This document shows positions 1 to 64,000 of a DNA stretch of 64,000 bases, one piece after another. The notes beneath the pieces are model-generated. The model made no database searches. It worked only from the letters and a program-made list of their open reading frames with translations, and was not told the origin of the DNA. The stretch's first letter is position 1. Every line of letters begins with the position of its first letter. The stretch spans positions 32,001 through 96,000 of the IMG/VR virus record IMGVR_UViG_3300028840_002420, one strand, 5' to 3'. The stretch is from a virus. The translations under genes were made by a program, and so were the position numbers.

Positions 1-570
1 GCCAAGCTCAATCAGCTGCAAGCTCCGTACATCACGAACGGAGCCAAGATGCCTCACACGCTGCAGCCAGGCAGCAAGTTCATTATTCCGATTGCCGATC
101 CGAGCAACTCGCCAGACGTGATCACGACAGGAGCGGCGGCCGTGGGGGAGTCTCAGGCGGATAAGCACCTGGGGACAGACTTCGAGCTGGTCCAGCTCAA
201 AACGGCGACAGGAGCGAAGTCCGGGACGTTCGGGTGGGCTATCGACACGGCCGGGGGTTCGACGGATGTTCGACGGATCAGCGGCTTTAAGAACATGGCT
301 CAGGCGATCGAGTCACGGTTCCGTACGGAGCGCGGAACGAACATCCTCTATCCGGCGATCGGGCTGCCTCGATTGATCGGAATCAAGGGCTTCGGTGAAA
401 CGATTGTGGAGGCGCGTTACGAGGCGCGGCGTCAGTTGTTGGCCGATCCACGCGTGTCCCGAATCGGAAAGTTCGCTTTCCGTCAAGAAAACGATGTGCT
501 GACGCTCGAGGCCGATGTTCAGCCGAAGGGGTTCAACACGACGCGTCCGATCAGTCGGACGCTCACATAG
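1..570 (+). CDS. Baseplate wedge protein, gp25/GPW-like C-terminus, preceded by a LysM-like segment (5' partial)
   Basis: Frame is open from base 1 (AKLNQLQAPYI...LQPGSKFIIP, LysM-like). C-terminal AIESRFRTERG...LLADPRV resembles gp25. Lies directly upstream of baseplate J. Confidence 0.75.
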   Translation, partial: AKLNQLQAPYITNGAKMPHTLQPGSKFIIPIADPSNSPDVITTGAAAVGESQADKHLGTDFELVQLKTATGAKSGTFGWAIDTAGGSTDVRRISGFKNMAQAIESRFRTERGTNILYPAIGLPRLIGIKGFGETIVEARYEARRQLLADPRVSRIGKFAFRQENDVLTLEADVQPKGFNTTRPISRTLT

Positions 571-582
571 CAGGAGGCCGCG

Positions 583-1974
583 ATGGGCCAATTCGCGCCG
601 AGACAGTTCGACGATATTTTGGAGCGGATGATCAACCGGGTGGTCGCGCGGTCGGATCTGAACGACATCAATGACGGCTCGAGCGTCAAGCAGGTGCTCG
701 CTGCAGCTGCCCGAGAAGATGACGATCAGTACTACCAGATGATCAACCTGCTCGATCTGTTCGACATCGCCAAGGTGATCGGCGTCGACCTGGACGAACG
801 AGCGAAGGAATTCAATCCGTCACTGATCACGCGCAACCAGGCACAGAAAGCGACTGGTGAGGTTCAGTTCAGCCGAACGGGAACCGTGGGAACGGTGACG
901 ATCCCGATCGGGACTGAGGTCGAGGTGCCGGCGACGGGAGCCGCAGATCCGATCACGTTCGTTACCACGGAGGAGGGGACGATCTCGGGCGGCTCGACTA
1001 CCTCCAACCTGGTCGACGTGGTGGCGGCCAAGGCTGGTGTGGCCGGTAATGTGGCTTTGGGGACGGTGACCGGATTCGTGTCCAAACCGAGCGGTGTGGA
1101 CTTCGTGACCAACCCGGCAGCTTTCACCAACGGGCTCGACCTGGAAAGTGATGACGCTTTCCGCGAACGGCTGCTCAACCAGATCAAGGGGCTCGCTCGA
1201 GCGCACGTGGATGGACTCGAGTCAGCAGCTCTGACGGCCGAGGATACAGCTTCGGGAAAGCGAGTGGTGTTCGCCGAAGTGGTCGAGGATACGGTCAACC
1301 TGGGGAACGTGACGGTCTATATCGACGACGGGTCCGGGACCGCGGAAAGCTCGACGGTTGTTCCGCAGTGGACCACGATTCCGCCGGGGACCGCGGTTGG
1401 TGGCGAAACGATCCTGTGGGTGCCCAACAAGCCGATTGATACGTCGGCGGCTTTCGGTCTCCGGATCAACTCGGTGCTTCAGACGGAAGGGACGGACTAC
1501 ACGCTCAATCCGGCCAACGGTCAGATCAATCTGCTACCAGCCAGCTACCCTACGGGTCTGACGGCCGGCGACGTGATCGACGGAGAGTGGACCTATTTCG
1601 ATGGGCTGATCGCGGAGTGTCAGAAGATCATCGACGGGGACGCGGCTGATCGGGTCAACTATCCGGGCTATCGCGCCGCGGGCGTACTCGTGCGGGTGCT
1701 GGCTCCGACGACTTCACAGCAGGTCGTGACAGCCAACATCACGGTGTTGCAGGGCTACGACCAGACCACCGTGGCTACCGAGGTCGCTGCCGAGATCAGC
1801 GCCTACATCAATGCTCTGGGAATCGGCGAGGACGTGATCCTCAACGAGCTGCGCGAGCGTTCGATGTCGGTACCAGGGATGTACGATATCGAATTCACGG
1901 CGCCGACCGAAAACGTGGTCATTCTGGAGAACCGGCTAGCTCGGATTTTGGCAAGCAACCTTTCGATCAACTAG
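583..1974 (+). CDS. Baseplate J/gp47-like protein
   Basis: Motifs DLDERA, RNQAQKATGEVQFSR, IPIGTEV, GVAGNV, NPAAFTNGLDLESDDAFRERL, YINALGIGEDV; SD AGGAGG. Confidence 0.92.
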   Translation: MGQFAPRQFDDILERMINRVVARSDLNDINDGSSVKQVLAAAAREDDDQYYQMINLLDLFDIAKVIGVDLDERAKEFNPSLITRNQAQKATGEVQFSRTGTVGTVTIPIGTEVEVPATGAADPITFVTTEEGTISGGSTTSNLVDVVAAKAGVAGNVALGTVTGFVSKPSGVDFVTNPAAFTNGLDLESDDAFRERLLNQIKGLARAHVDGLESAALTAEDTASGKRVVFAEVVEDTVNLGNVTVYIDDGSGTAESSTVVPQWTTIPPGTAVGGETILWVPNKPIDTSAAFGLRINSVLQTEGTDYTLNPANGQINLLPASYPTGLTAGDVIDGEWTYFDGLIAECQKIIDGDAADRVNYPGYRAAGVLVRVLAPTTSQQVVTANITVLQGYDQTTVATEVAAEISAYINALGIGEDVILNELRERSMSVPGMYDIEFTAPTENVVILENRLARILASNLSIN

Positions 1975-2358
1975 ATGGCGAGCTTGGGCAACATAAGCGA
2001 AGTCGGCGGCCACCAGCTCGAGCTGACCGGTACGTTTCCCGCGGGGACCGATTTGGAGGTGTACATAGGTCCAAGCGGGGACGAAACGGATCCCCCAGCG
2101 TATGGCGGCGAGGATCGCGGATATCGACCGGTATCCGAAGACGGCTCGAGCGTGGCTGTGGTAACGCCTCCGTTGGCGCCAGGGACGCATTCTGTCTCGT
2201 GGAGGACTGCGGGGTCCGGGAGCCCTCCGGCCGTTCTGGGGACGCTCCAGGTGCTCGAGCGTAACTGGCCGGCGAAGCTGTACATCCAGCGCAACAACTT
2301 CCCCCCGTGGACGGGCGTCGGTAGGCGGCGGCTCGAGATCGAAGGGGGCCGCTGGTGA
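1975..2358 (+). CDS. Baseplate/tail-associated protein, single IPT/Ig-like repeat domain (paralog 1)
   Basis: Abuts the baseplate J stop; domain ending ERNWP...PPW.GVGRRRLEIE is shared with the next two genes. Confidence 0.75.
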   Translation: MASLGNISEVGGHQLELTGTFPAGTDLEVYIGPSGDETDPPAYGGEDRGYRPVSEDGSSVAVVTPPLAPGTHSVSWRTAGSGSPPAVLGTLQVLERNWPAKLYIQRNNFPPWTGVGRRRLEIEGGRW

Positions 2359-3794
2359 GCAACCTTGGGATCTATGTCGCGGCGGCCGTCGTTGATGGAG
2401 GGGTCGGGGACAACTTCGGGGTTGTCCTGTTTCGAGAGCCGGGAACCAGCAACTGGGTAGAGGTCCACCGAAACACGGTGGCGCACACCAGCACGGCCGG
2501 GACAGGCTTTTGCGGAATCAGCGGACTGCCTAACGGCTCGTTTATCGTGGCTGTCGGTCAAGGGCTGTACAAAGCGTCGGTCACTCCGACGGCTGGCTGT
2601 TTGTCGTGGTTCGATGGCTTTCAGTGGCATGAAGTGACGGTGCCGGCGACGTACCGATTCACGGACGTGTACGTGCCTCAGAGAAACCTCGCCTACGTCA
2701 CAGGCTACGATACGGGCTCTCAGGGAACGGGCCGGATTTGGCGCTGGGAGGCGACCAACCCAACGGTCTTCACCGAGGTGCATTCTCGTTACGACGGTGG
2801 GGGGCCGTGGCCGAACACTTATTATCACATCAGTGGATCGGGGCTGGACAACATCTGGGTGTCGCTGGTCGTCAACAGTAACTCTGTCTACAACAAGCCG
2901 TGGGTTTCTCATTACGATGGGGTCTCATGGACCGATTACTCGATGACCCCCTACTCGAATGCGAATCTGCCGTTCATCGTGTCAGAGGATCACGGCTGGA
3001 TGCAGGGCGGCAACTTTTCTGGAGGAGACGCAGTTGTTCGACGATGGGAGCCGCCACCTGTAAGCAACTGGCCGATCATCCACAGCCACAATCCAAGCGG
3101 CAGTGAAGTCGCCTATTCGACTGTGGGGACCGACGACTACGCGCTGATCGCTGGATTCCGTGACGGGGCGAATCGCATCTATAAGTGGACGCAAGGCGGC
3201 GGGTTGGTGTCCAAGTGGGCGCAGTCCGCGTGGCGGCTTCAACGGATCGCTTTGGACCGCGATGGTCAACACGCGTTTGCGGTGGCCAACAACATCTTCA
3301 GCAACTTAGATGCTGTGTTCACCGAGTCGCTTGACGCTGGCGAGACGTGGACAGCGCTCGCCTATTTCCAGCAGTACGTCTATCGGTGGGCTGGCGGGAT
3401 CTTGTTTGCCAGCGGCTACAGTGACCTGGGTGTCGTTGCGGAAGACGGCGGCTACGAAGTCGAAATTGAGGGGACGTTTCCGATTGGGGCTCCGCTCGAA
3501 GTTTTCATGGGTCAGGATGCCGCGGATACCGATAGTCCATGCTACGGCGGTTCCGGTCGGGGCTACCAGCCGATATCGCTCGATGGGGCCACGCTGCGGG
3601 TGATCACTCCGCCGAGCTCGCTCGGGAGCCAAATTCTGAGCTGGCGTCAAGCCGGTGGTGGCGATCCGTCCCCAGTCGGAGAGCTGACGGTTATCGAGCG
3701 GAATTGGGCGCACAAACAGTTGAGCACACGGGTTTGTTATCCGCCGTGGGCTGGTGTTGGACGGAGGCGGCTTGAGATTGAGGAGCAACGCTGA
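2355..3794 (+). CDS. Virion protein: Trp/Gly-rich beta-propeller-like N-terminus plus the repeat domain (paralog 2)
   Basis: GTGA overlap. Repeated FDGFQW/HYDGVSW/SLDAGETW motifs. Last ~115 aa are homologous to 1975..2358. Confidence 0.75.
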   Translation: MSNLGIYVAAAVVDGGVGDNFGVVLFREPGTSNWVEVHRNTVAHTSTAGTGFCGISGLPNGSFIVAVGQGLYKASVTPTAGCLSWFDGFQWHEVTVPATYRFTDVYVPQRNLAYVTGYDTGSQGTGRIWRWEATNPTVFTEVHSRYDGGGPWPNTYYHISGSGLDNIWVSLVVNSNSVYNKPWVSHYDGVSWTDYSMTPYSNANLPFIVSEDHGWMQGGNFSGGDAVVRRWEPPPVSNWPIIHSHNPSGSEVAYSTVGTDDYALIAGFRDGANRIYKWTQGGGLVSKWAQSAWRLQRIALDRDGQHAFAVANNIFSNLDAVFTESLDAGETWTALAYFQQYVYRWAGGILFASGYSDLGVVAEDGGYEVEIEGTFPIGAPLEVFMGQDAADTDSPCYGGSGRGYQPISLDGATLRVITPPSSLGSQILSWRQAGGGDPSPVGELTVIERNWAHKQLSTRVCYPPWAGVGRRRLEIEEQR

Positions 3795-4261
3795 TGGCGG
3801 CAGTCGACGCGGGCATCATCGAGGAAGTCGGAGGCGAGCTGCTGACGATCGTGAATCCGTCCGTGACCTATCCGTTGGATACACCGCTGGAGGTGTTTTT
3901 GGGACCGAACGGCAACGCGACAGATCCGCAGTGTTACGGTGGGCAGGGTTACGGATATCTGCCTGAAGCGGACAACGTGACAACGCTGACGATCGTAACT
4001 CCGCCAGTTGGTGCAGGCTCACCGAGGTACGTCAGCTGGCGCGAAGAGGGCGGCGGTTCGATAGAAGTTGTTGCGGTGCTGGTCGTGCTCGAGCGTAATT
4101 GGCCTTCAAAAGGGCACGTCGCGCGGAAGTCCTATCCGCCGTGGGTGGGCATAGGAGCGCGGAGGTTGGACCTGGAGGGGCTTTCGGAAGGCGAGGAAGC
4201 CGCGGAAGCGGAACACACGTACGGCACGATTACGTACGGTACAGACACATACGGAGGCTGA
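3794..4261 (+). CDS. Baseplate/tail-associated protein, repeat domain (paralog 3)
   Basis: TGATG coupling; same LEVFLGP..D..CYGG.G.GY...ERNWP...YPPW.G.G.RRL signature. Confidence 0.75.
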   Translation: MAAVDAGIIEEVGGELLTIVNPSVTYPLDTPLEVFLGPNGNATDPQCYGGQGYGYLPEADNVTTLTIVTPPVGAGSPRYVSWREEGGGSIEVVAVLVVLERNWPSKGHVARKSYPPWVGIGARRLDLEGLSEGEEAAEAEHTYGTITYGTDTYGG

Positions 4262-4265
4262 GAGG

Positions 4266-7200
4266 ATGGCCCCTAAAAATACCCCATGGTCCACGAAACG
4301 ACCGACTGCTGACGACACGCCGGGCGTCGAGCAGCCGACACTGACTGACGATACTGTGCCGGGAGCGCTTGACGGTGATCGGGCGTTGGTTTCTCACGCG
4401 AACACGCTGCGGGACAAGATCGCTTACCTGGACACCAAGATCGAAAACTCGACGGTGCTTCCCACAGGAACGCTCGGTAGCCACGCATCTCGACACCAGA
4501 ACGGCGGCGGAGACGAGATCAGCGTTGCGGGGCTCAGTGGCGAGCTGGCCGATCCGCAGCCTCCGAAGTCTCACAGCCACACAGCATCCGATGTGACGGA
4601 CTTTGATACCGAGGTATCCAACAACGCGGACGTGGACGCCAACACGACTCACCGCGGAGCTGCGGCGCCACACAGCGGGCATGCGGCCACCAGCCATACC
4701 CACAACGAGGTCGACATTCTCGACCTGGACCACGATGATCCGACGGCCGTCCACACTGACCAGGCAAGCGAGCTGTCCGGTCTGACGGCCGAAGCTTCTC
4801 CAGCGGACACTGATCTGTTCCTGATGGAGCGGGCGAGCGATGGAGCCAAGCGGAAGGTCGAGGCTCAGAATCTGCCAGGTAGCGGAGGCGGCGGTGGAAC
4901 GTTGGCTCTGGGCGGGACGGCGGCCGAAACCATCGACATGATCGTCAAGCTGGCGACCACAACGCAGTCACACGGATCTGCGACGTGGGTAGATATCGAA
5001 TCGGGAGTGCTGACCGATACGTTCGAAGTCGAGACAGAGGGGGCGTACGACATCTTTGTCCGGCCGAATGCTTATCCAGCCAGCTCGTGGGTGGCTGGCT
5101 ACATCGGTTTGATCGTTGATGAGAGCGGATACAACGGCCATCCTGAGCAGTTGATGCGTTCAACGGACGCTTCGAACAAGCTGCTTTTAGCGACGGCTGG
5201 GCGGCCGGGCGGTACGATCAAGCTGGGAACGATCACGCTGGCAGCAGGGACGCACAAATCCGAGCTGCAGTGGTATCGGGAATCGGGCGGCGGCAACATC
5301 AATACCAACAGCGGCTCGCCGTGGCACGTGTGGGCCGTCTTTCGGCCAGCGGCACTGCCAGCGGCCGTCACAGCTCCTGGAGATCTTGATCAGCAGTCGG
5401 AACAACGAACGGCCGACCTAAATCTGTCATCCGCTTACCAGCAAGCCGCACCGTCATCGGGATCGTGGGCTTTCAATAATCTGCAGGCTGGGAGGCACAA
5501 AGTTAAAGTCAAGGTCCCGATCTACAATAGTAGTGGCGGGGCTTCAGTGCAGGTTAAGGTGGTATTCGATGCAACAGCTTCGTTAACACTTGGGGATAGT
5601 GCGGATGGGCCTGGTGAGGATTGGATCTGCCGTGCTGATGCCGGTACGAGCCAGTATGTTATTTTTGACGGTGAGCTGACTTTAGAGGCGGGAAATCATA
5701 CTGCGATCGTGTACGCCAAAGAAGTCGATGGCAGTAATGCTTATGTTTCGGGCACGTCTTCTGTCGAGGTTCCGCATTGCGTGGTTATCGTCGAACCGAT
5801 CACGGGCAGCGGTGCCCAAGGCCTGCTGCTCAGTCAAAAATCGATGGCCTCGGATGTATCGGGCATTGATGCAACGACCGTCCTTTCTGATCTTACTCAG
5901 ACTGTCCACGTAGGAAACGAAAAGATCGAGCTGACGGTTCGAATGATCGGCGATTTGCAGACTGCGCCGAACACACTGAACCTCCGTTATCGCATTGATG
6001 GAGGCAGCTGGGTATTTTTCACGAAAGAGAGCGTTGGTTCGACAGGGTATGCTCTGAGCTTGACGGCTTCTACCGTTTTGACAATGACAGTGGGGTCTTA
6101 TCTGTTCGAGTTTGGCGCGGATGTCGACGGATCTGGACCAACAGGAACGGTGCGATCTGGTTCGGAAGCGTACATAAAGCAATTTCGGGGGGGCGTGGTA
6201 GAAGTCCGCGAAGACGGAGTGCCCCAGGGTAACGCATACGGTGCGATCGATGTCCATCGGCCGCTGCGAGCTTCGCTACAAAACGACATCTTGCACCTGC
6301 GATCTGAGGGAACGGCCGAAGGAATGGCGGTCGAAACAGCGCAGCTCGCGTCAGACGTGACTATCACAGGAACGCTGACATCGCTTGCCGCGGTTACCGG
6401 CCTGGAGAAGACGATCAGCTGCGTGCCCGGTGAGCAGATCATGTTGACGTTTTCGGGTGTGCTGAAGACCGGGACCGATGCCCACACAGCGGCCGTTGGA
6501 TTCTCGGTGGATGGGACGGTTATCGACAAAATCCAAGATCCGACCTACGAAGGCCTTGTTGGGGCCGGGGAACACAGCATCAATTTTTGGAATGTCTTTT
6601 CGGCAACGCGCTGGTTCACAGCGACAGCTTCGTCGCACACAATTCGTGTGGCTGCCGGAGATAATGCGACGGCTAAGGGATCGCTGCTCGAAGGTTTCCG
6701 GATGGACGTGGCACAGTATCAAGGGGGCTACGTCGTTCCGGAAAACGTCCCGTTCCTGCAGTACAACGACGCCGACACTGTTGATGTGGTCAAGAATCCA
6801 GGAGCCAGCGATCGGTTGTGGCTGGAGCTGAGCGACGGCAAGCGCTACTACTTCGATCTTGGGACGTTGCAGGTGGATTTCACATCCAGCGGGCTTGGTG
6901 GCCTCATCGGCACGCGGACAGCCAGCAAGTGGTATCCGATTTTTGCCGTGGACAACGGCAATCAGTTTGGTGTCGTCGCCGAAGACGTTTCGCCAACTAC
7001 GTGCCCGACTGGGTACAGCGCTTTCAAGTTCCTGGGTTGGGTGTACAACGATGCCTCCGACGATATCCGCAAGTTCCATTACGTCGGAGACATGCACATC
7101 ACGACCAACGACGGGGCCACGCAGTCTCCGACGGAAGTTCTCAATACCGCGAGCCCGACCCTCGACAGCTGGACGGCTTTGACCATTAGTCACTGTGCTC

Positions 7201-8282
7201 CAAGCGGTGGCTACGATGCGTTGCTGGTTGATGGGTTCTGCCTGGGAGCCAGCGGCAAATACGCCTGGCTCGCCGTTGAAGCTACAGGCCATTCATGGGG
7301 GGCGACGCCGGGCGATAATGCGTCTGAGGCTGGCAGGGCGCTTCTGTTCCATCAGTCACTGGAGAGCGTGCACAACTCACGGCTGATTCCAGCCACGGGT
7401 GGAATTGAGTACTACTGCAAAAATCGAGGCGGCGGTAACCCGATCTATTCACAGCTTTGTCTTAGGGTGACGGGGTTCCGGGACAAGCACCTTCGGGGAA
7501 ACTACAGCCAGGCTCAGGCTAAGTTTATTCCAGATTCGCGGCTGCCAAATGGGACGTGGCAGGCTGGAGCGGCTTCTGTTGTCTTTGACGCTAAATCCGG
7601 GCAGCCGTCGACGCTGCGAGCTACGGCGCCTCAGAGTGGCACGCAGCGGACGATGAGTTTGCCGGCAACGTGGGCTATCGCAAACGGAGTCGGAAACCTC
7701 GGCTATGACGAGGCCGGCAGTCAAGGCAACAGCAAGTGGCTGTATGGTTACCTGGTAGACGACGGAAGCGGGAATTGGACGATCAAGTTTTCGGACAATC
7801 CGCCGTCGGTCGGACCTGCCGGTCACACGGATTTCATCCCGATCTACGAGACGTACATTGATGGGAGTGGGAACCTGCTGCACGTCTTCCAAAACGGGCC
7901 TAATTTCCGTCACGAAGAGCGTAAGGCGCCGTCTGCATCAAGTGGTTACGGGACGACGTTTCAGGCGCAGGCCGACCTTTCGATTTCGGATCTGGTACCA
8001 GCGACGGCTGAAGAGGCTCAGATGGCCTTGGAGATCCAAAGGGGGTCTTCCGGTCTTGGAGAAGTTGTCTATCAGCGACTGTACGTCGACGGCGAATCCA
8101 ACCCGTTTGTCGAAATCAGACAGCCGGGGCAAGCTGGATATACAACCGAGATCAGCTGTTCGATTCCATTAGCGACAGTTCAGACCGTTGAGTATGAGTC
8201 TGCGCGAAGTGGAGGAACGGCTGATTTGAGTGCACAGAAGGTGTTTGTTACTGGCTGGACATCGGGAGCGATCAAAGACTGA
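4266..8282 (+). CDS. Long tail fibre / receptor-binding protein (1338 aa)
   Basis: His-rich fibre motifs (HASRH, HSHTASDVTDF, HTHNE), serial beta-sandwich modules, duplicated C-terminal domain; tail-module position. Confidence 0.8.
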   Translation: MAPKNTPWSTKRPTADDTPGVEQPTLTDDTVPGALDGDRALVSHANTLRDKIAYLDTKIENSTVLPTGTLGSHASRHQNGGGDEISVAGLSGELADPQPPKSHSHTASDVTDFDTEVSNNADVDANTTHRGAAAPHSGHAATSHTHNEVDILDLDHDDPTAVHTDQASELSGLTAEASPADTDLFLMERASDGAKRKVEAQNLPGSGGGGGTLALGGTAAETIDMIVKLATTTQSHGSATWVDIESGVLTDTFEVETEGAYDIFVRPNAYPASSWVAGYIGLIVDESGYNGHPEQLMRSTDASNKLLLATAGRPGGTIKLGTITLAAGTHKSELQWYRESGGGNINTNSGSPWHVWAVFRPAALPAAVTAPGDLDQQSEQRTADLNLSSAYQQAAPSSGSWAFNNLQAGRHKVKVKVPIYNSSGGASVQVKVVFDATASLTLGDSADGPGEDWICRADAGTSQYVIFDGELTLEAGNHTAIVYAKEVDGSNAYVSGTSSVEVPHCVVIVEPITGSGAQGLLLSQKSMASDVSGIDATTVLSDLTQTVHVGNEKIELTVRMIGDLQTAPNTLNLRYRIDGGSWVFFTKESVGSTGYALSLTASTVLTMTVGSYLFEFGADVDGSGPTGTVRSGSEAYIKQFRGGVVEVREDGVPQGNAYGAIDVHRPLRASLQNDILHLRSEGTAEGMAVETAQLASDVTITGTLTSLAAVTGLEKTISCVPGEQIMLTFSGVLKTGTDAHTAAVGFSVDGTVIDKIQDPTYEGLVGAGEHSINFWNVFSATRWFTATASSHTIRVAAGDNATAKGSLLEGFRMDVAQYQGGYVVPENVPFLQYNDADTVDVVKNPGASDRLWLELSDGKRYYFDLGTLQVDFTSSGLGGLIGTRTASKWYPIFAVDNGNQFGVVAEDVSPTTCPTGYSAFKFLGWVYNDASDDIRKFHYVGDMHITTNDGATQSPTEVLNTASPTLDSWTALTISHCAPSGGYDALLVDGFCLGASGKYAWLAVEATGHSWGATPGDNASEAGRALLFHQSLESVHNSRLIPATGGIEYYCKNRGGGNPIYSQLCLRVTGFRDKHLRGNYSQAQAKFIPDSRLPNGTWQAGAASVVFDAKSGQPSTLRATAPQSGTQRTMSLPATWAIANGVGNLGYDEAGSQGNSKWLYGYLVDDGSGNWTIKFSDNPPSVGPAGHTDFIPIYETYIDGSGNLLHVFQNGPNFRHEERKAPSASSGYGTTFQAQADLSISDLVPATAEEAQMALEIQRGSSGLGEVVYQRLYVDGESNPFVEIRQPGQAGYTTEISCSIPLATVQTVEYESARSGGTADLSAQKVFVTGWTSGAIKD

Positions 8283-8536
8283 TGCCGCCTTCGTTAGATA
8301 AAAAAGAAAAGCCGGCCAACGAGAAGCCAGGCAAGAAGAACAAGCCCTACAAATGTCACCATCCTCAGTGTCCGGAAACGTTCGATGCGCTGCCTGATGA
8401 GAATGAGGGCTATCTAACTGAGATGGGGCACACAGCGATTCTGGTAGAATGTCCGGGCTGCCAGAGGACGATCGCGTTGGACATTGCCGACGAAGCGACG
8501 TTGCTCGACGGTGGACAGAACGACGTAGGAGAATGA
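8282..8536 (+). CDS. Small zinc-ribbon protein (CHHPQC...CPGC)
   Basis: TGATG coupling to the fibre gene; two Cys pairs. Confidence 0.6.
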   Translation: MPPSLDKKEKPANEKPGKKNKPYKCHHPQCPETFDALPDENEGYLTEMGHTAILVECPGCQRTIALDIADEATLLDGGQNDVGE

Positions 8537-8539
8537 GAG

Positions 8540-11362
8540 ATGTCCGATAACGTGCACAAGGCGGTCGTCGATGCCATCGCGGAGGAAGACAACGATATCG
8601 GTGGGCAGCTGATCACGCGGCTCCGAGAAGCGACTGAGTTCGGCCGGGATAACGGCTCAGTCTTGGCGTCCGCTCCGACTGTCCTGACAAGCCCTGTAGA
8701 CGTTTTCGTTGCGGGTGATGCTGGAAGGGGCATCGACATCATCGAGCCTATCTCAGGCGTCGCCAGCGGCAACGAGGGCAGCTATATCATCGATACGGTC
8801 ACCGACTCCAAGAACGTGGTGCTGACCAAAATCGATGCTTCGGCTCCATCATTTACCGATCAGGATCCGGTCCGCTGGAGGTTTACCACGATCCGCGTGG
8901 AGACCACGTGGGAGTTTCCCGATAACGATCGGCTGATGCAGTTGTGGATCGGCGACGAGCCGGACGCTTGTCCGTATGCCGAGCTGGACAACTCGCCGGG
9001 CGCTCAAGAGATCCGCGGGCTGGGCGGTCACCGGCTGATCATGGACGGAGTGATCGACAGTGGGGCCACCACGACGTTGACCACGGTTGATGATCGGTTT
9101 ACGTCGGCCGATGTTGGGAAAGCGGCCTGGGTGCTGCCGAAGGACACGGCCAACGGCAACGAGGGTCCGCAGCTGATCACGGCGTTCGTCGACTCTAAAA
9201 ACGTGACTGTGAGTCCGGGAGGCCTGTCTGCGGATGAGACTTCCGCACGGATCGTGATCAAGTCCTACGAGGGCGATGGCTATATGACGGACCGCAGTCC
9301 GCGAGCTGCGCCGCTGTCAAAGTCCTACCATCGGCTGTTGACGGAGGTCATCGACGCAAGCGGCAGCTACAGCGCGTTGGACAGGCTGCGCCGGGCGATG
9401 CTCGTGGACTATGCGACAGAAGAGGAGCTCGATCGCGTCGGCCGTAACCTGGCGGTCATCCGGCCGCGGGGCCTGGACGATGAGCACTTCCGATGCCTGA
9501 TCAAAAACATGGCCTATCTGCCCAAGGCGACCAACTACGGGATAGAGCTGGTGCTCGAGTGCCTGTTTCCAGGGGGCGGTTGGGAGCTGTACGAAGATCT
9601 GGTCAACTTCCCGAACAACGTCTTTATCATCCTGCCTGAGATGGCCGGCGACTCGGAGGTGTACGAAGGTAAGACCTTCTTTTCGCCGAGCGGAAACACG
9701 ACGGCTCCGGCCGTCATTGATCCACCTGGCCGCGGCGGGCGGGAGCAGCAAACTTCCAGTTCCGCAACCTCGGTGACGGTGACGCACGACATTATCACGG
9801 TCGTCGATGTGCTGCTTGCGGACAAAGACGACACGCTGGATATGGACGTGCTGCCCAGTGCGGACACGCCGGCTTGGACGTTCAATGCGGAATCCGCTGG
9901 AGCCGAGGGCAACACGTTCGCGGTCGTCAATATCTCGGGCTCGCACAACGTGCTGCAGCACACGCCGGACACTCCGCCGTCGGCCGCTGGCGGCCATTAC
10001 AGCCGGGTGATCAACGCGATGGATGTTCCGGAAGGCTCGGTTGTCCGCATCGGAAGCTGGTTCCGCAGAACAGCACAGTCGGTGATCAACGGGCGGCCGT
10101 GGATGCTGGCGATCAAGCACAACGGGATCGACAAAGAGGTCTATCTGCGTTGGAGCGATACGGACATCGCGTTGACCAACAGTACCGGATCTATTCCGGC
10201 TGGGGCTCCGGCTGCGGAAACGATCAGCCTTCCGCTTGGGGAGTGGCATTATCTCGAGCTGGCCGTGTGCGTTGCGGAAAAGGGCGATTTCGCTCGAGCG
10301 AAGCTCGACGGCCACGATCTGTTCGGCGCGGTCAATCTGTATCCGTTCAGTTCCGCAACAGCCAACGAATGTGCGTTTGGCTACGAAGATCTGGGCTCCG
10401 GAAACCAAAACTGGACCGTGCAGTGGGATGAGCTGCGGACGTACGTGCGGAATCAGCGGAATCACTTCAATCGGCTGTCCAATGCCGCGTTGACGGGAGG
10501 CGGTTCCGCAAACCTGGTCGATTCGACAGCTCCGTTTGTCGCCGGCGATGCAGGCAAGCTGATCCGAGTCAGCGGTTACGAGCGGGTTGCGGACACGTTC
10601 GTTCACCGCAACAGCGGGATCTGGAAGATCGGCACGTACATCAGCACAACCACGGTGGCGCTCACTGGTGTCCAGCGCGGACCGAACGGAACAGGCGCCG
10701 GCGACGATATCGCCACCCAAGGCGCTACAGTATCCGGGGCCAATGCGGACGTGACTTCCGCAGACCGTCCGGGCTCGGGCGAGGGGGCGATCATCGAGAT
10801 TCCGGAAGGCGATGCTGGGATCTTCCGCAAAGAGGACGGGCCGACTGTGCTGGACAACAGTATCGGCGGCTACAATCCGCTTTCTGGCGGCTCGGGCGAC
10901 GGTAAGACGATCGTCATCAGCAACTCGGGCTCGGGCAACGATGGGGATTTTCCGATCATCGAGGTGCTCGACGATCGGCGGGTCCGGGTAGACGCATCAG
11001 CGCTCGGAGCTGGGGGCTTTACCTCAGAGACCGGGTTGAGCTGGAAGTTCAAAGAGACGCTGTTTGCGGCGACGGTGGGCAACACCGATTACGAGATTAT
11101 CGACAAGGGTAGCTTTGCGGCTAAGGTGTTGACGTTGGGCGACAGCTTGCCGTCCGCAACCGAGGACGTGGAGATCTGGTACACATCGGTGCTGTCCGCA
11201 CAGATCCTCCGCAATGAATTCGTGGTCAACGATGGTTCGGGCGGTTCGGAGCCGAACATCTATTATCCGGCCTACATATTTGACGTGGATCGCGCCACCA
11301 GGCAGATTCTGGACGATATCACCGCAGCGGGCGTGATCCCTGAATACGCACGCGTGTTCTAA
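8540..11362 (+). CDS. Baseplate wedge/tail protein with inserted beta-rich (lectin-like) domains
   Basis: Core AMLVDYATEEELDRVGRNLAVIRPRGLDDEHFRCLIK and terminal ILDDITAAGV are typical of the wedge subunit that follows baseplate J. Confidence 0.75.
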   Translation: MSDNVHKAVVDAIAEEDNDIGGQLITRLREATEFGRDNGSVLASAPTVLTSPVDVFVAGDAGRGIDIIEPISGVASGNEGSYIIDTVTDSKNVVLTKIDASAPSFTDQDPVRWRFTTIRVETTWEFPDNDRLMQLWIGDEPDACPYAELDNSPGAQEIRGLGGHRLIMDGVIDSGATTTLTTVDDRFTSADVGKAAWVLPKDTANGNEGPQLITAFVDSKNVTVSPGGLSADETSARIVIKSYEGDGYMTDRSPRAAPLSKSYHRLLTEVIDASGSYSALDRLRRAMLVDYATEEELDRVGRNLAVIRPRGLDDEHFRCLIKNMAYLPKATNYGIELVLECLFPGGGWELYEDLVNFPNNVFIILPEMAGDSEVYEGKTFFSPSGNTTAPAVIDPPGRGGREQQTSSSATSVTVTHDIITVVDVLLADKDDTLDMDVLPSADTPAWTFNAESAGAEGNTFAVVNISGSHNVLQHTPDTPPSAAGGHYSRVINAMDVPEGSVVRIGSWFRRTAQSVINGRPWMLAIKHNGIDKEVYLRWSDTDIALTNSTGSIPAGAPAAETISLPLGEWHYLELAVCVAEKGDFARAKLDGHDLFGAVNLYPFSSATANECAFGYEDLGSGNQNWTVQWDELRTYVRNQRNHFNRLSNAALTGGGSANLVDSTAPFVAGDAGKLIRVSGYERVADTFVHRNSGIWKIGTYISTTTVALTGVQRGPNGTGAGDDIATQGATVSGANADVTSADRPGSGEGAIIEIPEGDAGIFRKEDGPTVLDNSIGGYNPLSGGSGDGKTIVISNSGSGNDGDFPIIEVLDDRRVRVDASALGAGGFTSETGLSWKFKETLFAATVGNTDYEIIDKGSFAAKVLTLGDSLPSATEDVEIWYTSVLSAQILRNEFVVNDGSGGSEPNIYYPAYIFDVDRATRQILDDITAAGVIPEYARVF

Positions 11363-11372
11363 GGAGCTTCAG

Positions 11373-13004
11373 ATGGACCGACTCAAGATTTACCCGAACG
11401 AGCGCCTTGGTTTGCCAGACGCGGAGGATGCTCTGGGAGGTAAGCTCGTTCTGGACGAGAACATTCGACGTGGCGAGGTCCTGTGGCTACCGACGGGGCG
11501 TACCACGGGGCAGGCAGCCGCTTCGGCTCGTATCTTCGGAGGGTTCGATTTCGCATCGAGTCCGGTGGGCAATGCGACGGCCACGCTCAACGCGGGGACA
11601 GGGATCTTTCCGTATCTCGACGGCAGCGATCTGAAGTTCGGGGTTCTCAACGGCGAGCAGGATCCAGCGAGTCAGATCCTCGATTACAGCTCGGAGCCGG
11701 ATGACACCTACGCGGTCTATGTCCGCGCGGTCTACAATCCCGCGGAAGTCCAAAACCGCGTGTTCTGGAATCCGAGCGGCTCTCCAGCTGCGGAGTACGT
11801 CGACAACATCTCGACGAGGGATGTGGCCACCTGGGAGGTGATCTCGCAGGATGCGGATGCGTCTCCGCCAGGTAACGGCGAGTGGGTGAAGATCTACGAG
11901 ATAACCGTGGTCTCCAACCTCATCACGGCGGTCACCGAATTCCGCCATTTCTTCTTCGAGGGATCGGCGCACGCGACTGATGCCTACGCTCAAGAGTGGG
12001 GGGACGGCGCGAACGATCGAAGCAATGATCGGACGCTGGCTCCGATCACGGACATGCACCGATTCGTGCAGTTCGTGCGGCGCCAATTTTCGGACATGAT
12101 CGACGGAGCGAATCACTGGAAGGATCCATTGAAGCGGCACGCGACGGCTCTGCACGTCGCGGGCAACGCTCAGCATTCCGCAGCTCCGACGAACGCTCGA
12201 AACCTCGTGGTAGACGCAAGCGGTCTGACCTATCCGGTATCGATCGAACAGAACCTGTTCACGGTGGTCGATGGCTGGGGCCGGCGCTGTTACGCTTGGG
12301 AAACCAGCGGCCGGTTGGCACGGCCTCCACGATTCTTTGATGATTTCACGCAATATGGATCGGCGTGGGCTGACCATACAACAGAGCCTTATGGCTACAC
12401 AGCGACACGGACCAACACAGGGGATGTATTCATCGCGCTATCAACAGCGCAGCAGGCTGAAAATGGGTGCGTTCGGCTAACTTGCAATGGAGGGGATACG
12501 GCGGATCTTGTCGGGCCCTATCCAGGGTTTTTCGTAGATCCAGCCAAAGGACGTTGGCGTTTTGCCGCTCGAGCGAAGGTCGATTGGGGCACGATTGGAG
12601 CCACAATATTCCGCATTGGTCTGACTTCCGCAGCGTGGGGTTTGTACTTTGACGTAGATCCGGCGACGTACGGCGATAACGATTGGAGGATCGCTGGTAC
12701 CGATGCAGCTTTGCCAGTCAATACTAGCTTCGGAGTGGATGATACGGGGCCTCCAACGAATTGGTTCCTATTCTATCTGTGGGTGGTCGATGCGACCACG
12801 ATCGGCTGGGCAATTCATATCGAAGACGCTCCGACGTATGAAGCCAAAGGAACAATTACGGTAGCGTCGCTGACAGGCAATGCGAATTCGTTACAATGCC
12901 TTGCGGTCGTTCAATCGAGCAGTGGTATCAGCACGATGAATATCGATTGGTGGGAAATGTGGGGCGACAAAGCATCGGGCATGGGGATCAACGTTCTTCC
13001 GTAG
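11373..13004 (+). CDS. Tail fibre/spike-like structural protein with C-terminal beta-sandwich
   Basis: SD AAGGAG; structural-module position; C-terminal FFDDF...NIDWWEMW lectin-like pattern with lower GC. Confidence 0.65.
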   Translation: MDRLKIYPNERLGLPDAEDALGGKLVLDENIRRGEVLWLPTGRTTGQAAASARIFGGFDFASSPVGNATATLNAGTGIFPYLDGSDLKFGVLNGEQDPASQILDYSSEPDDTYAVYVRAVYNPAEVQNRVFWNPSGSPAAEYVDNISTRDVATWEVISQDADASPPGNGEWVKIYEITVVSNLITAVTEFRHFFFEGSAHATDAYAQEWGDGANDRSNDRTLAPITDMHRFVQFVRRQFSDMIDGANHWKDPLKRHATALHVAGNAQHSAAPTNARNLVVDASGLTYPVSIEQNLFTVVDGWGRRCYAWETSGRLARPPRFFDDFTQYGSAWADHTTEPYGYTATRTNTGDVFIALSTAQQAENGCVRLTCNGGDTADLVGPYPGFFVDPAKGRWRFAARAKVDWGTIGATIFRIGLTSAAWGLYFDVDPATYGDNDWRIAGTDAALPVNTSFGVDDTGPPTNWFLFYLWVVDATTIGWAIHIEDAPTYEAKGTITVASLTGNANSLQCLAVVQSSSGISTMNIDWWEMWGDKASGMGINVLP

Positions 13005-13013
13005 GAGAGTTCG

Positions 13014-13460
13014 ATGGACAGCAAAAATATGACCAAAGTGGGGGATGTCGGAAATTTCGGGGTCCTGATTGACGGGCCTTCTCGCGACTTCATCATCGCG
13101 TTGGAGACAGATTTGGGGACTGTCGCGGGGGCGTTGAGCCCGGAAGATGCACTGCGGCTCGGAATTCTCCTGATCCGTGAGACCGGAAAAAGGCGTATAT
13201 TCCATCCGAACGCTCAAGAAAAGCCGGCAATGACCAGGCCACAGCCTGGAAAGGAGAAGACCGATGCGAGCAATCTTGACGACCACAGTGGTGCTGCTGA
13301 TCCTGACAGCGCTGGCGATGGGGCCGACCCTCGCACAGAACGACGCGAGCCCGAATCCAGTAGACCAATCGATCTCAGTGAAGGACTCGGGGGCGGCAAC
13401 GGACGCGAAGCCAGCTGGAGACCCCCCGTTACCGCCGAAGGATCTCAAGGGGGCGGCTGA
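13014..13460 (+). CDS. Hypothetical protein; 3' 197 nt overlap the next gene
   Basis: SD AGGAG; protein-like N-terminal ~65 aa. Confidence 0.5.
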   Translation: MDSKNMTKVGDVGNFGVLIDGPSRDFIIALETDLGTVAGALSPEDALRLGILLIRETGKRRIFHPNAQEKPAMTRPQPGKEKTDASNLDDHSGAADPDSAGDGADPRTERREPESSRPIDLSEGLGGGNGREASWRPPVTAEGSQGGG

Positions 13461-13773
13461 GCAGGCCAAAGCCGCGATTGCCGCAGCCAAAGAAGGCCGG
13501 TGGTGGTATTTCTCTGCGTTGATCGTGATGCTGGTGATGTTCCTGCTCAAGTTCGCCGGGACGAAGATCGGATCGTGGTGGCCGAAGCTCGGAAGGTGGC
13601 GCTACGTCATTGCACCTGTGCTATCTCTGGCGGGCGCGCTACTGGCGGCTTTCCAGGGAGGGGTGAGTATCGACACGGCGATCACGGTGTTCACCAGCTC
13701 GTACGCAACGCCAGCGTTACAGGAATTGTACGAGCATGGGATCCTCGGTAAGCCGCACAGCGGCGGCGGCTGA
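13264..13773 (+). CDS. Membrane protein, holin-like
   Basis: SD AAGGAG; signal-like N-terminus plus 2-3 hydrophobic helices; upstream of the spanin pair. Confidence 0.6.
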   Translation: MRAILTTTVVLLILTALAMGPTLAQNDASPNPVDQSISVKDSGAATDAKPAGDPPLPPKDLKGAAEQAKAAIAAAKEGRWWYFSALIVMLVMFLLKFAGTKIGSWWPKLGRWRYVIAPVLSLAGALLAAFQGGVSIDTAITVFTSSYATPALQELYEHGILGKPHSGGG

Positions 13774-14297
13774 TGGGCTCTGAGGATGTGACACCCGTCG
13801 AGGTTCCGCAGCCGTCTGAGAGGCCTCCAGCTCCTCCTAAAAACGGCCGCTGGAAACACTGGGGCGCCAAGGTTACCAAGCTGGTTGCGGCGGCTGCTAC
13901 GGCGGCTGCTGCAGCCTACGGGGCCACCAAGCCGGAAGCCGAAGGCCAGCGGGCGCAGATCCAGGTTGAGGCGAGCTATCGTGAGCTGACGCAGCAGGTC
14001 GCGCGGCTGCAGCGGTGGGCTCGAGCCAATCGGGACCGGGCCAAGGCTGCGGAAGCCGCTTGCCGGGCGGAAGTGGCCTCGCTGCAGGCCTTCACCAGCG
14101 GGTTCCTTCTGGGGCAAGCTGGCGGCCGTAGGAGCGCTCGAGCGAGCCGGGGTAGTAACGGCGGTCCGGAGGCTGTTGAAGCGCTGGTCAAGGCTCTGCG
14201 GGCTCAGCAGAAGGCAGCAGCGGCCAAGGTGTCGCGGACCAAGCTGCCGCGGCTCAAGCCGTCCGCGAAGAACGTTAAACAACTTCTCGACAAGTAG
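13773..14297 (+). CDS. Basic coiled-coil protein with Ala-rich hydrophobic segment (lysis cluster)
   Basis: TGATG coupling. Confidence 0.6.
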   Translation: MGSEDVTPVEVPQPSERPPAPPKNGRWKHWGAKVTKLVAAAATAAAAAYGATKPEAEGQRAQIQVEASYRELTQQVARLQRWARANRDRAKAAEAACRAEVASLQAFTSGFLLGQAGGRRSARASRGSNGGPEAVEALVKALRAQQKAAAAKVSRTKLPRLKPSAKNVKQLLDK

Positions 14298-14306
14298 AGG
14301 TATTTC

Positions 14307-14627
14307 ATGGGCATTGCGATATCCGCGGGTGCCGGGCTTCTGCTCGGGCTCGGTCTGTTGATTTGGGGTCTGAGAGAGCGCAGTAAGCGCCACGCGGCCG
14401 AGCGGGCTGTTGACGCGGCTGAAAGGCTGAGAGATCAGGCAGTTGAAACGGCGAATCACAATGCGGTACACGCTGCGGAGATGGAAGATTACGCCGGCCG
14501 GTTGAACAAAGCGGTCGAGCTCCATCGGACGCGGCTCGCGGAAGTTCGAGAGCTGCTCGCCAAACACGCCTCGATCAAGACCATTCGCGAGCTGCTTGCT
14601 ACGGAGGGGGAGGAGGAAGAGATATGA
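14307..14627 (+). CDS. Putative inner-membrane spanin (Rz-like)
   Basis: Single N-terminal TM helix followed by coiled coil; overlaps the lipoprotein gene. Confidence 0.65.
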   Translation: MGIAISAGAGLLLGLGLLIWGLRERSKRHAAERAVDAAERLRDQAVETANHNAVHAAEMEDYAGRLNKAVELHRTRLAEVRELLAKHASIKTIRELLATEGEEEEI

Positions 14628-14962
14628 AAGCTAGTATTTTTGTACTAGTAGCACTGCTATCTGGCTGCTGCTGGCTGTCAAAGCGGAGCTGCTTTCCGAA
14701 GTGCCCACCACAGCTGGCCGCGGAGGTGGTCAAGATCGAAAAGCCGTGCGAGCTGCCGCGGCTGAAGCTACCCGCGTTCAAGGAAACGGTGGAAGGCTGC
14801 CCGGAAGACCGGGTGTGCTTTGATCGGGCCAATTCCGGGGCGCTCTATACGCGGTTGGCGCGGCTGAAGGACTTCGCCAAGATAGCTCGAACGCGCTGTG
14901 CAAAGCCGTTACCCACAAGCCAGCCGGCCAGCAAACCTGCGACATCACAGCCGACGCAGTAA
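14624..14962 (+). CDS. Putative outer-membrane spanin lipoprotein (Rz1-like)
   Basis: Lipobox LLSG-C; Pro/Cys-rich; ATGA overlap with the Rz-like gene. Confidence 0.7.
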   Translation: MKASIFVLVALLSGCCWLSKRSCFPKCPPQLAAEVVKIEKPCELPRLKLPAFKETVEGCPEDRVCFDRANSGALYTRLARLKDFAKIARTRCAKPLPTSQPASKPATSQPTQ

Positions 14963-15256
14963 CGGTCCCCAGGCTGTCCCCAGCTGTGGATAGAATGGCG
15001 GTACGCAGCAAGCTATACGCGCCTATACGCGGTCTATCTGCGGCTGGTTGTCACGTCTTTGGGTGTGCCGCTGCGGCTACACTCGAACGCCCGTGATTTT
15101 GGGGTGTTCGGCGCGCGTGACAGGGCCGCTGCGGTTTGGGTGTCACGGTTCCGCGTATAGAGAGTAGGAGCACGCTGCGGGTGCGGCTACCGAGGCAATC
15201 CCAAGGTAGGCCACAAACCATGCCCCAGATGGCCGCTGGAGTGGCGTGCTCCGCTA

Positions 15257-15285
15257 TTGACATCCGAGGTCAATCCGATCATGGT
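15257..15285 (+). promoter_or_regulatory. Sigma70-type promoter upstream of the tRNA cluster
   Basis: TTGACA-17 nt-CATGGT; the -10 is weak. Confidence 0.45.
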
Positions 15286-15371
15286 GGTGGGCATGAGATC
15301 GCGAATTCGACGACTCTTGTATCTCCTGCGCTAGCTGCCCGGTCGGGGCGGCCAGAATCCATGTACAATTT

Positions 15372-15445
15372 GCTGCGGTAGGCTAATTGGCAAAGCCAAC
15401 AGGTTTAGGCCCTGTGTACTGAGGGTTCGAGTCCCTCCCGCAGTA
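15372..15445 (+). tRNA. tRNA-Leu(TAG), short variable loop
   Basis: Acceptor GCTGCGG/CCGCAGT; anticodon arm ACAGG-TTTAGGC-CCTGT; T arm GAGGG-TTCGAGT-CCCTC; A73; no CCA. Confidence 0.88.
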
Positions 15446-15447
15446 AA

Positions 15448-15532
15448 GGGAGTGTGCGCGAATGGCTAAGCGTCCCGACTGTAAATCGGTGGACGGCTCA
15501 GATCCGTGGAGGTTCGAATCCTTCCGCTCCCA
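15448..15532 (+). tRNA. tRNA-Tyr(GTA)
   Basis: Acceptor GGGAGTG/CGCTCCC; loop CTGTAAA; long variable arm; T arm GGAGG-TTCGAAT-CCTTC. Confidence 0.92.
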
Positions 15533-15534
15533 AA

Positions 15535-15609
15535 GGCTGGGTAGCCCAACTGGAAGATGGCTACGGCTTCAAACGCCGTGAGATGAGGGTTCGAATCCCT
15601 CCCCAGCTA
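15535..15609 (+). tRNA. tRNA-Leu(CAA), short variable loop
   Basis: Acceptor GGCTGGG/CCCAGCT; ACGGC-TTCAAAC-GCCGT; T arm GAGGG-TTCGAAT-CCCTC. Confidence 0.85.
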
Positions 15610-15682
15610 GAGCCCGTAGGCTAACAGGAAACGCCGGCCGGCTTAAACCCGGTGGTTCTGGGTTCGACTCCCAGCGGGCTTA
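15610..15682 (+). tRNA. tRNA-Leu(TAA), short variable loop
   Basis: Acceptor GAGCCCG/CGGGCTT; GCCGG-CTTAAAC-CCGGT; T arm CTGGG-TTCGACT-CCCAG. Confidence 0.88.
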
Positions 15683-16258
15683 TCCAGTGAAGGTGGCGAA
15701 GTCCGTATCGACAGTCACGCCAAGGATCGGCCGCTTGCCGTTGTCCTGAGCTTCGTCGACCGTGGTATCGCCGGTGCGGTCCAGCGTGCACTCGCCGATT
15801 TTGATCCATTCGTTGCCGGCGCCGACGGCCGTCTGGATCTCGGTATCGGTCGGGGCGACTTCGCTGCCGGTGAGCGCGGGGGTGCCTTTTACGATGACCT
15901 GGGACACAGTGCCGGCGACGTTTTTCAGCACGATGGCAGCTTTGCAGCTGTTGCCGTCCGCAAGGCCTGTGAGGAATGATCCGCTGTGGATCGCCACATC
16001 GGCTTGAGCTGCGGATTCGAACGCGACCCCATTGACGATGGCGGCGAGCGCTTCGATGTCCACATTCCACGTGGTGTTACCCGTACCGGTGAGCTGGCTG
16101 CTGCCCGTGGTCGGGTCTTTGAGAAGCCCCCCAGCTAGGATCTTGTTGGCCTCGTGGGTTTTGATCTGGTTGAAGTACTTCGCGACGGCGTGAGTCTGGT
16201 GAGCGAGATCGCTCGGGTCCAGATCGACATCGGTCGGGGTTGCGCTTCGTCCGCTCAT
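15680..16258 (-). CDS. Hypothetical protein with virion-structural-like composition (192 aa)
   Basis: SD GGAGG; Thr/Gly/Ala/Val-rich; codon usage consistent with a real gene. Confidence 0.75.
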   Translation of the reverse strand: MSGRSATPTDVDLDPSDLAHQTHAVAKYFNQIKTHEANKILAGGLLKDPTTGSSQLTGTGNTTWNVDIEALAAIVNGVAFESAAQADVAIHSGSFLTGLADGNSCKAAIVLKNVAGTVSQVIVKGTPALTGSEVAPTDTEIQTAVGAGNEWIKIGECTLDRTGDTTVDEAQDNGKRPILGVTVDTDFATFTG

Positions 16259-16306
16259 TAGAATCCTCCGTGTGTTGGAATGCGAGCAGAAAGGTACTAG
16301 GCGTGG

Positions 16307-16337
16307 ACCTTGACTGTCCAGCTTTGCCGGTCAAGAT
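16307..16337. promoter_or_regulatory. Candidate symmetric bidirectional promoter
   Basis: Plus strand TTGACT-16-CAAGAT and minus strand TTGACC-16-CAAGGT share the CTTGAC/GTCAAG inverted repeat between divergent genes. Confidence 0.45.
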
Positions 16338-16343
16338 GGCTGA

Positions 16344-16595
16344 ATGCAGATCGAACAGCAGATGACAGAGACGGTGAATTGGCGGAGCTTGCTCGCGAAA
16401 GCAAAGGCCGTTCAGGCTCGATACGAGGGCGGATTGTCAATGAGCGCGGCGATGATGGCGTTGCAGCGGGGGGATATCGTGGGCCACGCGTTGAACCTTC
16501 ACGCGAGCTTGCTGCACTATCAGGCGGCGGCGAAGTTCGAGGAGTGTGCTGCGGTACCCAGTGCCCGGAGCCGGCCGGCCGAAACAGCGAGCTGA
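16344..16595 (+). CDS. Hypothetical protein, possibly leaderless
   Basis: ATG lies 7 nt after the candidate -10; helical composition. Confidence 0.5.
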   Translation: MQIEQQMTETVNWRSLLAKAKAVQARYEGGLSMSAAMMALQRGDIVGHALNLHASLLHYQAAAKFEECAAVPSARSRPAETAS

Positions 16596-16661
16596 ACGCC
16601 TATCAAGCCGGCCAGTCTCCGAGCCGCGATCAGCTACCCGCCCTGGGCACGCGGGTCCTTT

Positions 16662-16901
16662 CTATCCTCCGTCTCCGGAGTCGATTGCGGAATCATCATC
16701 GGTTGCGGAATCGGGACTACTGTCCGCACTTGCGGAATCCCCAGTAGCGGTGTCCGCACTGGTGTCGGCAGACGCTTCGGGTCCTGCTTCAACGGCTGTG
16801 GTTTCGGCGGCAGCATCTGCGGGTCCTTCGGGATCGTCTGTCGGACATGCTGACAGCCCGAAGGCACAAAGCAACAGCAGAACGGTCAGATAGAAGCGCA
16901 T
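16662..16901 (-). CDS. Small acidic disordered lipoprotein
   Basis: SD AGGAG; signal peptide with lipobox LSA-C; D/S/A/T-rich mature part. Confidence 0.7.
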   Translation of the reverse strand: MRFYLTVLLLLCAFGLSACPTDDPEGPADAAAETTAVEAGPEASADTSADTATGDSASADSSPDSATDDDSAIDSGDGG

Positions 16902-16932
16902 CCTTGACTCCTATTGGCAGCCAGGCGATAAG

Positions 16933-16968
16933 AAAAAGCCCCAGCACCGGGCTGAATCGATGCTGGGG
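16933..16968 (-). terminator. Intrinsic terminator-like hairpin on the minus strand
   Basis: CCCCAGCA/TGCTGGGG stem; the adjacent A5 on plus is a U-tract on minus. Confidence 0.5.
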
Positions 16969-17007
16969 TGAGGAAGGCGTTCCCATCGGCGGAAAGGAAG
17001 CAACCTG

Positions 17008-17583
17008 ATGAGCCAATCTGACAGTTCTCGCTCTCCAAAGTCAACCCCCGTCATCCAATACTCTGCCGAAGTTCAGAAAGTCATTGATCTTACAGTCGAG
17101 CGGAATCAGCGCCGAGCTGCGGAAAAGGCGGAACGTCGGCGGAAATGGGGGCGGCGCCAATCCTATCCGCACATGGCTTTCCAGGAGTGGAAGCGGCAGT
17201 TTGACGGCCTCCACTTGATCGACATTCTGGCGAGGCTGGGCAATCAACAGCCAAGTGATGACCCGTACAACTTCAAAACGGGGGGTGTCGGGCTGACCGT
17301 CAGGGAGCATCGGGTGATGCTGGCGGCGATCTCGTGGCACATGCGTCCGCAAGCGGGAAGGGGGGCACTCAATTCCGCAAAGCTGGCCCGAAAGACCGCG
17401 ATCTCTCCAAAGAAGATTCCGCAAGTCGTCAATGCGCTGGGCGAAGCCGGGCTGATCGTCAACCTAGCCGGTGATTCGGCGCCGAATTTGGCCCCCAATC
17501 CGATCTTGGGTTTTTGGGATCTTCGGAAATTAAAGGAGCTGCGGAAGGTCCGAACGGGCGCCGGGTCGCTGTGGAAACCATAG
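17008..17583 (+). CDS. Winged-HTH DNA-binding protein, possible replication initiator
   Basis: LTVREHRVMLAA...SAKLARKTAISPKKIPQVVNALGEAGLI; immediately followed by iteron-like repeats. Confidence 0.6.
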   Translation: MSQSDSSRSPKSTPVIQYSAEVQKVIDLTVERNQRRAAEKAERRRKWGRRQSYPHMAFQEWKRQFDGLHLIDILARLGNQQPSDDPYNFKTGGVGLTVREHRVMLAAISWHMRPQAGRGALNSAKLARKTAISPKKIPQVVNALGEAGLIVNLAGDSAPNLAPNPILGFWDLRKLKELRKVRTGAGSLWKP

Positions 17584-17729
17584 CCACCCACGGCGGTGGG
17601 TATGAAGCCACCCACGGCGGTGGCTCTAGGAGGTAGGAGTATGTGAAAACACATACTTACAGTTACCTTGTTTATACGGAGCGAAGCTCCGGGGATTCCG
17701 CAAATGAAATACCGATCGATTCCGCAAAT
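17582..17729. repeat. Candidate replication origin: direct repeats, AT-rich palindrome, GCGAAGC hairpin
   Basis: AGCCACCCACGGCGGTGG at 17582 and 17606; AGTATGTG-AAAA-CACATACT 17638-17657; CGGAGC-GAA-GCTCCG 17677-17691; GATTCCGCAAAT at 17694 and 17718. Confidence 0.6.
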
Positions 17730-17735
17730 CTGCCT

Positions 17736-17765
17736 GCTACAGATCGGCTGGTCAGAGCATAGTAG
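17736..17765 (+). promoter_or_regulatory. Phage-specific promoter motif, copy 1
   Basis: GCTACA-16 nt-CATAGTAG, at the head of the replication gene cluster. Confidence 0.7.
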
Positions 17766-17857
17766 AGAAGGAAGCGGCTGCATCTGTTGACCAGGCTTCG
17801 CCTGGTCCAGATGCGGGCACTTGTTCGATAGAGAACAACCAAAAAAGGAGACTCAAC

Positions 17858-18358
17858 GTGGAGACACCGAAGGACGCTCACAAGTACCTGGTCACCTACC
17901 AGCTCAAGCACCACCCGAACGGGATCGAGGCTCAGGACGTTCCAGCGATGCACGGGGCCAGTGACGCGTTGATCGTGATTAGCCAGCTCTATCTGGAGGA
18001 CGGATCCTATTCCCAGTGCACCAGCGGACTGGATGGCCGCACGGGCGGCGACATCGAGCCGGGAGAGATGTGGAAGGCGTGGATGATACTCGCGCGGAGT
18101 TTGGCGGTAGAGCATCCCAATCTGTCTCCAGGGCAGCGGCTCAGTGCGTGGACCGCGTTCAGCCTGGCTTCCCAGATGGTACACGGTAAGCAGCCGGAGC
18201 CGCCGCCAGACCTGCAGGCGCTTTTGGGGAAGCTGGACGGCCTGGTCGGCTACCAGCGGAATCCGGATGGACCGCAGGTCCAGGATACGCCGGTACCGGA
18301 AGCTCCAAAGCAAGGTCTGCGAGTGGTGGCAGATCCGACAGAGGATGGAGAGAGCTGA
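17858..18358 (+). CDS. Hypothetical protein
   Basis: Strong SD (AAGGAG), GTG start, coupled to the next gene. Confidence 0.75.
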   Translation: METPKDAHKYLVTYQLKHHPNGIEAQDVPAMHGASDALIVISQLYLEDGSYSQCTSGLDGRTGGDIEPGEMWKAWMILARSLAVEHPNLSPGQRLSAWTAFSLASQMVHGKQPEPPPDLQALLGKLDGLVGYQRNPDGPQVQDTPVPEAPKQGLRVVADPTEDGES

Positions 18359-18873
18359 TGCGCGATAACTGCGATCTTTGCGGAAAGGTGATTTCGACCA
18401 CGGCCGATCCGAACAACGTCGAAGGTTGGTTCGTCAGCCTGGAGCACGCCGAGCAGCTCGAAAGCGAGATCGCGCAGGGCCTGGATTATCCGCGCGGCTG
18501 GCTCAAGGAACGCTGCATGCAGTTGATCGTGTGCGCGGACTGTCAGGTTGAAAAGCCGAAGGCTGCACCACACGCGGTCCGATTGAACGTGGAAGGGACG
18601 CCGTTGTGCGTGATCGGTCCGGGAGCAGATGAGGCGGTTCAGGTGATGGCGGCCAGAAAGGCGTTCGTCGATCAGTACGCCGAGCGCAGAGGCTGGGATA
18701 TGTCCGCGGGTCCGACGATGGAGCAGATCGCGGAAATCCGACAGCAGCCCGAGTGGCAGCAGATTGGTTCGACTCCGATGGCTCAGATTGATCCGAACGA
18801 GCAGATCGATCCAGCGGCCGGTGAGCAGGGAGCGCCAAGCGGAATTGCTCAGCCGGGGGATGAGGACTATTGA
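18358..18873 (+). CDS. Hypothetical protein with two CxxC pairs
   Basis: TGATG coupling. Confidence 0.7.
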   Translation: MRDNCDLCGKVISTTADPNNVEGWFVSLEHAEQLESEIAQGLDYPRGWLKERCMQLIVCADCQVEKPKAAPHAVRLNVEGTPLCVIGPGADEAVQVMAARKAFVDQYAERRGWDMSAGPTMEQIAEIRQQPEWQQIGSTPMAQIDPNEQIDPAAGEQGAPSGIAQPGDEDY

Positions 18874-19181
18874 GCACGACAGAAGAACAGATCGCTAAAT
18901 GGGCTGAGACGTATCGAGAGCGCGGCTGGCCGGTACCTTGTGCGGGCGAGGGCGATGCGGAGGGCTGTGATCGTTGTTGGTGCGCTGGAGGCGGAGACGC
19001 CGGGCCGTACTGTGCTGGAGGAGAGTACAAAATCCTTCGAGCGCAGTGGGTGATCGAGCATGGGCGTGAGTGGCTGTCGTGGTGCGGGTTATGGCTCTAT
19101 GGCCCGTTCCCGCCAGACTATCGCCAAAGGTGCATTGTTCGACACGATGCCTGGCAGCTGAAGATCCGAGGTAAAGCCTGA
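18870..19181 (+). CDS. Cys/Trp-rich hypothetical protein
   Basis: Coupled overlaps on both sides. Confidence 0.6.
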   Translation: MSTTEEQIAKWAETYRERGWPVPCAGEGDAEGCDRCWCAGGGDAGPYCAGGEYKILRAQWVIEHGREWLSWCGLWLYGPFPPDYRQRCIVRHDAWQLKIRGKA

Positions 19182-20659
19182 TGGGCCGGAAGGCTCAGAT
19201 ACATATCAACAACGCGCGCAGCCGCCTCGAGAACGTGCGTCCGGAGATCTTCAAGCTGCTGCGTCACGAGCTGTCATTTATGACGGGAGAGCCGGGCTGG
19301 CGGCGCCACATGCAGGCTGACGGCTCCGTCAAGACGCATTGGTGGGACGGCTATCGCCGGCTGCTGCAGAAGAACGGATCGTTTCCGAGCGGGCTGCTGC
19401 CGCGGTTGTCGCGGCTGATGCACAAGTGGTCGGTGGGCTACGAGGTTAACGATCATCGCCGAAGGCCTCCTGAGAATGTTCCGCTGTGGCGGTTCCGCGA
19501 TGATTTCGAGCTGCGGGATTACCAGATTGCGGACTGTGACGCGGCCGAGCGTTGGACCAGGGGTGTTATCGACTCGCCTCCCAGGACGGGCAAGACGGTG
19601 ATGATCGCCGAGCTGCTGCGTCGGATCAGCTCGTCACGGGCGGTCGTGACAGCTCCGACCAGGCCGATTGCAGAGCAGACCTATGAAAAGCTGCTCGAGC
19701 TGTTTTGCGATTGGGCCGGGATGCTGCCAGATCTCCACGGAGACTTCTTTTTGCTGGTTGGTGGGGCTCCAAAGAGCGCCAAAGCAAATCGGGCGCTCGA
19801 TCGAGCTCGAGTGGTTGTAGCGACGGCCGATAGCGCCGTGGGGATGCCAGATGCGTTCTGGGAGAAGACCGAGGCGCTGATTGTCGACGAGCGTCATCAT
19901 CAGGCGGCCAAGACCTACCACAAGCTGTCCGACAAGGCGGTCAACGCGTACTGGCGTTGGGGATTCACTGGGACCAACTACCGGAGCAAAGGCGGAGAGC
20001 AGATAGCGTTGGAGGCATGCTTGGGCCGGACGGTCGCCAGCCACAGTATCCAGGAGATGACTGAGCGTGGTGTGTTGGTGCCGGCAGAGGTGGAGTTTTG
20101 GCCGGTCGACTACGATGGACTGCGGACGGTCAAGTACCAGCGGGCTTATCCCAAGGGCGTGGTGCAGAGTGAAGTCCGCAACGAGCTGGTCGCGCTGGCT
20201 GCGTCCAATCTGCTCAACGAGGGGCGTAAGGTACTGGTGTTGGTCTATCGGCTCGAGCACGGCGAGCGACTTTCGCAGATGATCGCGGGCAGCCAGTTTG
20301 TCAAAGGCGAAGACGGCGACGAAGTGCGCCGGGCGGTGGCCAAGCTCGATTCGGGAAAGCTGCGGTGTTTGATCGGGTCACCGGTAGTCGGCGAAGGTCT
20401 GGATTGTCCGAGCGCCGACGGCCTGGTCTACGCCAAGGGCAACCAGGCTAAGGTGACGCACGTGCAGGACGTGTTTCGCGTGATGACGGGTCATCCAGGC
20501 AAGGTCAATGCAAAAATTATTGACTTCGCGGATCGGCACAACGCGAGCCTGATCGAGCATAGTGTCGCGAGGATGCAGCATTACCAAGATATGGGCATGA
20601 AGATCAGCGTTGTCCCGAAAGAGGCCCTTGACACGCGGCAGCTGGATCTGCCAGGGTAG
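19181..20659 (+). CDS. Superfamily 2 helicase (UvsW-like)
   Basis: ELRDYQ Q-motif, SPPRTGKT, IVDERHH, GFTGT, GEGLDCP. Confidence 0.9.
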   Translation: MGRKAQIHINNARSRLENVRPEIFKLLRHELSFMTGEPGWRRHMQADGSVKTHWWDGYRRLLQKNGSFPSGLLPRLSRLMHKWSVGYEVNDHRRRPPENVPLWRFRDDFELRDYQIADCDAAERWTRGVIDSPPRTGKTVMIAELLRRISSSRAVVTAPTRPIAEQTYEKLLELFCDWAGMLPDLHGDFFLLVGGAPKSAKANRALDRARVVVATADSAVGMPDAFWEKTEALIVDERHHQAAKTYHKLSDKAVNAYWRWGFTGTNYRSKGGEQIALEACLGRTVASHSIQEMTERGVLVPAEVEFWPVDYDGLRTVKYQRAYPKGVVQSEVRNELVALAASNLLNEGRKVLVLVYRLEHGERLSQMIAGSQFVKGEDGDEVRRAVAKLDSGKLRCLIGSPVVGEGLDCPSADGLVYAKGNQAKVTHVQDVFRVMTGHPGKVNAKIIDFADRHNASLIEHSVARMQHYQDMGMKISVVPKEALDTRQLDLPG

Positions 20660-20918
20660 ATATACGGCTTCGGCCGGTAATCCAGGAGGCTCGATGACTG
20701 ATATCGACTGACAACAACGATTGGGCGCAGCAGAGCGATTTGAGGGCGGCCATCGGCATCTTGCAGATGCACCTTCCGGCAGGATGACCATTCCGATGTT
20801 CACGCCCAAGAGTCTCCAACCTCTGCTGATTGCCCTTGTTATGCAACGCAGCTTTCGGTGTTGGCCCGTGCCGGGGCACATGACGCGTGATAACGGGCCT
20901 TCGTTTCAGGAGTAACGG

Positions 20919-21119
20919 ATGGACGCGATAACGATCACGGTGCCCGTCGAATACGCGCAAAAGTGGGTGCGCGGAGATGCCGATCATGACGTGCTGCAGG
21001 ACGCAATAGAGCGTGCGCTGAAGTGCACAAAGCCGACGCGACAAGATGCGGAAGCAGCTATCAAAGTGCTGCACGCGGCTGGTTGGATCGACGACTGCGG
21101 GTGCATTTCCAAGAAGTGA
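20919..21119 (+). CDS. Hypothetical protein
   Basis: SD AGGAG. Confidence 0.6.
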   Translation: MDAITITVPVEYAQKWVRGDADHDVLQDAIERALKCTKPTRQDAEAAIKVLHAAGWIDDCGCISKK

Positions 21120-21126
21120 GGACGCG

Positions 21127-21630
21127 ATGTCACCTATCTACAGAACCGGGGCGATCGGCGACAAGCGGAAGCTGATCAAGTTTTTCGCAGCCAAGGAGCA
21201 CCAAAATCTCGTGCTGCGGATCGCTGATGTGCTCGATCTGAGAAATGATCAGCAGGACTGGCTGATCGGTTTGGTCGAGATCGTGAAGTCGGTCCCGCAG
21301 CCACCCGTCCGGAAGGAAGCGACAGGCTGGCGGAAACGCTGGCTGCTGCAGACGTGCCCGAACGGCTATATCGTGCTGCCGTTCGAGGATCTTCTGGGGC
21401 CGATGGACATGAAGGCCGTCATGCGTCTCCAGGAGGTCTGTTACGCCTACTACAACGTCCGGATGGGCAAGGGCGAGCCGAGCCGGGTCGACAAGTGCGA
21501 CAAGTGTGGGGGCAGCAAGCAGGTCGACGGTGCCAAGTGCAAGCAGTGCGACGGCACGGGGATCACGATTACGTTTCTCGAGATGTCCGACGAAGAGCGG
21601 CGGTTGGCGCGGGGCGAGGATGCTGATTAG
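21127..21630 (+). CDS. Hypothetical protein with DnaJ-type zinc finger (CxxCxGxG)
   Basis: CDKCGGS...CKQCDGTG; SD GAGG. Confidence 0.7.
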   Translation: MSPIYRTGAIGDKRKLIKFFAAKEHQNLVLRIADVLDLRNDQQDWLIGLVEIVKSVPQPPVRKEATGWRKRWLLQTCPNGYIVLPFEDLLGPMDMKAVMRLQEVCYAYYNVRMGKGEPSRVDKCDKCGGSKQVDGAKCKQCDGTGITITFLEMSDEERRLARGEDAD

Positions 21631-21814
21631 CGATAGGCCGCATGGACTTGTCGATGCGTTCTGGCAATTGATCTGCAAGCGGTGCGGATGGTCTCCAGGA
21701 CCACGGACCGCGTGCAAATCGATCTGTGCCGAGTGTCGGGAGCCTTTGACGGTCGTTCACGGGACTGAAGATGAGGTCAAAGGCAGACTCGCAGAGATCA
21801 GAGGTGAAGCATGA
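21620..21814 (+). CDS. Small zinc-ribbon protein
   Basis: CKRC...CAEC; coupled overlaps. Confidence 0.55.
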   Translation: MLISDRPHGLVDAFWQLICKRCGWSPGPRTACKSICAECREPLTVVHGTEDEVKGRLAEIRGEA

Positions 21815-22071
21815 GTGGTAAAGCGGGAGCTGCGACGGTGAAGGCTAATCGCGAGCAGAAACACGAGCTGGGCAAAAGCGCCAACGCGTGCGCGAACAAG
21901 TGGTTGGCGATGCACCGAGGTGAGACGGTCGCAGTCAGTTATCGCGGGCGTGAGATCGCGCGGGGAGTGCTTGAGGAGTTCGATCTGTACGCGATGATCA
22001 TCGTGCGCGAAGAAATTGAACATCCCGCGTTGGTGTTCAAGGGTCCGGGTGTGGTTATCGAGCCGGCCTGA
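21811..22071 (+). CDS. Hfq/Sm-like RNA-binding protein
   Basis: WLAMHRGETVAVSYRGREIARGVLEEFDLYAMII...LVFKG aligns by eye with Hfq Sm1 (G.I..FD.F.ILL) and Sm2 (MVYKH). Confidence 0.65.
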   Translation: MSGKAGAATVKANREQKHELGKSANACANKWLAMHRGETVAVSYRGREIARGVLEEFDLYAMIIVREEIEHPALVFKGPGVVIEPA

Positions 22072-22559
22072 TGAGTCTCGAGCTGATCTATACCTACAAT
22101 CGCCTATCGGTGCGTGTAGTCCAAGCGCGGGTAAAGGTGATTCTGCCATCGGCGATCGTGAGGGCAGTCGCTCAAGATCTGCAGGACTGGCTTGAAGAGA
22201 ACGAGTTTCCGGCCGGGCCGTATATTGCGAGCTGTTTCGCGAAACACAGTTGGGCGTACGTGCCTGCGTTCGAGGCGTTGGCCCGGCCAAAGTACGCGAA
22301 GCACTACCGCGACAACGCGGAAGAGGCGGCGATGTGGTGGCGGCAGCACGAGATCGATCGCGAAGCTCACACGCCGCTCGAGTTGTCTCCAGGCAAGGAA
22401 ATCGTCAAGTCGCGGTTTCGTTATGACGGGCGGGAAAAGGCCTGTAGGGCTCAGCCCGAGCTGAGCGGTGGGTTCAACCAACTATCGAGGCACTGTCAGA
22501 CGTGCCCAGAGAAGGAGGAATGTCGTGCGGGAAGAAACAATGCAAGTGCTCGCCAGTAA
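22071..22559 (+). CDS. Hypothetical protein with C-terminal Cys cluster
   Basis: TGATG coupling. Confidence 0.7.
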   Translation: MSLELIYTYNRLSVRVVQARVKVILPSAIVRAVAQDLQDWLEENEFPAGPYIASCFAKHSWAYVPAFEALARPKYAKHYRDNAEEAAMWWRQHEIDREAHTPLELSPGKEIVKSRFRYDGREKACRAQPELSGGFNQLSRHCQTCPEKEECRAGRNNASARQ

Positions 22560-22836
22560 CGAGCTGGATCTGGGAGCTAGTCAAGCAGCGGGCGGCTTCA
22601 AGGGAGAGGCTCGATATGCTGGGGGGCCGCACGCCGGCGAGCTGATTATCCGAACCAAGAATGTCTATCCCACGACATTCGCGGCGATCAACGCGGTGGG
22701 CGCGGTAGCCGACGCTGCTAAGGAAGTGATCAGGCGCTCGGGCGCTGGTTTGGTCAAGATCGATCCGCTCGAGGATCATGAATACGCCGAGGAGCTCAAG
22801 CGGCAATTTCGCGAAGAGCAGCAGAAGGCCAAATAG
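22540..22836 (+). CDS. Hypothetical protein
   Basis: Fills the operon frame. Confidence 0.6.
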   Translation: MQVLASNELDLGASQAAGGFKGEARYAGGPHAGELIIRTKNVYPTTFAAINAVGAVADAAKEVIRRSGAGLVKIDPLEDHEYAEELKRQFREEQQKAK

Positions 22837-22856
22837 CGATCGAAGAGGAGGGCGCC

Positions 22857-23081
22857 GTGTTGAAGCGTTTCAAAGAGCTGCTGCCGAACCTGTTGTACTA
22901 CGTCTGCATCGTCGGTTTCGTGTGGGGCGTGTCCTATCTCACCCGGTCGTGTAATGAAGATACGGCACGGTGGGTGTACCGCAAGGATCCGCGTACGGGG
23001 GTTTGCTACGTGCTCAATTGGTGGCGAACGAGCTTCGCGTATATCCCGTGTGAGAAGGTGCCGCGGGGCCAGCTGAAGTGA
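22857..23081 (+). CDS. Small membrane protein
   Basis: SD GAGGAGG; one TM helix; DPRTGVCY motif. Confidence 0.6.
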   Translation: MLKRFKELLPNLLYYVCIVGFVWGVSYLTRSCNEDTARWVYRKDPRTGVCYVLNWWRTSFAYIPCEKVPRGQLK

Positions 23082-24547
23082 TCGCGTTTCCGTTCAATAG
23101 CGAGTTTCAGCGGAAGATCATCCGGCTTGCGCTGACTGATGATGGCTTCGCCACGATGGGGCTGAAGTACCTGCAGGCGTCGATGTTCGAGAGCGACGCG
23201 ATGCGGTGGGTGTGGAGGCAGGTCGAGCACGAGCGCAACGAAGGGCGCCGGGCGACGCTATTGGTCGTGCGCGATCGGCTGCGGGACATCGACGAAGTTC
23301 TGAGGCCGCGGTACCAGGCTGTCGTCGACGCGATCGAGCAAGAGGTGGTGCGGGAAGAGGCCTTCATCAAAGAGAGGCTCGCCGAGTTCATCAAGCGGAA
23401 CATGTTCGTTGCGGCCTACAACGACTCGCAGTCGATCTACAACAGCGGTCGTCCAGAACAGGCGATGCAGGCGATGTATGAGGCCTCGCAGAGCATTCAG
23501 CAGGTCTCGTTTGCTCCGCCCGATCGTGGTTGGTTTTACGATGAGCTGGATACGAGGCAGCGGGCCTATTTGGACTTCGGCCATCGTGAATTCGATTCGA
23601 TGTTTGCCACAGGGATCGATGGCGTCGACAAGGTGTTGGATGGGGGACTGTCGCGGGGCGAGCTGGGGGTGTGGATAGCGGACTCCAAGGGCGGCAAGTC
23701 GATGATGCTGCGGTTTCTGGCAGCTCACACGTGTCGGGCGCTTCAGCGTAACGTGCTGCTGATCATCCTTGAAGGTCGGCGGCAGCAGACAGAGGCTCAG
23801 CTTGACACGCTGCATGCCGGGATCCTGTACACGAACCTGAAGCGGGGCATTATCGATCGGGAGACTTATCAGCAGCTGCAGTCCGAGTATATGGCGCTTC
23901 GGCGCCGGCTGGTGATCCGGGCGATGGTCAAGGACTGGAGCTATACCGCTGCGGACATTCGTGCCGAGCTGGATGAGCTGCGATCGATTCACGGCTGGAT
24001 CCCGGATATGGTCGTGGTGGACTATGGCGACCTACTCCGAAGCCAGACGAAGGCGTTTTCCGAGGAAGAGCACCAGCGTAATGCCTTCGGTGATCTGAAG
24101 AGCCTGACTACCCAGGATTTCGGGTATGCGGTGTGGACCGCTAGCCAGGCTCAGCGGCCATCGAAGGAGATGTGGAAAAAGAAAAAGAAGGAGGAGGGCG
24201 ACGAGGGCGGCGATTTCAAGGTCTGGGGCAAGCCGGTCATTCGGGCACGAGACATCGCGGACAGCTACAACAAGATCCGTCGAGCGGACTTCATTGGCTC
24301 GATCAATCAGGACGAAAAGGACAAGCAGGAAAACATCGCGCGGCTGTGGTTGGACCGGTACCGCGACAATGCGGCCGGGCGCCTGGTCCAGGTGAGGCAA
24401 CATCTCGACCGGATGATGTTTGTTGATTTGCTTGATCCGTTGAACCGTCCCGATTCGCCAGACAGGGTGCAGGCCGATATTGAAAAGCGGCTCAAAAAGC
24501 AGCAGGAAGCCGCGAATAAGAAGCAGGAGGCGGCGAACAATGGCTGA
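23078..24547 (+). CDS. dnaB: Replicative DNA helicase (DnaB family)
   Basis: TGIDGVDKVLDGGLSRGELGV, ADSKGGKS, VVVDYGDLL, WTASQAQR, IADSYNKIRRAD. Confidence 0.92.
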   Translation: MIAFPFNSEFQRKIIRLALTDDGFATMGLKYLQASMFESDAMRWVWRQVEHERNEGRRATLLVVRDRLRDIDEVLRPRYQAVVDAIEQEVVREEAFIKERLAEFIKRNMFVAAYNDSQSIYNSGRPEQAMQAMYEASQSIQQVSFAPPDRGWFYDELDTRQRAYLDFGHREFDSMFATGIDGVDKVLDGGLSRGELGVWIADSKGGKSMMLRFLAAHTCRALQRNVLLIILEGRRQQTEAQLDTLHAGILYTNLKRGIIDRETYQQLQSEYMALRRRLVIRAMVKDWSYTAADIRAELDELRSIHGWIPDMVVVDYGDLLRSQTKAFSEEEHQRNAFGDLKSLTTQDFGYAVWTASQAQRPSKEMWKKKKKEEGDEGGDFKVWGKPVIRARDIADSYNKIRRADFIGSINQDEKDKQENIARLWLDRYRDNAAGRLVQVRQHLDRMMFVDLLDPLNRPDSPDRVQADIEKRLKKQQEAANKKQEAANNG

Positions 24548-25136
24548 AGCTTTTCCTTTGTATTGGCCAGAAGGCTGGGATCGGACGAAACGACGGCGGC
24601 CGGGGCCGTACAAGGTGACGTTCGGTGCGGCGCTGAATGATCTGCGTGATGAGCTGAAGCGGTTCAACGCCCGATATCCGGTCATCAGCGCGAATGTCCC
24701 GTTGCGGAATGATGGGCTGCCCAAGGTTTCGTCGGTTGGGGATGGGACGCGATTCAGCGGTGATCCGGGGGTCGCGGTCTATTTTCGGCGGCGGGATCAG
24801 GAATTCGTGTTCGCGTGCGACAAGTACCTCCATCCGCGGGACAACATGCGGGCGGTCTTCCAGACGATCAACGCATTGCGGACGATCGAGCGCTGTGGGG
24901 TCACCGAGCTGACACAGCGGGCGTTCGCGGGATTCAAGGCGCTGCCTCCGCCAGAGAAGCCAAAACGCCCGTGGTGGGACGTATTTGGGCTGCGGCGTGA
25001 AGATGCCACGATCGAGGTGGTCCAGGCGGTGTATAAAGCTCGTTCACGGAAAGCACACCCGGATTTTGCCAAAGACGATGGCGAGGCCATGAAAGAGCTG
25101 AATGAGGCGTTGACGGAGGCGAAGAAAGATCTCTGA
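24540..25136 (+). CDS. Phage protein with C-terminal J-domain
   Basis: N-terminal AFPLYWPEGWDRT, DPGVAVYF; J-domain with HPD (KAHPD...MKELNEA). Confidence 0.85.
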   Translation: MAEAFPLYWPEGWDRTKRRRPGPYKVTFGAALNDLRDELKRFNARYPVISANVPLRNDGLPKVSSVGDGTRFSGDPGVAVYFRRRDQEFVFACDKYLHPRDNMRAVFQTINALRTIERCGVTELTQRAFAGFKALPPPEKPKRPWWDVFGLRREDATIEVVQAVYKARSRKAHPDFAKDDGEAMKELNEALTEAKKDL

Positions 25137-26179
25137 TGGCTGGCTCGAGCGCGTACTGGCGGGCGGAAGCCCGCTTTGACTGGCAGCGCTATGTGATTGA
25201 CGCGGGGGGTGTGCGCGCGGTCCATAGTCGGCCGGAAGAGTATGTGCTGACGTGTCCGGACTGCTTCAAAGCTAAGTTGGCGGTCAATGTTGAGCGGCGG
25301 GCGTGGCAGTGCTGGACGTGCGGTGACGGCGGCCGGGACGCGTCGAGTCTGATTTCAAAGATCGAGCGCGTGATGTTCCACGAGGCGTTGGACCGGGTGA
25401 TGACCGGACACCAGCAGGCCGTGGGGCGGATCGATGTGCTGGATAAGCGGCTTGCTGGTCACCAGGATCGGCCGCGGGTTGAAGTCCCGAATGCGATGGT
25501 TTGGCCAGATGGATTTCATACACTGGCGCAGCCACCGACAGCGCGTGAGATGGTCGACTGGTGGGTGCAGGCGATCGGCTACTGTCGGTTTCGTGGAATT
25601 GAAGAGTACGTGGTCCAAGAGATGCAGCTCGGGTTTTGCACCAAGGGGCGGTATCGACGGCGGCTTATCTTCCCGGTGTTCGATTACGGCGGCCGGCTGG
25701 TTTTTTACCAGGGGCGTGCGATGTGGCCGAGAGTGACGCACAAGCGGTATATCAAGACGCTCAGTCCGAAGCTGGAGGAAGGCTACGCCGGCGCTTCGGA
25801 TGTGCTGCTCAATCTGGCCTATCTGGTGGCGCGCGGCATACCAGAGCGGTTGTTGGTTGTTGAGGGGCCGATTGATTGTGCCCATGGCTGGCCGGACTGT
25901 GTGGCGACGTTCGGCAAGCGGCTGTCCGATCGGCAGATGCAGTTGTTGGTCCGGGCTGGCGTCAAGCAGATCGATCTGGGTTGGGATCCAGAAGAGATGA
26001 AGACGACAGAGAAGCAAGCCGCGATGCTGACCGATCTGTTCGAAGTGCGGATTGTGCAGTGGCCTTCGGGGAAGGATCCGGGGGACCTTTCGAAAGAAGA
26101 GATTGAAGGGTTTCGCCGACAAGCGCGGGTGTGGGGGAGTGGTGATCGGCTTAGCCGTTTGACTAATGTGCTCAGGTAG
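25136..26179 (+). CDS. DNA primase (Zn finger + TOPRIM)
   Basis: CPDC...CWTC, RLIFPV, YQGR, VVEGPID, KDPGDL. Confidence 0.9.
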   Translation: MAGSSAYWRAEARFDWQRYVIDAGGVRAVHSRPEEYVLTCPDCFKAKLAVNVERRAWQCWTCGDGGRDASSLISKIERVMFHEALDRVMTGHQQAVGRIDVLDKRLAGHQDRPRVEVPNAMVWPDGFHTLAQPPTAREMVDWWVQAIGYCRFRGIEEYVVQEMQLGFCTKGRYRRRLIFPVFDYGGRLVFYQGRAMWPRVTHKRYIKTLSPKLEEGYAGASDVLLNLAYLVARGIPERLLVVEGPIDCAHGWPDCVATFGKRLSDRQMQLLVRAGVKQIDLGWDPEEMKTTEKQAAMLTDLFEVRIVQWPSGKDPGDLSKEEIEGFRRQARVWGSGDRLSRLTNVLR

Positions 26180-26206
26180 GCCTTTTGGGGCCTGAAAGGA
26201 GGCTCG

Positions 26207-26677
26207 ATGATGTACCAGTGGGATCGGATTGTTGGCCAGATCGTGTGGGCTCGGGCTCGAGCTGCGAGGATCTTCGGCCTCCCTCCAGAAGAGTTGATGG
26301 CTGTCGGGCGAGCTGCAGCGGTGGAGGCTGAGCAGTCGTGGCAGTCATCGGGCGGCCGGTCGATGAGCAGTTGGGTGTATCTCAGCGTACAGATCGCGGT
26401 GCAGCGCGCCATGGTGGCCGCTGGTCGTTACGCTGCGGAAGAGGAAGAGGTCGGAGTCGATCCGGAGCCCGAAGCTCAGTATTTTATCCGGGAGGCGCTC
26501 GAGTACCTGGAAGCACGGTTACCCAGCGAGGACTGGGTGCTGTTGTGGCTATATCACGCGGAAGGTCGAAATTGCGTTGAGTTAGCTGAGCGTTGGGGGA
26601 TCGCGCATCAGTCGATGAGGCGGAAGATCAGCAAGGCGCGAAAAAAGGCGGCTACACTTTGCGCGCTGTACGCATAG
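26207..26677 (+). CDS. Phage RNA polymerase sigma factor (sigma70 family, compact region 2 + region 4)
   Basis: EELMAVGRAAAVEAEQSW..GRSMSSWVY (region 2); LLWLYHAEGRNCVELAERWGI..SMRRKISKARKK (region 4 HTH). Confidence 0.8.
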   Translation: MMYQWDRIVGQIVWARARAARIFGLPPEELMAVGRAAAVEAEQSWQSSGGRSMSSWVYLSVQIAVQRAMVAAGRYAAEEEEVGVDPEPEAQYFIREALEYLEARLPSEDWVLLWLYHAEGRNCVELAERWGIAHQSMRRKISKARKKAATLCALYA

Positions 26678-26680
26678 TAG
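26651..26680 (+). promoter_or_regulatory. Phage-specific promoter motif, copy 2
   Basis: GCTACA-16-CATAGTAG, overlapping the sigma gene stop codon. Confidence 0.7.
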
Positions 26681-26695
26681 AGATAGGAGCGAGAA

Positions 26696-27715
26696 ATGTC
26701 GGACGAAGAACTGCCTGAAATCTCTGATGCTGACTTCGCGGCGATGACGGCTCAGGCTCACGAGCTGGGCATTCATTACACGGGGGTCGATCCGCTCGAG
26801 CTGCAGGCGTTTATCGCGATGGCTCAAGCGGATCGCGGACCAGAGCATCCTGTGCCGTGCTTTGGACTGAGCTACGATCCGAGTCATCGGCCGTGCAGGA
26901 TTTGTCAGATGCGGAATCCGTGCGCCGATGCTGACAAAAAGCCGCGGGTTGAGGTGGCGGATGTGCGGCGGCTCGAGCCAGTTCCGTGTGAAGCCTGCAG
27001 GAGGGGAGAGCTGAACATCGAGCTGCAGGATGTCGAGACGCACGAGATTCGGGACTACGGATGCTCGACCCATGGGTGTCAGAATACGCTGGGCATCCAG
27101 GTCGGGTGGGAAAGTGGCAGCCGTCCGACCGAGATTGTGCTGGGTGAGGCTGACGCCGATGAGGAAGCAGCAAAGGTAGAGACGGAGGCTGAAGCGGAGC
27201 CAGAGAAGCCCGCTCTTGAAGTGATCGATGGGGGAAAGTCCAAGCCCAAAAAGAAGGTCACGGTCAAAAAGCCTTCGGCGAAGAAAGCTCCGGCGAAGAA
27301 AGCTGCGAAGGCCCCAGCGAAGAAGGCCCCAGAGAAGAAGGCTCCAGCGAAGAAGGCTCCAGCGAAGAAGGCCCCAGCGAAGAAGGCCCCAGCGAAGAAG
27401 GCCCCAGCGAAGAAGGCCCCAACGAAGGCCGCGAAGAAGGCTCCAGCGAAGGCCGCGAAGAAGGCTCCAGCGAAGAAAATTACAGTCAAGCGAGCTCCGC
27501 CCAAGAAACCGCGAGCTGGGGCGGATCTGAGCTTCGTTTGGGATGGGCGTACTTACGATTCGCTAACGGCGATTGCGGAAGCAATCACCAAGACGCGGAA
27601 TTGGAGCGGGCCGAAGTTTTTCAAAATCCGGTCAGCTGATCTGCAGCCAGGGATCACGCTGAGCCGAGTTTTCGAGGGCGATGAGTACGTCGTCTCAGTG
27701 GAGAAGCGCAAATGA
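26696..27715 (+). CDS. Histone H1-like nucleoid protein: Cys clusters + PAKKA repeats + DUF2924/RAMA-like C-terminus
   Basis: C..CRIC..C, CEAC..C...C; ~13 PAKKA-type units; WDGRTYDSLTAIAEAIT..NWSGPKFF. Confidence 0.8.
   Translation: MSDEELPEISDADFAAMTAQAHELGIHYTGVDPLELQAFIAMAQADRGPEHPVPCFGLSYDPSHRPCRICQMRNPCADADKKPRVEVADVRRLEPVPCEACRRGELNIELQDVETHEIRDYGCSTHGCQNTLGIQVGWESGSRPTEIVLGEADADEEAAKVETEAEAEPEKPALEVIDGGKSKPKKKVTVKKPSAKKAPAKKAAKAPAKKAPEKKAPAKKAPAKKAPAKKAPAKKAPAKKAPTKAAKKAPAKAAKKAPAKKITVKRAPPKKPRAGADLSFVWDGRTYDSLTAIAEAITKTRNWSGPKFFKIRSADLQPGITLSRVFEGDEYVVSVEKRK
27279..27478 (+). repeat. Degenerate 15-bp tandem repeat encoding PAKKA
   Basis: GAAGAAGGCYCCAGC units. Confidence 0.9.
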
Positions 27716-28266
27716 ACGGACATACAATCATCCGCGTCAAGAGCTTCGAGGACCTGATCCACAAGGTGATGGCGTTCAGCTCGTTTCGTATTCAGGATCG
27801 GCTTTACAGCGCGGAGTTATTGGTTCCGCAGCTGGTGATCGACAACAAGGATCTGCTCACCGAGTCGGCGATGTGTGCGGCTTTCGTGTTGTATTGGGGC
27901 CGAGAAGCTGCAGCGGCTCGACGGGCAAAGGCTCGGGTCGAGTCAGCCTATCGGACGTGGCGGGACCGGACGTGGCTGGAGATCAAGCACACGCCGTTGC
28001 CTGATACAGAAGGCAAGCCGAAGTATCCAACGGATGCTCACGTGGAGCGGCTGCTACACCAGCACCCAGAATACGGGGAATGGCGCGGCCGTCAGGACGA
28101 CGCTCAGGAAGCGGCCGAGAACGCCGAAGCGGTGCACCTGGCATTTCAGACCAAAGCTGAGCTGATCAAAAATCAACAGCGTCTGCTGCATGATGAGGCA
28201 GGCGGTCCTTACCAGATCGCGGAGGAGCCGCGACAGACTCAGGCTAGAGAGCCCAAAGTCAGCTAG
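27712..28266 (+). CDS. UvsY-like recombination mediator
   Basis: Helical IDNKDL..E......YWG...TDAHVE......PEY...AFQTKAELI pattern; adjacent to the SSB and RecA genes. Confidence 0.6.
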
Positions 28267-28276
28267 GAGGAAATCG

Positions 28277-29791
28277 ATGTCTGGCGATCAACGTTACCCA
28301 CAGTACCCATTGCCTGGGCAGGGCGCTGTTCACGGGGCGGTAGCGCCTCATGGGCATCCCGAGCAGGCTCCACAGGGCCAGCCTCCACAGGGCCAGCCTC
28401 CACAGGGCCAGCCTCCACAGGGCCAGCCTCCACAGGGCCAGCCTCCACAGCAGGCTCCGCAGCAGGGTTATCCGCAGCAGTTTTCTCCAGAGGCCGCAGT
28501 TGCCGAGGGAGTGCTGGCTGGTGCCGGTTATCCGCAGCAGTCGCCGCAGCAGTCGCCGCAGCAGTCGCCGCAGCAAGCGCCGGGACAGCCGTGGAATCAA
28601 TCGGCTGACTTGCCTCCAGAGATGGCGGCAGCGATGGCCGATGCTGTGGATCAGTCCCGTGTCGGCGGGTCCGATGCGGATTTCTGGCGACCGAACAAGC
28701 CGAAGAACGTCGGAGAGACGGCGGAGTCGGTTGTCCGGGTGTTCCCGAGCTGGACGGGGGATCCGCGTATGCCGTTCTGGCATATGTCGTGGCGGCATTT
28801 TTGCATGGTCCAGCTAGAGGACGGCAGCAAGCGGCGCCAGCCGCGGAATTGCCCAGCCAAGAACGTACCGCCAGGCAGTCCACCGGGTCGTTGTGCTATC
28901 TGCGACCGACGCGAGCGGGCGTTGGCGGCCGGCGACGAAAAGACGGCGAAGACGCTCGAGCCGAAACCGCGGTTCTACATGAACGTGATCGACGCCAATG
29001 ACCAGGACGCTCATTGGAAGGTCGATCCGCAGACCGGGCAGAATGTGCCTGTCGCTAAGGTGTGGGATTGCACGCCGGGGCTGTTCAAGAAGCTGACGAA
29101 CGTCATTTCTGCTAAGGGCGCGATTTACGATATGCAGGTCGGGCGCTATCTCAAGGTATTCGCAGCGAAGCACGGCAGCGAGGACCGAGATGTGCGGTTC
29201 GATTGCACCGACGCGACGGATCCATGTCCGGTTCCGGCTGGATTCGAGCAGACAGTGTTGGTCGCGTTGGACAAGCTCGATTCGGCTCGCTCGTATGAAG
29301 AGCTGGCGAACGATATCGCGGCGACCTATCCCGATCCCCAGGGAATGCCCGTTGGAGGCGCGCAGCAGCCGCCGCAGCAGCCGCCGCAAGCTCAGCCCCC
29401 TTATGGGCCACCAGCGGGTTACGGACAGCCACAGGCGCAGCAGGGCTATCCGCAGCAGGGCTATCCGCAGCAGGGCTATCCGCAGCAGGGCTATCCGCAG
29501 CAGGGCTATCCGCAGCAGGGCTATCCGCAGCAGGGCTATCCGCAGCAGGGCGCTCCGCAAGGTCCTCCGCAAGGTCCTCCACAGGGCTACCCGCAGCAGG
29601 CCGCTCCGCAGCAGGGCTATCCGCAGCAGGGCGCTCCGCAAGGTCCTCCACAGGGCTACCCGCAGCAGGGCGCTCCGCAAGGCGCTCCACAGGGCTACCC
29701 GCAGCAGGGCGCTCCGCAAGGCGCTCCGCAAGGTCCTCCGCAGCAGGGCGCTCCGCAAGGTGCACCGGGAGGTGATGATGTCCCTTTCTAG
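28277..29791 (+). CDS. gp32-like single-stranded DNA-binding protein with P/Q/G/Y low-complexity arms
   Basis: Core VRVFPSW..PFW...HF...NCP...CAIC...RFYMNVID...G.YLKV; C-terminal acidic tip DDVPF; SD AGGAGG. Confidence 0.85.
28370..28450 (+). repeat. 15-bp tandem repeat x5.4 (PQGQP)
   Basis: Perfect CCACAGGGCCAGCCT units. Confidence 0.95.
29441..29760 (+). repeat. 15-bp tandem repeat x7 (QGYPQ) followed by degenerate 12/15-bp units
   Basis: CAGGGCTATCCGCAG is perfect over 29441-29545. Confidence 0.95.
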
Positions 29792-29799
29792 GGGATGGG

Positions 29800-29998
29800 A
29801 GCAGCACGCAGGCGCCGAAGCCCCCGGTTGATGGCCGGGGGATTCCGCGCTGCTGGGGCCGTTGGTGGGCCGACGATCGGACGTGTCGAGCTTGCTGGGT
29901 GGCTGAAGCATGCGAGCAGCAATCGCCGGGTGACAAGCCGCTCGAACCAGTCACTGGTGATCCCGCAGATCCTGAAGAATTGGAGCGGCAATTGCGGG
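29800..29998 (+). ncRNA. Candidate structured RNA between ssb and recA
   Basis: Five consecutive stems, several with G-U pairs. Confidence 0.4.
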
Positions 29999-30002
29999 GT
30001 TG

Positions 30003-31169
30003 ATGATGCCGAAACCTTCCAAAACGACCACCAAGAAAGCTACTAAGAAGGCTACCAAGAAGGTCTCGCCGAAGCGTAAATCGTCGGGCTCAAAAGCCAA
30101 GCAGGCGACACAGCTGCAGGTGCTCACTGAGGTTCACGATTACTTTTCGAATCACAAGCAATTCGCTGGCCAGCTGATCAAGATGGATTCGCTGGACAAT
30201 ACTGTGCCCGGCTACGTTTCGAGTCAGAGTCTGGCGCTGGATTGGATAGCGGGCAACGGTGGCTTTCCGATGTCGCGGGTGATCGATGTCAGCGGTGACG
30301 AAGGCACGGGCAAGAGTACGCTGGGTGATCACATCATGGCGGAAGTCCAGCGGCTTGGGGGTCACGCTTATTTGTGGGATCCGGAGAACGCTCGAGACAA
30401 CCGCTACCAGAAGCAGCTCGGAATCGCTCGGTCGCGAGCGGCTCAGATCGTCAGCCACACGATGGAGGATGGTTTCGAGCTGATGATCGAGATACTGCAG
30501 CAGCACCTGATGAAAGATCCTTTACGGCCTGGGATCATTCTTTGGGATACACCGGCCGGGACGCCAACACGTAACGAGGCCGATCCAGAAAAGACTGACG
30601 AGCGGATGGGGCCGGCGAAAATTATCCGGGGATACCTGCGTAAGCTGAATCAGATTCTGATGCAGACGCGTTGGGTCCTCTGCGTGATCAATCAGACCTA
30701 TCGCGGGCACATGCAGTCCGGACAGACCTACAAAGCTGTGTACGGGGGCGGTGGGATCCCGTTCTATTCGAGTTGTCGGCTGGAGATCAGTCACGTCAGT
30801 CGGTTTTGGCGCAGCTCTACGGACAAGTCGCGGGGAATGCCCCCGTTGGGGCAGACTGCGTGGGTGCGGAATATCAAAAATCGCTGCGGGATGCCGTGGC
30901 GGTCGCGTCAGATCTGCATCGAGTTCGGTCAGGGGATCGATAACTACTGGACGATGTTCGATACGCTCAAGGGCTACGGGGCGCTTGAAGTTAGCTCGAA
31001 CGGCTGGGCTGCTTTCGATCCGGACTGTTATCCGGAGCTGGCCAAGGCCGTACCAAAGAAGTGGCAGACCGGGTACCAGGGGCTCAAGCATTTCGTGGCT
31101 GAAGATCCGAATCTGTGGCCGCTGCTGATCGAGGTATATAAGTCGATTGAGGAGAGCTGGAATGTCTGA
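30003..31169 (+). CDS. recA: RecA/UvsX-family recombinase
   Basis: SQSLALDWIAGNGGFPMSRVIDVSGDEGTGKST, DPEN, VINQ, GGGGIPFYSSCRL, IKNR. Confidence 0.92.
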   Translation: MMPKPSKTTTKKATKKATKKVSPKRKSSGSKAKQATQLQVLTEVHDYFSNHKQFAGQLIKMDSLDNTVPGYVSSQSLALDWIAGNGGFPMSRVIDVSGDEGTGKSTLGDHIMAEVQRLGGHAYLWDPENARDNRYQKQLGIARSRAAQIVSHTMEDGFELMIEILQQHLMKDPLRPGIILWDTPAGTPTRNEADPEKTDERMGPAKIIRGYLRKLNQILMQTRWVLCVINQTYRGHMQSGQTYKAVYGGGGIPFYSSCRLEISHVSRFWRSSTDKSRGMPPLGQTAWVRNIKNRCGMPWRSRQICIEFGQGIDNYWTMFDTLKGYGALEVSSNGWAAFDPDCYPELAKAVPKKWQTGYQGLKHFVAEDPNLWPLLIEVYKSIEESWNV

Positions 31170-31485
31170 CAGGGATGTTGTTGGCGAGCCGCGGATTATC
31201 GGTCTTGACAGTCCGGAGTCGATTGTCCGGGTTTGTGAGACGAAGATCGACGAGCTGCAGAAGCACTTGGACGCGTTCCCAGGACCGTACGAGCCGCTGA
31301 ACGGGACCGAGTACATTGTCTGGGAACGTCGGGCGATGATGAAGATGGGGATCGCTCAGGGCTGGGTAGCGGCATTGGCTGCGATCAAGGTGCTGCCGTT
31401 CGAGATCGGAGAGCGGCTCAAGCATCGAGCTGTCGGTGTGATCAATCGGGCCGCGGCCAAAGTGCAGATGGGAGAGCGCCGCTGA
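31162..31485 (+). CDS. Hypothetical protein
   Basis: SD GAGGAG; coupled. Confidence 0.65.
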   Translation: MSDRDVVGEPRIIGLDSPESIVRVCETKIDELQKHLDAFPGPYEPLNGTEYIVWERRAMMKMGIAQGWVAALAAIKVLPFEIGERLKHRAVGVINRAAAKVQMGERR

Positions 31486-31940
31486 TGGTCTGCGTGCAGT
31501 GCGGGGCGCCGATGCCACAAGGTTATTGTCCCCACGGGCACAACCGTGGTGGGTTCGCAGCTCCGCTATCCGTCGAAGGGCAGAAGATCCGCGGGACGCT
31601 GCCGCCACCTGGACAGTGGCTCGGGTGGTCGATCAATCTGACGCTGCCAGAGCCAGAGCACGTGTTCGAGGTGACGTTTCCTGTACCTCCGATGTTCGAC
31701 ATCTCGACGGGGCCGGTGATGGAGGTGGTGTTCTGGTCGGATCTGGTCGCGAGATGGATTCACGGGGTGAGCTATCACTTCGATCAGGGGTTACCAGACG
31801 GCCATGTGCAGGTCGCTGTCGGTGATTTGGAGTGGGTTGGCCAGTGCGCTGATATCGGTGGGCGCGATGGCTTGATTCACGTGGTTCAGCAGCTGGAGGC
31901 TTATCAGCGTGGGATCCCCAGTCCTATCCCAGAGCATTAG
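31485..31940 (+). CDS. Hypothetical protein
   Basis: TGATG coupling. Confidence 0.6.
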   Translation: MVCVQCGAPMPQGYCPHGHNRGGFAAPLSVEGQKIRGTLPPPGQWLGWSINLTLPEPEHVFEVTFPVPPMFDISTGPVMEVVFWSDLVARWIHGVSYHFDQGLPDGHVQVAVGDLEWVGQCADIGGRDGLIHVVQQLEAYQRGIPSPIPEH

Positions 31941-33906
31941 CGCGGCCAACGTTCCGTTGGAGAAGTCCGGGATTGACTGGACTGTCTGCCGAACCGTTGA
32001 GCAGCTTGAGCCGTTGGCGCGAGAGGTGGCCGATCAGAGCGTGTTCGGCTGGGACGTGGAGACGAGCGGTCGGTCGCCATGGGCGGGTAGACGGATTATC
32101 GGTCATTCGTTTGCGTGGCGCCGGCCGAACGGGCAGCTTGCGGCGTTTTATGCGCCGTGTCGTCATCGTTCGTGCGGGATGAGCTTGTTCGACGACTTGA
32201 CGCAGATCGAGCCGGAGACGCTGAGCGAAATGCTGCGGCCAGCGCTGGAGGGGCCGGCAGTCAAGCGCGGGCATAACATCTCGTTCGATATCCAATTTGC
32301 GGAGACGGACGGGATCAATGTCGCTCCGCCCGTGTTCGATACGATGCTGGCCTATCGGGTCTACAACGAGAACCTACGGAGCTATCGGCTCGGGCAGTGC
32401 TTGCTGTACACCGAGGTTCCACATCAGCACGGTTGGAAAAACAGCGTCGAAGACGAGCTGAAGCGTGTCGCTCGGTTTCTGAAGATGAAGATCAGTGTGC
32501 TCAAGGACCAGCATGGCCACGAGTACGTGCCGATCGATATCGAGGGGCGTTACGGCTGCCAAGACGCGGCCTACGAGTTCATGCTGGGGGATTTTCTCGA
32601 AGCTCGAAACTTCTGGCCAGAGACCACGCAGCTCGAGATGGATCTGTTGTGGTGCTGTCTGGATATCGAGAAGATCGGGGTTCCGCTGGACACAGGGGCG
32701 CTGGAAGAGCTGCGCGAGTTCTGTCGCCAGGAGATGCAAGATCTGTCGCCGCAGATCTGGACGCTCGCCGGCGAGGAATTCAAGATTACGAACGACAACG
32801 ATTTGCGTCGGATTTTGTTCAGCAAGCTGAATTATCCGGTCATCAAAGAGACCAAAGGCGGCGCTCGTGGGAACAAACAGCCGAGTGTCGACGATGATTC
32901 GTTGTGGGCGCTCGAGACACGGCACGGGTGTCAGTTGGCGGCGCTTGTGCGGCGCTACAACAGCCACGATAAGATCTATTCGACCTATTCGACGAGCATC
33001 GTTGATCTGACAGACGCTCACGATATCTTGCACGGTGAGGTGAGGCAGTTCGGAGCGCGGACGGGTCGTGTTGCGATGGCGCGGCCGAACCTGCAGAACA
33101 TTCCGACCAGGACGCCGCTAGGTCGGAAAGTCAAAGCGGCGTTTCGTGCGCGTCAGGGAATGATCCGGTATTGCCTCGATTACAGTCAGCTCGAGCTGCG
33201 GGTGTTAGCGCATCTGTCGCAAGATCCGACGCTGCTGCGGATTTATCGTGAGGGCCTCGACGCTCATAAGACGACGGCGATCGAGGCGTTTGGGACGGCC
33301 GAAAAGATCAATGGCGTGGACATGCGTCGGGTCGCGAAGATCCTCAACTTCGGGGTGTCGTTCGGGATGACCGAAGTGGGGCTGATGGGCAACATCAATA
33401 AGGATCTGCCCGAAGGCATGCCGCCGATTACTGAGGAGCAGGCCAAGGAGTTTCTGACGAGCTTCTATCGGCAGTATTCCGGAGTTGTGCGGTACCGCGA
33501 TCGGTTGTTTTACGATATCCGAAACCAGGGCTGCCAGTTTGCGAACATGTTCGGGCGTCCGCGGAGGCTGCCGGCACTCAATCATAAGAGCAACACGGTG
33601 AGGCGTCGGGCGGAGCGGCAAGCGATCTCGACGATGGTCCAGGGCAGCGCGGCCGGTTTGGTCAAGCGCTGCATGCTGGCGACGTGGCAGTACCTGCAGG
33701 CACAGACGCATTGCGAGGCCTACATGGTGCTCATGGTGCATGACGATTTGCAGTTCGATATGGCGCCGGATGGCAGTGCTCGGACGGTAAGAGAGGTGCA
33801 CCGGATCATGGAGAGCACCTGTCAGAATAAATTCAGCGTGCCGATCAAATCGGACGTGGAGTGGTTCACGACCAATTGGAACGAAAAGAAAGGGATGACG
33901 CTATGA
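31909..33906 (+). CDS. polA: Family A DNA polymerase with 3'-5' exonuclease
   Basis: DVETSG, HNISFD, YGCQDA; TGR..MARPNLQNIP; DYSQLELRVLAHLS; RRVAKILNFG; VHDD. Confidence 0.95.
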   Translation: MGSPVLSQSISAANVPLEKSGIDWTVCRTVEQLEPLAREVADQSVFGWDVETSGRSPWAGRRIIGHSFAWRRPNGQLAAFYAPCRHRSCGMSLFDDLTQIEPETLSEMLRPALEGPAVKRGHNISFDIQFAETDGINVAPPVFDTMLAYRVYNENLRSYRLGQCLLYTEVPHQHGWKNSVEDELKRVARFLKMKISVLKDQHGHEYVPIDIEGRYGCQDAAYEFMLGDFLEARNFWPETTQLEMDLLWCCLDIEKIGVPLDTGALEELREFCRQEMQDLSPQIWTLAGEEFKITNDNDLRRILFSKLNYPVIKETKGGARGNKQPSVDDDSLWALETRHGCQLAALVRRYNSHDKIYSTYSTSIVDLTDAHDILHGEVRQFGARTGRVAMARPNLQNIPTRTPLGRKVKAAFRARQGMIRYCLDYSQLELRVLAHLSQDPTLLRIYREGLDAHKTTAIEAFGTAEKINGVDMRRVAKILNFGVSFGMTEVGLMGNINKDLPEGMPPITEEQAKEFLTSFYRQYSGVVRYRDRLFYDIRNQGCQFANMFGRPRRLPALNHKSNTVRRRAERQAISTMVQGSAAGLVKRCMLATWQYLQAQTHCEAYMVLMVHDDLQFDMAPDGSARTVREVHRIMESTCQNKFSVPIKSDVEWFTTNWNEKKGMTL

Positions 33907-34115
33907 CGTACACGCCGTTGAAACAGCAGGATACTGATCAAATCGGTAGTGCGGCGGCTAAGGTGTTGTTGGAGTGGGCCGCGCGGCATGAGTTGACGTG
34001 GATCCAGTTAAATCAATGTATCGAAGTCGCGCAGAAACAGGTGGCGGTGGATAGCTTAGAGGCAGCTCCTGGGGCTGTCGTGTCTGTTCCAAAAACGATC
34101 AGGAGGGGCCGATGA
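33903..34115 (+). CDS. Hypothetical protein
   Basis: ATGA overlaps at both ends. Confidence 0.55.
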   Translation: MTYTPLKQQDTDQIGSAAAKVLLEWAARHELTWIQLNQCIEVAQKQVAVDSLEAAPGAVVSVPKTIRRGR

Positions 34116-35146
34116 TCGTTTTCTCAGATCTGCATCTGCGTGAGAGCAGTGAGGACGTGTGCTTTCGAGTGCTCGAGCAAATCGAGCGAATGGCGCTCGA
34201 AGACGATCAGCGGATCGTGTGCTGCGGTGACTTTTGGCACATTCGTTACCAGCTGAATGTCCGGCTGCTCAATCGAGTGTCCGAGCTGATGCGGCGCTGG
34301 GCTGATCTGGGGCTCGAGCTCGACCTGGTTCCCGGCAACCACGACCAGGTGGACGTGGCCGGACGGAATGCACTTGAAGTCTTCGAGGGGGACAACTGCG
34401 TGGTGTGGACTGAGCCGGGGATCAGCCACGACGGCCGTTTGGGCTTCGTTCCGTACCGCAAGGATCTGGAAGAGCAGGGTGGTTGTTTGAAGGCGGTTGT
34501 TGCTGAAGCTCCGTGGATCATCTTCGCGCATTTGGGGATCTGCGGAGCGGCTATGAACAATGGGCAGAAGGATCGGGACGGTCTTGATGCAGCGACGCAG
34601 CTCGTGTGTCCCCAGGCCCATTTGATTCTTGGGCACTATCATAAGCGGCAGACGGGAATGGGATGGGAGTACGTAGGATCTCCGTACCAGACAAGCTTCG
34701 GGGAGGAGGGGAACGTTTGCGGTGTTCTCCATTTGGTCCCGGAAACGATTGAGCGGCTGTGGATTCCGTTGGACGTGGGTGCACCGACACACCTGACGTT
34801 GAAGTGGGATCCGGCGAAGCAAGAACAGCCTCCAGTTCCGCGGATGACGTTAGCTCCAGACCGAAATGTGAAGGTGCGCCTCGATATCGAAGCGAGTCAC
34901 GAGATGATCGTTGGCGGGAAGTTCAAGCAGGTTCTCAAGACCGCGGGGCTCGATGGTGTGGAAGTTCGGATTGTCCCGACCAAGGTTGATCGTGAGCACA
35001 GGTTTGAGATTGGTGGGGGCGAGACGCTGTTGCAGGCTGCGGATCGGTTTGCGGCCGAGCGGTTGTCTGGTGGGGAGTGTGGCGCGAAGAGCGCGAATCA
35101 GCATCAGGCGGCAATGGTTGCGTTGCGGAGGTGGGCCGATGGATGA
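34112..35146 (+). CDS. SbcD/Mre11/gp47-like nuclease
   Basis: SDLH, GDFWH, GNHD, GHYH, YVGSPYQ. Confidence 0.92.
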   Translation: MIVFSDLHLRESSEDVCFRVLEQIERMALEDDQRIVCCGDFWHIRYQLNVRLLNRVSELMRRWADLGLELDLVPGNHDQVDVAGRNALEVFEGDNCVVWTEPGISHDGRLGFVPYRKDLEEQGGCLKAVVAEAPWIIFAHLGICGAAMNNGQKDRDGLDAATQLVCPQAHLILGHYHKRQTGMGWEYVGSPYQTSFGEEGNVCGVLHLVPETIERLWIPLDVGAPTHLTLKWDPAKQEQPPVPRMTLAPDRNVKVRLDIEASHEMIVGGKFKQVLKTAGLDGVEVRIVPTKVDREHRFEIGGGETLLQAADRFAAERLSGGECGAKSANQHQAAMVALRRWADG

Positions 35147-35330
35147 GGCGAGAAGTCTAGTTAGGCGTTTAGAAGAATTGAGGGCGCGTCTTGCTGAGCA
35201 TCAGGCGCGAGAGGCAGATCTGCGCGAAGAGGTTGATGAGCTTCTTGCGGAAATAGAAGAATTCCAGAGGACGCCGACAAGGACTCCGGTCATTGGAACG
35301 TTGCCGTTGTTAGTGAGGGGCGCTCGATGA
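35139..35330 (+). CDS. Small coiled-coil protein
   Basis: SD GGAGG; bridges sbcD and sbcC. Confidence 0.5.
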   Translation: MDEARSLVRRLEELRARLAEHQAREADLREEVDELLAEIEEFQRTPTRTPVIGTLPLLVRGAR

Positions 35331-37291
35331 AATTGCTTGATATTGCGATCGAAGGATTCATGGGCTTCACTGGCGCTGTCAAGTTGGCGCTTGATTCGTT
35401 GGGCTTGGTCCACATCGCCGGAGCGAATGAAGATGATCCGGCCAACGACAGCAACGGTTCCGGCAAGACGACGATCCTGGAGGCGCTGACGTGGTGTCTG
35501 TTCGGCGAGGGGCTGCCGCGGCCGTCTGGTAACAGCGAGCAGGGCGTTCGTGCGGACGAAGTGCTCAATGACCGCCGCAAGAAACAGTGTTACGTGCGCG
35601 TGAATCTGGAGGATGAGGACGGGACGGCTTACGGTGTGGCGCGGTGGCGGAAGTACAAGGGTGAGGGAGATTCTCGTCAGAGTAGCGGAGTGATGCTGGT
35701 TGTGGGCGGAGAGCCGATCCAATCGCTCGATGAGAAGGAGACCAATCGTCTGATCTGCCTGAAGCTCGGGCTCGATCGGGATATCTGGTGCCGTGGGGTG
35801 GTGTTCGGTCAAGAGGCCTCGTTCAACTTCTGCGAAGCGACGGCGAAGGATCGGACCGCGATCCTCACTACAGTGATGGGGCTTGAGACGATCGATACGT
35901 GGCTGGAGCGCTGCCGGGATGAAAAGCGGGCGCTGACGACCAAGATGGCCGAGAGCGGCGGAAAGCTCGAGATCGCTCGCCAGGGGCTGCAGAGGGCTGA
36001 GCAGGAGTCTCCTGAAGCGCAACAGCAGCAGTGGGAGGTTGATCGAGCAGCGACCTTACAGGCGATAGAGAGCGATCTGACGGCTATCGCCAATGAAGGG
36101 ACAAGCTTGGTTGCCACGTTGACGGAGCTGGAGACAGCCGGCCGACCGGCTGTGGCTGCGTTCCCAGATCCACCGAGTGACGAAGCTGTCCGGGCCGCTG
36201 AACGAGCGATGCAGGAGGCCTCTGTCAAAACCGGGGTATTGCGGACAGAGCACGATGTGCTCAAGCGCCGTGTGGCTCAGCTGGAGAGCATGCAGATCGG
36301 AGAGTGTCCGACGTGTTTGCAGCCGATCACGGCCGAGCATCGGGATCCGTGCCTGGGGGCCGCTCGTGAGTCGGTAGCAAGCTTGATCAACGGCCAGATG
36401 TGGATTGAGGCGTGGGGGGCGTTCGAGCAGGCTCAGAAGGCCTATGCGGCTGCTCAGGATGCTTACAAAGCGGGGCATGCCGAGACGCGGCGGTTGTCTG
36501 AAGAGGCTCAGAGGACGCAGCAGCAGGCGCTGCAGTGGGATAATTCGGTGCAGGCTCTCAAGAACCAGATCGAGCACGGTCGGAAGCGTTGGACTGCGGA
36601 AGCCGCGCGGAAGCGTCAGGTGCAGCAGCAGAGCAATCCGTTCGGGGAGCTGGTAGCCAAGCATCAGGAGCAGCTCGAGCAGCTTCGGTGGGAGCTGGTG
36701 GCGCTTGAAGACGAGCAGAAGGGGATCGGCGAAGCGCTCGATATTTGTCTGTGGTGGGAGAAAGAGCTGCCCCGGTTCCGTACGTGGTTGTTCGATGCGG
36801 TGGTGGATACGTTGGCGGCCGAAGCGAATAGGTGGCTGCGGATCATGTCTGGCGGCGTGATCTGGGTTCAAATCTCTACCACGAAGCAGGTTGGCAAGCG
36901 GCTCCGCGATGAGCTGGACGTTCAGGTCTATCGGTGGCAGCCTGACGGCTCTGTGACTACGCGTAGTTATCGCACGTGGTCTGGGGGCGAAAAAAGACGG
37001 GTTGCTTTGGCGGTAGATCTCGGGTTATCTAGGTTGCTCGCGGATCGAGCGTCGAAGGCCTATCGGTTCCTGGCGTTGGACGAAATCGACCGCCACTTGG
37101 ACAGCCAAGGCCGTGAAGGGCTGCGCCAGGTGCTTGATGAGCTTCGGCGCGAAAAGGAGACTCTCTTAGTCATCACACATGATCCCGAATTCCGCGCGTC
37201 CTTCGATACTGAGGTTCTGGTGACGAAACGTGCAGGTGTTAGCGATTTGGAGGTACGAGGTGCCCAAGCCGAGAGTAGTGGAGCTGCCTAA
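35327..37291 (+). CDS. SbcC/Rad50/gp46-like ATPase
   Basis: NGSGKT, Q-loop FGQ, zinc hook CPTC, SGGEKRR, LDE, ITH. Confidence 0.93.
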   Translation: MKLLDIAIEGFMGFTGAVKLALDSLGLVHIAGANEDDPANDSNGSGKTTILEALTWCLFGEGLPRPSGNSEQGVRADEVLNDRRKKQCYVRVNLEDEDGTAYGVARWRKYKGEGDSRQSSGVMLVVGGEPIQSLDEKETNRLICLKLGLDRDIWCRGVVFGQEASFNFCEATAKDRTAILTTVMGLETIDTWLERCRDEKRALTTKMAESGGKLEIARQGLQRAEQESPEAQQQQWEVDRAATLQAIESDLTAIANEGTSLVATLTELETAGRPAVAAFPDPPSDEAVRAAERAMQEASVKTGVLRTEHDVLKRRVAQLESMQIGECPTCLQPITAEHRDPCLGAARESVASLINGQMWIEAWGAFEQAQKAYAAAQDAYKAGHAETRRLSEEAQRTQQQALQWDNSVQALKNQIEHGRKRWTAEAARKRQVQQQSNPFGELVAKHQEQLEQLRWELVALEDEQKGIGEALDICLWWEKELPRFRTWLFDAVVDTLAAEANRWLRIMSGGVIWVQISTTKQVGKRLRDELDVQVYRWQPDGSVTTRSYRTWSGGEKRRVALAVDLGLSRLLADRASKAYRFLALDEIDRHLDSQGREGLRQVLDELRREKETLLVITHDPEFRASFDTEVLVTKRAGVSDLEVRGAQAESSGAA

Positions 37292-37697
37292 GCGGGGCAG
37301 CAAGAAGAAATCCCGCAGCAAGAAGAAATCCCAAAAGAGCAGCCGGCCGAAAAAGCCGCATTGGTACACGATGGAGTCGTTTTTCAAAAGCGACAGTCAG
37401 TTGGTGATGAAGGTCGGCGACGAAGATATCGTGCTGTGCGGGTGGGTTCCCCCCTATAACGAAGTGGCCGTGTGTCTCGTTCCCTCGTCCATTACACAGC
37501 AGCAGGGATTGGCGCTGCAGAAGATCCTGGAAGCTAATTTGAGGGCTCCAGTGCTTGTGCTGACCAACAATACCCAGCTCGTGAGGCTGAAACAGATCTC
37601 GGAGTCCGAAGCGATCCGGATCATGAACGAGGGGGATCCTAATGCCATCGTCCACGTCGAAGACGGCGAAGAAAAAGAAGGCCAAAAAACCGACTAA
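37260..37697 (+). CDS. Hypothetical protein with basic N-terminus
   Basis: GTG start with SD GGAGG. Confidence 0.6.
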   Translation: MPKPRVVELPKRGSKKKSRSKKKSQKSSRPKKPHWYTMESFFKSDSQLVMKVGDEDIVLCGWVPPYNEVAVCLVPSSITQQQGLALQKILEANLRAPVLVLTNNTQLVRLKQISESEAIRIMNEGDPNAIVHVEDGEEKEGQKTD

Positions 37698-38217
37698 GGC
37701 TCAGCTCGGTCGTAGGAGTCGGGTCAAGGGTGGGGCTTTCGAGCGGAAGATCGCCGCTGAACTGCGTGTGATTTACGATCCTCCTGAATTGGTCGCCGAG
37801 TTGGTAGCGGCGCTCGAGGCGAAGGACCTGAAAGAGTACAAGCGGTTGTTGAAGGCCTCGAATGTCAGCCGGGGCGAGCAGACGCGTGGAGCGAAACACG
37901 CGGACCTGTTGATCGACGAGTGCCCGTTCTGGCTCGAGCTGCAGGATGCGGGGCCTCAGAAATATAATCCGCGATCCAAGCTCGAACAGGCCGAGCGGGA
38001 CGTTCGAGAATCGGAATCGGACAAGTGGCCCGCTGCGGTATGCCATCGGTTGGGGCGTCGTTCGATTCAGGTCTGCATGCGGTATGATGCGTTGGCGTGG
38101 ATCGCGACAGGCTACTGCTTTGCGGACGCGGACGCGGCCGAGAATATCGTGGTGATGATCGACTGGGAGGATTTCAAGGGTCTTCTCCAGGAGCATGAAG
38201 ATGAGCGGCGACAGTAA
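37642..38217 (+). CDS. Holliday junction resolvase-like PD-(D/E)xK nuclease
   Basis: SRVKGGAFERKIA...ADLL...WLELQ...EQAERD. Confidence 0.75.
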   Translation: MPSSTSKTAKKKKAKKPTKAQLGRRSRVKGGAFERKIAAELRVIYDPPELVAELVAALEAKDLKEYKRLLKASNVSRGEQTRGAKHADLLIDECPFWLELQDAGPQKYNPRSKLEQAERDVRESESDKWPAAVCHRLGRRSIQVCMRYDALAWIATGYCFADADAAENIVVMIDWEDFKGLLQEHEDERRQ

Positions 38218-38854
38218 GCGGGATCAGATCAAGGAAGATATCGCGTTCGAGGTGCTGCGGGATGCCGGTAAGAGGCACAACAAAGCCGTCGAGATGCGCA
38301 AGGCTGAGATGTTGGCGCGGAACATGACGCCGGTCGAGACCGAAGCGAGCGTGGAGCGGCTTAAGGATGAAGCCGTTCGGGCGTTCTTCGGTGAGGAGGG
38401 GATCCCGCCCGATTTGAAAAAGGGCTGGGCGATCTACGAGCAGCGGCGAAAGGAACGGGATCGTGTCGAAGCCCCATTGCCGCCAGGGGGCTGTTTGCTT
38501 CTGGGTAGAGAGGCGACGGTTGCGGGCGCGATGGCTGAAGCTCATATGAAGTTGGCGGCTGCGCTCCACATCGACACGAGGGCGATCAAGCTGTCGCTCA
38601 AGCGGGATGAAGCCAACCGGATCAATCTGATTGCGGATGTGAGTCCACCCGATGACTGGGTGATCCCGATCGCTATCGGCAATCAGGCAGCTCAGACTCC
38701 GCAAGAGGCCGCCAAGGTCTACATCCAAAGCGTGCTGCGGCAAATCAATCTGTGGTTCCGTACCGAGGTCGGGGTGCGGCTGGAGGCCAGCGAGAAGATC
38801 AGGCCTGAACTGAGCCGGCCGGTTGCTCCGTGGGCTGGCCATGGGCAAGCGTAG
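38201..38854 (+). CDS. Hypothetical protein
   Basis: SD AGGAG; overlapping operon layout. Confidence 0.7.
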   Translation: MSGDSKRDQIKEDIAFEVLRDAGKRHNKAVEMRKAEMLARNMTPVETEASVERLKDEAVRAFFGEEGIPPDLKKGWAIYEQRRKERDRVEAPLPPGGCLLLGREATVAGAMAEAHMKLAAALHIDTRAIKLSLKRDEANRINLIADVSPPDDWVIPIAIGNQAAQTPQEAAKVYIQSVLRQINLWFRTEVGVRLEASEKIRPELSRPVAPWAGHGQA

Positions 38855-39512
38855 TCCACCGAAGGGGCCGGCTGCAGCTCCACCTGACGCGAAGCGTAAG
38901 AAGCTGCAGCGGTGGGAGTATGAGCGGGCGATCCAGTCCGCGGAGGTGGCGTATATCACCGATGAGCGGATGCGTCCGCTCGAGTATTGGTGGGACCAGC
39001 TTTGCTCTCATTGCATGCCGCTACAGCGGTTTAAGAGCCGTTCGAAGATCGGCAGATGGTCCGAGCGGCGGAGCAAATACTGGGAGGCTGTCACTCAGGA
39101 AGTTCTGCGCCAGACCAAGCACAAGATCGTTCATGATCGTGCGGCCGAGCTGCAGCAGATGCAGCGTCTTCGCCAGGCTGCGTACGACGCGGTAGAGCCG
39201 CGGCTAGATAAGGATGGGCGGTTGGTGTATCCCGTGGCGCCGAAGAGCCTGGAGGGCATGATTACGGCGCTTGTGCGGCTCGATATCCGGGCAGACGACA
39301 AACGGGATGAGCTTTTGGCGATAATTGATCCTGAGCTGCTTAAGGAGACGGCCGAGCAGCAAGGACAGCAGTTCTCTCCGGAAGATATGCGGACGGTCGC
39401 TCGAGTACTTCTAACCAAGCGCCGGGAGGCGCAGACGCGGCGCATCAAAGAAAACGAGCGTCAGCTACTCACCGAAGGATCGGGTGAAGACGATGAAGAA
39501 ACAGATCTTTGA
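38841..39512 (+). CDS. Helical DNA-binding protein, possibly terminase small subunit-like
   Basis: Basic N-terminus, RWSERRSKYW motif followed by coiled coil; the assignment is weak. Confidence 0.5.
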   Translation: MGKRSPPKGPAAAPPDAKRKKLQRWEYERAIQSAEVAYITDERMRPLEYWWDQLCSHCMPLQRFKSRSKIGRWSERRSKYWEAVTQEVLRQTKHKIVHDRAAELQQMQRLRQAAYDAVEPRLDKDGRLVYPVAPKSLEGMITALVRLDIRADDKRDELLAIIDPELLKETAEQQGQQFSPEDMRTVARVLLTKRREAQTRRIKENERQLLTEGSGEDDEETDL

Positions 39513-40923
39513 GATTGATCCGAAAGACATCGTAATCGGTTGGCGGGTGCGGCTAGATCCAGGCGATATTAACGAGCTGGCTGCATCGATTTTGGAGCAC
39601 GGGCAGATGCAGCCGATCGCGGTCAAGACCAACGGTGATAATCGGCTTGAGCTCATCTCTGGCGAGCGGCGGATCCAGGCTTGTCGGCAGCTGCAGCGCA
39701 AAGTTCTCGCGGTTCTGGTCGAGCCGAAGGATGAGCTGCAAGCTCTCGATATGCAGCTGGATGAGAATCTGAGGCGGAAGGATTTTGACGATATCGAGCG
39801 TGGGCTTGGTTTGGCTCAGCGTAAGATGATCTACGAGAAGCTCCATCCAGAGACCAAAGTCGGCGGCGCTGGTCGCGGCCGTCCGAAAAGTAGGATGGCG
39901 AAATCTGACAACCTGACAGATCCGCCAAGAGAGCCGGCCGAGCGATTCACCAAAGTCACGGCCAAGCGGTTTGGGATCGGTGAGACCAAGGTCAAGGAGA
40001 TGTTGGCGATCGTCGGGCTGTCCGCAAAGCCGAAGTTCCAAAAGAGGATGCGATCTGCGAAGGACAAGCCGGTTGCCGAGCGAAATCGCATTTACATGGA
40101 GTGTCTGCAGGAGCACCGTCGGGATAAGAAGATGGAGCGGCTCAAGGCCGAAGCCGATAAAAAGGCCGAGCTGCAGAGTCAGGCCGAGCTGAATGATCAG
40201 GGTGAGGTAGCCGAGACTGAAAACGCGCGGCCGATCCACGTCTATCATGACGACTGCCTGAAGCTGATGGCGACGTGGCCGAAGGAGTCTGTAGATTTGG
40301 TGGCTTCCGATCCGCCGTTTGGACGGGCGCGGAGCCAGATCGCCCACATTGCTCGAGCGAGCATTAATCCGGAAGAGCACAAGTGGGACAAGCTGGATGT
40401 CGGCTGGGTGATGCTGGCCGCTCCGCTGCTCGTGCCGGGTGGGCAGTTGCTGACGTTCTGTCCGCTCGAGAAGGTCGGAGACTACGAAGTAGCTTGCGAA
40501 GCGGCCGGGCTCGACTACCGGATGGCGATTCTGTGGTGCAAGACCAATCCGGGTCCAGCTCATCGGCCGACCTACGTGTCCGCAGTCGAGGCTATCGTGT
40601 GGGCCGTCAAGCCGGGCAAAGCTCCCTACTTCAAGCCGTGGGAAGGCAAGAGCACGGATGGGGACTACCACCCAATGAACTGGTTCGAGTCACCGATTTG
40701 CGGTGGCCGGGAGCGGTTGCATCCGACACAGAAGCCGCTGGCTGTGATGCTGAAGCTGCTGCATCGGCATGCGTCGCCAGAGCTGAATCATAGGGTGCTC
40801 GATCCGTTCGCCGGCGCGGGGACTACGGGTGTGGCTTGTCGACAGATGGGGCTGTCCGCAATCCTGATCGAAAAGGACGAGACCTATTTGGAGATGATCC
40901 GAGCGCGGATGGCTGCGCAATGA
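39493..40923 (+). CDS. ParB-like domain fused to a beta-class N6A/N4C DNA methyltransferase
   Basis: ELAASILEHGQMQPI...LISGERRIQA...ENLRRKD; MTase DPPF, HPTQKP, DPFAGAGTTG. Confidence 0.9.
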   Translation: MKKQIFEIDPKDIVIGWRVRLDPGDINELAASILEHGQMQPIAVKTNGDNRLELISGERRIQACRQLQRKVLAVLVEPKDELQALDMQLDENLRRKDFDDIERGLGLAQRKMIYEKLHPETKVGGAGRGRPKSRMAKSDNLTDPPREPAERFTKVTAKRFGIGETKVKEMLAIVGLSAKPKFQKRMRSAKDKPVAERNRIYMECLQEHRRDKKMERLKAEADKKAELQSQAELNDQGEVAETENARPIHVYHDDCLKLMATWPKESVDLVASDPPFGRARSQIAHIARASINPEEHKWDKLDVGWVMLAAPLLVPGGQLLTFCPLEKVGDYEVACEAAGLDYRMAILWCKTNPGPAHRPTYVSAVEAIVWAVKPGKAPYFKPWEGKSTDGDYHPMNWFESPICGGRERLHPTQKPLAVMLKLLHRHASPELNHRVLDPFAGAGTTGVACRQMGLSAILIEKDETYLEMIRARMAAQ

Positions 40924-41198
40924 CCGAGCACCATCGAATTGTGCTGCTCGAGCTGGAGGATGCTCGAGCAGCGGTCAGCGCGGGGTATCTGTCAGATCGG
41001 ACACAGTTGAGCATCGGCGCTGTCTGTCAGGCCGGGCTCGAGCTGTGCCATAAGAAGATGGTCAAGAACCAGAGCGTGCGGCATATCGAGCGCGATGGTC
41101 ACGAGCTGACGTTGTACACCTATCGGATCACGGGCCGCGGACGGTCGATGTGCGAGCGGATAAGGGCGGCAGCTCACCAGGGAGATCCTCTCCCGTGA
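40920..41198 (+). CDS. Winged-helix protein
   Basis: YRITGRGR wing motif. Confidence 0.6.
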   Translation: MTEHHRIVLLELEDARAAVSAGYLSDRTQLSIGAVCQAGLELCHKKMVKNQSVRHIERDGHELTLYTYRITGRGRSMCERIRAAAHQGDPLP

Positions 41199-41485
41199 AC
41201 GATCCCAAGTATCGGCGATTCCGGTTCAAGGGGATCCGGATGCGGGAGACGACGTGGGACGCGATGGAGGTTCTCGATCACGTGTGGCGGCTGATGAATC
41301 GCAGCGCGATCCATCACAGGACGCGGGGAAGGCTGGTCAAATTCGGGTTTGCGGAATTTCAGGACCGTGGAAAGCACCACATCCGCGGCCGGTTGACTGC
41401 GGAAGGGATCGATTTCCGCAATCGGGTCTATAAAGAGCGGGCGAGGCGGCTCAACTACAAGCTTTGGAAGGACAAGTGGACATGA
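41195..41485 (+). CDS. Basic hypothetical protein (wHTH-like)
   Basis: RLTAEG motif; GTGA coupling. Confidence 0.55.
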   Translation: MNDPKYRRFRFKGIRMRETTWDAMEVLDHVWRLMNRSAIHHRTRGRLVKFGFAEFQDRGKHHIRGRLTAEGIDFRNRVYKERARRLNYKLWKDKWT

Positions 41486-41775
41486 GCAAGGTCAACGATA
41501 AGGCAGCGCAGCTATTTCAGGCGTGGTCGGACGAAAAGCGGGCTCTGGAGTCATTGCGGAGTCAGGTGCGGGCTGCGGAAACTAAACTGGAGAACGCGGC
41601 GAACGAGCTGGGCAAGCAGTTGGTGCCGAAAGGGGCCAATCCGAGCGAAGAGTTCGCGATTTGGGTGGGCTGTACGGTCGACGGCGAATCGTTCGATGCG
41701 CTCGTGACAGTCAAGACTCCCAAGCAGTCGGGCGTGGGTAAGTACAAGATCGAAGTGCGGGAAGAGCGGAGATGA
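41482..41775 (+). CDS. Hypothetical protein
   Basis: ATGA coupling. Confidence 0.65.
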   Translation: MSKVNDKAAQLFQAWSDEKRALESLRSQVRAAETKLENAANELGKQLVPKGANPSEEFAIWVGCTVDGESFDALVTVKTPKQSGVGKYKIEVREERR

Positions 41776-42029
41776 TTCAGTACGAGATGAGGCTGCCATT
41801 ACGGCAAGAGCCGTGGCCGAACGGACAGAATGAAGCGAGGCCATGCCCGGTTTGCGGGAAGCCGTGGATTCCGTGGGCTGGTTCCAGGTTGCCTTGTCAC
41901 GGGCGTTGTTTGTTTCCGGAGCGGGATAGGCAGCTGATGCAGGCGGATCCGCGGACGGACTTGGAGCTGTCCAAGGCGCTAGGTGTCACGACATCGGTGG
42001 TGCGCTCTGCAAGAAAGCGGCGAGGCTGA
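41772..42029 (+). CDS. Zn-finger + HTH small protein
   Basis: CPVC...CH..C; TDLELSKALGVTTSVVRSARKR. Confidence 0.65.
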   Translation: MIQYEMRLPLRQEPWPNGQNEARPCPVCGKPWIPWAGSRLPCHGRCLFPERDRQLMQADPRTDLELSKALGVTTSVVRSARKRRG

Positions 42030-42511
42030 TGATCATCCGCGTTCCGGACTTTCCGCCCTTTGACGGCGAGGGCAAGCCTCCACGTCCGCTCGTGCTGCTA
42101 CTTGGTCAGGGGGACTGGCAGGCTCGAGCGGCTGCGGAATTGTCGTCGAGCTGCGGCGTGGTGGTCTGTACGGACGGGGTGCTGCCGTCTAACAAGGCGC
42201 TCCCAGCGCTGTGGATCGAGGTGTTGCTGCAGTACATCGATGCGGTGGACGCCGTGGGGATCTGGGCTGCGGACGAAGGGCTCTATCTGGACGAATGGAC
42301 GATGGGGGCGTACATCTGCGGACGGATTCCGCAAAAGACGCTGGTCGGTTCCGCACCGGAGCCAGAGCACCCGATGGTCCCCGGATTCATCAATCTAGCG
42401 ATGCAGGCCGGAGCGTCCGCATTCGCTCGTTACGAGATATTCATGGCGGCGCTCCGCGATCGAGCGAGGCAGAGCCGTCAAAGAGGAAGGCGTGGGCTGA
42501 ACAATGGCTGA
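42029..42511 (+). CDS. Degenerate nucleoside 2-deoxyribosyltransferase-like protein
   Basis: LLLG..DWQARAAAEL...YIDAVDAVGIW pattern. Confidence 0.45.
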   Translation: MIIRVPDFPPFDGEGKPPRPLVLLLGQGDWQARAAAELSSSCGVVVCTDGVLPSNKALPALWIEVLLQYIDAVDAVGIWAADEGLYLDEWTMGAYICGRIPQKTLVGSAPEPEHPMVPGFINLAMQAGASAFARYEIFMAALRDRARQSRQRGRRGLNNG

Positions 42512-43043
42512 AGAACTGAGACACGTACGCTTCTCATTATCGGACTTGATCTACGCGGTGCAGGCGTTCCGCGGAGATACAACGCCCCTTTCCGCAGACC
42601 AGGCGCTGACCTGGTATTGGAATTGGGCCTCAGATCGCGGATGGAAGCTCAAGATGATCGCCAATCAGATCGATTCCGCAAAGCTGGCCAGCCGTATCGA
42701 GTGCGGAAGTCAGTTTGAGTGGGCTGCGGAAGAATACTGGAATGTGGTCTGGTCCGGAGAGGATATCCAGGCAAGTCCGGACTTGGTTTCCGAAGCAAGC
42801 GTTAGAGACCTTTCCGCAGCGGCCAAGCTGGTCCTGTCAGAGCTTTTCAAGCGCGGATGGACTGTCCGCAGCCGTATCAATTTGGGCAGCAAGAAGCCGC
42901 CCGAAGCGTGTCTGGTGAGGTACAACGATCAGGGGCCGGAACACCAGATCTTCCTTGATGATGTGATAGCTGTTGCGGACGAGCACGGGGCGGCAGGGAC
43001 AGCCGTGAATCTGGAGGATATCGTTTACGACCTGGAGGCCTAA
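42504..43043 (+). CDS. Hypothetical protein
   Basis: Coupled ORF. Confidence 0.7.
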   Translation: MAEELRHVRFSLSDLIYAVQAFRGDTTPLSADQALTWYWNWASDRGWKLKMIANQIDSAKLASRIECGSQFEWAAEEYWNVVWSGEDIQASPDLVSEASVRDLSAAAKLVLSELFKRGWTVRSRINLGSKKPPEACLVRYNDQGPEHQIFLDDVIAVADEHGAAGTAVNLEDIVYDLEA

Positions 43044-43131
43044 AAACATCCACGGTATCGCGCAGTTATAAAAAACAGCCGCTGCGGAATTGGCAGGCCG
43101 CAGTCGGGGGCAATATAAGCTAGGTGAAATC

Positions 43132-44181
43132 ATGAGCGAAATTGTCGAGGTAATCCGCAAGGTAGCAGCGTTTGCGGACAAGCAGGAATCAGAGACCTTC
43201 ACGCTCGCCGATGTCCATTTCCGCAAAGGCGAGGTGTACGCACAAAGCATGGTGGGCGGGGCGCTAGAACCAATCGAGCTGGAGCTGAATTGCGGAGTCA
43301 ATGCCAAGAAGCTGCTCAAGGCGCTCCAGGCGGTGGGCAAGGCGCCCAAGTTCGAGATGGTCGGAAAGCAGCTCAAGGTCTCCAAGGGCAAGTCCAGGGC
43401 GAAGCTCGAGACCAGCGATCCGAAGCACGCTCCGAAGCTGCACAGGCCTCCCAAGGGCGCTGAGTGGCTGGAGGTGCCTCATCTGCACGAAGCAAGCAGG
43501 CTGGTGTGGGCAGTCTCCACAGATACTACGCGGACGCATATCGCTGGTGTGTGCCTATCGGCCAGGGGGCTGTGTGCGACCAATGGCCACGCAGCGATCA
43601 AGCTCGGAGAGGAGAACTACTGCGAGCTGCTAGGCTGCGGCGAAGCCTCCGCTCCGCTCATTCCGCCAGCTGTGCTCAAGAACCTACCCAACCCGACGTT
43701 CGCCTGTCTTCACCAGGGCAAGCTCTATCTGGCCGCGGAGTCCAAGCCGAAGGCCTTCCGCAGCGCCAATCTGTACGATGCCAGGTTTCCGTCGATGGAG
43801 CAGGTGATGGAGACAGGGCGCGGTCAGCCGCGGCTGTCTGTGGACCGTAGCGCTCTGGTCGATTTGCTCAAGCGGGCGCGGCTGTCTTCTCATTCCGCAG
43901 TGCTCGAAGTCAAAGGAAAGCGGTTGAGCGTTAGCATCGACGATACACGGCCCGCGGACACGTTGTTTTCGTTTGCGGACAGTGTGGAGTTCACCAAGGT
44001 GTCTGGCGAGGTTCCGGACGGGTTGATCAGCCTGAACCTGAACTACCTGTTGCCCAGTGTGGAGACCTGTAGCGACAAGCAGGTGACGCTGGGGATGCTT
44101 CCCGAAGCAGCCGGGAGTCTCGAGCCGATCTATGTGACGGACGGTGACATCGAAGCGATCATGATGCCTATGCGGATGTGA
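43132..44181 (+). CDS. dnaN: DNA polymerase III beta-like sliding clamp
   Basis: AVSTDTTRTHIAGV...ATNGH, DARFP, VDRSALVDLLKRA, LNLNYL, IMMPMRM. Confidence 0.88.
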   Translation: MSEIVEVIRKVAAFADKQESETFTLADVHFRKGEVYAQSMVGGALEPIELELNCGVNAKKLLKALQAVGKAPKFEMVGKQLKVSKGKSRAKLETSDPKHAPKLHRPPKGAEWLEVPHLHEASRLVWAVSTDTTRTHIAGVCLSARGLCATNGHAAIKLGEENYCELLGCGEASAPLIPPAVLKNLPNPTFACLHQGKLYLAAESKPKAFRSANLYDARFPSMEQVMETGRGQPRLSVDRSALVDLLKRARLSSHSAVLEVKGKRLSVSIDDTRPADTLFSFADSVEFTKVSGEVPDGLISLNLNYLLPSVETCSDKQVTLGMLPEAAGSLEPIYVTDGDIEAIMMPMRM

Positions 44182-44399
44182 TGATGAGCTACGCTGAGAA
44201 GAGAGATGAGAAGCTCCGGGATATTCGCGAGCGCCCAGAACGACACAGGCATTCGTTCGGGGCTCTGCAGGTCTGCTGCATGATCGACGGCTGCCTTGAT
44301 GGGCTGCTGTTGGAGGCTCACGAAGGCTTGACGGGCAGTAACGGGGGCCGCGGCTGCGATACGACATCGGGGCCGTGTTCGTGCGGAGCGTGGCATTGA
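44178..44399 (+). CDS. Small Cys/His-rich protein
   Basis: CDTTSGPCSCGAWH. Confidence 0.6.
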   Translation: MMMSYAEKRDEKLRDIRERPERHRHSFGALQVCCMIDGCLDGLLLEAHEGLTGSNGGRGCDTTSGPCSCGAWH

Positions 44400-44860
44400 T
44401 GGGGCAGGTATGTCTGAAGTGCGGAAACACGGAGTGGAAGCTACTCAGCGAGCTGACTATCTCAGTCCAGCCGGGCTCTCGTGAGGATTGCTGGGCGTGC
44501 TCTGGCTGCCTGCTGCCGTTGGGTAGACCAGGGGATGCCGCAGTGGTCGGGGTGAAGCCTACTACGCCGGTCAAGATCGAGCGCGTGTTCTACCAGTCGC
44601 TGCGTGCGGAGAGCTTCACAGAGCGGTTGCGGAATGAGGCGTTCGAGGCACTCAAGAAGGCTGCGGACCAGGCAATCGAGCAGGTGATCGAAGGCTGTAC
44701 AGCGTCATTCTCAAGGCGGAGCTGTCTGAGCTTGATTGCCAGGACGCTCGATCTGGCTTGGCAGGAGCGCTGGCAGGAAGCTCTCGAAGTCGCGGAGTTA
44801 GCGGTTGCCGAGCTGAAAGGCAAAATTGATCGGCAACACTTTGGCCCCGAAACGCCATAG
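44399..44860 (+). CDS. Zn-ribbon hypothetical protein
   Basis: CLKC...CSGC; TGATG coupling. Confidence 0.6.
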   Translation: MGQVCLKCGNTEWKLLSELTISVQPGSREDCWACSGCLLPLGRPGDAAVVGVKPTTPVKIERVFYQSLRAESFTERLRNEAFEALKKAADQAIEQVIEGCTASFSRRSCLSLIARTLDLAWQERWQEALEVAELAVAELKGKIDRQHFGPETP

Positions 44861-44863
44861 TAG
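44833..44863 (+). promoter_or_regulatory. Phage-specific promoter motif, copy 3
   Basis: GCAACA-17-CATAGTAG. Confidence 0.6.
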
Positions 44864-44917
44864 GGATATGGCGGGTGTTGAGTAGGCTTGCAGGCTGCCA
44901 CGGTTTGGAGAACGAAG

Positions 44918-45421
44918 ATGAATTTGGAAGCGGTGCGGAAGGTCATTGACGACCTGAACGATCGGGGCTTCGAGTACGTAGGTCACGCGTTTTGGTCCGT
45001 GTCCTATTGCGGAAGCGGGTCCATCGTTGTCGAGGCGATGGGGATCCCGATCTGGGATAGTGAGGAAGACGAGCGCGAGCAGATCGGGACGTGTCCGAAG
45101 TGTGGTGGTTCCGGGGCTGATCCGGATTGGGTGGAGGGCAGTGCTCGCCCCACGTGTCCGACTTGCGGTGGAGACGGCGAAGACGATCTGTGGGAGCCGC
45201 TGGCCGCGTTCTTGCCGCGGCGGTTGATGGAGATTGCTCTCGAGCTGCTGTTGATGGCCGGGCCGAAGTCGGACAGTGAAACGTCGATGGCCCATGACGA
45301 TCGACCGGTACCAGATCCGCCGCTATGTCAGGGCTGCGCTCACCAGCAAAATAACTGCTGTGTGCGGTCTAAGACGTTGGGCGTGTTGTCCGGAGCGTGC
45401 CCGGATTTCGAGCAGCAGTGA
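44918..45421 (+). CDS. Hypothetical protein with DnaJ-type zinc finger
   Basis: CPKCGGSG...CPTCGGDG; SD GGAG. Confidence 0.7.
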   Translation: MNLEAVRKVIDDLNDRGFEYVGHAFWSVSYCGSGSIVVEAMGIPIWDSEEDEREQIGTCPKCGGSGADPDWVEGSARPTCPTCGGDGEDDLWEPLAAFLPRRLMEIALELLLMAGPKSDSETSMAHDDRPVPDPPLCQGCAHQQNNCCVRSKTLGVLSGACPDFEQQ

Positions 45422-45705
45422 TTGCCGCGAATTGCCATATCGTCGGCTCTGACCAGGTATTCGCTGTGCTCTGTCGGGCTGACGCGATGTGGGGCGATCC
45501 GTGGTCCAAGGGGCTCGCGGATTATCTCAATGCGGTAGCTGAGCGCGAGTGGCGCGAAAGAGAACGGGAGCTCGACCTTGCGCGGCAGCTCGAGCTGTAC
45601 CCAGAGACTGAAGAGCAGGAGCCGGACGTGGTGCCGGCCGAGTTGGTGCTGGAGTGGGACGCGTACGGAGGTACTGATGGAGATTCCGCAAGACAAGCTC
45701 GTTGA
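45418..45705 (+). CDS. Hypothetical protein
   Basis: GTGA coupling. Confidence 0.5.
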   Translation: MIAANCHIVGSDQVFAVLCRADAMWGDPWSKGLADYLNAVAEREWRERERELDLARQLELYPETEEQEPDVVPAELVLEWDAYGGTDGDSARQAR

Positions 45706-46033
45706 TCTGATGCAGCGGTTTCCAGCGGCGCGGGAGTGGCTGTATCGGCCGGTGTTGCAGGAGGCGCTCCAAGTGGCCTACAAGCTGGGCTGGTTGGCTG
45801 GGCAGCAGAACGAGCGCGATCAGGGGCCGGCGAAGTCGTTCGAAGAGCTGGAGCAGCGGCGTGCGCGGCGCACGCTGGGAGGCTATTCCGTGCACTGCTG
45901 CGATGGCTGTGGAGAGGAGATCGCACAGAGCGAGGCGGCTGTGGCTTCGAACCATGGTGTTTTTCATGAGCGCTGCTACAAGGCAGATCCGAAGCGCGGA
46001 CTGCCCCAGCCGAAAGGGGGACAAGGGCGATGA
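45677..46033 (+). CDS. Hypothetical protein with C-terminal Zn finger (CDGC...HERC)
   Basis: SD GGAGG. Confidence 0.65.
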   Translation: MEIPQDKLVDLMQRFPAAREWLYRPVLQEALQVAYKLGWLAGQQNERDQGPAKSFEELEQRRARRTLGGYSVHCCDGCGEEIAQSEAAVASNHGVFHERCYKADPKRGLPQPKGGQGR

Positions 46034-46506
46034 ATCAGACAGGGCGCAGCATGATCGCGATAGCGGTCACCAGGGTGCTGCGGAAGTACGAAGATAGCGG
46101 ACACATCCGGGCCGGGTGCGGACGGCGCGGTGATCGGCCAAATTGGGCCGCGGGCTGGGTGCCGGGGATGGACGATACCGGGGGGCTCGGACCGATTCCG
46201 CAAGGGACCATTGACGCCATCGCGGAAGAGGTGGCGCGGAACATCGAGACACAGCTGGACGCGGCTCAGGGCAAGACACCCGAAGCGCCTCCAGAGAAGC
46301 CAAAGAAGCGCGAACGGCCGGATTGGCTGATCGTGGTTGGTGGTGACAAGCAAGGGGAAGATGATGCAGACGACGTTCGATCAGGTGAAGGTATTTTCGG
46401 CGACGAAGGCGAAGGATCGGGGACAGCTGGGCGAGACAGTGACGGAGTGGCTGCGGAAGCAGCCGCGAACGGAGATAGTGGACAAGCAGATCCTCCAGAG
46501 CAGTGA
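46030..46506 (+). CDS. Hypothetical protein; C-terminus overlaps the next gene
   Basis: ATGA coupling. Confidence 0.5.
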   Translation: MNQTGRSMIAIAVTRVLRKYEDSGHIRAGCGRRGDRPNWAAGWVPGMDDTGGLGPIPQGTIDAIAEEVARNIETQLDAAQGKTPEAPPEKPKKRERPDWLIVVGGDKQGEDDADDVRSGEGIFGDEGEGSGTAGRDSDGVAAEAAANGDSGQADPPEQ

Positions 46507-46762
46507 TGCCGAGTTTCATTGCCTGACGATCGTCCTGTTTCTGCGGGAGCCGCGGCAGCTGCCTGTGCTGCACTGTCTCAGGAATGGCCGGGCGATGTGC
46601 AAAAAGTTCCGCCAACCGCCCGGCAAGTGGCCGAAGGGTCATCAGTGGCTGTCGATTGCGGACTGGCCCGATGATGCCAGGCCTGGGATCCCGTTTCACG
46701 GTCCGCGCGGGTCGGCGATGATCTGTCCGCGATGCTATGAGGAGTTGAATCGTGCCGATTGA
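46361..46762 (+). CDS. Small conserved protein (VKVFSATKA...QSSDAEFHCLTI) with a Cys-containing extension
   Basis: N-terminal ~60 aa resemble a family recalled from myxobacterial genomes. Confidence 0.65.
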   Translation: MMQTTFDQVKVFSATKAKDRGQLGETVTEWLRKQPRTEIVDKQILQSSDAEFHCLTIVLFLREPRQLPVLHCLRNGRAMCKKFRQPPGKWPKGHQWLSIADWPDDARPGIPFHGPRGSAMICPRCYEELNRAD

Positions 46763-47201
46763 CGCGAAAGAGCATGCAGCTGAGCTGCTGGAAGAATGCC
46801 GCCATCCGTTGGGCTCGAGCAGTATCTTGGCGGCGAGTCCGGACTACACGGCCGCCGTGTTTCGTGCAGCGCTCGAGTTAGCCTACGAGCTGGGTGAGGA
46901 AGGCGCCAAGCTGCCCGAGCCACGGAAGTTCCGAGAGGGTGTTAGTCGGCTGATCGCTGCGCACCAAGGGACAGTGACGGGGCCGGTGACGTTGCGAGAT
47001 GGGCCGGTGGAGATCCCGGTGACGGAGGAGATGCTGGGCTTTCGAGGGGCGTCACAGGCTGTTTGCACCCAGTGCGGACGCAAGACGTGGGATGCGGTGC
47101 TGATCGGCCTGACGTGCGGAATGTCGCAGCCTGATGGTACGAAATGCGAGGGGCGCTTCTACACGGAGGAGATGGCGCGCGTGAGCGGGAGAAGGCCGTA
47201 G
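46752..47201 (+). CDS. Hypothetical protein with Zn ribbon
   Basis: SD GAGGAG. Confidence 0.65.
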   Translation: MPIDAKEHAAELLEECRHPLGSSSILAASPDYTAAVFRAALELAYELGEEGAKLPEPRKFREGVSRLIAAHQGTVTGPVTLRDGPVEIPVTEEMLGFRGASQAVCTQCGRKTWDAVLIGLTCGMSQPDGTKCEGRFYTEEMARVSGRRP

Positions 47202-47210
47202 GGGGATCAC

Positions 47211-47729
47211 GTGTATTACGACATCATTGGATACGCGCCCAGTCGTGGGAGCATGGGGGTGCACGGGTTCTCGATTCAACTCTATCCCGGCTGGAGGGGT
47301 TTGGTTGAGCGGTCGCAGATGGACCAGGAGCGTGCTGACCACCTGATCAAAAACAGCGGGCGCTGGTGGCTTGACTCGTGCGGCTACGATCGCATCTTCG
47401 ACCCCGACAACTGCGGCATCGACTATGACCCGAAGAAACCACCGGGCCCTGAAGCCGGACCAGCCTACAAGCCTCTGATCGACCTACGCGTGAAGTGGGG
47501 GGGATGGGGTCCGGAGCACATCATGGTGCCGGGCGATGCGTGCGGTCTCGACCTCGACCACCATTCGCCATCGCACGTCGAGGGCGGCGCCGTGCTGCTG
47601 CCCCACAACGTTGACACCTGGAAGCAAAAGAACCTGCTGATGATCGTGTTTTTGCATATCGCCTACTCGTTGTCGTTCTATAACGAAGCGGACCGTGCGG
47701 AAAGAGAGGCGAAGCGCAATGCGGACTGA
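47211..47729 (+). CDS. Hypothetical protein
   Basis: GTG start; composition differs from neighbours. Confidence 0.65.
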   Translation: MYYDIIGYAPSRGSMGVHGFSIQLYPGWRGLVERSQMDQERADHLIKNSGRWWLDSCGYDRIFDPDNCGIDYDPKKPPGPEAGPAYKPLIDLRVKWGGWGPEHIMVPGDACGLDLDHHSPSHVEGGAVLLPHNVDTWKQKNLLMIVFLHIAYSLSFYNEADRAEREAKRNAD

Positions 47730-48444
47730 CCAGATGGTGTGGGTGCTTGAGCTGGCGGAGCGTCATTTGGAAACGATGTTTCGCGATCTGGAAGAGCTGG
47801 ATGAGCAGATCGCGGAAACCGACCCGTGGGATTGCCCCGGAGAGGCGGAGTCTCGGCATCAGAATCTGTTTGATGCGAAGACCCGGATCTACGAGGCGCT
47901 GCGGGATATCACGGGCACCCACGGGGACATTCCGCAGCAGCTGCTGGAGGCGATTCGGGATTTGCGGAAAGCCTTTCAGGAGTCGCTTAAGCGTAGCTGC
48001 GAAGTCGATGAGCATGGGTTTACGAACAGTCTCGGGTTCACGGTGTCCTTCCAGCACCCCATGTTGACGAATGCGCCGTCCGCGGAAGAAATCGAGCGGG
48101 CGATCCATTCGGGCTGGACCAAGGGTAGCGGTCTGGCCATCCGGGAGTTTCTGGCGCGGCCGGAAGTGCTCGAGCAGCTCGAAGCGGTTGGCGCTGTGGA
48201 ATCAGTACCGAGCGGGTCCAACAACCAGGTGGGGGAGACGTGCAGCTGTCATTTGATGGATTGCGGAAAGCGCTGCGCTGTGTGCCTGGAAGCGGAAGCT
48301 CGAGTGCTGGGCATTCCCACGGAAGAGCCGAAGCCGGAGCCGCCGAAGCGGTGCTACTACATGCCGGGCATCTCCTTTGGGCAGAACACAGGCTACTGCC
48401 GCAAGTGCGGAAAGAAGAGAGAGGATCCGATCCATGACCGTTGA
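47719..48444 (+). CDS. Hypothetical protein with C-terminal Cys clusters
   Basis: Coupled ORF. Confidence 0.65.
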   Translation: MRTDQMVWVLELAERHLETMFRDLEELDEQIAETDPWDCPGEAESRHQNLFDAKTRIYEALRDITGTHGDIPQQLLEAIRDLRKAFQESLKRSCEVDEHGFTNSLGFTVSFQHPMLTNAPSAEEIERAIHSGWTKGSGLAIREFLARPEVLEQLEAVGAVESVPSGSNNQVGETCSCHLMDCGKRCAVCLEAEARVLGIPTEEPKPEPPKRCYYMPGISFGQNTGYCRKCGKKREDPIHDR

Positions 48445-49021
48445 GCGGATGGCAGGCCAAGCGCCGTGGACCGTGAGCGTGGCTGTGATGCCGGGCGAAG
48501 AGAACTGTCCCGAGCTGGACAGGCTCGACCAGGGGCTGCGGAAGGACCGTGGTTGGCGGGAGGGCGACGAGTTCATCGCGGTGTGGAAATCGCATATCAG
48601 GTGGCCTATGGAGCGCTGGTGGCCTCCCAGGCAGTCCGATATCGATGATCTGCGCGAAGCTCTCGAAGCTGGGATGCAGACTCCGCCGATGCCTCGGACG
48701 TTTGCGGAATGGCAGGACTGGTTGGTGCGGATGCTGTCCATGCCGGCCGGTGAGGCCGTCAATCGGGAGTTCGCGCGGCCGGAATACGGCGAGTCGTTGG
48801 CGGTCAAAGCGCTCCGTTCGATGCCGATCAAAGTCGATCCTACGCTGCCGCCCGGTACTGTGGAGTTGCGCGGGCAGGGGAGAGCTGTGCTATTCAATAT
48901 CGGCGTGGACCGATCGGACCGGCCTGATGTCGGGGTGAAGACCAAGGTGACCTTGACGAAGGACCTGAAGGTCAAGCTCGGACCGATCATCGATCCGGAG
49001 ACCGGCGAAGAAATCTGGTAG
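48434..49021 (+). CDS. Hypothetical protein
   Basis: SD GAGG. Confidence 0.65.
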   Translation: MTVERMAGQAPWTVSVAVMPGEENCPELDRLDQGLRKDRGWREGDEFIAVWKSHIRWPMERWWPPRQSDIDDLREALEAGMQTPPMPRTFAEWQDWLVRMLSMPAGEAVNREFARPEYGESLAVKALRSMPIKVDPTLPPGTVELRGQGRAVLFNIGVDRSDRPDVGVKTKVTLTKDLKVKLGPIIDPETGEEIW

Positions 49022-49027
49022 AGGGCT

Positions 49028-49057
49028 GCTACACTTTGGCCGCTCAGCGCATAGTAG
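49028..49057 (+). promoter_or_regulatory. Phage-specific promoter motif, copy 4
   Basis: GCTACA-16-CATAGTAG. Confidence 0.7.
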
Positions 49058-49060
49058 TAG

Positions 49061-49220
49061 ATGGAACGGGCTGGCGTTACGCCGTCCGAGTTGTTGTTTC
49101 TCGCAGCCTCCCGAACCATTGGAGGCCACAAGGCCCTGAAGCACTACACACAGGGCCACGGAGCTTCACGCCCTTGGGGTAGTCAAGTCGAGGTGGCTGC
49201 CCCAGGGGGACTGTGAAAGG
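49061..49220 (+). ncRNA. Candidate structured RNA / 5' leader with four hairpins
   Basis: Stems at 49067-88, 49106-26, 49132-57 and 49171-208 (15 bp with 3 G-U), directly after the promoter motif. Confidence 0.55.
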
Positions 49221-49227
49221 GGTTAAG

Positions 49228-49566
49228 ATGGCGAGTCGATTGCAGCGATTGGGCCGATTCCGCATAACGAACATGGAGCTGTGTGCGTCTGCGGATTTGG
49301 ATAGTGCCTATTGTCGGTCGTTGATGGGCCTGATGGGACAGATGATCATCATTCGCGCGACAGACAATCCGTTTCGGGCGTCGATCGACTACTGGGCGAT
49401 CAGCGGTTTGTTTGATGAGATCGAAGAGGGCGCGGTTGTGCCGTGGTACGAGATCGAATTCCAGACGGTCGATCATGGCGAGGACTACGCCGAGCAGGGT
49501 CACGCGCATCAATTCGAGGCAGTGGCCAAGGCGGTCAAGCGGAAAGCTCCGGGCGAGGTGTGGTGA
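49228..49566 (+). CDS. Hypothetical protein
   Basis: AIS..FDEIEEG..VPWY motif. Confidence 0.7.
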   Translation: MASRLQRLGRFRITNMELCASADLDSAYCRSLMGLMGQMIIIRATDNPFRASIDYWAISGLFDEIEEGAVVPWYEIEFQTVDHGEDYAEQGHAHQFEAVAKAVKRKAPGEVW

Positions 49567-49859
49567 TGGCGACGAAGCTGGATGAGCCGAAGATGGCGCT
49601 ATTCGACATCGCCCAGAAGATCGGCAAGCCGGTCCGTGTAACGTGGAAAGGTGCGGACGACGCTGTGAGGGAGGAAGTCGTGGTGCCGTTTACGATCGTC
49701 CGGGAGAGGCCTGCAGCCGATCCGGGTCCGGGAACCTATCGACCGGGGCAGAAGCGGCGGAAGCTGTTTTCGTTGGTGCTGGGCTGCGTGAAGAAAGGCG
49801 GAGGCGCTGTCAATATCGGCTGCGCGCGCATCGTTAGCATGGTCGAAGTCGATGGTTGA
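49566..49859 (+). CDS. Hypothetical protein (WYL-like beta fold possible)
   Basis: KPVRVTWKGA......VVVPF; TGATG coupling. Confidence 0.55.
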   Translation: MATKLDEPKMALFDIAQKIGKPVRVTWKGADDAVREEVVVPFTIVRERPAADPGPGTYRPGQKRRKLFSLVLGCVKKGGGAVNIGCARIVSMVEVDG

Positions 49860-50304
49860 CGAGCAGCTGTGGTGTCCGGAATGTCGGACGTGGACCGGCC
49901 GAGACGAGCAGGGCTGTACGCGCTGCAGCACGAAGCGCGATGTGGAGGTGGCGCGGTCTGCAGCTCGAGCGCGTCGTGAGGGCGAGCAGTCGTTGAAGCG
50001 GGCCGCTCAGATCATCTTCGAGTCCGCAATGGCCGAAATGAGGCGACACATTCAGGCGATCGAAGGCGTGCTGCGTCAGTTGGTCGAGCGCGGCTACGAC
50101 GTTTCGAGCATGAGCGTTAATTCCTACGGGCCGCTTGGGCATCGAGAGGAAGTCTGGTGTCAGAACACGTGCGTGTGTGCGGTGAAGCGGACGTGGGAGG
50201 GCCTGGAGATCACAGTCAAGTACGTGGTCTATCCAAACGGGCGGCCGGAAGGCTGGCCCGAGCTGAAGCTGGAGGTGCCGAGTGAAGTTAGCGGAAGTGA
50301 TTGA
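49852..50304 (+). CDS. Zn-ribbon hypothetical protein
   Basis: CPEC...CTRC. Confidence 0.65.
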   Translation: MVDEQLWCPECRTWTGRDEQGCTRCSTKRDVEVARSAARARREGEQSLKRAAQIIFESAMAEMRRHIQAIEGVLRQLVERGYDVSSMSVNSYGPLGHREEVWCQNTCVCAVKRTWEGLEITVKYVVYPNGRPEGWPELKLEVPSEVSGSD

Positions 50305-50728
50305 GGCGCTCGAGCAGTTTGGATTTGGCGAAGGCTATGTCAGGCAGGCGCTCGCCGCTGGTGATTCCGCATTCAACGCGTTTGAAGGCCTCAAGATGCT
50401 GCTGCAGTATCGTTGGCGTGAGATGTGTCAAGAGCTGTCCGCAGAGCGTCAAAAGGAGCTGCGGCCGATTTACGACAAGCTGCAGGGCCTCGTGATGAAG
50501 TCGCGGATGACGCCGGCTGACAAAGAGCGCCAGGAGCGGGCCAGTTCGGCCAGAATCGCCGATCGGCTGCAGGACCATTTGGAGGTCAGCCGCCGTCGAA
50601 ATATGCGTGAGTTCACGCGGATGGTGCGTGATGGGCTTCGGAAAGACAAGCGGGAAGGCAAGCTGGACGCGGCCGGCGAGGCTCGTGCTCGAGCGTTGGG
50701 CTTTTTCGATGCAGATGAGGAGATCTGA
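50282..50728 (+). CDS. Hypothetical helical protein
   Basis: SD GGAGG, GTG start. Confidence 0.65.
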   Translation: MKLAEVIEALEQFGFGEGYVRQALAAGDSAFNAFEGLKMLLQYRWREMCQELSAERQKELRPIYDKLQGLVMKSRMTPADKERQERASSARIADRLQDHLEVSRRRNMREFTRMVRDGLRKDKREGKLDAAGEARARALGFFDADEEI

Positions 50729-50729
50729 G

Positions 50730-51074
50730 GTGAGGAAAGTTCGAATCAATCGTTCACAGCAGATCTTAGACTGCCTGAATTTGAGTGATGATCCGTGGTG
50801 GTCCGCTGGCGATATCGCGTCCGAGTGTGGCGAGCGGAGAGCCGTGATTGCGGCAACGCTCACGTTGCTTTATCGTAAGCGGCTCGTGGCCAAGAAACGG
50901 ACATTCGGGACGGTGGTCGGGAGCTTCGGTCAGACGCACACAGGCAAGCTGACGGTTTGGAGACTGAGCGATGGATATCGAAGAGCTAGATCGGAAGGTC
51001 AAGGAGATCATGCCGCGGAGCGAAGTCACCGAAGTGGAGGGCTTTGCGGAGCTGCTGTCTCCGAAAGCTCGTAA
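50730..51074 (+). CDS. Winged-helix protein
   Basis: ILDCL.....WWSAGDIASEC....IAATLTLLYRKRLV...VWRL. Confidence 0.55.
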   Translation: MRKVRINRSQQILDCLNLSDDPWWSAGDIASECGERRAVIAATLTLLYRKRLVAKKRTFGTVVGSFGQTHTGKLTVWRLSDGYRRARSEGQGDHAAERSHRSGGLCGAAVSESS

Positions 51075-51498
51075 GGTCTATGAGACGCGGCAGACCACGG
51101 TCAAAATCGAGCTGAATAAGCCTATCGAAGGTGGGGGCTACGAGCGCTACCTTTGCGAGCTGGTCCCGTTCGCCAAGATCTTCGAGCTGTCGGACGGCGA
51201 GGAAAACGCTCCGCAGTGGGCTCTTCAGAAGCTTGCGGACGTGTTTTCCAGGCTGGTCGATGAGGGCTGGCTTGATCACGGGGTGCTGGGTCCGCTGGTA
51301 CAGATCCGTCTGGCTGATCTGCCGGCTGTTCCGCAGTTCATTCGCCGGGTGATGTTGTGCCTCTATCCCTACCCAACGCTGAAGGTGATGCTTGACGAGC
51401 GCGATCCGTGGACGGTGCTCAATGCGGCGGTGGGCGTGGATGCGTTCGCCCCAGAGGGCCGCGCAGCCAATCCTGACGGTTGGAGGGATATGAGGTGA
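50971..51498 (+). CDS. Hypothetical protein
   Basis: SD GGAG. Confidence 0.65.
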   Translation: MDIEELDRKVKEIMPRSEVTEVEGFAELLSPKARKVYETRQTTVKIELNKPIEGGGYERYLCELVPFAKIFELSDGEENAPQWALQKLADVFSRLVDEGWLDHGVLGPLVQIRLADLPAVPQFIRRVMLCLYPYPTLKVMLDERDPWTVLNAAVGVDAFAPEGRAANPDGWRDMR

Positions 51499-51818
51499 TT
51501 TTGCATCTACACGGTGGGCGGAATTATCAAGCGATTCATCCCGTGTCAGCGCGTCAGTTGTTGGATTTAGCGCTGGGGCAGCCGCCGAAGTTGAGCTGGA
51601 GTGAGCGGTGGGGGCGTTTAAAGTGCCGGCTGTTCGGGCACGATTTGGTGTTGGACCGGTGGGTGCGGGCTGATAACCCGATGTGGTTCAAGGATCTGGA
51701 CTACGAAATCCATCTAGGGTGCAGGCGTTGTCGATTCCTGCTGACGTTGCCTCCAGAGTTTGATGACTTGCACGGTCAGGGACGGCTGCGGGATCCGATC
51801 GGAGCTTATCGAGAATGA
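51495..51818 (+). CDS. Hypothetical protein with LKCRLFGH motif (DUF1660-like)
   Basis: CRLFGH...CRRC. Confidence 0.55.
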   Translation: MILHLHGGRNYQAIHPVSARQLLDLALGQPPKLSWSERWGRLKCRLFGHDLVLDRWVRADNPMWFKDLDYEIHLGCRRCRFLLTLPPEFDDLHGQGRLRDPIGAYRE

Positions 51819-51992
51819 CTCCGCGGAGGCGGAAGAGCAGAAGGCTGCGCCGGGCGCGGCAGCGGGAGATCCGGGCGTGGCGCGGAATCACACGGCAGTC
51901 GAGCACGATCCGGTTGGCGAATTTCCGACCGAGCTCGGGCGGGTATTCTGCGGACCTGGTAACCATCGATTGCGTTATTCACGGAGAGACTG

Positions 51993-52565
51993 ATGCGGCC
52001 GATTGATTGGTTTGCCCCTGTGGGGCTCTGTGTGGCCGGTGCTGGCCTTTGCATTTGGGGGGCGATCGTTAGCTCCGGAGCTGGCCGCGGCGTGTGCCTG
52101 GCGACAGCTGGCGGTCTGGTGGCCATTCTCATCGCGTTTGTCTGGATGAGACTATCGGCTCGGAAGCCTGATTTCACGATCGCCGTGTACGAGGTGCACG
52201 TGGTCCGCGGGAAGCGGAATCGGCCGACTCCGCAAGACGTGGACCGGTGGGTGAAGCGGGTCGTGGCTCATTGGGCCGGACAGAAGATCTGGCCTGATCT
52301 GGCCAACGGCGTGACGGGCGAGCAGATCACTCGAGTGATCCGCGGGACGACGTTGTTCTATCTCGATAAAGAGAAGCTGACGGTGTGGGGTCGAGCTGTC
52401 CGCGGCTTCACCCAGGGCAAGGATTGCGCGATTGGCTACACGGTCGGAGCGGTCGAGTCGTTGACGATGCACGAGCTGAGCCATGTGGTGCTGGGAGGTT
52501 GCGGAATCGCGTGGTCTGAGCAGGCGCACCATGATCTGTTCGAGCGGACGAAGCTGGGGGCCTGA
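51993..52565 (+). CDS. Membrane-anchored HExxH metallopeptidase-like protein
   Basis: Two N-terminal TM helices; HELSH plus distal HH. Confidence 0.7.
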   Translation: MRPIDWFAPVGLCVAGAGLCIWGAIVSSGAGRGVCLATAGGLVAILIAFVWMRLSARKPDFTIAVYEVHVVRGKRNRPTPQDVDRWVKRVVAHWAGQKIWPDLANGVTGEQITRVIRGTTLFYLDKEKLTVWGRAVRGFTQGKDCAIGYTVGAVESLTMHELSHVVLGGCGIAWSEQAHHDLFERTKLGA

Positions 52566-52566
52566 G

Positions 52567-52764
52567 ATGTCGAAGCCTCATTGTTTCGATGTGGTCGAGC
52601 AGAAGTTGTTGTGCGGGCGAACGTTATCGGCCGGGCTCGAGCTGTTGCGGTTCGCGTCGTTTTTGTATTTCATGCGCGAGCACCCAACGCGGTGCTGTCC
52701 GCTGTGCGTGAAGGCGTGGCGTGAGCAAAGAATCGGCGAAAGGCTGCTTTCATTGAGGGGATAA
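52567..52764 (+). CDS. Small Cys/His protein
   Basis: H...LCGR...CCPLC. Confidence 0.5.
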   Translation: MSKPHCFDVVEQKLLCGRTLSAGLELLRFASFLYFMREHPTRCCPLCVKAWREQRIGERLLSLRG

Positions 52765-52776
52765 AGGACGATTGAC

Positions 52777-52974
52777 GTGGAAGAATATCAACAGCGCGTA
52801 GTTGCGGAGAAGGCCGAGCTGGACGGCAGATTGAAGCGGTTGACTGCGTTTTTGGCGAGCAAGGCGATCGAGTCCGTTGCTCTGGTTGAGCGGAATCGGC
52901 TCATCGAGCAGCAGGGGTACATGGCCCAATATTCGGACGTGCTCGGTAGGCGTATCGCCTGGTTTCAGGAGTAG
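52777..52974 (+). CDS. Small coiled-coil phage protein (crAss001_48-like)
   Basis: YQQRVVAEKAELDGRL.RL..F...Q..YM..YSDVL.RRI. Confidence 0.75.
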   Translation: MEEYQQRVVAEKAELDGRLKRLTAFLASKAIESVALVERNRLIEQQGYMAQYSDVLGRRIAWFQE

Positions 52975-53361
52975 CCCAATGTGTATGTGCGGCGGAGTCA
53001 TTGAGGTCGGGATCCTCGGAGCGATCGGCTTGGCGCTGGTAGCTGCCTGGCGTTGGATGGCGCGGAAGCTCCGTAGGTGATCCAAGTCTTACCGATAGTC
53101 CGTTGGGTTGTCGTCGAGCGGCTGTTCGCTTGGCGGATCGAGGTGCCGCTGTTCACGCTAGCCCCAACGGCTGACGAATTACCGAACGAAAGAGCGCCTC
53201 CGCATGCGGGCGTCCCGCAGGCTACCGGGGCCTGGTCGGGGACACCAGCCTGACTGATAACGCAACAATTGAGCATGCGTGAGTGGTAACGGCGCGGCGG
53301 GCGTCGGAGTGGCGAGACCCTCAAACTAGGGCGTAGCCGCAACCCGCCTCGATTTTTGCCT

Positions 53362-53391
53362 GCTACACTTCGGCGGCTCAGCGCATAGTAG
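53362..53391 (+). promoter_or_regulatory. Phage-specific promoter motif, copy 5
   Basis: GCTACA-16-CATAGTAG. Confidence 0.7.
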
Positions 53392-53396
53392 GGGTG

Positions 53397-53936
53397 ATGG
53401 GGCAAAGAAGACTGGAGCCGAGAATGATTCCTGTGATCCTTGAGAGTCCGTTTGGCAGTCCCGATCCCAACGTGGTGCAGGCGAACATCGAGTACGCTCG
53501 CCGCTGTGTGAGGGATTGTCTGCTGCGCGGAGAGGCGCCGTACGCTTCGCATCTGCTCTACACGCAGCGGTTGGTACTCGACGACCAGGTTCAAGAGGAG
53601 CGGGATCTAGGAATCCGTGCCGGGTTTGCGTGGCGGCATTTGGCGCGGATGACGGTGGTCTACGTCGACCGTGGGATCACTTCGGGAATGGCCGCGGGGA
53701 TCCGTAACGCGTGCTCGCACAATGTGCCTGTCGTCTATCGAGAGCTGCGGGCGACAGCAGGGGGGCAGTACTTCGGAGTCGATGTTTCGCATCGGCGGTA
53801 TATGTATCAGGTGAGCGGGGAGTGGAAGTACGTGCAGGAGGGGACCTACGGCGATTGTTTGGAATCGCGGGCAGTCGTGAAATGCCATCAGGACACGGTT
53901 GAGTTCGTTGATAGCGAGGATTCTGATGAAGTCTGA
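53397..53936 (+). CDS. Nucleoside deoxyribosyltransferase-fold phage protein
   Basis: VILESPF...NIEYARRC..DCLLRGEAPYASHLLYTQ..LDD...ER.LGI.AG...VYVDRGITSGM. Confidence 0.75.
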   Translation: MGQRRLEPRMIPVILESPFGSPDPNVVQANIEYARRCVRDCLLRGEAPYASHLLYTQRLVLDDQVQEERDLGIRAGFAWRHLARMTVVYVDRGITSGMAAGIRNACSHNVPVVYRELRATAGGQYFGVDVSHRRYMYQVSGEWKYVQEGTYGDCLESRAVVKCHQDTVEFVDSEDSDEV

Positions 53937-54429
53937 TGAAGTCGAAGCAGAGAGCGTGTTCCGCACCTTCGTTTGTCAGGTGGTGGGCCGGACGCTCGAA
54001 GCAGTACGGCCGTGTCCGGGGCATCCTGAGCTTTACGAGATCGAGGCTGATGAGTTCCGCAAGCTCGTTGACGGGCTGGTGGAGTCGTTCAAGGCTGGGC
54101 TTACTCAGAGCTTGATCTCTGCCGCAGAGGTCGGAGCTGCGGAAGCAACCAAGCGGCTTGGTACGGGGTCATTGGGTGGGGTGATGCCGCTGCCGACGGG
54201 CTTCGTCGAAGACTCGGAGGCCGCTTGGATAGCGGTGCCGGTCGAGCAGTTCCGCACGCTGCTGTGGCTGTGGTGTAAGGAGTTTGCGGGCAGTATCTAC
54301 ATCCACACCTGTAAGGGGCCGAAGGCTTTTTCGGAGATGACCGAAGAGCAGCAGAGGGCCTTCGTAGACGACTGGTACAAGCGGCGTGTGCTGCCCGTGC
54401 GGATGAAGGAGCCGGAATCCGATGACTGA
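53926..54429 (+). CDS. Hypothetical protein
   Basis: SD GAGG. Confidence 0.6.
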   Translation: MKSDEVEAESVFRTFVCQVVGRTLEAVRPCPGHPELYEIEADEFRKLVDGLVESFKAGLTQSLISAAEVGAAEATKRLGTGSLGGVMPLPTGFVEDSEAAWIAVPVEQFRTLLWLWCKEFAGSIYIHTCKGPKAFSEMTEEQQRAFVDDWYKRRVLPVRMKEPESDD

Positions 54430-55045
54430 CGCGGAGAAACAGAAGGCCTCGCTGGCGCATATGCAGGCGGCGGCCGTGGTGTTCGCCGATCCCGAGAAGG
54501 CTGGACACGCTGCCCAGCTCGAAGTCGAGACGGTGGATGATGCTTGGGTGTCGATCAGCAAGCACCACATGTTTTGCATCAATTATCCGGCGACCTGGCT
54601 CGCCGATTTGTGGCTGTGGCTTTCGGTCCGGTGCTGGAAGATGGGCAAAGCCGCTCGGGAGGACCTACCCGACCCGCGTGAAGGTCTTCCAGGGGAAGTC
54701 AAGCTTGATGTGATGGACCAGGTGGGGTCTGTCCAGAAAGGCCAGTGGAGCCCAGCTCAGGCTGCTGTCATCCGCAAGGCGCTCGCCGGTGAGATGCCGA
54801 TGACGCTGTGGAACCTGCAGAACGGTTGGCGTGCGACGTTGCTGCAGCGTCAGGACGCCGAGAATCCGGACAAGGGCAAGGTGCTGGTCGAGGAGGATGG
54901 CCAGGTGCGGACAACTGAGCGTGGTGAGCCGCCGAAGCCGGGCGAAGCTCCTGAAGGGTCGGCGATCGTTGCCGGTGAGCCGCCGAAGCGGAAAAAGAAG
55001 CTCAAGGTCAAGATCAAGAAGCCGAAGCCTCGAAAGAAGAAGTGA
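54422..55045 (+). CDS. Hypothetical protein with Lys-rich tail
   Basis: SD AAGGAG. Confidence 0.7.
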   Translation: MTDAEKQKASLAHMQAAAVVFADPEKAGHAAQLEVETVDDAWVSISKHHMFCINYPATWLADLWLWLSVRCWKMGKAAREDLPDPREGLPGEVKLDVMDQVGSVQKGQWSPAQAAVIRKALAGEMPMTLWNLQNGWRATLLQRQDAENPDKGKVLVEEDGQVRTTERGEPPKPGEAPEGSAIVAGEPPKRKKKLKVKIKKPKPRKKK

Positions 55046-55166
55046 TGGACCAGCTATACGAGCATTTGGGGACTGCTGCTGTGATCTTCGCGTTCGCCGT
55101 TTTGGTGTGGGCCTGGAGGCGGTAGTGTTCGGCGATCATTCTGCCAAGGGATTTGAAAGGGAAGCG

Positions 55167-55373
55167 ATGCCTGGACCAGCTCCGTTTGATTATCGTCTCG
55201 AGCGTTATTGGCACGATCCGATTGGTGGCGCTCGTTGGGCCGTTGTGGAGTTCGGTGATCAGCGGTCAGTGCTGATGGCTTATCACGCGTTGACGCAGCA
55301 GCTCGAGCTGGACAAGGTGCGGTTCCGCGTGGTGCGACCGAATGGTGAGACTGAAGTGGAGACGGCCCCATGA
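55167..55373 (+). CDS. Hypothetical protein
   Basis: ATGA coupling to the next gene. Confidence 0.5.
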   Translation: MPGPAPFDYRLERYWHDPIGGARWAVVEFGDQRSVLMAYHALTQQLELDKVRFRVVRPNGETEVETAP

Positions 55374-55633
55374 AGAATTGGGAGTGCGCAGCGGCTGCGT
55401 TTCTAGGGTATTTGGTGATGGCTTGGGGCTGGCCGTGGCTAGCTCGATGGATGCGGCGGCGCCGGCGAGCGCTCGATATGCAGATTCTTTGGCCGGAGAT
55501 GTGCCGTCAGGCCAAGACGCTGGATCATGCCAAGGCCGCGTTTGCGTTTCATGCCGCGGCTGATCCTGCCTGGACGCGGGATTACAGCCATGACGAGCTG
55601 GTGGCCTTTATCGATAAGTTGGAGTCTGCCTGA
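55370..55633 (+). CDS. Small membrane protein
   Basis: N-terminal TM helix. Confidence 0.6.
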   Translation: MKNWECAAAAFLGYLVMAWGWPWLARWMRRRRRALDMQILWPEMCRQAKTLDHAKAAFAFHAAADPAWTRDYSHDELVAFIDKLESA

Positions 55634-56181
55634 TGAAGCGAGGACAGAGGCGTTGTCTCGAGCGCGAAGTTGCCAAGGTGGCTATGTTCCTGAAGAACAT
55701 GGCCAAGACGGGCGCGTTCGACGGGCGCGAGACGCCGGCGAACATGAACTACATGCGGATCTGCTCGTACGACCACCATTTGACGGGGACGCGGCTGATC
55801 TTCACCAGAGACACCGGTCACCATACCAGCGGCTGGTTCAAGAATCCGGACTACGAGCGCTGCTTGCATTTGTCGATGTCCGCAATGCAGAGCCACACCA
55901 TCGGCCGGGCCGTGGATATGAGCCCCGAGCTGCAGCGGCGCTATCTGGAGGCGTTCTTTGGAGACGCAGCGCAGCTGGCCTGGAGCGAGACTCCGAAGAG
56001 CCCAGAGGGCATCCGGCGCGGTGTGATGCACTGGCGTGTGTTCTGCGATGAGCGCTGGTTGCCAATCAAACCGCGTGGCGAGGTCTACTCGCTCGAGTTC
56101 ACCGAAAAGGGCTGGCAGTCGGCCTCCGAGCTGTTCGAGACGAAGGGCCAGATCATCGAGTCAGTGCTGGAGCCGGGCTAA
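55633..56181 (+). CDS. Conserved-looking hypothetical protein
   Basis: TRDTGHHTSGWFKNPDYERCLHLS...HWRVFCDE. Confidence 0.75.
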   Translation: MKRGQRRCLEREVAKVAMFLKNMAKTGAFDGRETPANMNYMRICSYDHHLTGTRLIFTRDTGHHTSGWFKNPDYERCLHLSMSAMQSHTIGRAVDMSPELQRRYLEAFFGDAAQLAWSETPKSPEGIRRGVMHWRVFCDERWLPIKPRGEVYSLEFTEKGWQSASELFETKGQIIESVLEPG

Positions 56182-56381
56182 TGGCCGATCGATTGGTTGG
56201 AAACCGTTGCGCTCCGCGGCGTGCGTACGGAGATTGGCTCGAGCGCGAGCACGATCCGCTCCGTGATGAGAGCAAGGTCATCACGCTGCGGAATGTTCCG
56301 GGGCTGCCCGATGGCGATTACGTGGTGTGCATCTGCCGGCACTGCGGAAGCCTTTACGTGCAGCACATCAGTGACCTATGA
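56181..56381 (+). CDS. Small Zn-ribbon protein
   Basis: TAATG coupling; CRHCG. Confidence 0.5.
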   Translation: MADRLVGNRCAPRRAYGDWLEREHDPLRDESKVITLRNVPGLPDGDYVVCICRHCGSLYVQHISDL

Positions 56382-56608
56382 CGAAGAACAGAGTGTGGTT
56401 CCGGTTCGATCATCCGCTGACGATCGGCAATCCGCTGATCAGCGAACAGACCGGTAAGCAGATCGGGACGATCGTGGGCTGCTACCTCCACCCAGAGGGA
56501 CATTACGAGGTCGAATGCCGGGTGGACGAAGAGACCTACCAGAAGCTTGCGGAAGCTCACAACCGCGGCCATAGCATCGGGGCCGTTGCGGAAGGGAAGT
56601 TGAACTGA
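56378..56608 (+). CDS. Hypothetical protein
   Basis: Coupled. Confidence 0.55.
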   Translation: MTKNRVWFRFDHPLTIGNPLISEQTGKQIGTIVGCYLHPEGHYEVECRVDEETYQKLAEAHNRGHSIGAVAEGKLN

Positions 56609-57114
56609 TGGGGAGCCGATGTAGGGGGCAGTGTTGCCAGGCGTTCGTGTTGGGTGGGTACGATCTCGAGTACATCCAGCGTTCGTACGACAACACGATC
56701 CGGATGTGGCTGGGCGAGGACTTCGGGTGGACGAAGCCGGAAGGCTGGCTGCCGACGCTGGTCAACGGGATCTTCAGGTGGTGGCCGTGGATGGTTTACC
56801 TGGGGCGGTTCAAGGCTCATCCGGTGACGGGCGCCGAGCACCAAGAGATGGACTATTTCACTTGCTCGCAGTTTTCGGAGGAGGGCAATTGCTTGGTCTA
56901 CGATCGCCGTCCGCATTTCTGCCGGACCTACGGGATCACGACGCCCTGTGAGCACGAGGGCTGTCAGTGGGCCGGAGCCTGGAAGAAAGGTGAGCCTGCT
57001 CCTGTCAGTAGCCCGGAGATGCGGAAAGCTCTGATGGATGAGGTGCAGGAAGTGGATGTGGAGCCGATAGACGTGCTCGGGAAAGATGAGGTGGTTCAAC
57101 CATGGCAAACCTGA
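56608..57114 (+). CDS. YkgJ-like Cys-cluster (Zn/Fe-chelating) protein
   Basis: CRGQCC...C......CLVYDRRPHFCRTY. Confidence 0.8.
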   Translation: MGSRCRGQCCQAFVLGGYDLEYIQRSYDNTIRMWLGEDFGWTKPEGWLPTLVNGIFRWWPWMVYLGRFKAHPVTGAEHQEMDYFTCSQFSEEGNCLVYDRRPHFCRTYGITTPCEHEGCQWAGAWKKGEPAPVSSPEMRKALMDEVQEVDVEPIDVLGKDEVVQPWQT

Positions 57115-57320
57115 TGGCGTGCAAGATCCCAGGCTGCCCGAACACGATGACGTTTTCGGCCTACAATGTGCGGCCGATCTGTAACGAACACTGGCAACAG
57201 TTGCCCGAAGAGCTGAAAACAGAGATACTGCTGGCACGGCACGAGGGGCCGCGAAGAGTCGCGCAGACGTTGACCGCAGCTCAGCGGGTGTTGACGGAGA
57301 GAAAAGATGCAGGGGTTTGA
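57102..57320 (+). CDS. Small Zn-finger protein
   Basis: CKIPGC...CNEHWQQLP. Confidence 0.6.
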   Translation: MANLMACKIPGCPNTMTFSAYNVRPICNEHWQQLPEELKTEILLARHEGPRRVAQTLTAAQRVLTERKDAGV

Positions 57321-57597
57321 TCTCAAGAACGACCAGCCGGAGATTCCGGAGCACTTCAAGGCGCTCTGCCAGGGGCGGATGGTTCGCTACGTCCATCCAA
57401 GCGGTGTGACGCGGCCGGCTGTGGTGGTCGATGTCGTCGACCAGGGGCTGGGCCTGGTCGAGCTCCAGGTATTTGCCGGCGAGGGTTTGGCGATGGCCTC
57501 GTACATCGATGAGACGACGGGTCGAGCTGGCGTGTACGAATACGACGCCAAGGGCGTTGCCGCGAACAGCTGGCATTGGCCTCCGCGCCAAGGTTGA
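57307..57597 (+). CDS. Small phage protein (GRMVRY...PAVV...WHWPPR)
   Basis: Common SH3-like phage motif. Confidence 0.7.
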   Translation: MQGFDLKNDQPEIPEHFKALCQGRMVRYVHPSGVTRPAVVVDVVDQGLGLVELQVFAGEGLAMASYIDETTGRAGVYEYDAKGVAANSWHWPPRQG

Positions 57598-57601
57598 GAC
57601 C

Positions 57602-57850
57602 ATGGCCCGGCTGTCGGCCAATCAGGAGATCCTATTGCTGCTGATGATCGATGAAGCGGACCGCTGGTGGACCGCGGCAGCCGCTCGAGTTCGGTGGCCG
57701 ACAGATAGCGCTCCGAATTGCGTAGCGCTCGGAATAGCGCTGCGCGGGCTCTGGAGCCGGGGGTTGACGCATCGGGAGCATGGGCCTCCATCATCGTACC
57801 GATTGAACCACGGCGGAAAGCTGGCCGCGAAGGAGCTGAAGAATGGCTGA
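57602..57850 (+). CDS. Winged-helix protein
   Basis: LSANQ...L..RGL.....YRLNHGGK. Confidence 0.55.
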   Translation: MARLSANQEILLLLMIDEADRWWTAAAARVRWPTDSAPNCVALGIALRGLWSRGLTHREHGPPSSYRLNHGGKLAAKELKNG

Positions 57851-58088
57851 CAGGCCGAAATATTATCCGTTCATGCCGGTCCAGCTCGAGACGATGGACG
57901 GTCATCGTGTAGTGACGGCGTTGATCCCGCCGTTTCAGTCGTTGCCCGAAGTTGTGTCGTGGGGAACGCGGACGTTCAAGCTTCATGCTGATCCGCAGGA
58001 TAGCTACGCGCCGATCGTCTATCGAGAAGTGTTCGCTGTGGCGATTGTGATGACGGTGGACGAATACGCGGGGTCCGCAGATGCGTGA
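57843..58088 (+). CDS. Hypothetical protein
   Basis: SD AAGGAG. Confidence 0.65.
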   Translation: MADRPKYYPFMPVQLETMDGHRVVTALIPPFQSLPEVVSWGTRTFKLHADPQDSYAPIVYREVFAVAIVMTVDEYAGSADA

Positions 58089-58371
58089 TCGATTCCGTGT
58101 GGACGCACAGGTGCTCGGTGAGGAGTGTTCTTTGGGGACGCTCACCATTTACGGCGAGACGCTCGAAGACGCCATGGTGAGCGTGCTGGGGCTGCTGACA
58201 CCGCACATTCACGAAGGAGCTGCGGTTCAGATCCTTGGGACGGGTGTGTTCTGCGACGAATGCCGAGCTTACCATCCGTGCACCGATCGGCTACTTCAGA
58301 AGCACTCTGCTGATGAGGTTGAAGCGGAGGAAGCTCCGCCTCTGCCAGCTCCGCCCAACGGTTTCAATTGA
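58081..58371 (+). CDS. Hypothetical protein with Zn ribbon
   Basis: CDEC..HPC. Confidence 0.55.
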   Translation: MRDRFRVDAQVLGEECSLGTLTIYGETLEDAMVSVLGLLTPHIHEGAAVQILGTGVFCDECRAYHPCTDRLLQKHSADEVEAEEAPPLPAPPNGFN

Positions 58372-58595
58372 TGAGGCTGTGGCCTTGGGCACGTAGGCCG
58401 CGATGCTGCAGGCGCGCGGTCAAGATCATCTATGCCGGGCTGCCAGGCCGCTGGTGTCCGCGGTGTGGAAGGCTTAGCGGTCCCGCGTGTTGGGCCGCTC
58501 AGATATTCTTCACGGGCTGGATGATGACCTACACCGGTAGCTACTGGCTGGCGCTGTGGGAGTGGTTGCGGAATTCCGCATCGAATGCGGAATAG
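58368..58595 (+). CDS. Small Trp/Cys-rich protein
   Basis: Coupled; CPRCG. Confidence 0.5.
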   Translation: MMRLWPWARRPRCCRRAVKIIYAGLPGRWCPRCGRLSGPACWAAQIFFTGWMMTYTGSYWLALWEWLRNSASNAE

Positions 58596-58628
58596 AGGGT
58601 TGACAGTGCGGAGAGTCTCCGCTACCTT
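58567..58628 (+). promoter_or_regulatory. Sigma70 promoter with TGCGGA operator-like boxes
   Basis: TTGACA(58600)-17-TACCTT; palindrome TGCGGAATTCCGCA at 58567; boxes at 58586 and 58607; spacer palindrome GCGGAGA-G-TCTCCGC. Confidence 0.75.
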
Positions 58629-58666
58629 CTAATTATCGCTTCGGCGATTCACCAAGGAGACTCACG

Positions 58667-59065
58667 ATGACGACCGAATCTACCATTATCGCAAAGCACG
58701 GTGGCCTCTCTTGGGAAGCCGGAACCTGTGATGCCGGTCCGTATTACCTCAACAACCGGTGGATGATCTTTGCCAGCTTTGGTACTCGGAGCTTGGCAAT
58801 CAGTCGGCCGGGTAGTGTGTGGCAGCGCGAAGCGTTTGAGACTTCGCGGGCCGCATTTGAAGCCTGTAAGTTGGTGCTTGATCCTGAGTGCTATAACGCC
58901 GAAGAAATCCGGCGCGTGGTTCGGGTAGCTACTGTTGCTGCTCGGGCGGAGTGGAAACGGTTCGGCGAGACAATCGGGCGGATCGGTGGTTCTAGCGCTG
59001 TTGCGGCGTATCACGCTGCAACTCTTGATCGGGTGTGCAAAAAGTTGGAAGGGGGCTCCCGATGA
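58667..59065 (+). CDS. Hypothetical early protein
   Basis: SD AAGGAG after the promoter. Confidence 0.65.
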   Translation: MTTESTIIAKHGGLSWEAGTCDAGPYYLNNRWMIFASFGTRSLAISRPGSVWQREAFETSRAAFEACKLVLDPECYNAEEIRRVVRVATVAARAEWKRFGETIGRIGGSSAVAAYHAATLDRVCKKLEGGSR

Positions 59066-59382
59066 AGTCCGATAAAACGGTGTTCCCGCTCGAGCCGGGC
59101 GAGCTGACCAAGATCTTGGAGCGTGGGATCACTGAGGCCGATCGGCGCGGTCCGACGCTGAACCCTTCCTACAATGAGCTGCTGCGTCACTGGGCGGCAA
59201 CCGGACACCCGACCGATCCGCAGTGCGAGATCTGCGGAAAGGACGTGACGGGGCTGGACATCCACGATAGCGGCTACGATTGGCGCTGTGATGACTGCCA
59301 GGATGATCCGGTGTTCTGCACGGACGAAGACGATCGTGCGGAGCGGTTCTACTTCTCACCCAGGGAGCCGGCCAGTGACTAA
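59062..59382 (+). CDS. Zn-finger hypothetical protein
   Basis: CEIC...CDDC. Confidence 0.6.
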   Translation: MKSDKTVFPLEPGELTKILERGITEADRRGPTLNPSYNELLRHWAATGHPTDPQCEICGKDVTGLDIHDSGYDWRCDDCQDDPVFCTDEDDRAERFYFSPREPASD

Positions 59383-60013
59383 GCGATACCGTTGGAGCTG
59401 CGAGGGCGGTCATCCGGGCGTGTTGGCGCCGGGAAGGCTCCGCAAGGTGGACATTCGGCGTTATTGCTGGGAGTGCTCCAAGGCCGCGGGTGTGCTGGTC
59501 GAGCGGACGTGCGGAGTGCTCGAGGCCAAGCGGGCGGCCAAGGCCGAGCGTCGGGTAGCCAAGCGCGCGAAGGCCTCGGAGAAGCGCAAGGCTGCGGCAG
59601 CCGTCTATCCAGGGATCATTCACGAGCTGTTCCGCAAGTGGAAGCGGTTGCGGGCGTGGGACTGCCCGGACCGTATCAAGCGGGCCAAGCTTCGCAGTAT
59701 GCGGCGTCGGCGAGCGGGGGAAGAATCGACGGGGACGTGCTGGGGCGGTGGGATTCCGTCGATCACGTTGACGGTTGGGACGGACGCTGCAGATGGCTAC
59801 GCTACGTTGCTCCACGAGCTGGCTCACGCGGGTTGTGTTGTCGGGGAGAGTCACGGGTCCGCGTGGCGCACGACGTTTCTGGAGGCTGCTGAAGAGGTCA
59901 CAGGCGAAAAGCTGACGCCGTGTTTCGTCTCGAGTTGCCACGATGTTCACCGAGCCGTGCGGACGGCATTCGAGCGGATGATCGAGCGTGGCGACCTTCC
60001 AGGGAGGGTGTGA
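59375..60013 (+). CDS. SprT-like zinc metalloprotease
   Basis: TLLHELAH...HGSAW. Confidence 0.75.
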   Translation: MTKRYRWSCEGGHPGVLAPGRLRKVDIRRYCWECSKAAGVLVERTCGVLEAKRAAKAERRVAKRAKASEKRKAAAAVYPGIIHELFRKWKRLRAWDCPDRIKRAKLRSMRRRRAGEESTGTCWGGGIPSITLTVGTDAADGYATLLHELAHAGCVVGESHGSAWRTTFLEAAEEVTGEKLTPCFVSSCHDVHRAVRTAFERMIERGDLPGRV

Positions 60014-60459
60014 TGCAGCTCGAGCTGGATTTTGGGCGGCCATTCGAGAATGAGGAGCTGCACTGGGTGACGGGTTGCCGGCCGGATTATTCCGCTCAGC
60101 CGATGGCTCAGTACACCATCATGATCCGTGCGGATGATGATCCGGAGCGGAAGCCGCGGCCGAAGGGCGGTCAGAAGGATCGTCGTCCGCATCTGACGAT
60201 CGCCAAGTGGTCGATCGAGGACATCAAGGCTAAGCTGCTCGAGCACTTGTCAGACGGCGAGCCGCGGACGTTCAACCGGATCGGTATCGAGCTGTGGGAC
60301 AAGGGCGGAGACCTGCTAGCAGGGACGAAAGTGGAGGAAGCTCTGTGGGAGCTGGTCGAAGAGTACGAAGTAGGGTGTACGGTCCGGGCGCCGATCCGGT
60401 TCGTGGTGAATCTGGAATGGCGTTGGGACCACGAGCGGAAGGAGTGGGTTGAGCGATGA
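60013..60459 (+). CDS. Hypothetical protein
   Basis: TGATG coupling. Confidence 0.65.
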   Translation: MQLELDFGRPFENEELHWVTGCRPDYSAQPMAQYTIMIRADDDPERKPRPKGGQKDRRPHLTIAKWSIEDIKAKLLEHLSDGEPRTFNRIGIELWDKGGDLLAGTKVEEALWELVEEYEVGCTVRAPIRFVVNLEWRWDHERKEWVER

Positions 60460-61016
60460 TGTGCCTGGGTCAAATACGAAAAGCCGCCGCGGAATGTGTG
60501 ACGTGCCTAGAACGAGAGCGTTGTGCGGCGATTGCGGAAAGCAGGGCGAGTGCCGTGGATGATCAAGTAATGACAAGGCGACAAGTTTCGATCTTGATCG
60601 CCCTCGATGAAGACGAGTGGTTTGCCCCAGCGGAAATTCGAAGGCGGGTTGTCGAAGGGAGGGGTGGGGGCGTTCATTCAGCGCTGCAATCCGGAATCGG
60701 TTGGGGGTGGGTAGAGAAGCATGAAACGCGTTATCGGCTGACTGCTAAAGGCCGAATGGTTTTAGAGCGATCGATTAAATATTATGGCGACATGATGCGG
60801 GCTGGTGAGGACATCATCAATCAATTTGTTGCGGCAGCCGTTGCGGACTGGCTGTACGAGCGGCGTGACTGGACCGCGGAAGATGCCGCATTGGAGGCCT
60901 CCGATTTTATCGTGAAGCGGTCGGGGTCGCGCGGGGACTTTGAGATGCAGTCGCGGCTGACTGAGTATCTTCTCGATCGTTTTGAAAAGCGCGAAAAGGC
61001 GGCCGATGGCACTTAG
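60456..61016 (+). CDS. Winged-helix-containing protein
   Basis: MTRRQVSILIAL...YRLTAKGR. Confidence 0.6.
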   Translation: MMCLGQIRKAAAECVTCLERERCAAIAESRASAVDDQVMTRRQVSILIALDEDEWFAPAEIRRRVVEGRGGGVHSALQSGIGWGWVEKHETRYRLTAKGRMVLERSIKYYGDMMRAGEDIINQFVAAAVADWLYERRDWTAEDAALEASDFIVKRSGSRGDFEMQSRLTEYLLDRFEKREKAADGT

Positions 61017-61245
61017 GAAGTATCAGATTCGTGGTCTGCGGAAGCTTCGAGAGCTGGCGAATTTCGAGCGGGCTCATTTCGAGAGGATCGGGGTCGGTGT
61101 GGATGAAAAGCTGCCTGTGCTCGAGTCGGAGGTGACGGCGTTCATCAAAGAGCGGACGCGTCTTTATCGCCAGACGTGGGTATTGCCGCTGATTGATGCG
61201 CTGTTGCGCGGAGATGTCGAGGCCGTGAACAGGAAGTGTGATTGA
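61006..61245 (+). CDS. Hypothetical protein
   Basis: IKERTRLYRQTWV.PLID motif. Confidence 0.6.
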   Translation: MALRKYQIRGLRKLRELANFERAHFERIGVGVDEKLPVLESEVTAFIKERTRLYRQTWVLPLIDALLRGDVEAVNRKCD

Positions 61246-61550
61246 TGCTCAACGATAAGACGATTGGCGTGTACTACCTTGGCTACGGGCTCGAGCCGTC
61301 GCGAGAGCCGGAAGAGCACGAAGAGATCATCTGCGTGCCGAAGGACGGCCAGGCGGTCGAGGAAGCAGCCAAGGAGATGCTTCAGGACGTGATGGCGATC
61401 CATCTGGAAGGGGGTTTGCCTGGACCGGTACGGTTCGGCAAGCTGGTTTCGCTGTTCACCGAAGCGCTCAAAGCTGTGGAGCTCGAGCCGGTAGACAGCA
61501 GTGACCGCGGGCATTGGTTCGTTCTGCGGTGGGAGGAAAGGACAAATTGA
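61245..61550 (+). CDS. Hypothetical protein
   Basis: Coupled. Confidence 0.6.
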   Translation: MLNDKTIGVYYLGYGLEPSREPEEHEEIICVPKDGQAVEEAAKEMLQDVMAIHLEGGLPGPVRFGKLVSLFTEALKAVELEPVDSSDRGHWFVLRWEERTN

Positions 61551-62038
61551 AGATTCCGAGGACTGATTGGGACACCTACTGGATGCTGCTGGCACACCTG
61601 ACGGCGACACGGAGCACGTGCGATCGGGGGCCGGAGCTGCTGTTTGACCCTGGACGGCGAGGCGTCGGTGCGGTGCTGGTCCGGGACAAGCGGATGATCG
61701 CGGGCGGCTACAGCGGCTCTGCTCCAGGACAGCCGCATTGCAGCGATGCGGACCATCTGATGGTCGAGGGGCATTGTGTGCGGACGCTGCATAGCGAGGT
61801 CAACGCGATTCTGCAGTGCGCGTTGGATGGAGTCTCTCCGGCCGGAGCGGCGCTGTATTGCACGGCCAGTCCGTGCTTCGACTGCGCCAAGGCGATCATT
61901 CGGGCTGGAATCGTTCGAGTAGTCTACGGAAGCCCTTACGATTCACGGTATGGCTTGAGCGGCGGTGTGGGGGCGATGCTGACTAAGGCTGGGATCGCTG
62001 CAGAAGAGCTTGCCCTACAGCGGAGCGACTTCGAGTAA
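61547..62038 (+). CDS. dCMP deaminase
   Basis: WDTYWM..A...ATRSTC.R..VGAVLV..GYSG..HC...HSEVNAI...SPCFDCAKAII.AGI. Confidence 0.92.
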   Translation: MKIPRTDWDTYWMLLAHLTATRSTCDRGPELLFDPGRRGVGAVLVRDKRMIAGGYSGSAPGQPHCSDADHLMVEGHCVRTLHSEVNAILQCALDGVSPAGAALYCTASPCFDCAKAIIRAGIVRVVYGSPYDSRYGLSGGVGAMLTKAGIAAEELALQRSDFE

Positions 62039-62047
62039 ACTGGCGCG

Positions 62048-62908
62048 GTGGAGCGGCAAGCAACAGCACGGCGGCGAGCGCTGATCGATCAGGCTTTGGC
62101 GGCATTGCCCGAGCAGGCGAATCCTACCGAAGGGCCTCCAGAGGGTTCAGTTCGGCGTCATGGTTGCGAGTATGAGAGCAAGTGCATCACAGTCGCTACG
62201 GCCGGGACCTGGAGGGCTTTGTCATGTGCGGAATGCGAGCTGCGAGCGGTGCCCGTGGATTGGCACAAGGTCGCGACTCCGCCCCGTGGCGGTCAGACCT
62301 GGATCGACGAACAGGACGGAATCAGGAATCGGGATGTCGGGCCCTTGAAAGCCGCGTTGGATAAGCAGCCGGTCGCTCGGGGGTCCAGTTGGAAAGACGA
62401 GCAGGTGAAGACGAAAAAGCAGGCGCCTACGAAACCCGTGGAGGAATCGATGTCGAGAGCCAAGAGCGTGTTTGAAATGCTGCCCGATGCCGCGCGGCCG
62501 ATCATTGGAGAGGCCGTAGGCTCAAGCGAGAGCCGTTTTGCGGAGTGGTACGCAGCGTTGAAGAAGGCCTGCCCGAAATCGCAGCTCGGAAGCGCTGCAG
62601 CGTTCAGGATGTGGATTTTGGGGCAACGGCGGAAGCGCTCGGGCAAACCGGCGCGGCCGGCAACGAACAACACCGGGCGGAAGGCCCCGACCAAGAAGGT
62701 GAAGGCCAAGAAGGCGAAGGCTGTCACGGTCACACAGCCGCCGCTGGTCAAGCCCAAGAAGCGGAAAGCCATTCCGAGTGCTGATCGGTCGCCGTCCGAG
62801 CTGGCGCAGCGGGCAGTGACGATCGTCGAGGCCATAGCGGATTTGACGGAGGACGAACGCTCGAGAGTGATCGGCTCCGTTAACCGTCTGCTCGCAACAG
62901 ACGGCTAA
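62048..62908 (+). CDS. Basic hypothetical protein with N-terminal Cys cluster; could be two domains or start at 62450
   Basis: Long ORF; internal SD GGAGG-ATG. Confidence 0.55.
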   Translation: MERQATARRRALIDQALAALPEQANPTEGPPEGSVRRHGCEYESKCITVATAGTWRALSCAECELRAVPVDWHKVATPPRGGQTWIDEQDGIRNRDVGPLKAALDKQPVARGSSWKDEQVKTKKQAPTKPVEESMSRAKSVFEMLPDAARPIIGEAVGSSESRFAEWYAALKKACPKSQLGSAAAFRMWILGQRRKRSGKPARPATNNTGRKAPTKKVKAKKAKAVTVTQPPLVKPKKRKAIPSADRSPSELAQRAVTIVEAIADLTEDERSRVIGSVNRLLATDG

Positions 62909-63108
62909 GCCGCGGCGACGTTCCGCACGGGTACCATCTCCTCCAAGCACTCACCACAGTAAGCCACCCCACCATCGAATTGACGGCCGGACGCAATCTC
63001 ATCTGTGGAGAAAATGAGCGGAGTTGAGGGCTTACACCCGTTCGGGCATACCGCTACAGCGTCGTGGACCGCGCACCATTGCGCGTATGTTCGAATTGCT
63101 CGTTTCAT
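62905..63108 (-). CDS. Small Zn-ribbon protein on the minus strand
   Basis: CPNGC...CGEC; convergent stop overlap. Confidence 0.5.
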   Translation of the reverse strand: MKRAIRTYAQWCAVHDAVAVCPNGCKPSTPLIFSTDEIASGRQFDGGVAYCGECLEEMVPVRNVAAA

Positions 63109-63117
63109 GGGTCCAGG

Positions 63118-63237
63118 TCCGCATCTGCCTACATCTTGATCGCTGATTGCGGAATGTCAAGGGATGCGGGTGTTTACGATTGCGGAATTCGTTTTCTGCG
63201 GAATAGGGGTTGCAAAGTGCGGAGTCGCGGTCACCAT
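63118..63237. promoter_or_regulatory. Divergent control region with five TGCGGA boxes
   Basis: Boxes at 63118 (reverse), 63148, 63181, 63197 and 63218; TTGCAA -35-like box lies between the last two. Confidence 0.6.
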
Positions 63238-63271
63238 GATCAGTGCCTTTGGGCGAACCCAGGAGACTCAG

Positions 63272-63517
63272 ATGACGGCGGAAGAGGATCGCGCGTTCGA
63301 GCAGGATCAGATCATGTCGTGGGCAAGGAAGTTGTGGCCTCGTACTTCGCAGCTCCGGCCAATCAAGACGTTTTCGTCGATTTGCAACGGGCAGCAGTGG
63401 TACATGGTGCTGTCCGATAGCGGAAACAAGCTGGCGATGGCGTTTTTAGACCCGACAAATTTCTTGCCGTGGTTTCAGCCGGTCGGGTCGACGGAGCCCG
63501 ACGAGTGCGGAGGGTAG
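63272..63517 (+). CDS. Hypothetical protein
   Basis: SD AGGAG. Confidence 0.6.
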   Translation: MTAEEDRAFEQDQIMSWARKLWPRTSQLRPIKTFSSICNGQQWYMVLSDSGNKLAMAFLDPTNFLPWFQPVGSTEPDECGG

Positions 63518-63551
63518 TGCAAATAATGCGGAGTGGTGTAACATCTGCGGA

Positions 63552-63863
63552 ATGCCGCAGCTCAAGCTACCTTTCCGCGGGGCGATTTTGTCGCGGAAGC
63601 ATGGCGGAACGGCGAAGTGCCGCGGCTATTGCCGGTATTGGAAGACGCGTCCGCGGCAGCTCGAAGATTGGCTGCTTTGCGCTGGTAGTATCGATTGGCC
63701 TCCGTGTCCGGACTATCAGGTTTGTCGGGCCAATCCAGCTCCGCGGTTGGTCATTGTCAAAGACCCGTCCAAGCCGCCACCAAACTACACACTGCGGCCG
63801 AAAGGCCAGAGAGGGGGAGCCAATGCCGAAGACGGCGGGAACCTACCCGATGACACCAATTGA
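63552..63863 (+). CDS. Cys-rich basic hypothetical protein
   Basis: ATG follows a TAACAT -10-like box. Confidence 0.45.
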   Translation: MPQLKLPFRGAILSRKHGGTAKCRGYCRYWKTRPRQLEDWLLCAGSIDWPPCPDYQVCRANPAPRLVIVKDPSKPPPNYTLRPKGQRGGANAEDGGNLPDDTN

Positions 63864-64000
63864 AGATCATATCGCCCGCGCTTTGTCACTCGCTGGGCTG
63901 AGTAGCCGTGAGATCGCTAAGATGCTCGGACGGAGCGATAAGACGATCAGCCTGGCCTTTGAGCGTGCGAGTGCGAGCGAGGATGATCATCCATTATTGC
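63850..64000 (+). CDS. HTH protein (3' partial)
   Basis: AGLSSREIAKMLGRSDKTIS. Confidence 0.65.
   Translation, partial: MTPIEDHIARALSLAGLSSREIAKMLGRSDKTISLAFERASASEDDHPLL

Follow-up and report, generated by a model that had tools for sequence, protein, structure and literature searches.

In the Cluster A mycobacteriophages, the stoperators, sites of the L5 gp71 repressor, are thought to give genome-wide transcriptional control. They are asymmetric sites of 13-14 bp, present at about 24-36 per genome, mostly in short intergenic gaps and in an orientation that follows the direction of transcription, and the phages carrying them are temperate and have an identified repressor. DNA uptake sequences (Neisseria DUS, Pasteurellaceae USS) are words of 9-12 bp in bacterial chromosomes, upheld by biased uptake and recombination via the competence machinery, and we know of no drive of this type for a phage genome. 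The Chi sites of AddAB are AGCGG in B. subtilis and GAAGCGG in S. aureus. To our knowledge, a site density of about one per 300 bp is otherwise met in the uptake sequences and Chi of bacteria, not in phages. Here we describe an uncultured phage in which the hexamer TGCGGA and its complement TCCGCA are so abundant; a search of the literature on the word gave nothing relevant.

The complete genome of the phage comprises 113,207 bp and carries TGCGGA/TCCGCA 383 times (3.38, or roughly 3.4, per kb), against 73.8 copies predicted from base composition (O/E 5.2). In the window, the whole stretch of 64,000 nucleotides that was analysed, 221 copies were found where dinucleotide-preserving shuffles gave 57.2 +/- 8.2, and none of 100 shuffles reached 221. 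An earlier reading of the sequence alone had counted about 19 copies by hand in 9160-10830, 5 in 16686-16758, a dozen or so in 42590-43300 and 5 in 63118-63223; the exact numbers are 19, 5, 12 and 5, and its GC content of ~60%, estimated by eye, was computed as about 0.60; between 9160 and 63551 there are 213 sites. It had also argued that codon bias would not be enough, and this held. The excess persisted under synonymous shuffling (z 17-19, the two orientations being 2.6x and 3.5x enriched), under codon permutation (z 17-20), and under a dicodon-preserving Markov null (TGCGGA 185 vs 91.1, z 9.8; TCCGCA 81 vs 44.0, z 5.6), the kind of null that the earlier reading had named as able to overturn its claim. 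When all 4096 hexamers were ranked by the dicodon null, TGCGGA and TCCGCA took ranks 1 and 2, followed by words overlapping them. The equally abundant GCTCGA and GAGCTG dropped to O/E 1.0-1.6 under this null and recur in relatives, their abundance being due to codon-pair bias. An artefact of codon or codon-pair usage was thus rejected for TGCGGA.

The sites are distributed as follows.

1..64000, no strand assigned: dispersed TGCGGA/TCCGCA core sites, in both orientations, in all frames and in intergenic DNA

Each of the six frame and orientation classes was 2.2-9x above the synonymous shuffle. The dipeptide contexts listed in the sequence-only reading were found as described (Ser-Ala, 39; x-Ala-Glu/Asp; x-Pro-Gln; Phe-Arg-x), and so was the word's presence in non-coding DNA, where TGCGGA is the leading hexamer (35 vs 6.6 expected) and as dense as in coding DNA. 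Because all six classes are enriched and the intergenic density equals the coding density, the data support the conclusion that the feature sits in double-stranded DNA, not in proteins, and that codon bias is insufficient. Nearly all genes lie on the + strand, yet both TGCGGA and TCCGCA exceed the codon-aware nulls. For the hexamer there was no position preference inside genes (chi2 7.0, 9 df) and no preferred spacing or helical phasing, the small peaks being multiples of 3; convergent, divergent and direct pairs occurred as often as with random orientation, so that the word was not seen to pair with its complement in hairpins. Per-gene site counts fitted a constant multiple of the synonymous-shuffle expectation, and heterogeneity between genes mostly disappeared after correction for per-gene codon usage (chi2/df 1.03), a correction that is partly circular. 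The densest gene loads are listed here.

8540..11362, + strand: gene of a 940-aa ORFan, the densest non-repeat load, with 22 sites (7.8 per kb)
16634..16867, - strand: small lipoprotein-like gene with Asp-Ser-Ala repeats, 5 sites, 3 of them the 9-mer TTGCGGAAT
28310..29791, + strand: SSB-like gene containing Pro/Gln/Gly/Tyr tandem repeats and 22 copies of TCCGCA
42029..44860, + strand: four consecutive genes, of which three are ORFans and one a clamp-like processivity factor (phrog_947), with a total of 26 sites over 2.8 kb

In the ORFan gene, where the synonymous shuffle predicts 3.4 sites, 19 of the 22 fall in 9160-10830. In the SSB-like gene, 17 sites belong to the C-terminal array of 15-bp and 12-bp repeats (29440-29760) and are explained by repeat amplification. 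It had been proposed that every SSB repeat unit contains the word; this applies to the C-terminal array and not to the N-terminal one, which consists mostly of TCCACA and has 2 sites in 28310-28520. Longer repeat families with the word were limited to the tandem array of the SSB-like gene and a single 20-nt triplet.

The even spread of the hexamer speaks against a binding reading, as the same pattern would be expected from a global bias of mutation or repair. Such a bias is the core of one alternative, in which TGCGGA is a compositional signature without a reader, left by mutation/repair or codon-context bias of the host or of the phage replication/repair enzymes, and the copies at promoters and in palindromes are merely built from the locally commonest word. 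The equal coding and intergenic densities, the similar effect on frames and orientations, the missing structure of position, spacing and polarity, and the constant per-gene multiple all agree with it, as do other strong biases of the genome (GATC 2.75x, TCGA 2.5x, CTAG 0.17x). Against it, the known repair-driven bias, which very-short-patch repair produces in E. coli, amounts to some 1.5-2x and not 5x, and no Vsr-like gene was found by Pfam scan. In addition, no single neighbour word is depleted, as a one-step mutational source would require. We regard this explanation as unlikely, although it deserves serious attention.

The orientation of the sites bears on a second alternative, a Chi-like recombination or nuclease-control word that would tame host RecBCD/AddAB or the phage SbcCD/RecA machinery and would have built up as protection or in the service of recombination-dependent replication. 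The short asymmetric word with a GCGG core would suit it, its density resembles that of 5-mer Chi sites, and the phage encodes RecA-like and SbcC-like proteins in addition to the SSB. Yet the + strand has 59% of the sites in the left half of the genome and 68% in the right, without a switch or any polarity along the genome or toward its ends, and both orientations beat the codon-aware nulls to a similar degree. Nor does any sampled genome over-represent the word as a host Chi would, and the palindromes and -35 brackets described below would be left unexplained. A Chi-like role is quite improbable.

Specificity was seen at all six positions, since the 18 one-base neighbours all had O/E <=2.4 vs 5.2 for TGCGGA itself. 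The extended consensus is about tTGCGGAAt with the half-site TGCGGAA, and there is no information beyond about 10 bp. Six bases by themselves do not suffice for specific binding, a point against a binding reading. Enrichment climbed with length, from 11.5x for TGCGGAA to 20x for TGCGGAAT and 25 copies vs 0.6 for the 9-mer TTGCGGAAT. The intergenic share climbed as well: it is 9.1% for the hexamer, the same as the intergenic fraction of the genome, and reaches 20.7% in the 8-mer and 24% in the 9-mer. Long forms of the word, and a promoter next to two of them, are listed here.

58566..58580, no strand assigned: perfect 14-bp palindrome TGCGGAATTCCGCA inside TTGCGGAATTCCGCA, intergenic
70876 (window-equivalent, outside the window): second copy of the palindrome, 170 bp upstream of the large terminase gene
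17695..17727, - strand: two intergenic 9-mers TTGCGGAAT, 24 bp apart, immediately upstream of a class II promoter
at 17736: the class II promoter, GCTACA-N16-CATAGTAG

The two palindromes are 12.3 kb apart, and their number, 2, compares with 0.057 predicted from half-site counts. The length-dependent enrichment, the rising intergenic share and the two palindromes are not explained by a compositional signature. The neighbour words are also relevant for the idea that TGCGGA, as a hybrid of TGCGCA and TCCGGA, collects escape mutations as a by-product of restriction-site avoidance. TGCGCA is indeed depleted (18 vs 74) and several other palindromic 6-mers are wholly absent, but TCCGGA itself is enriched 2.4x, the roughly 56 missing TGCGCA spread over 18 neighbours cannot yield about 310 extra TGCGGA, and in most frames the changes involved would replace an amino acid. 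This explanation is very unlikely.

The word also recurs at promoters with a common layout.

58586..58670, + strand: promoter cassette 1, TGCGGAATAGAGGG-TTGACA-G-TGCGGAG, a 17-nt spacer and TACCTT
63148..63275, + strand: promoter cassette 2, TGCGGAATAGGGG-TTGCAA-AG-TGCGGAG, the same conserved leader as in cassette 1 and ATG at 63272
65342 (window-equivalent, outside the window): promoter cassette 3, laid out as cassette 2
63506..63551, + strand: weak fourth cassette-like element with three sites, 63506, 63527 and 63546

In cassette 1, TACCTT is followed by a small hairpin, then by CACCAAGGAGACTCA, the conserved leader, and by ATG. In cassette 2, the 9-mer TTGCGGAAT occurs at 63147 and 63180, ahead of the promoter block. 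The sites at 63506 and 63527 in the weak element are 21 bp apart and flank TGCAAA. In cassettes 1-3, TGCGGA sites bracket the -35 box of three paralogous promoters, and both TGCGGA blocks are invariant while adjacent spacer bases vary. Since all three cassettes are paralogous copies of a single promoter-leader module, together they amount to about one independent observation. The bracket is missing from the class II promoters and from the tRNA promoter. A scan for the sigma-70 consensus picked up no promoters, since in this genome the -10 boxes read CATrGT or TACCTT. Probing viral contigs with the leader and RBS returned 42 chance matches and 0 related cassettes.

The word was then compared with relatives and bacteria. 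In ten relatives of the PolA clade the TGCGGA bias is not shared as a clade trait, and the PolA tree rules out its inheritance within the clade; the bias arose on the phage's own branch. In each 20-kb chunk of the phage genome TGCGGA ranks among the top 3 outliers; this is absent from the relatives, where no private word of another kind was detectable at the 9-22 kb available per relative. Among 157 background loci, the TGCGGA O/E had a median of 1.3 and a maximum of 3.7. An origin on the phage's own branch is what a host switch would give and in this respect favours a compositional signature. On the other hand, in about 1,060 bacterial genomes of five phyla (sampled as 401 Pseudomonadota, 201 Planctomycetota, 251 Actinomycetota, 121 Rhizobiales and 101 Acidobacteriota) the density was at most 1.46 sites per kb vs 3.38 in the phage, and TGCGGA was among the leading words in none of the genomes inspected. 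The ratio of the word to control words was 7.4 in the phage, and bacterial ratios rose above about 3.5 only where sites were very few. The sequence-only reading had named the same bias in the host chromosome as the observation that would count against it; the bias was absent from the sampled genomes, and this comparison is a strong though not final test of a host-imposed bias.

The densest sampled genome (G1002) has TCCGGA as its own top word and lacks the generic words of the phage. A Rhizobiales host, considered for the GATC/TCGA-rich background, was rejected since Allorhizobium has 0.8 sites per kb (O/E 1.35). Searches for prophage or assembly matches by ParB-MTase and PolA alignment found no clade member in bacterial assemblies, plasmid matches of the MTase were uninformative as a host clue, and no cultured relative exceeded about 31% identity for PolA, terminase or RecA.

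The proteins considered as possible readers of the word are the following.

63823..64000 (running to 64146), + strand: 107-aa gene of the operon downstream of cassette 2, its product showing a weak helix-turn-helix signature
39484..40923, + strand: fusion of a ParB-N domain with an N6-N4 DNA methyltransferase, the MTase nearest to DpnA (GATC) and CcrM (GANTC)
26696..27715, + strand: Lys/Ala/Pro-rich H1-like protein (HC2, DUF2924), lysine-rich and of low complexity

The 107-aa protein, with a weak HTH_38 match in Pfam (7.7e-5, under the curated cut-off), is a weak candidate, if the best local one. Its single-sequence AlphaFold model had a pLDDT of 63.7, too weak for a fold search, and its structural neighbours in the atlas were HTH families at a TM of only about 0.5. 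A host protein is equally possible as the reader. When 139 of the 141 called proteins were scanned with Pfam, no clear repressor or integrase family appeared. Two readers had been suggested from the sequence, the ParB-MTase and the H1-like/RAMA-like protein, and neither gained support. The closest matches of the MTase domain were the adenine methylases DpnA (5e-26) and CcrM (1e-21). The ParB-N domain (5.2e-12) had Noc, ParB and Spo0J as best solved relatives (2e-11), and Pfam called no HTH module in the ParB-domain proteins, that is, in the fusion and in the ddrB-ParB domain of a 1594-aa protein. In the H1-like protein no sequence-specific domain was detected.

The methyltransferase raises the alternative that TGCGGA is recognised by a modification enzyme of phage or host and carries methylation or another mark. 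Asymmetric 6-mers with A and C are typical of Type III, Type IIG and BREX-type methylation motifs, and TGCGGA is of this kind. Signs of restriction pressure are also present in the genome: CCCGGG occurs 0 times vs 171 expected, GACGTC 0/74, CCTAGG 0/74 and GGGCCC 6/171. Being a target does not in itself account for enrichment, however, and defence motifs are normally depleted in phages. A proteome-wide Pfam scan found no second MTase, and GATC, the site of DpnA, to which the sole one is close, is itself abundant. Modification is an improbable explanation of the excess.

The reading we favour, tentatively and at somewhat under even chances, is that TGCGGA is a phage-specific recognition word of a DNA-binding protein, with operators at early-type promoters and about 380 dispersed core sites. 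The statistics, the specificity for the sequence, the layout of promoters and palindromes and the lack of the bias in relatives and in the bacteria sampled are observed; we infer that a protein reads TGCGGA, that the dispersed and promoter sites share this reader, and what its binding might achieve. TGCGGA would be the core of a recognition word (about tTGCGGAAt) for a sequence-specific protein acting on phage DNA. Its high-information forms could serve as operators: the 14-bp palindromes would suit a dimer, and site pairs 21 bp apart, or two helical turns, may place protein on both sides of the -35 of the three paralogous sigma-70-like promoters, where it would block or recruit host RNA polymerase. 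The core would have been driven to its copy number in coding and non-coding DNA largely via codon choice, and occupation of the dense weaker half-sites by the same protein could serve a global shut-off, a roadblock, compaction, the marking of phage DNA or the titration of a host factor. Such a reader would be expected to enrich on TTGCGGAATTCCGCAA or on TGCGGA-dense DNA. A wider form of the proposal, in which a lytic-type phage has a lineage-private genomic word with strong sites as early-promoter operators and about 380 weak sites selected synonymously, its DNA being globally recognisable or controllable by site density for self-marking, shut-off, compaction or the sequestering of a host factor, is rather doubtful. 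If true, it would be the phage counterpart of genome marking of the DUS or Chi type. If a protein does read the word, this would be a case of genome-wide selection at synonymous sites for recognition of DNA by protein at about one site per 300 bp, it would reveal how words of this kind originate in single lineages, and the one word, three promoters and two palindromes would make a tractable system for viral DNA marking and control. If instead the signature is imposed by the host, TGCGGA would serve as a sharp marker for predicting the host of an uncultured clade of phages.

The sequence-only reading had spoken of a distributed binding code and compared it with stoperators, parS and Chi; the operator-like long forms at promoters agree with the code, and the three analogies gained no support. 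With stoperators the word shares its repetition across a phage genome, in genes and promoters, and its additional place as operator at an early promoter. The comparison fails on length, copy number and orientation and probably on location: here a 6-bp core (9 bp in the long form) occurs in 383 copies, in both orientations and evenly spread, only the 8-mer and 9-mer exceed the intergenic fraction of the genome, and repressor and integrase were not detected (Pfam, 139/141 proteins). Chi (RecBCD/AddAB) is likewise a short asymmetric word with a GCGG-type core, genome-wide excess and a possible function as self mark. It fails on polarity, as Chi is strand-skewed relative to replication and a property of host genomes, whereas no polarity was found here and no sampled host genome shares the word. 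The perfect 14-bp palindrome, present twice, and the encoded ParB-N-domain proteins recall parS/ParB/Noc, but parS sites are about 16 bp long, few and clustered, and two palindromes with hundreds of dispersed half-sites do not fit in copy number or distribution. The T4 MotA boxes are also a short phage-specific word at or near the -35 of a promoter class; they are read by a phage-encoded factor, replace the -35 and occur at promoters only, unlike the present word, which lies on both sides of an intact TTGACA and is scattered through genes as well. The closest statistical look-alike is found in the DNA uptake sequences, DUS of Neisseria and USS of Pasteurellaceae, with which the phage word shares a huge excess, occurrence in both orientations and within genes in all frames, inverted pairs outside coding DNA and a gradation of extended forms.

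In the window, 221 copies of TGCGGA or its complement TCCGCA were counted against 57 +/- 8 expected from dinucleotide-preserving shuffles. The window covers bases 32001-96000 of a single contig of 113,207 bp, which is rated in the IMG/VR virus record as 100% complete with direct terminal repeats, and in which an exact terminal repeat of 144 bp was located. The whole genome carries 383 sites, 232 on the + strand and 151 on the - strand, with 74 expected from base composition. It has a GC content of about 60%, four tRNAs and about 141 genes, almost all of them in + orientation, as called by our own simple codon-usage caller. The products recognised were a DnaB-like helicase, a primase, an H1-like lysine-rich protein, a RecA-like protein, a family-A DNA polymerase (PolA), an SbcC-like ATPase, a ParB-N/MTase fusion, a clamp-like processivity factor, the large terminase and an SLT transglycosylase. 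A 1594-aa protein adjoining the terminase outside the window (genome 105152-109936; L127:9152-13936) carries a ddrB-like ParB-superfamily domain (9.3e-24), which brings the ParB-type domains of the phage to two. No close cultured phage was found, identities of PolA, terminase and RecA being about 31% or less; uncultured relatives form a clade at 45-65% PolA identity.

The local site counts and the dipeptide contexts given by the sequence-only reading were exact on recount. Its statement that every repeat unit of the SSB gene contains TGCGGA held for the C-terminal repeat array and not elsewhere. Tandem DNA repeats make up most of two neighbouring genes:
26696-27715, Lys/Ala/Pro H1-like protein, 15-bp repeat units
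28310-29791, SSB-like protein with Pro/Gln/Gly/Tyr arms, supplying 22 of the 383 sites

Initially there were three comparable words, as GCTCGA/TCGAGC and GAGCTG/CAGCTC matched TGCGGA in abundance and all three withstood synonymous-codon and codon-permutation shuffles (z 10-21). TGCGGA was enriched 2.2-9x over the synonymous shuffle in each of the six combinations of frame and orientation. What decisively told the three words apart was a dicodon-preserving (codon-level Markov) null, the test requested in the sequence-only reading, under which TGCGGA (185 vs 91 expected, z 9.8) and TCCGCA (81 vs 44, z 5.6) were the first and second outliers among 4096 hexamers, followed by words overlapping them (TTGCGG, CCGCAA, TTCCGC). 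GCTCGA and GAGCTG fell to an O/E of only 1.0-1.6 and are thus accounted for by codon-pair bias; GAGCTG was seen again in relatives. The TGCGGA excess is not codon bias, in line with the sequence-only reading, and in each 20-kb chunk of the genome the word ranked third or higher as a Markov-4 outlier.

The excess was specific at every position of the word: all 18 single-base neighbours had an O/E of 2.4 or less compared with 5.2 for TGCGGA, one of them, TGCGCA, being depleted (0.24). The flanking bases carry added information: TTGCGGA was enriched 8.5x, TGCGGAA 11.5x and TGCGGAAT 20x, and TTGCGGAAT occurred in 25 copies with 0.6 expected. TGCGGA was also the top enriched hexamer of intergenic DNA (35 vs 6.6). 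Of the hexamer sites 9.1% are intergenic, a share identical to that of intergenic DNA in the genome; in the 7-mer, 8-mer and 9-mer it climbed to 10.7%, 20.7% and 24%, respectively. A perfect palindrome of 14 bp, TGCGGAATTCCGCA, was found twice, with 0.057 expected even given the half-site counts. The palindromes and promoter cassettes are placed as follows, window-equivalent coordinates above 64000 lying beyond the window:
58566, palindrome, copy 1, intergenic
58586, promoter cassette 1
63197, promoter cassette 2
65342 (window-equivalent, just past the window), promoter cassette 3
70876 (window-equivalent), palindrome, copy 2, intergenic, 170 bp upstream of the terminase gene

The three cassettes have the layout TGCGGA(A/T)TAG-G-rich-TTGACA or TTGCAA-(0-2 nt)-TGCGGAG in common, with two TGCGGA sites 21 bp apart and the -35 box between them. 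Their alignment showed paralogous promoter-leader modules, also sharing a hairpin and the leader CACCAAGGAGACTCA, in which both TGCGGA blocks are invariant and the adjoining spacer bases vary. Extra sites lie upstream of cassettes 1 and 2, among them the palindrome and two copies of TTGCGGAAT. TGCGGA is mostly missing from a second promoter-like family, GC(T/A)ACA(C)-N16/17-CATAGTAG, distinct from the TTGACA class, and from the promoter of the tRNA operon:
17736, 26651, 44833, 49028 and 53362, the five second-family copies
15257-15682, TTGACA-N17-CATGGT promoter and tight downstream tRNA cluster, Leu(TAG), Tyr(GTA), Leu(CAA) and Leu(TAA)

The second family has CATAGT as its -10-like box, similar to the boxes of cassette 3 and the tRNA promoter (CATGGT). 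Three near-identical copies of a 20-nt repeat, TCGATTCCGCAAAGCTGGCC, lie at 17369, 17716 and 42670; two of them fall within coding sequence and one is a short way upstream of a second-family promoter. In the PolA-clade relatives L004, L003, L046 and L049, CTCTTT/AAAGAG was a recurrent top Markov outlier, at small counts (5-9 vs 1-4), and may be a regulatory motif common to the clade.

The top outlier hexamer of coding DNA is also the core of the palindromic and -35-bracketing elements of regulatory DNA. Such a coincidence is difficult to explain unless the dispersed and the regulatory sites are recognised by a single agent, and we therefore favour TGCGGA as the word that a sequence-specific DNA-binding protein would recognise. 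We tentatively give this reading somewhat less than an even chance: the high-information sites at early-type promoters would act as operators, and the dispersed copies would serve as weaker core sites at high density. The dispersed sites showed no preferred spacing, no surplus of pairs able to form hairpins, no trend in orientation along the genome and no preferred position within genes. They were modestly clustered (55 nearest-neighbour distances of 30 bp or less vs 33 expected) and unevenly spread over genes (chi2/df against gene length 2.65; control words 1.36 and 0.87), six large structural genes being at about 1x and an ORFan at 8540-11362 at 6.5x. Most of this heterogeneity disappeared when per-gene codon usage was allowed for, a correction that is partly circular.

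The main rival, a reader-free compositional signature of an unsampled host or of the replication/repair machinery, is in our view somewhat less likely. In a background of 157 phage and bacterial loci, TGCGGA had a median O/E of 1.3, a 95th percentile of 2.4 and a maximum of 3.7. The closest PolA-clade relatives were at about 1.0-1.3 and the three mildly enriched ones were each sister to a non-enriched one, so the strong bias arose on the lineage of this phage. Whole genomes were surveyed by TGCGGA count against the reversed control word, the phage having 383 vs 52 (ratio 7.4; 3.38 sites per kb). Maxima, taken by eye from result tables, were a ratio of about 2.5 and about 1.0 sites per kb in 401 Pseudomonadota, about 2.9 and 1.34 in 201 Planctomycetota, about 2.4 and 1.11 in 121 Rhizobiales, and 3.5 and 1.46 in 101 Acidobacteriota (genome G1002); 251 Actinomycetota had at most about 0.9 per kb, ratios near 4 being limited to small genomes of about 0.3 sites per kb. 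In sampled DNA of G1002 the top word was TCCGGA, TGCGGA ranked 64th and the generic words of the phage were depleted. Two 16S sequences served only as search probes for taxa. The survey took in genomes flagged as unpublished (G388; G616, G633, G663, G697, G703, G735, G763, G789, G841, G854; G1001, G1026), none with an extreme value, and no claim depends on any single one. It counts strongly against a host signature, and does not close this rival, as the phage's host may lie outside the surveyed genomes.

Three further explanations are weaker than the binding word and the compositional signature, each failing at least one specific test: TGCGGA as a modification target is improbable, as a Chi-like site marginally more so, and as a product of restriction escape scarcely credible. 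Several palindromic 6-mers are totally avoided genome-wide (CCCGGG 0 vs 171 expected, GACGTC 0/74, CCTAGG 0/74, ATGCAT 0/32) or nearly so (GGGCCC 6/171, TGCGCA 18/74), a strong footprint of restriction avoidance from which the R-M systems of the host might be identified. Strongly depleted 7-mers under a maximal-order Markov model (CCGCCGG 2 vs 37, GGCGGAC 3 vs 33, CCTCGAG 9 vs 41, ACGACGA 2 vs 20) may be asymmetric restriction or defence motifs. TCGA was over-represented 2.5x, and CTAG stood at 0.17x.

Two readers had been proposed from the sequence. The ParB-MTase fusion is an unlikely one for the asymmetric TGCGGA, because its MTase domain is nearest to DpnA (GATC, 5e-26) and CcrM (GANTC, 1e-21) and GATC itself is enriched 2.75x; with the only MTase of the phage related in this way to adenine methylases of GATC and GANTC, GATC-type methylation of the phage genome is plausible. 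The other, the H1-like protein, consists of low-complexity Lys/Ala/Pro repeats. A reasonable candidate, though unproven, is a 107-aa protein (63823-64146) whose gene belongs to the operon downstream of cassette 2, with weak matches to HTH_38, Sigma70_r4_2 and HTH_23, a three-helix core in a low-confidence model and HTH families as Atlas structural neighbours (TM about 0.5). A host protein is equally possible.

TGCGGA fits none of the stoperators, parS, Chi, DUS/USS or MotA boxes. The closest statistical look-alike of its pattern in this phage is DUS/USS, and the closest functional analogy to its sites is the stoperator system.
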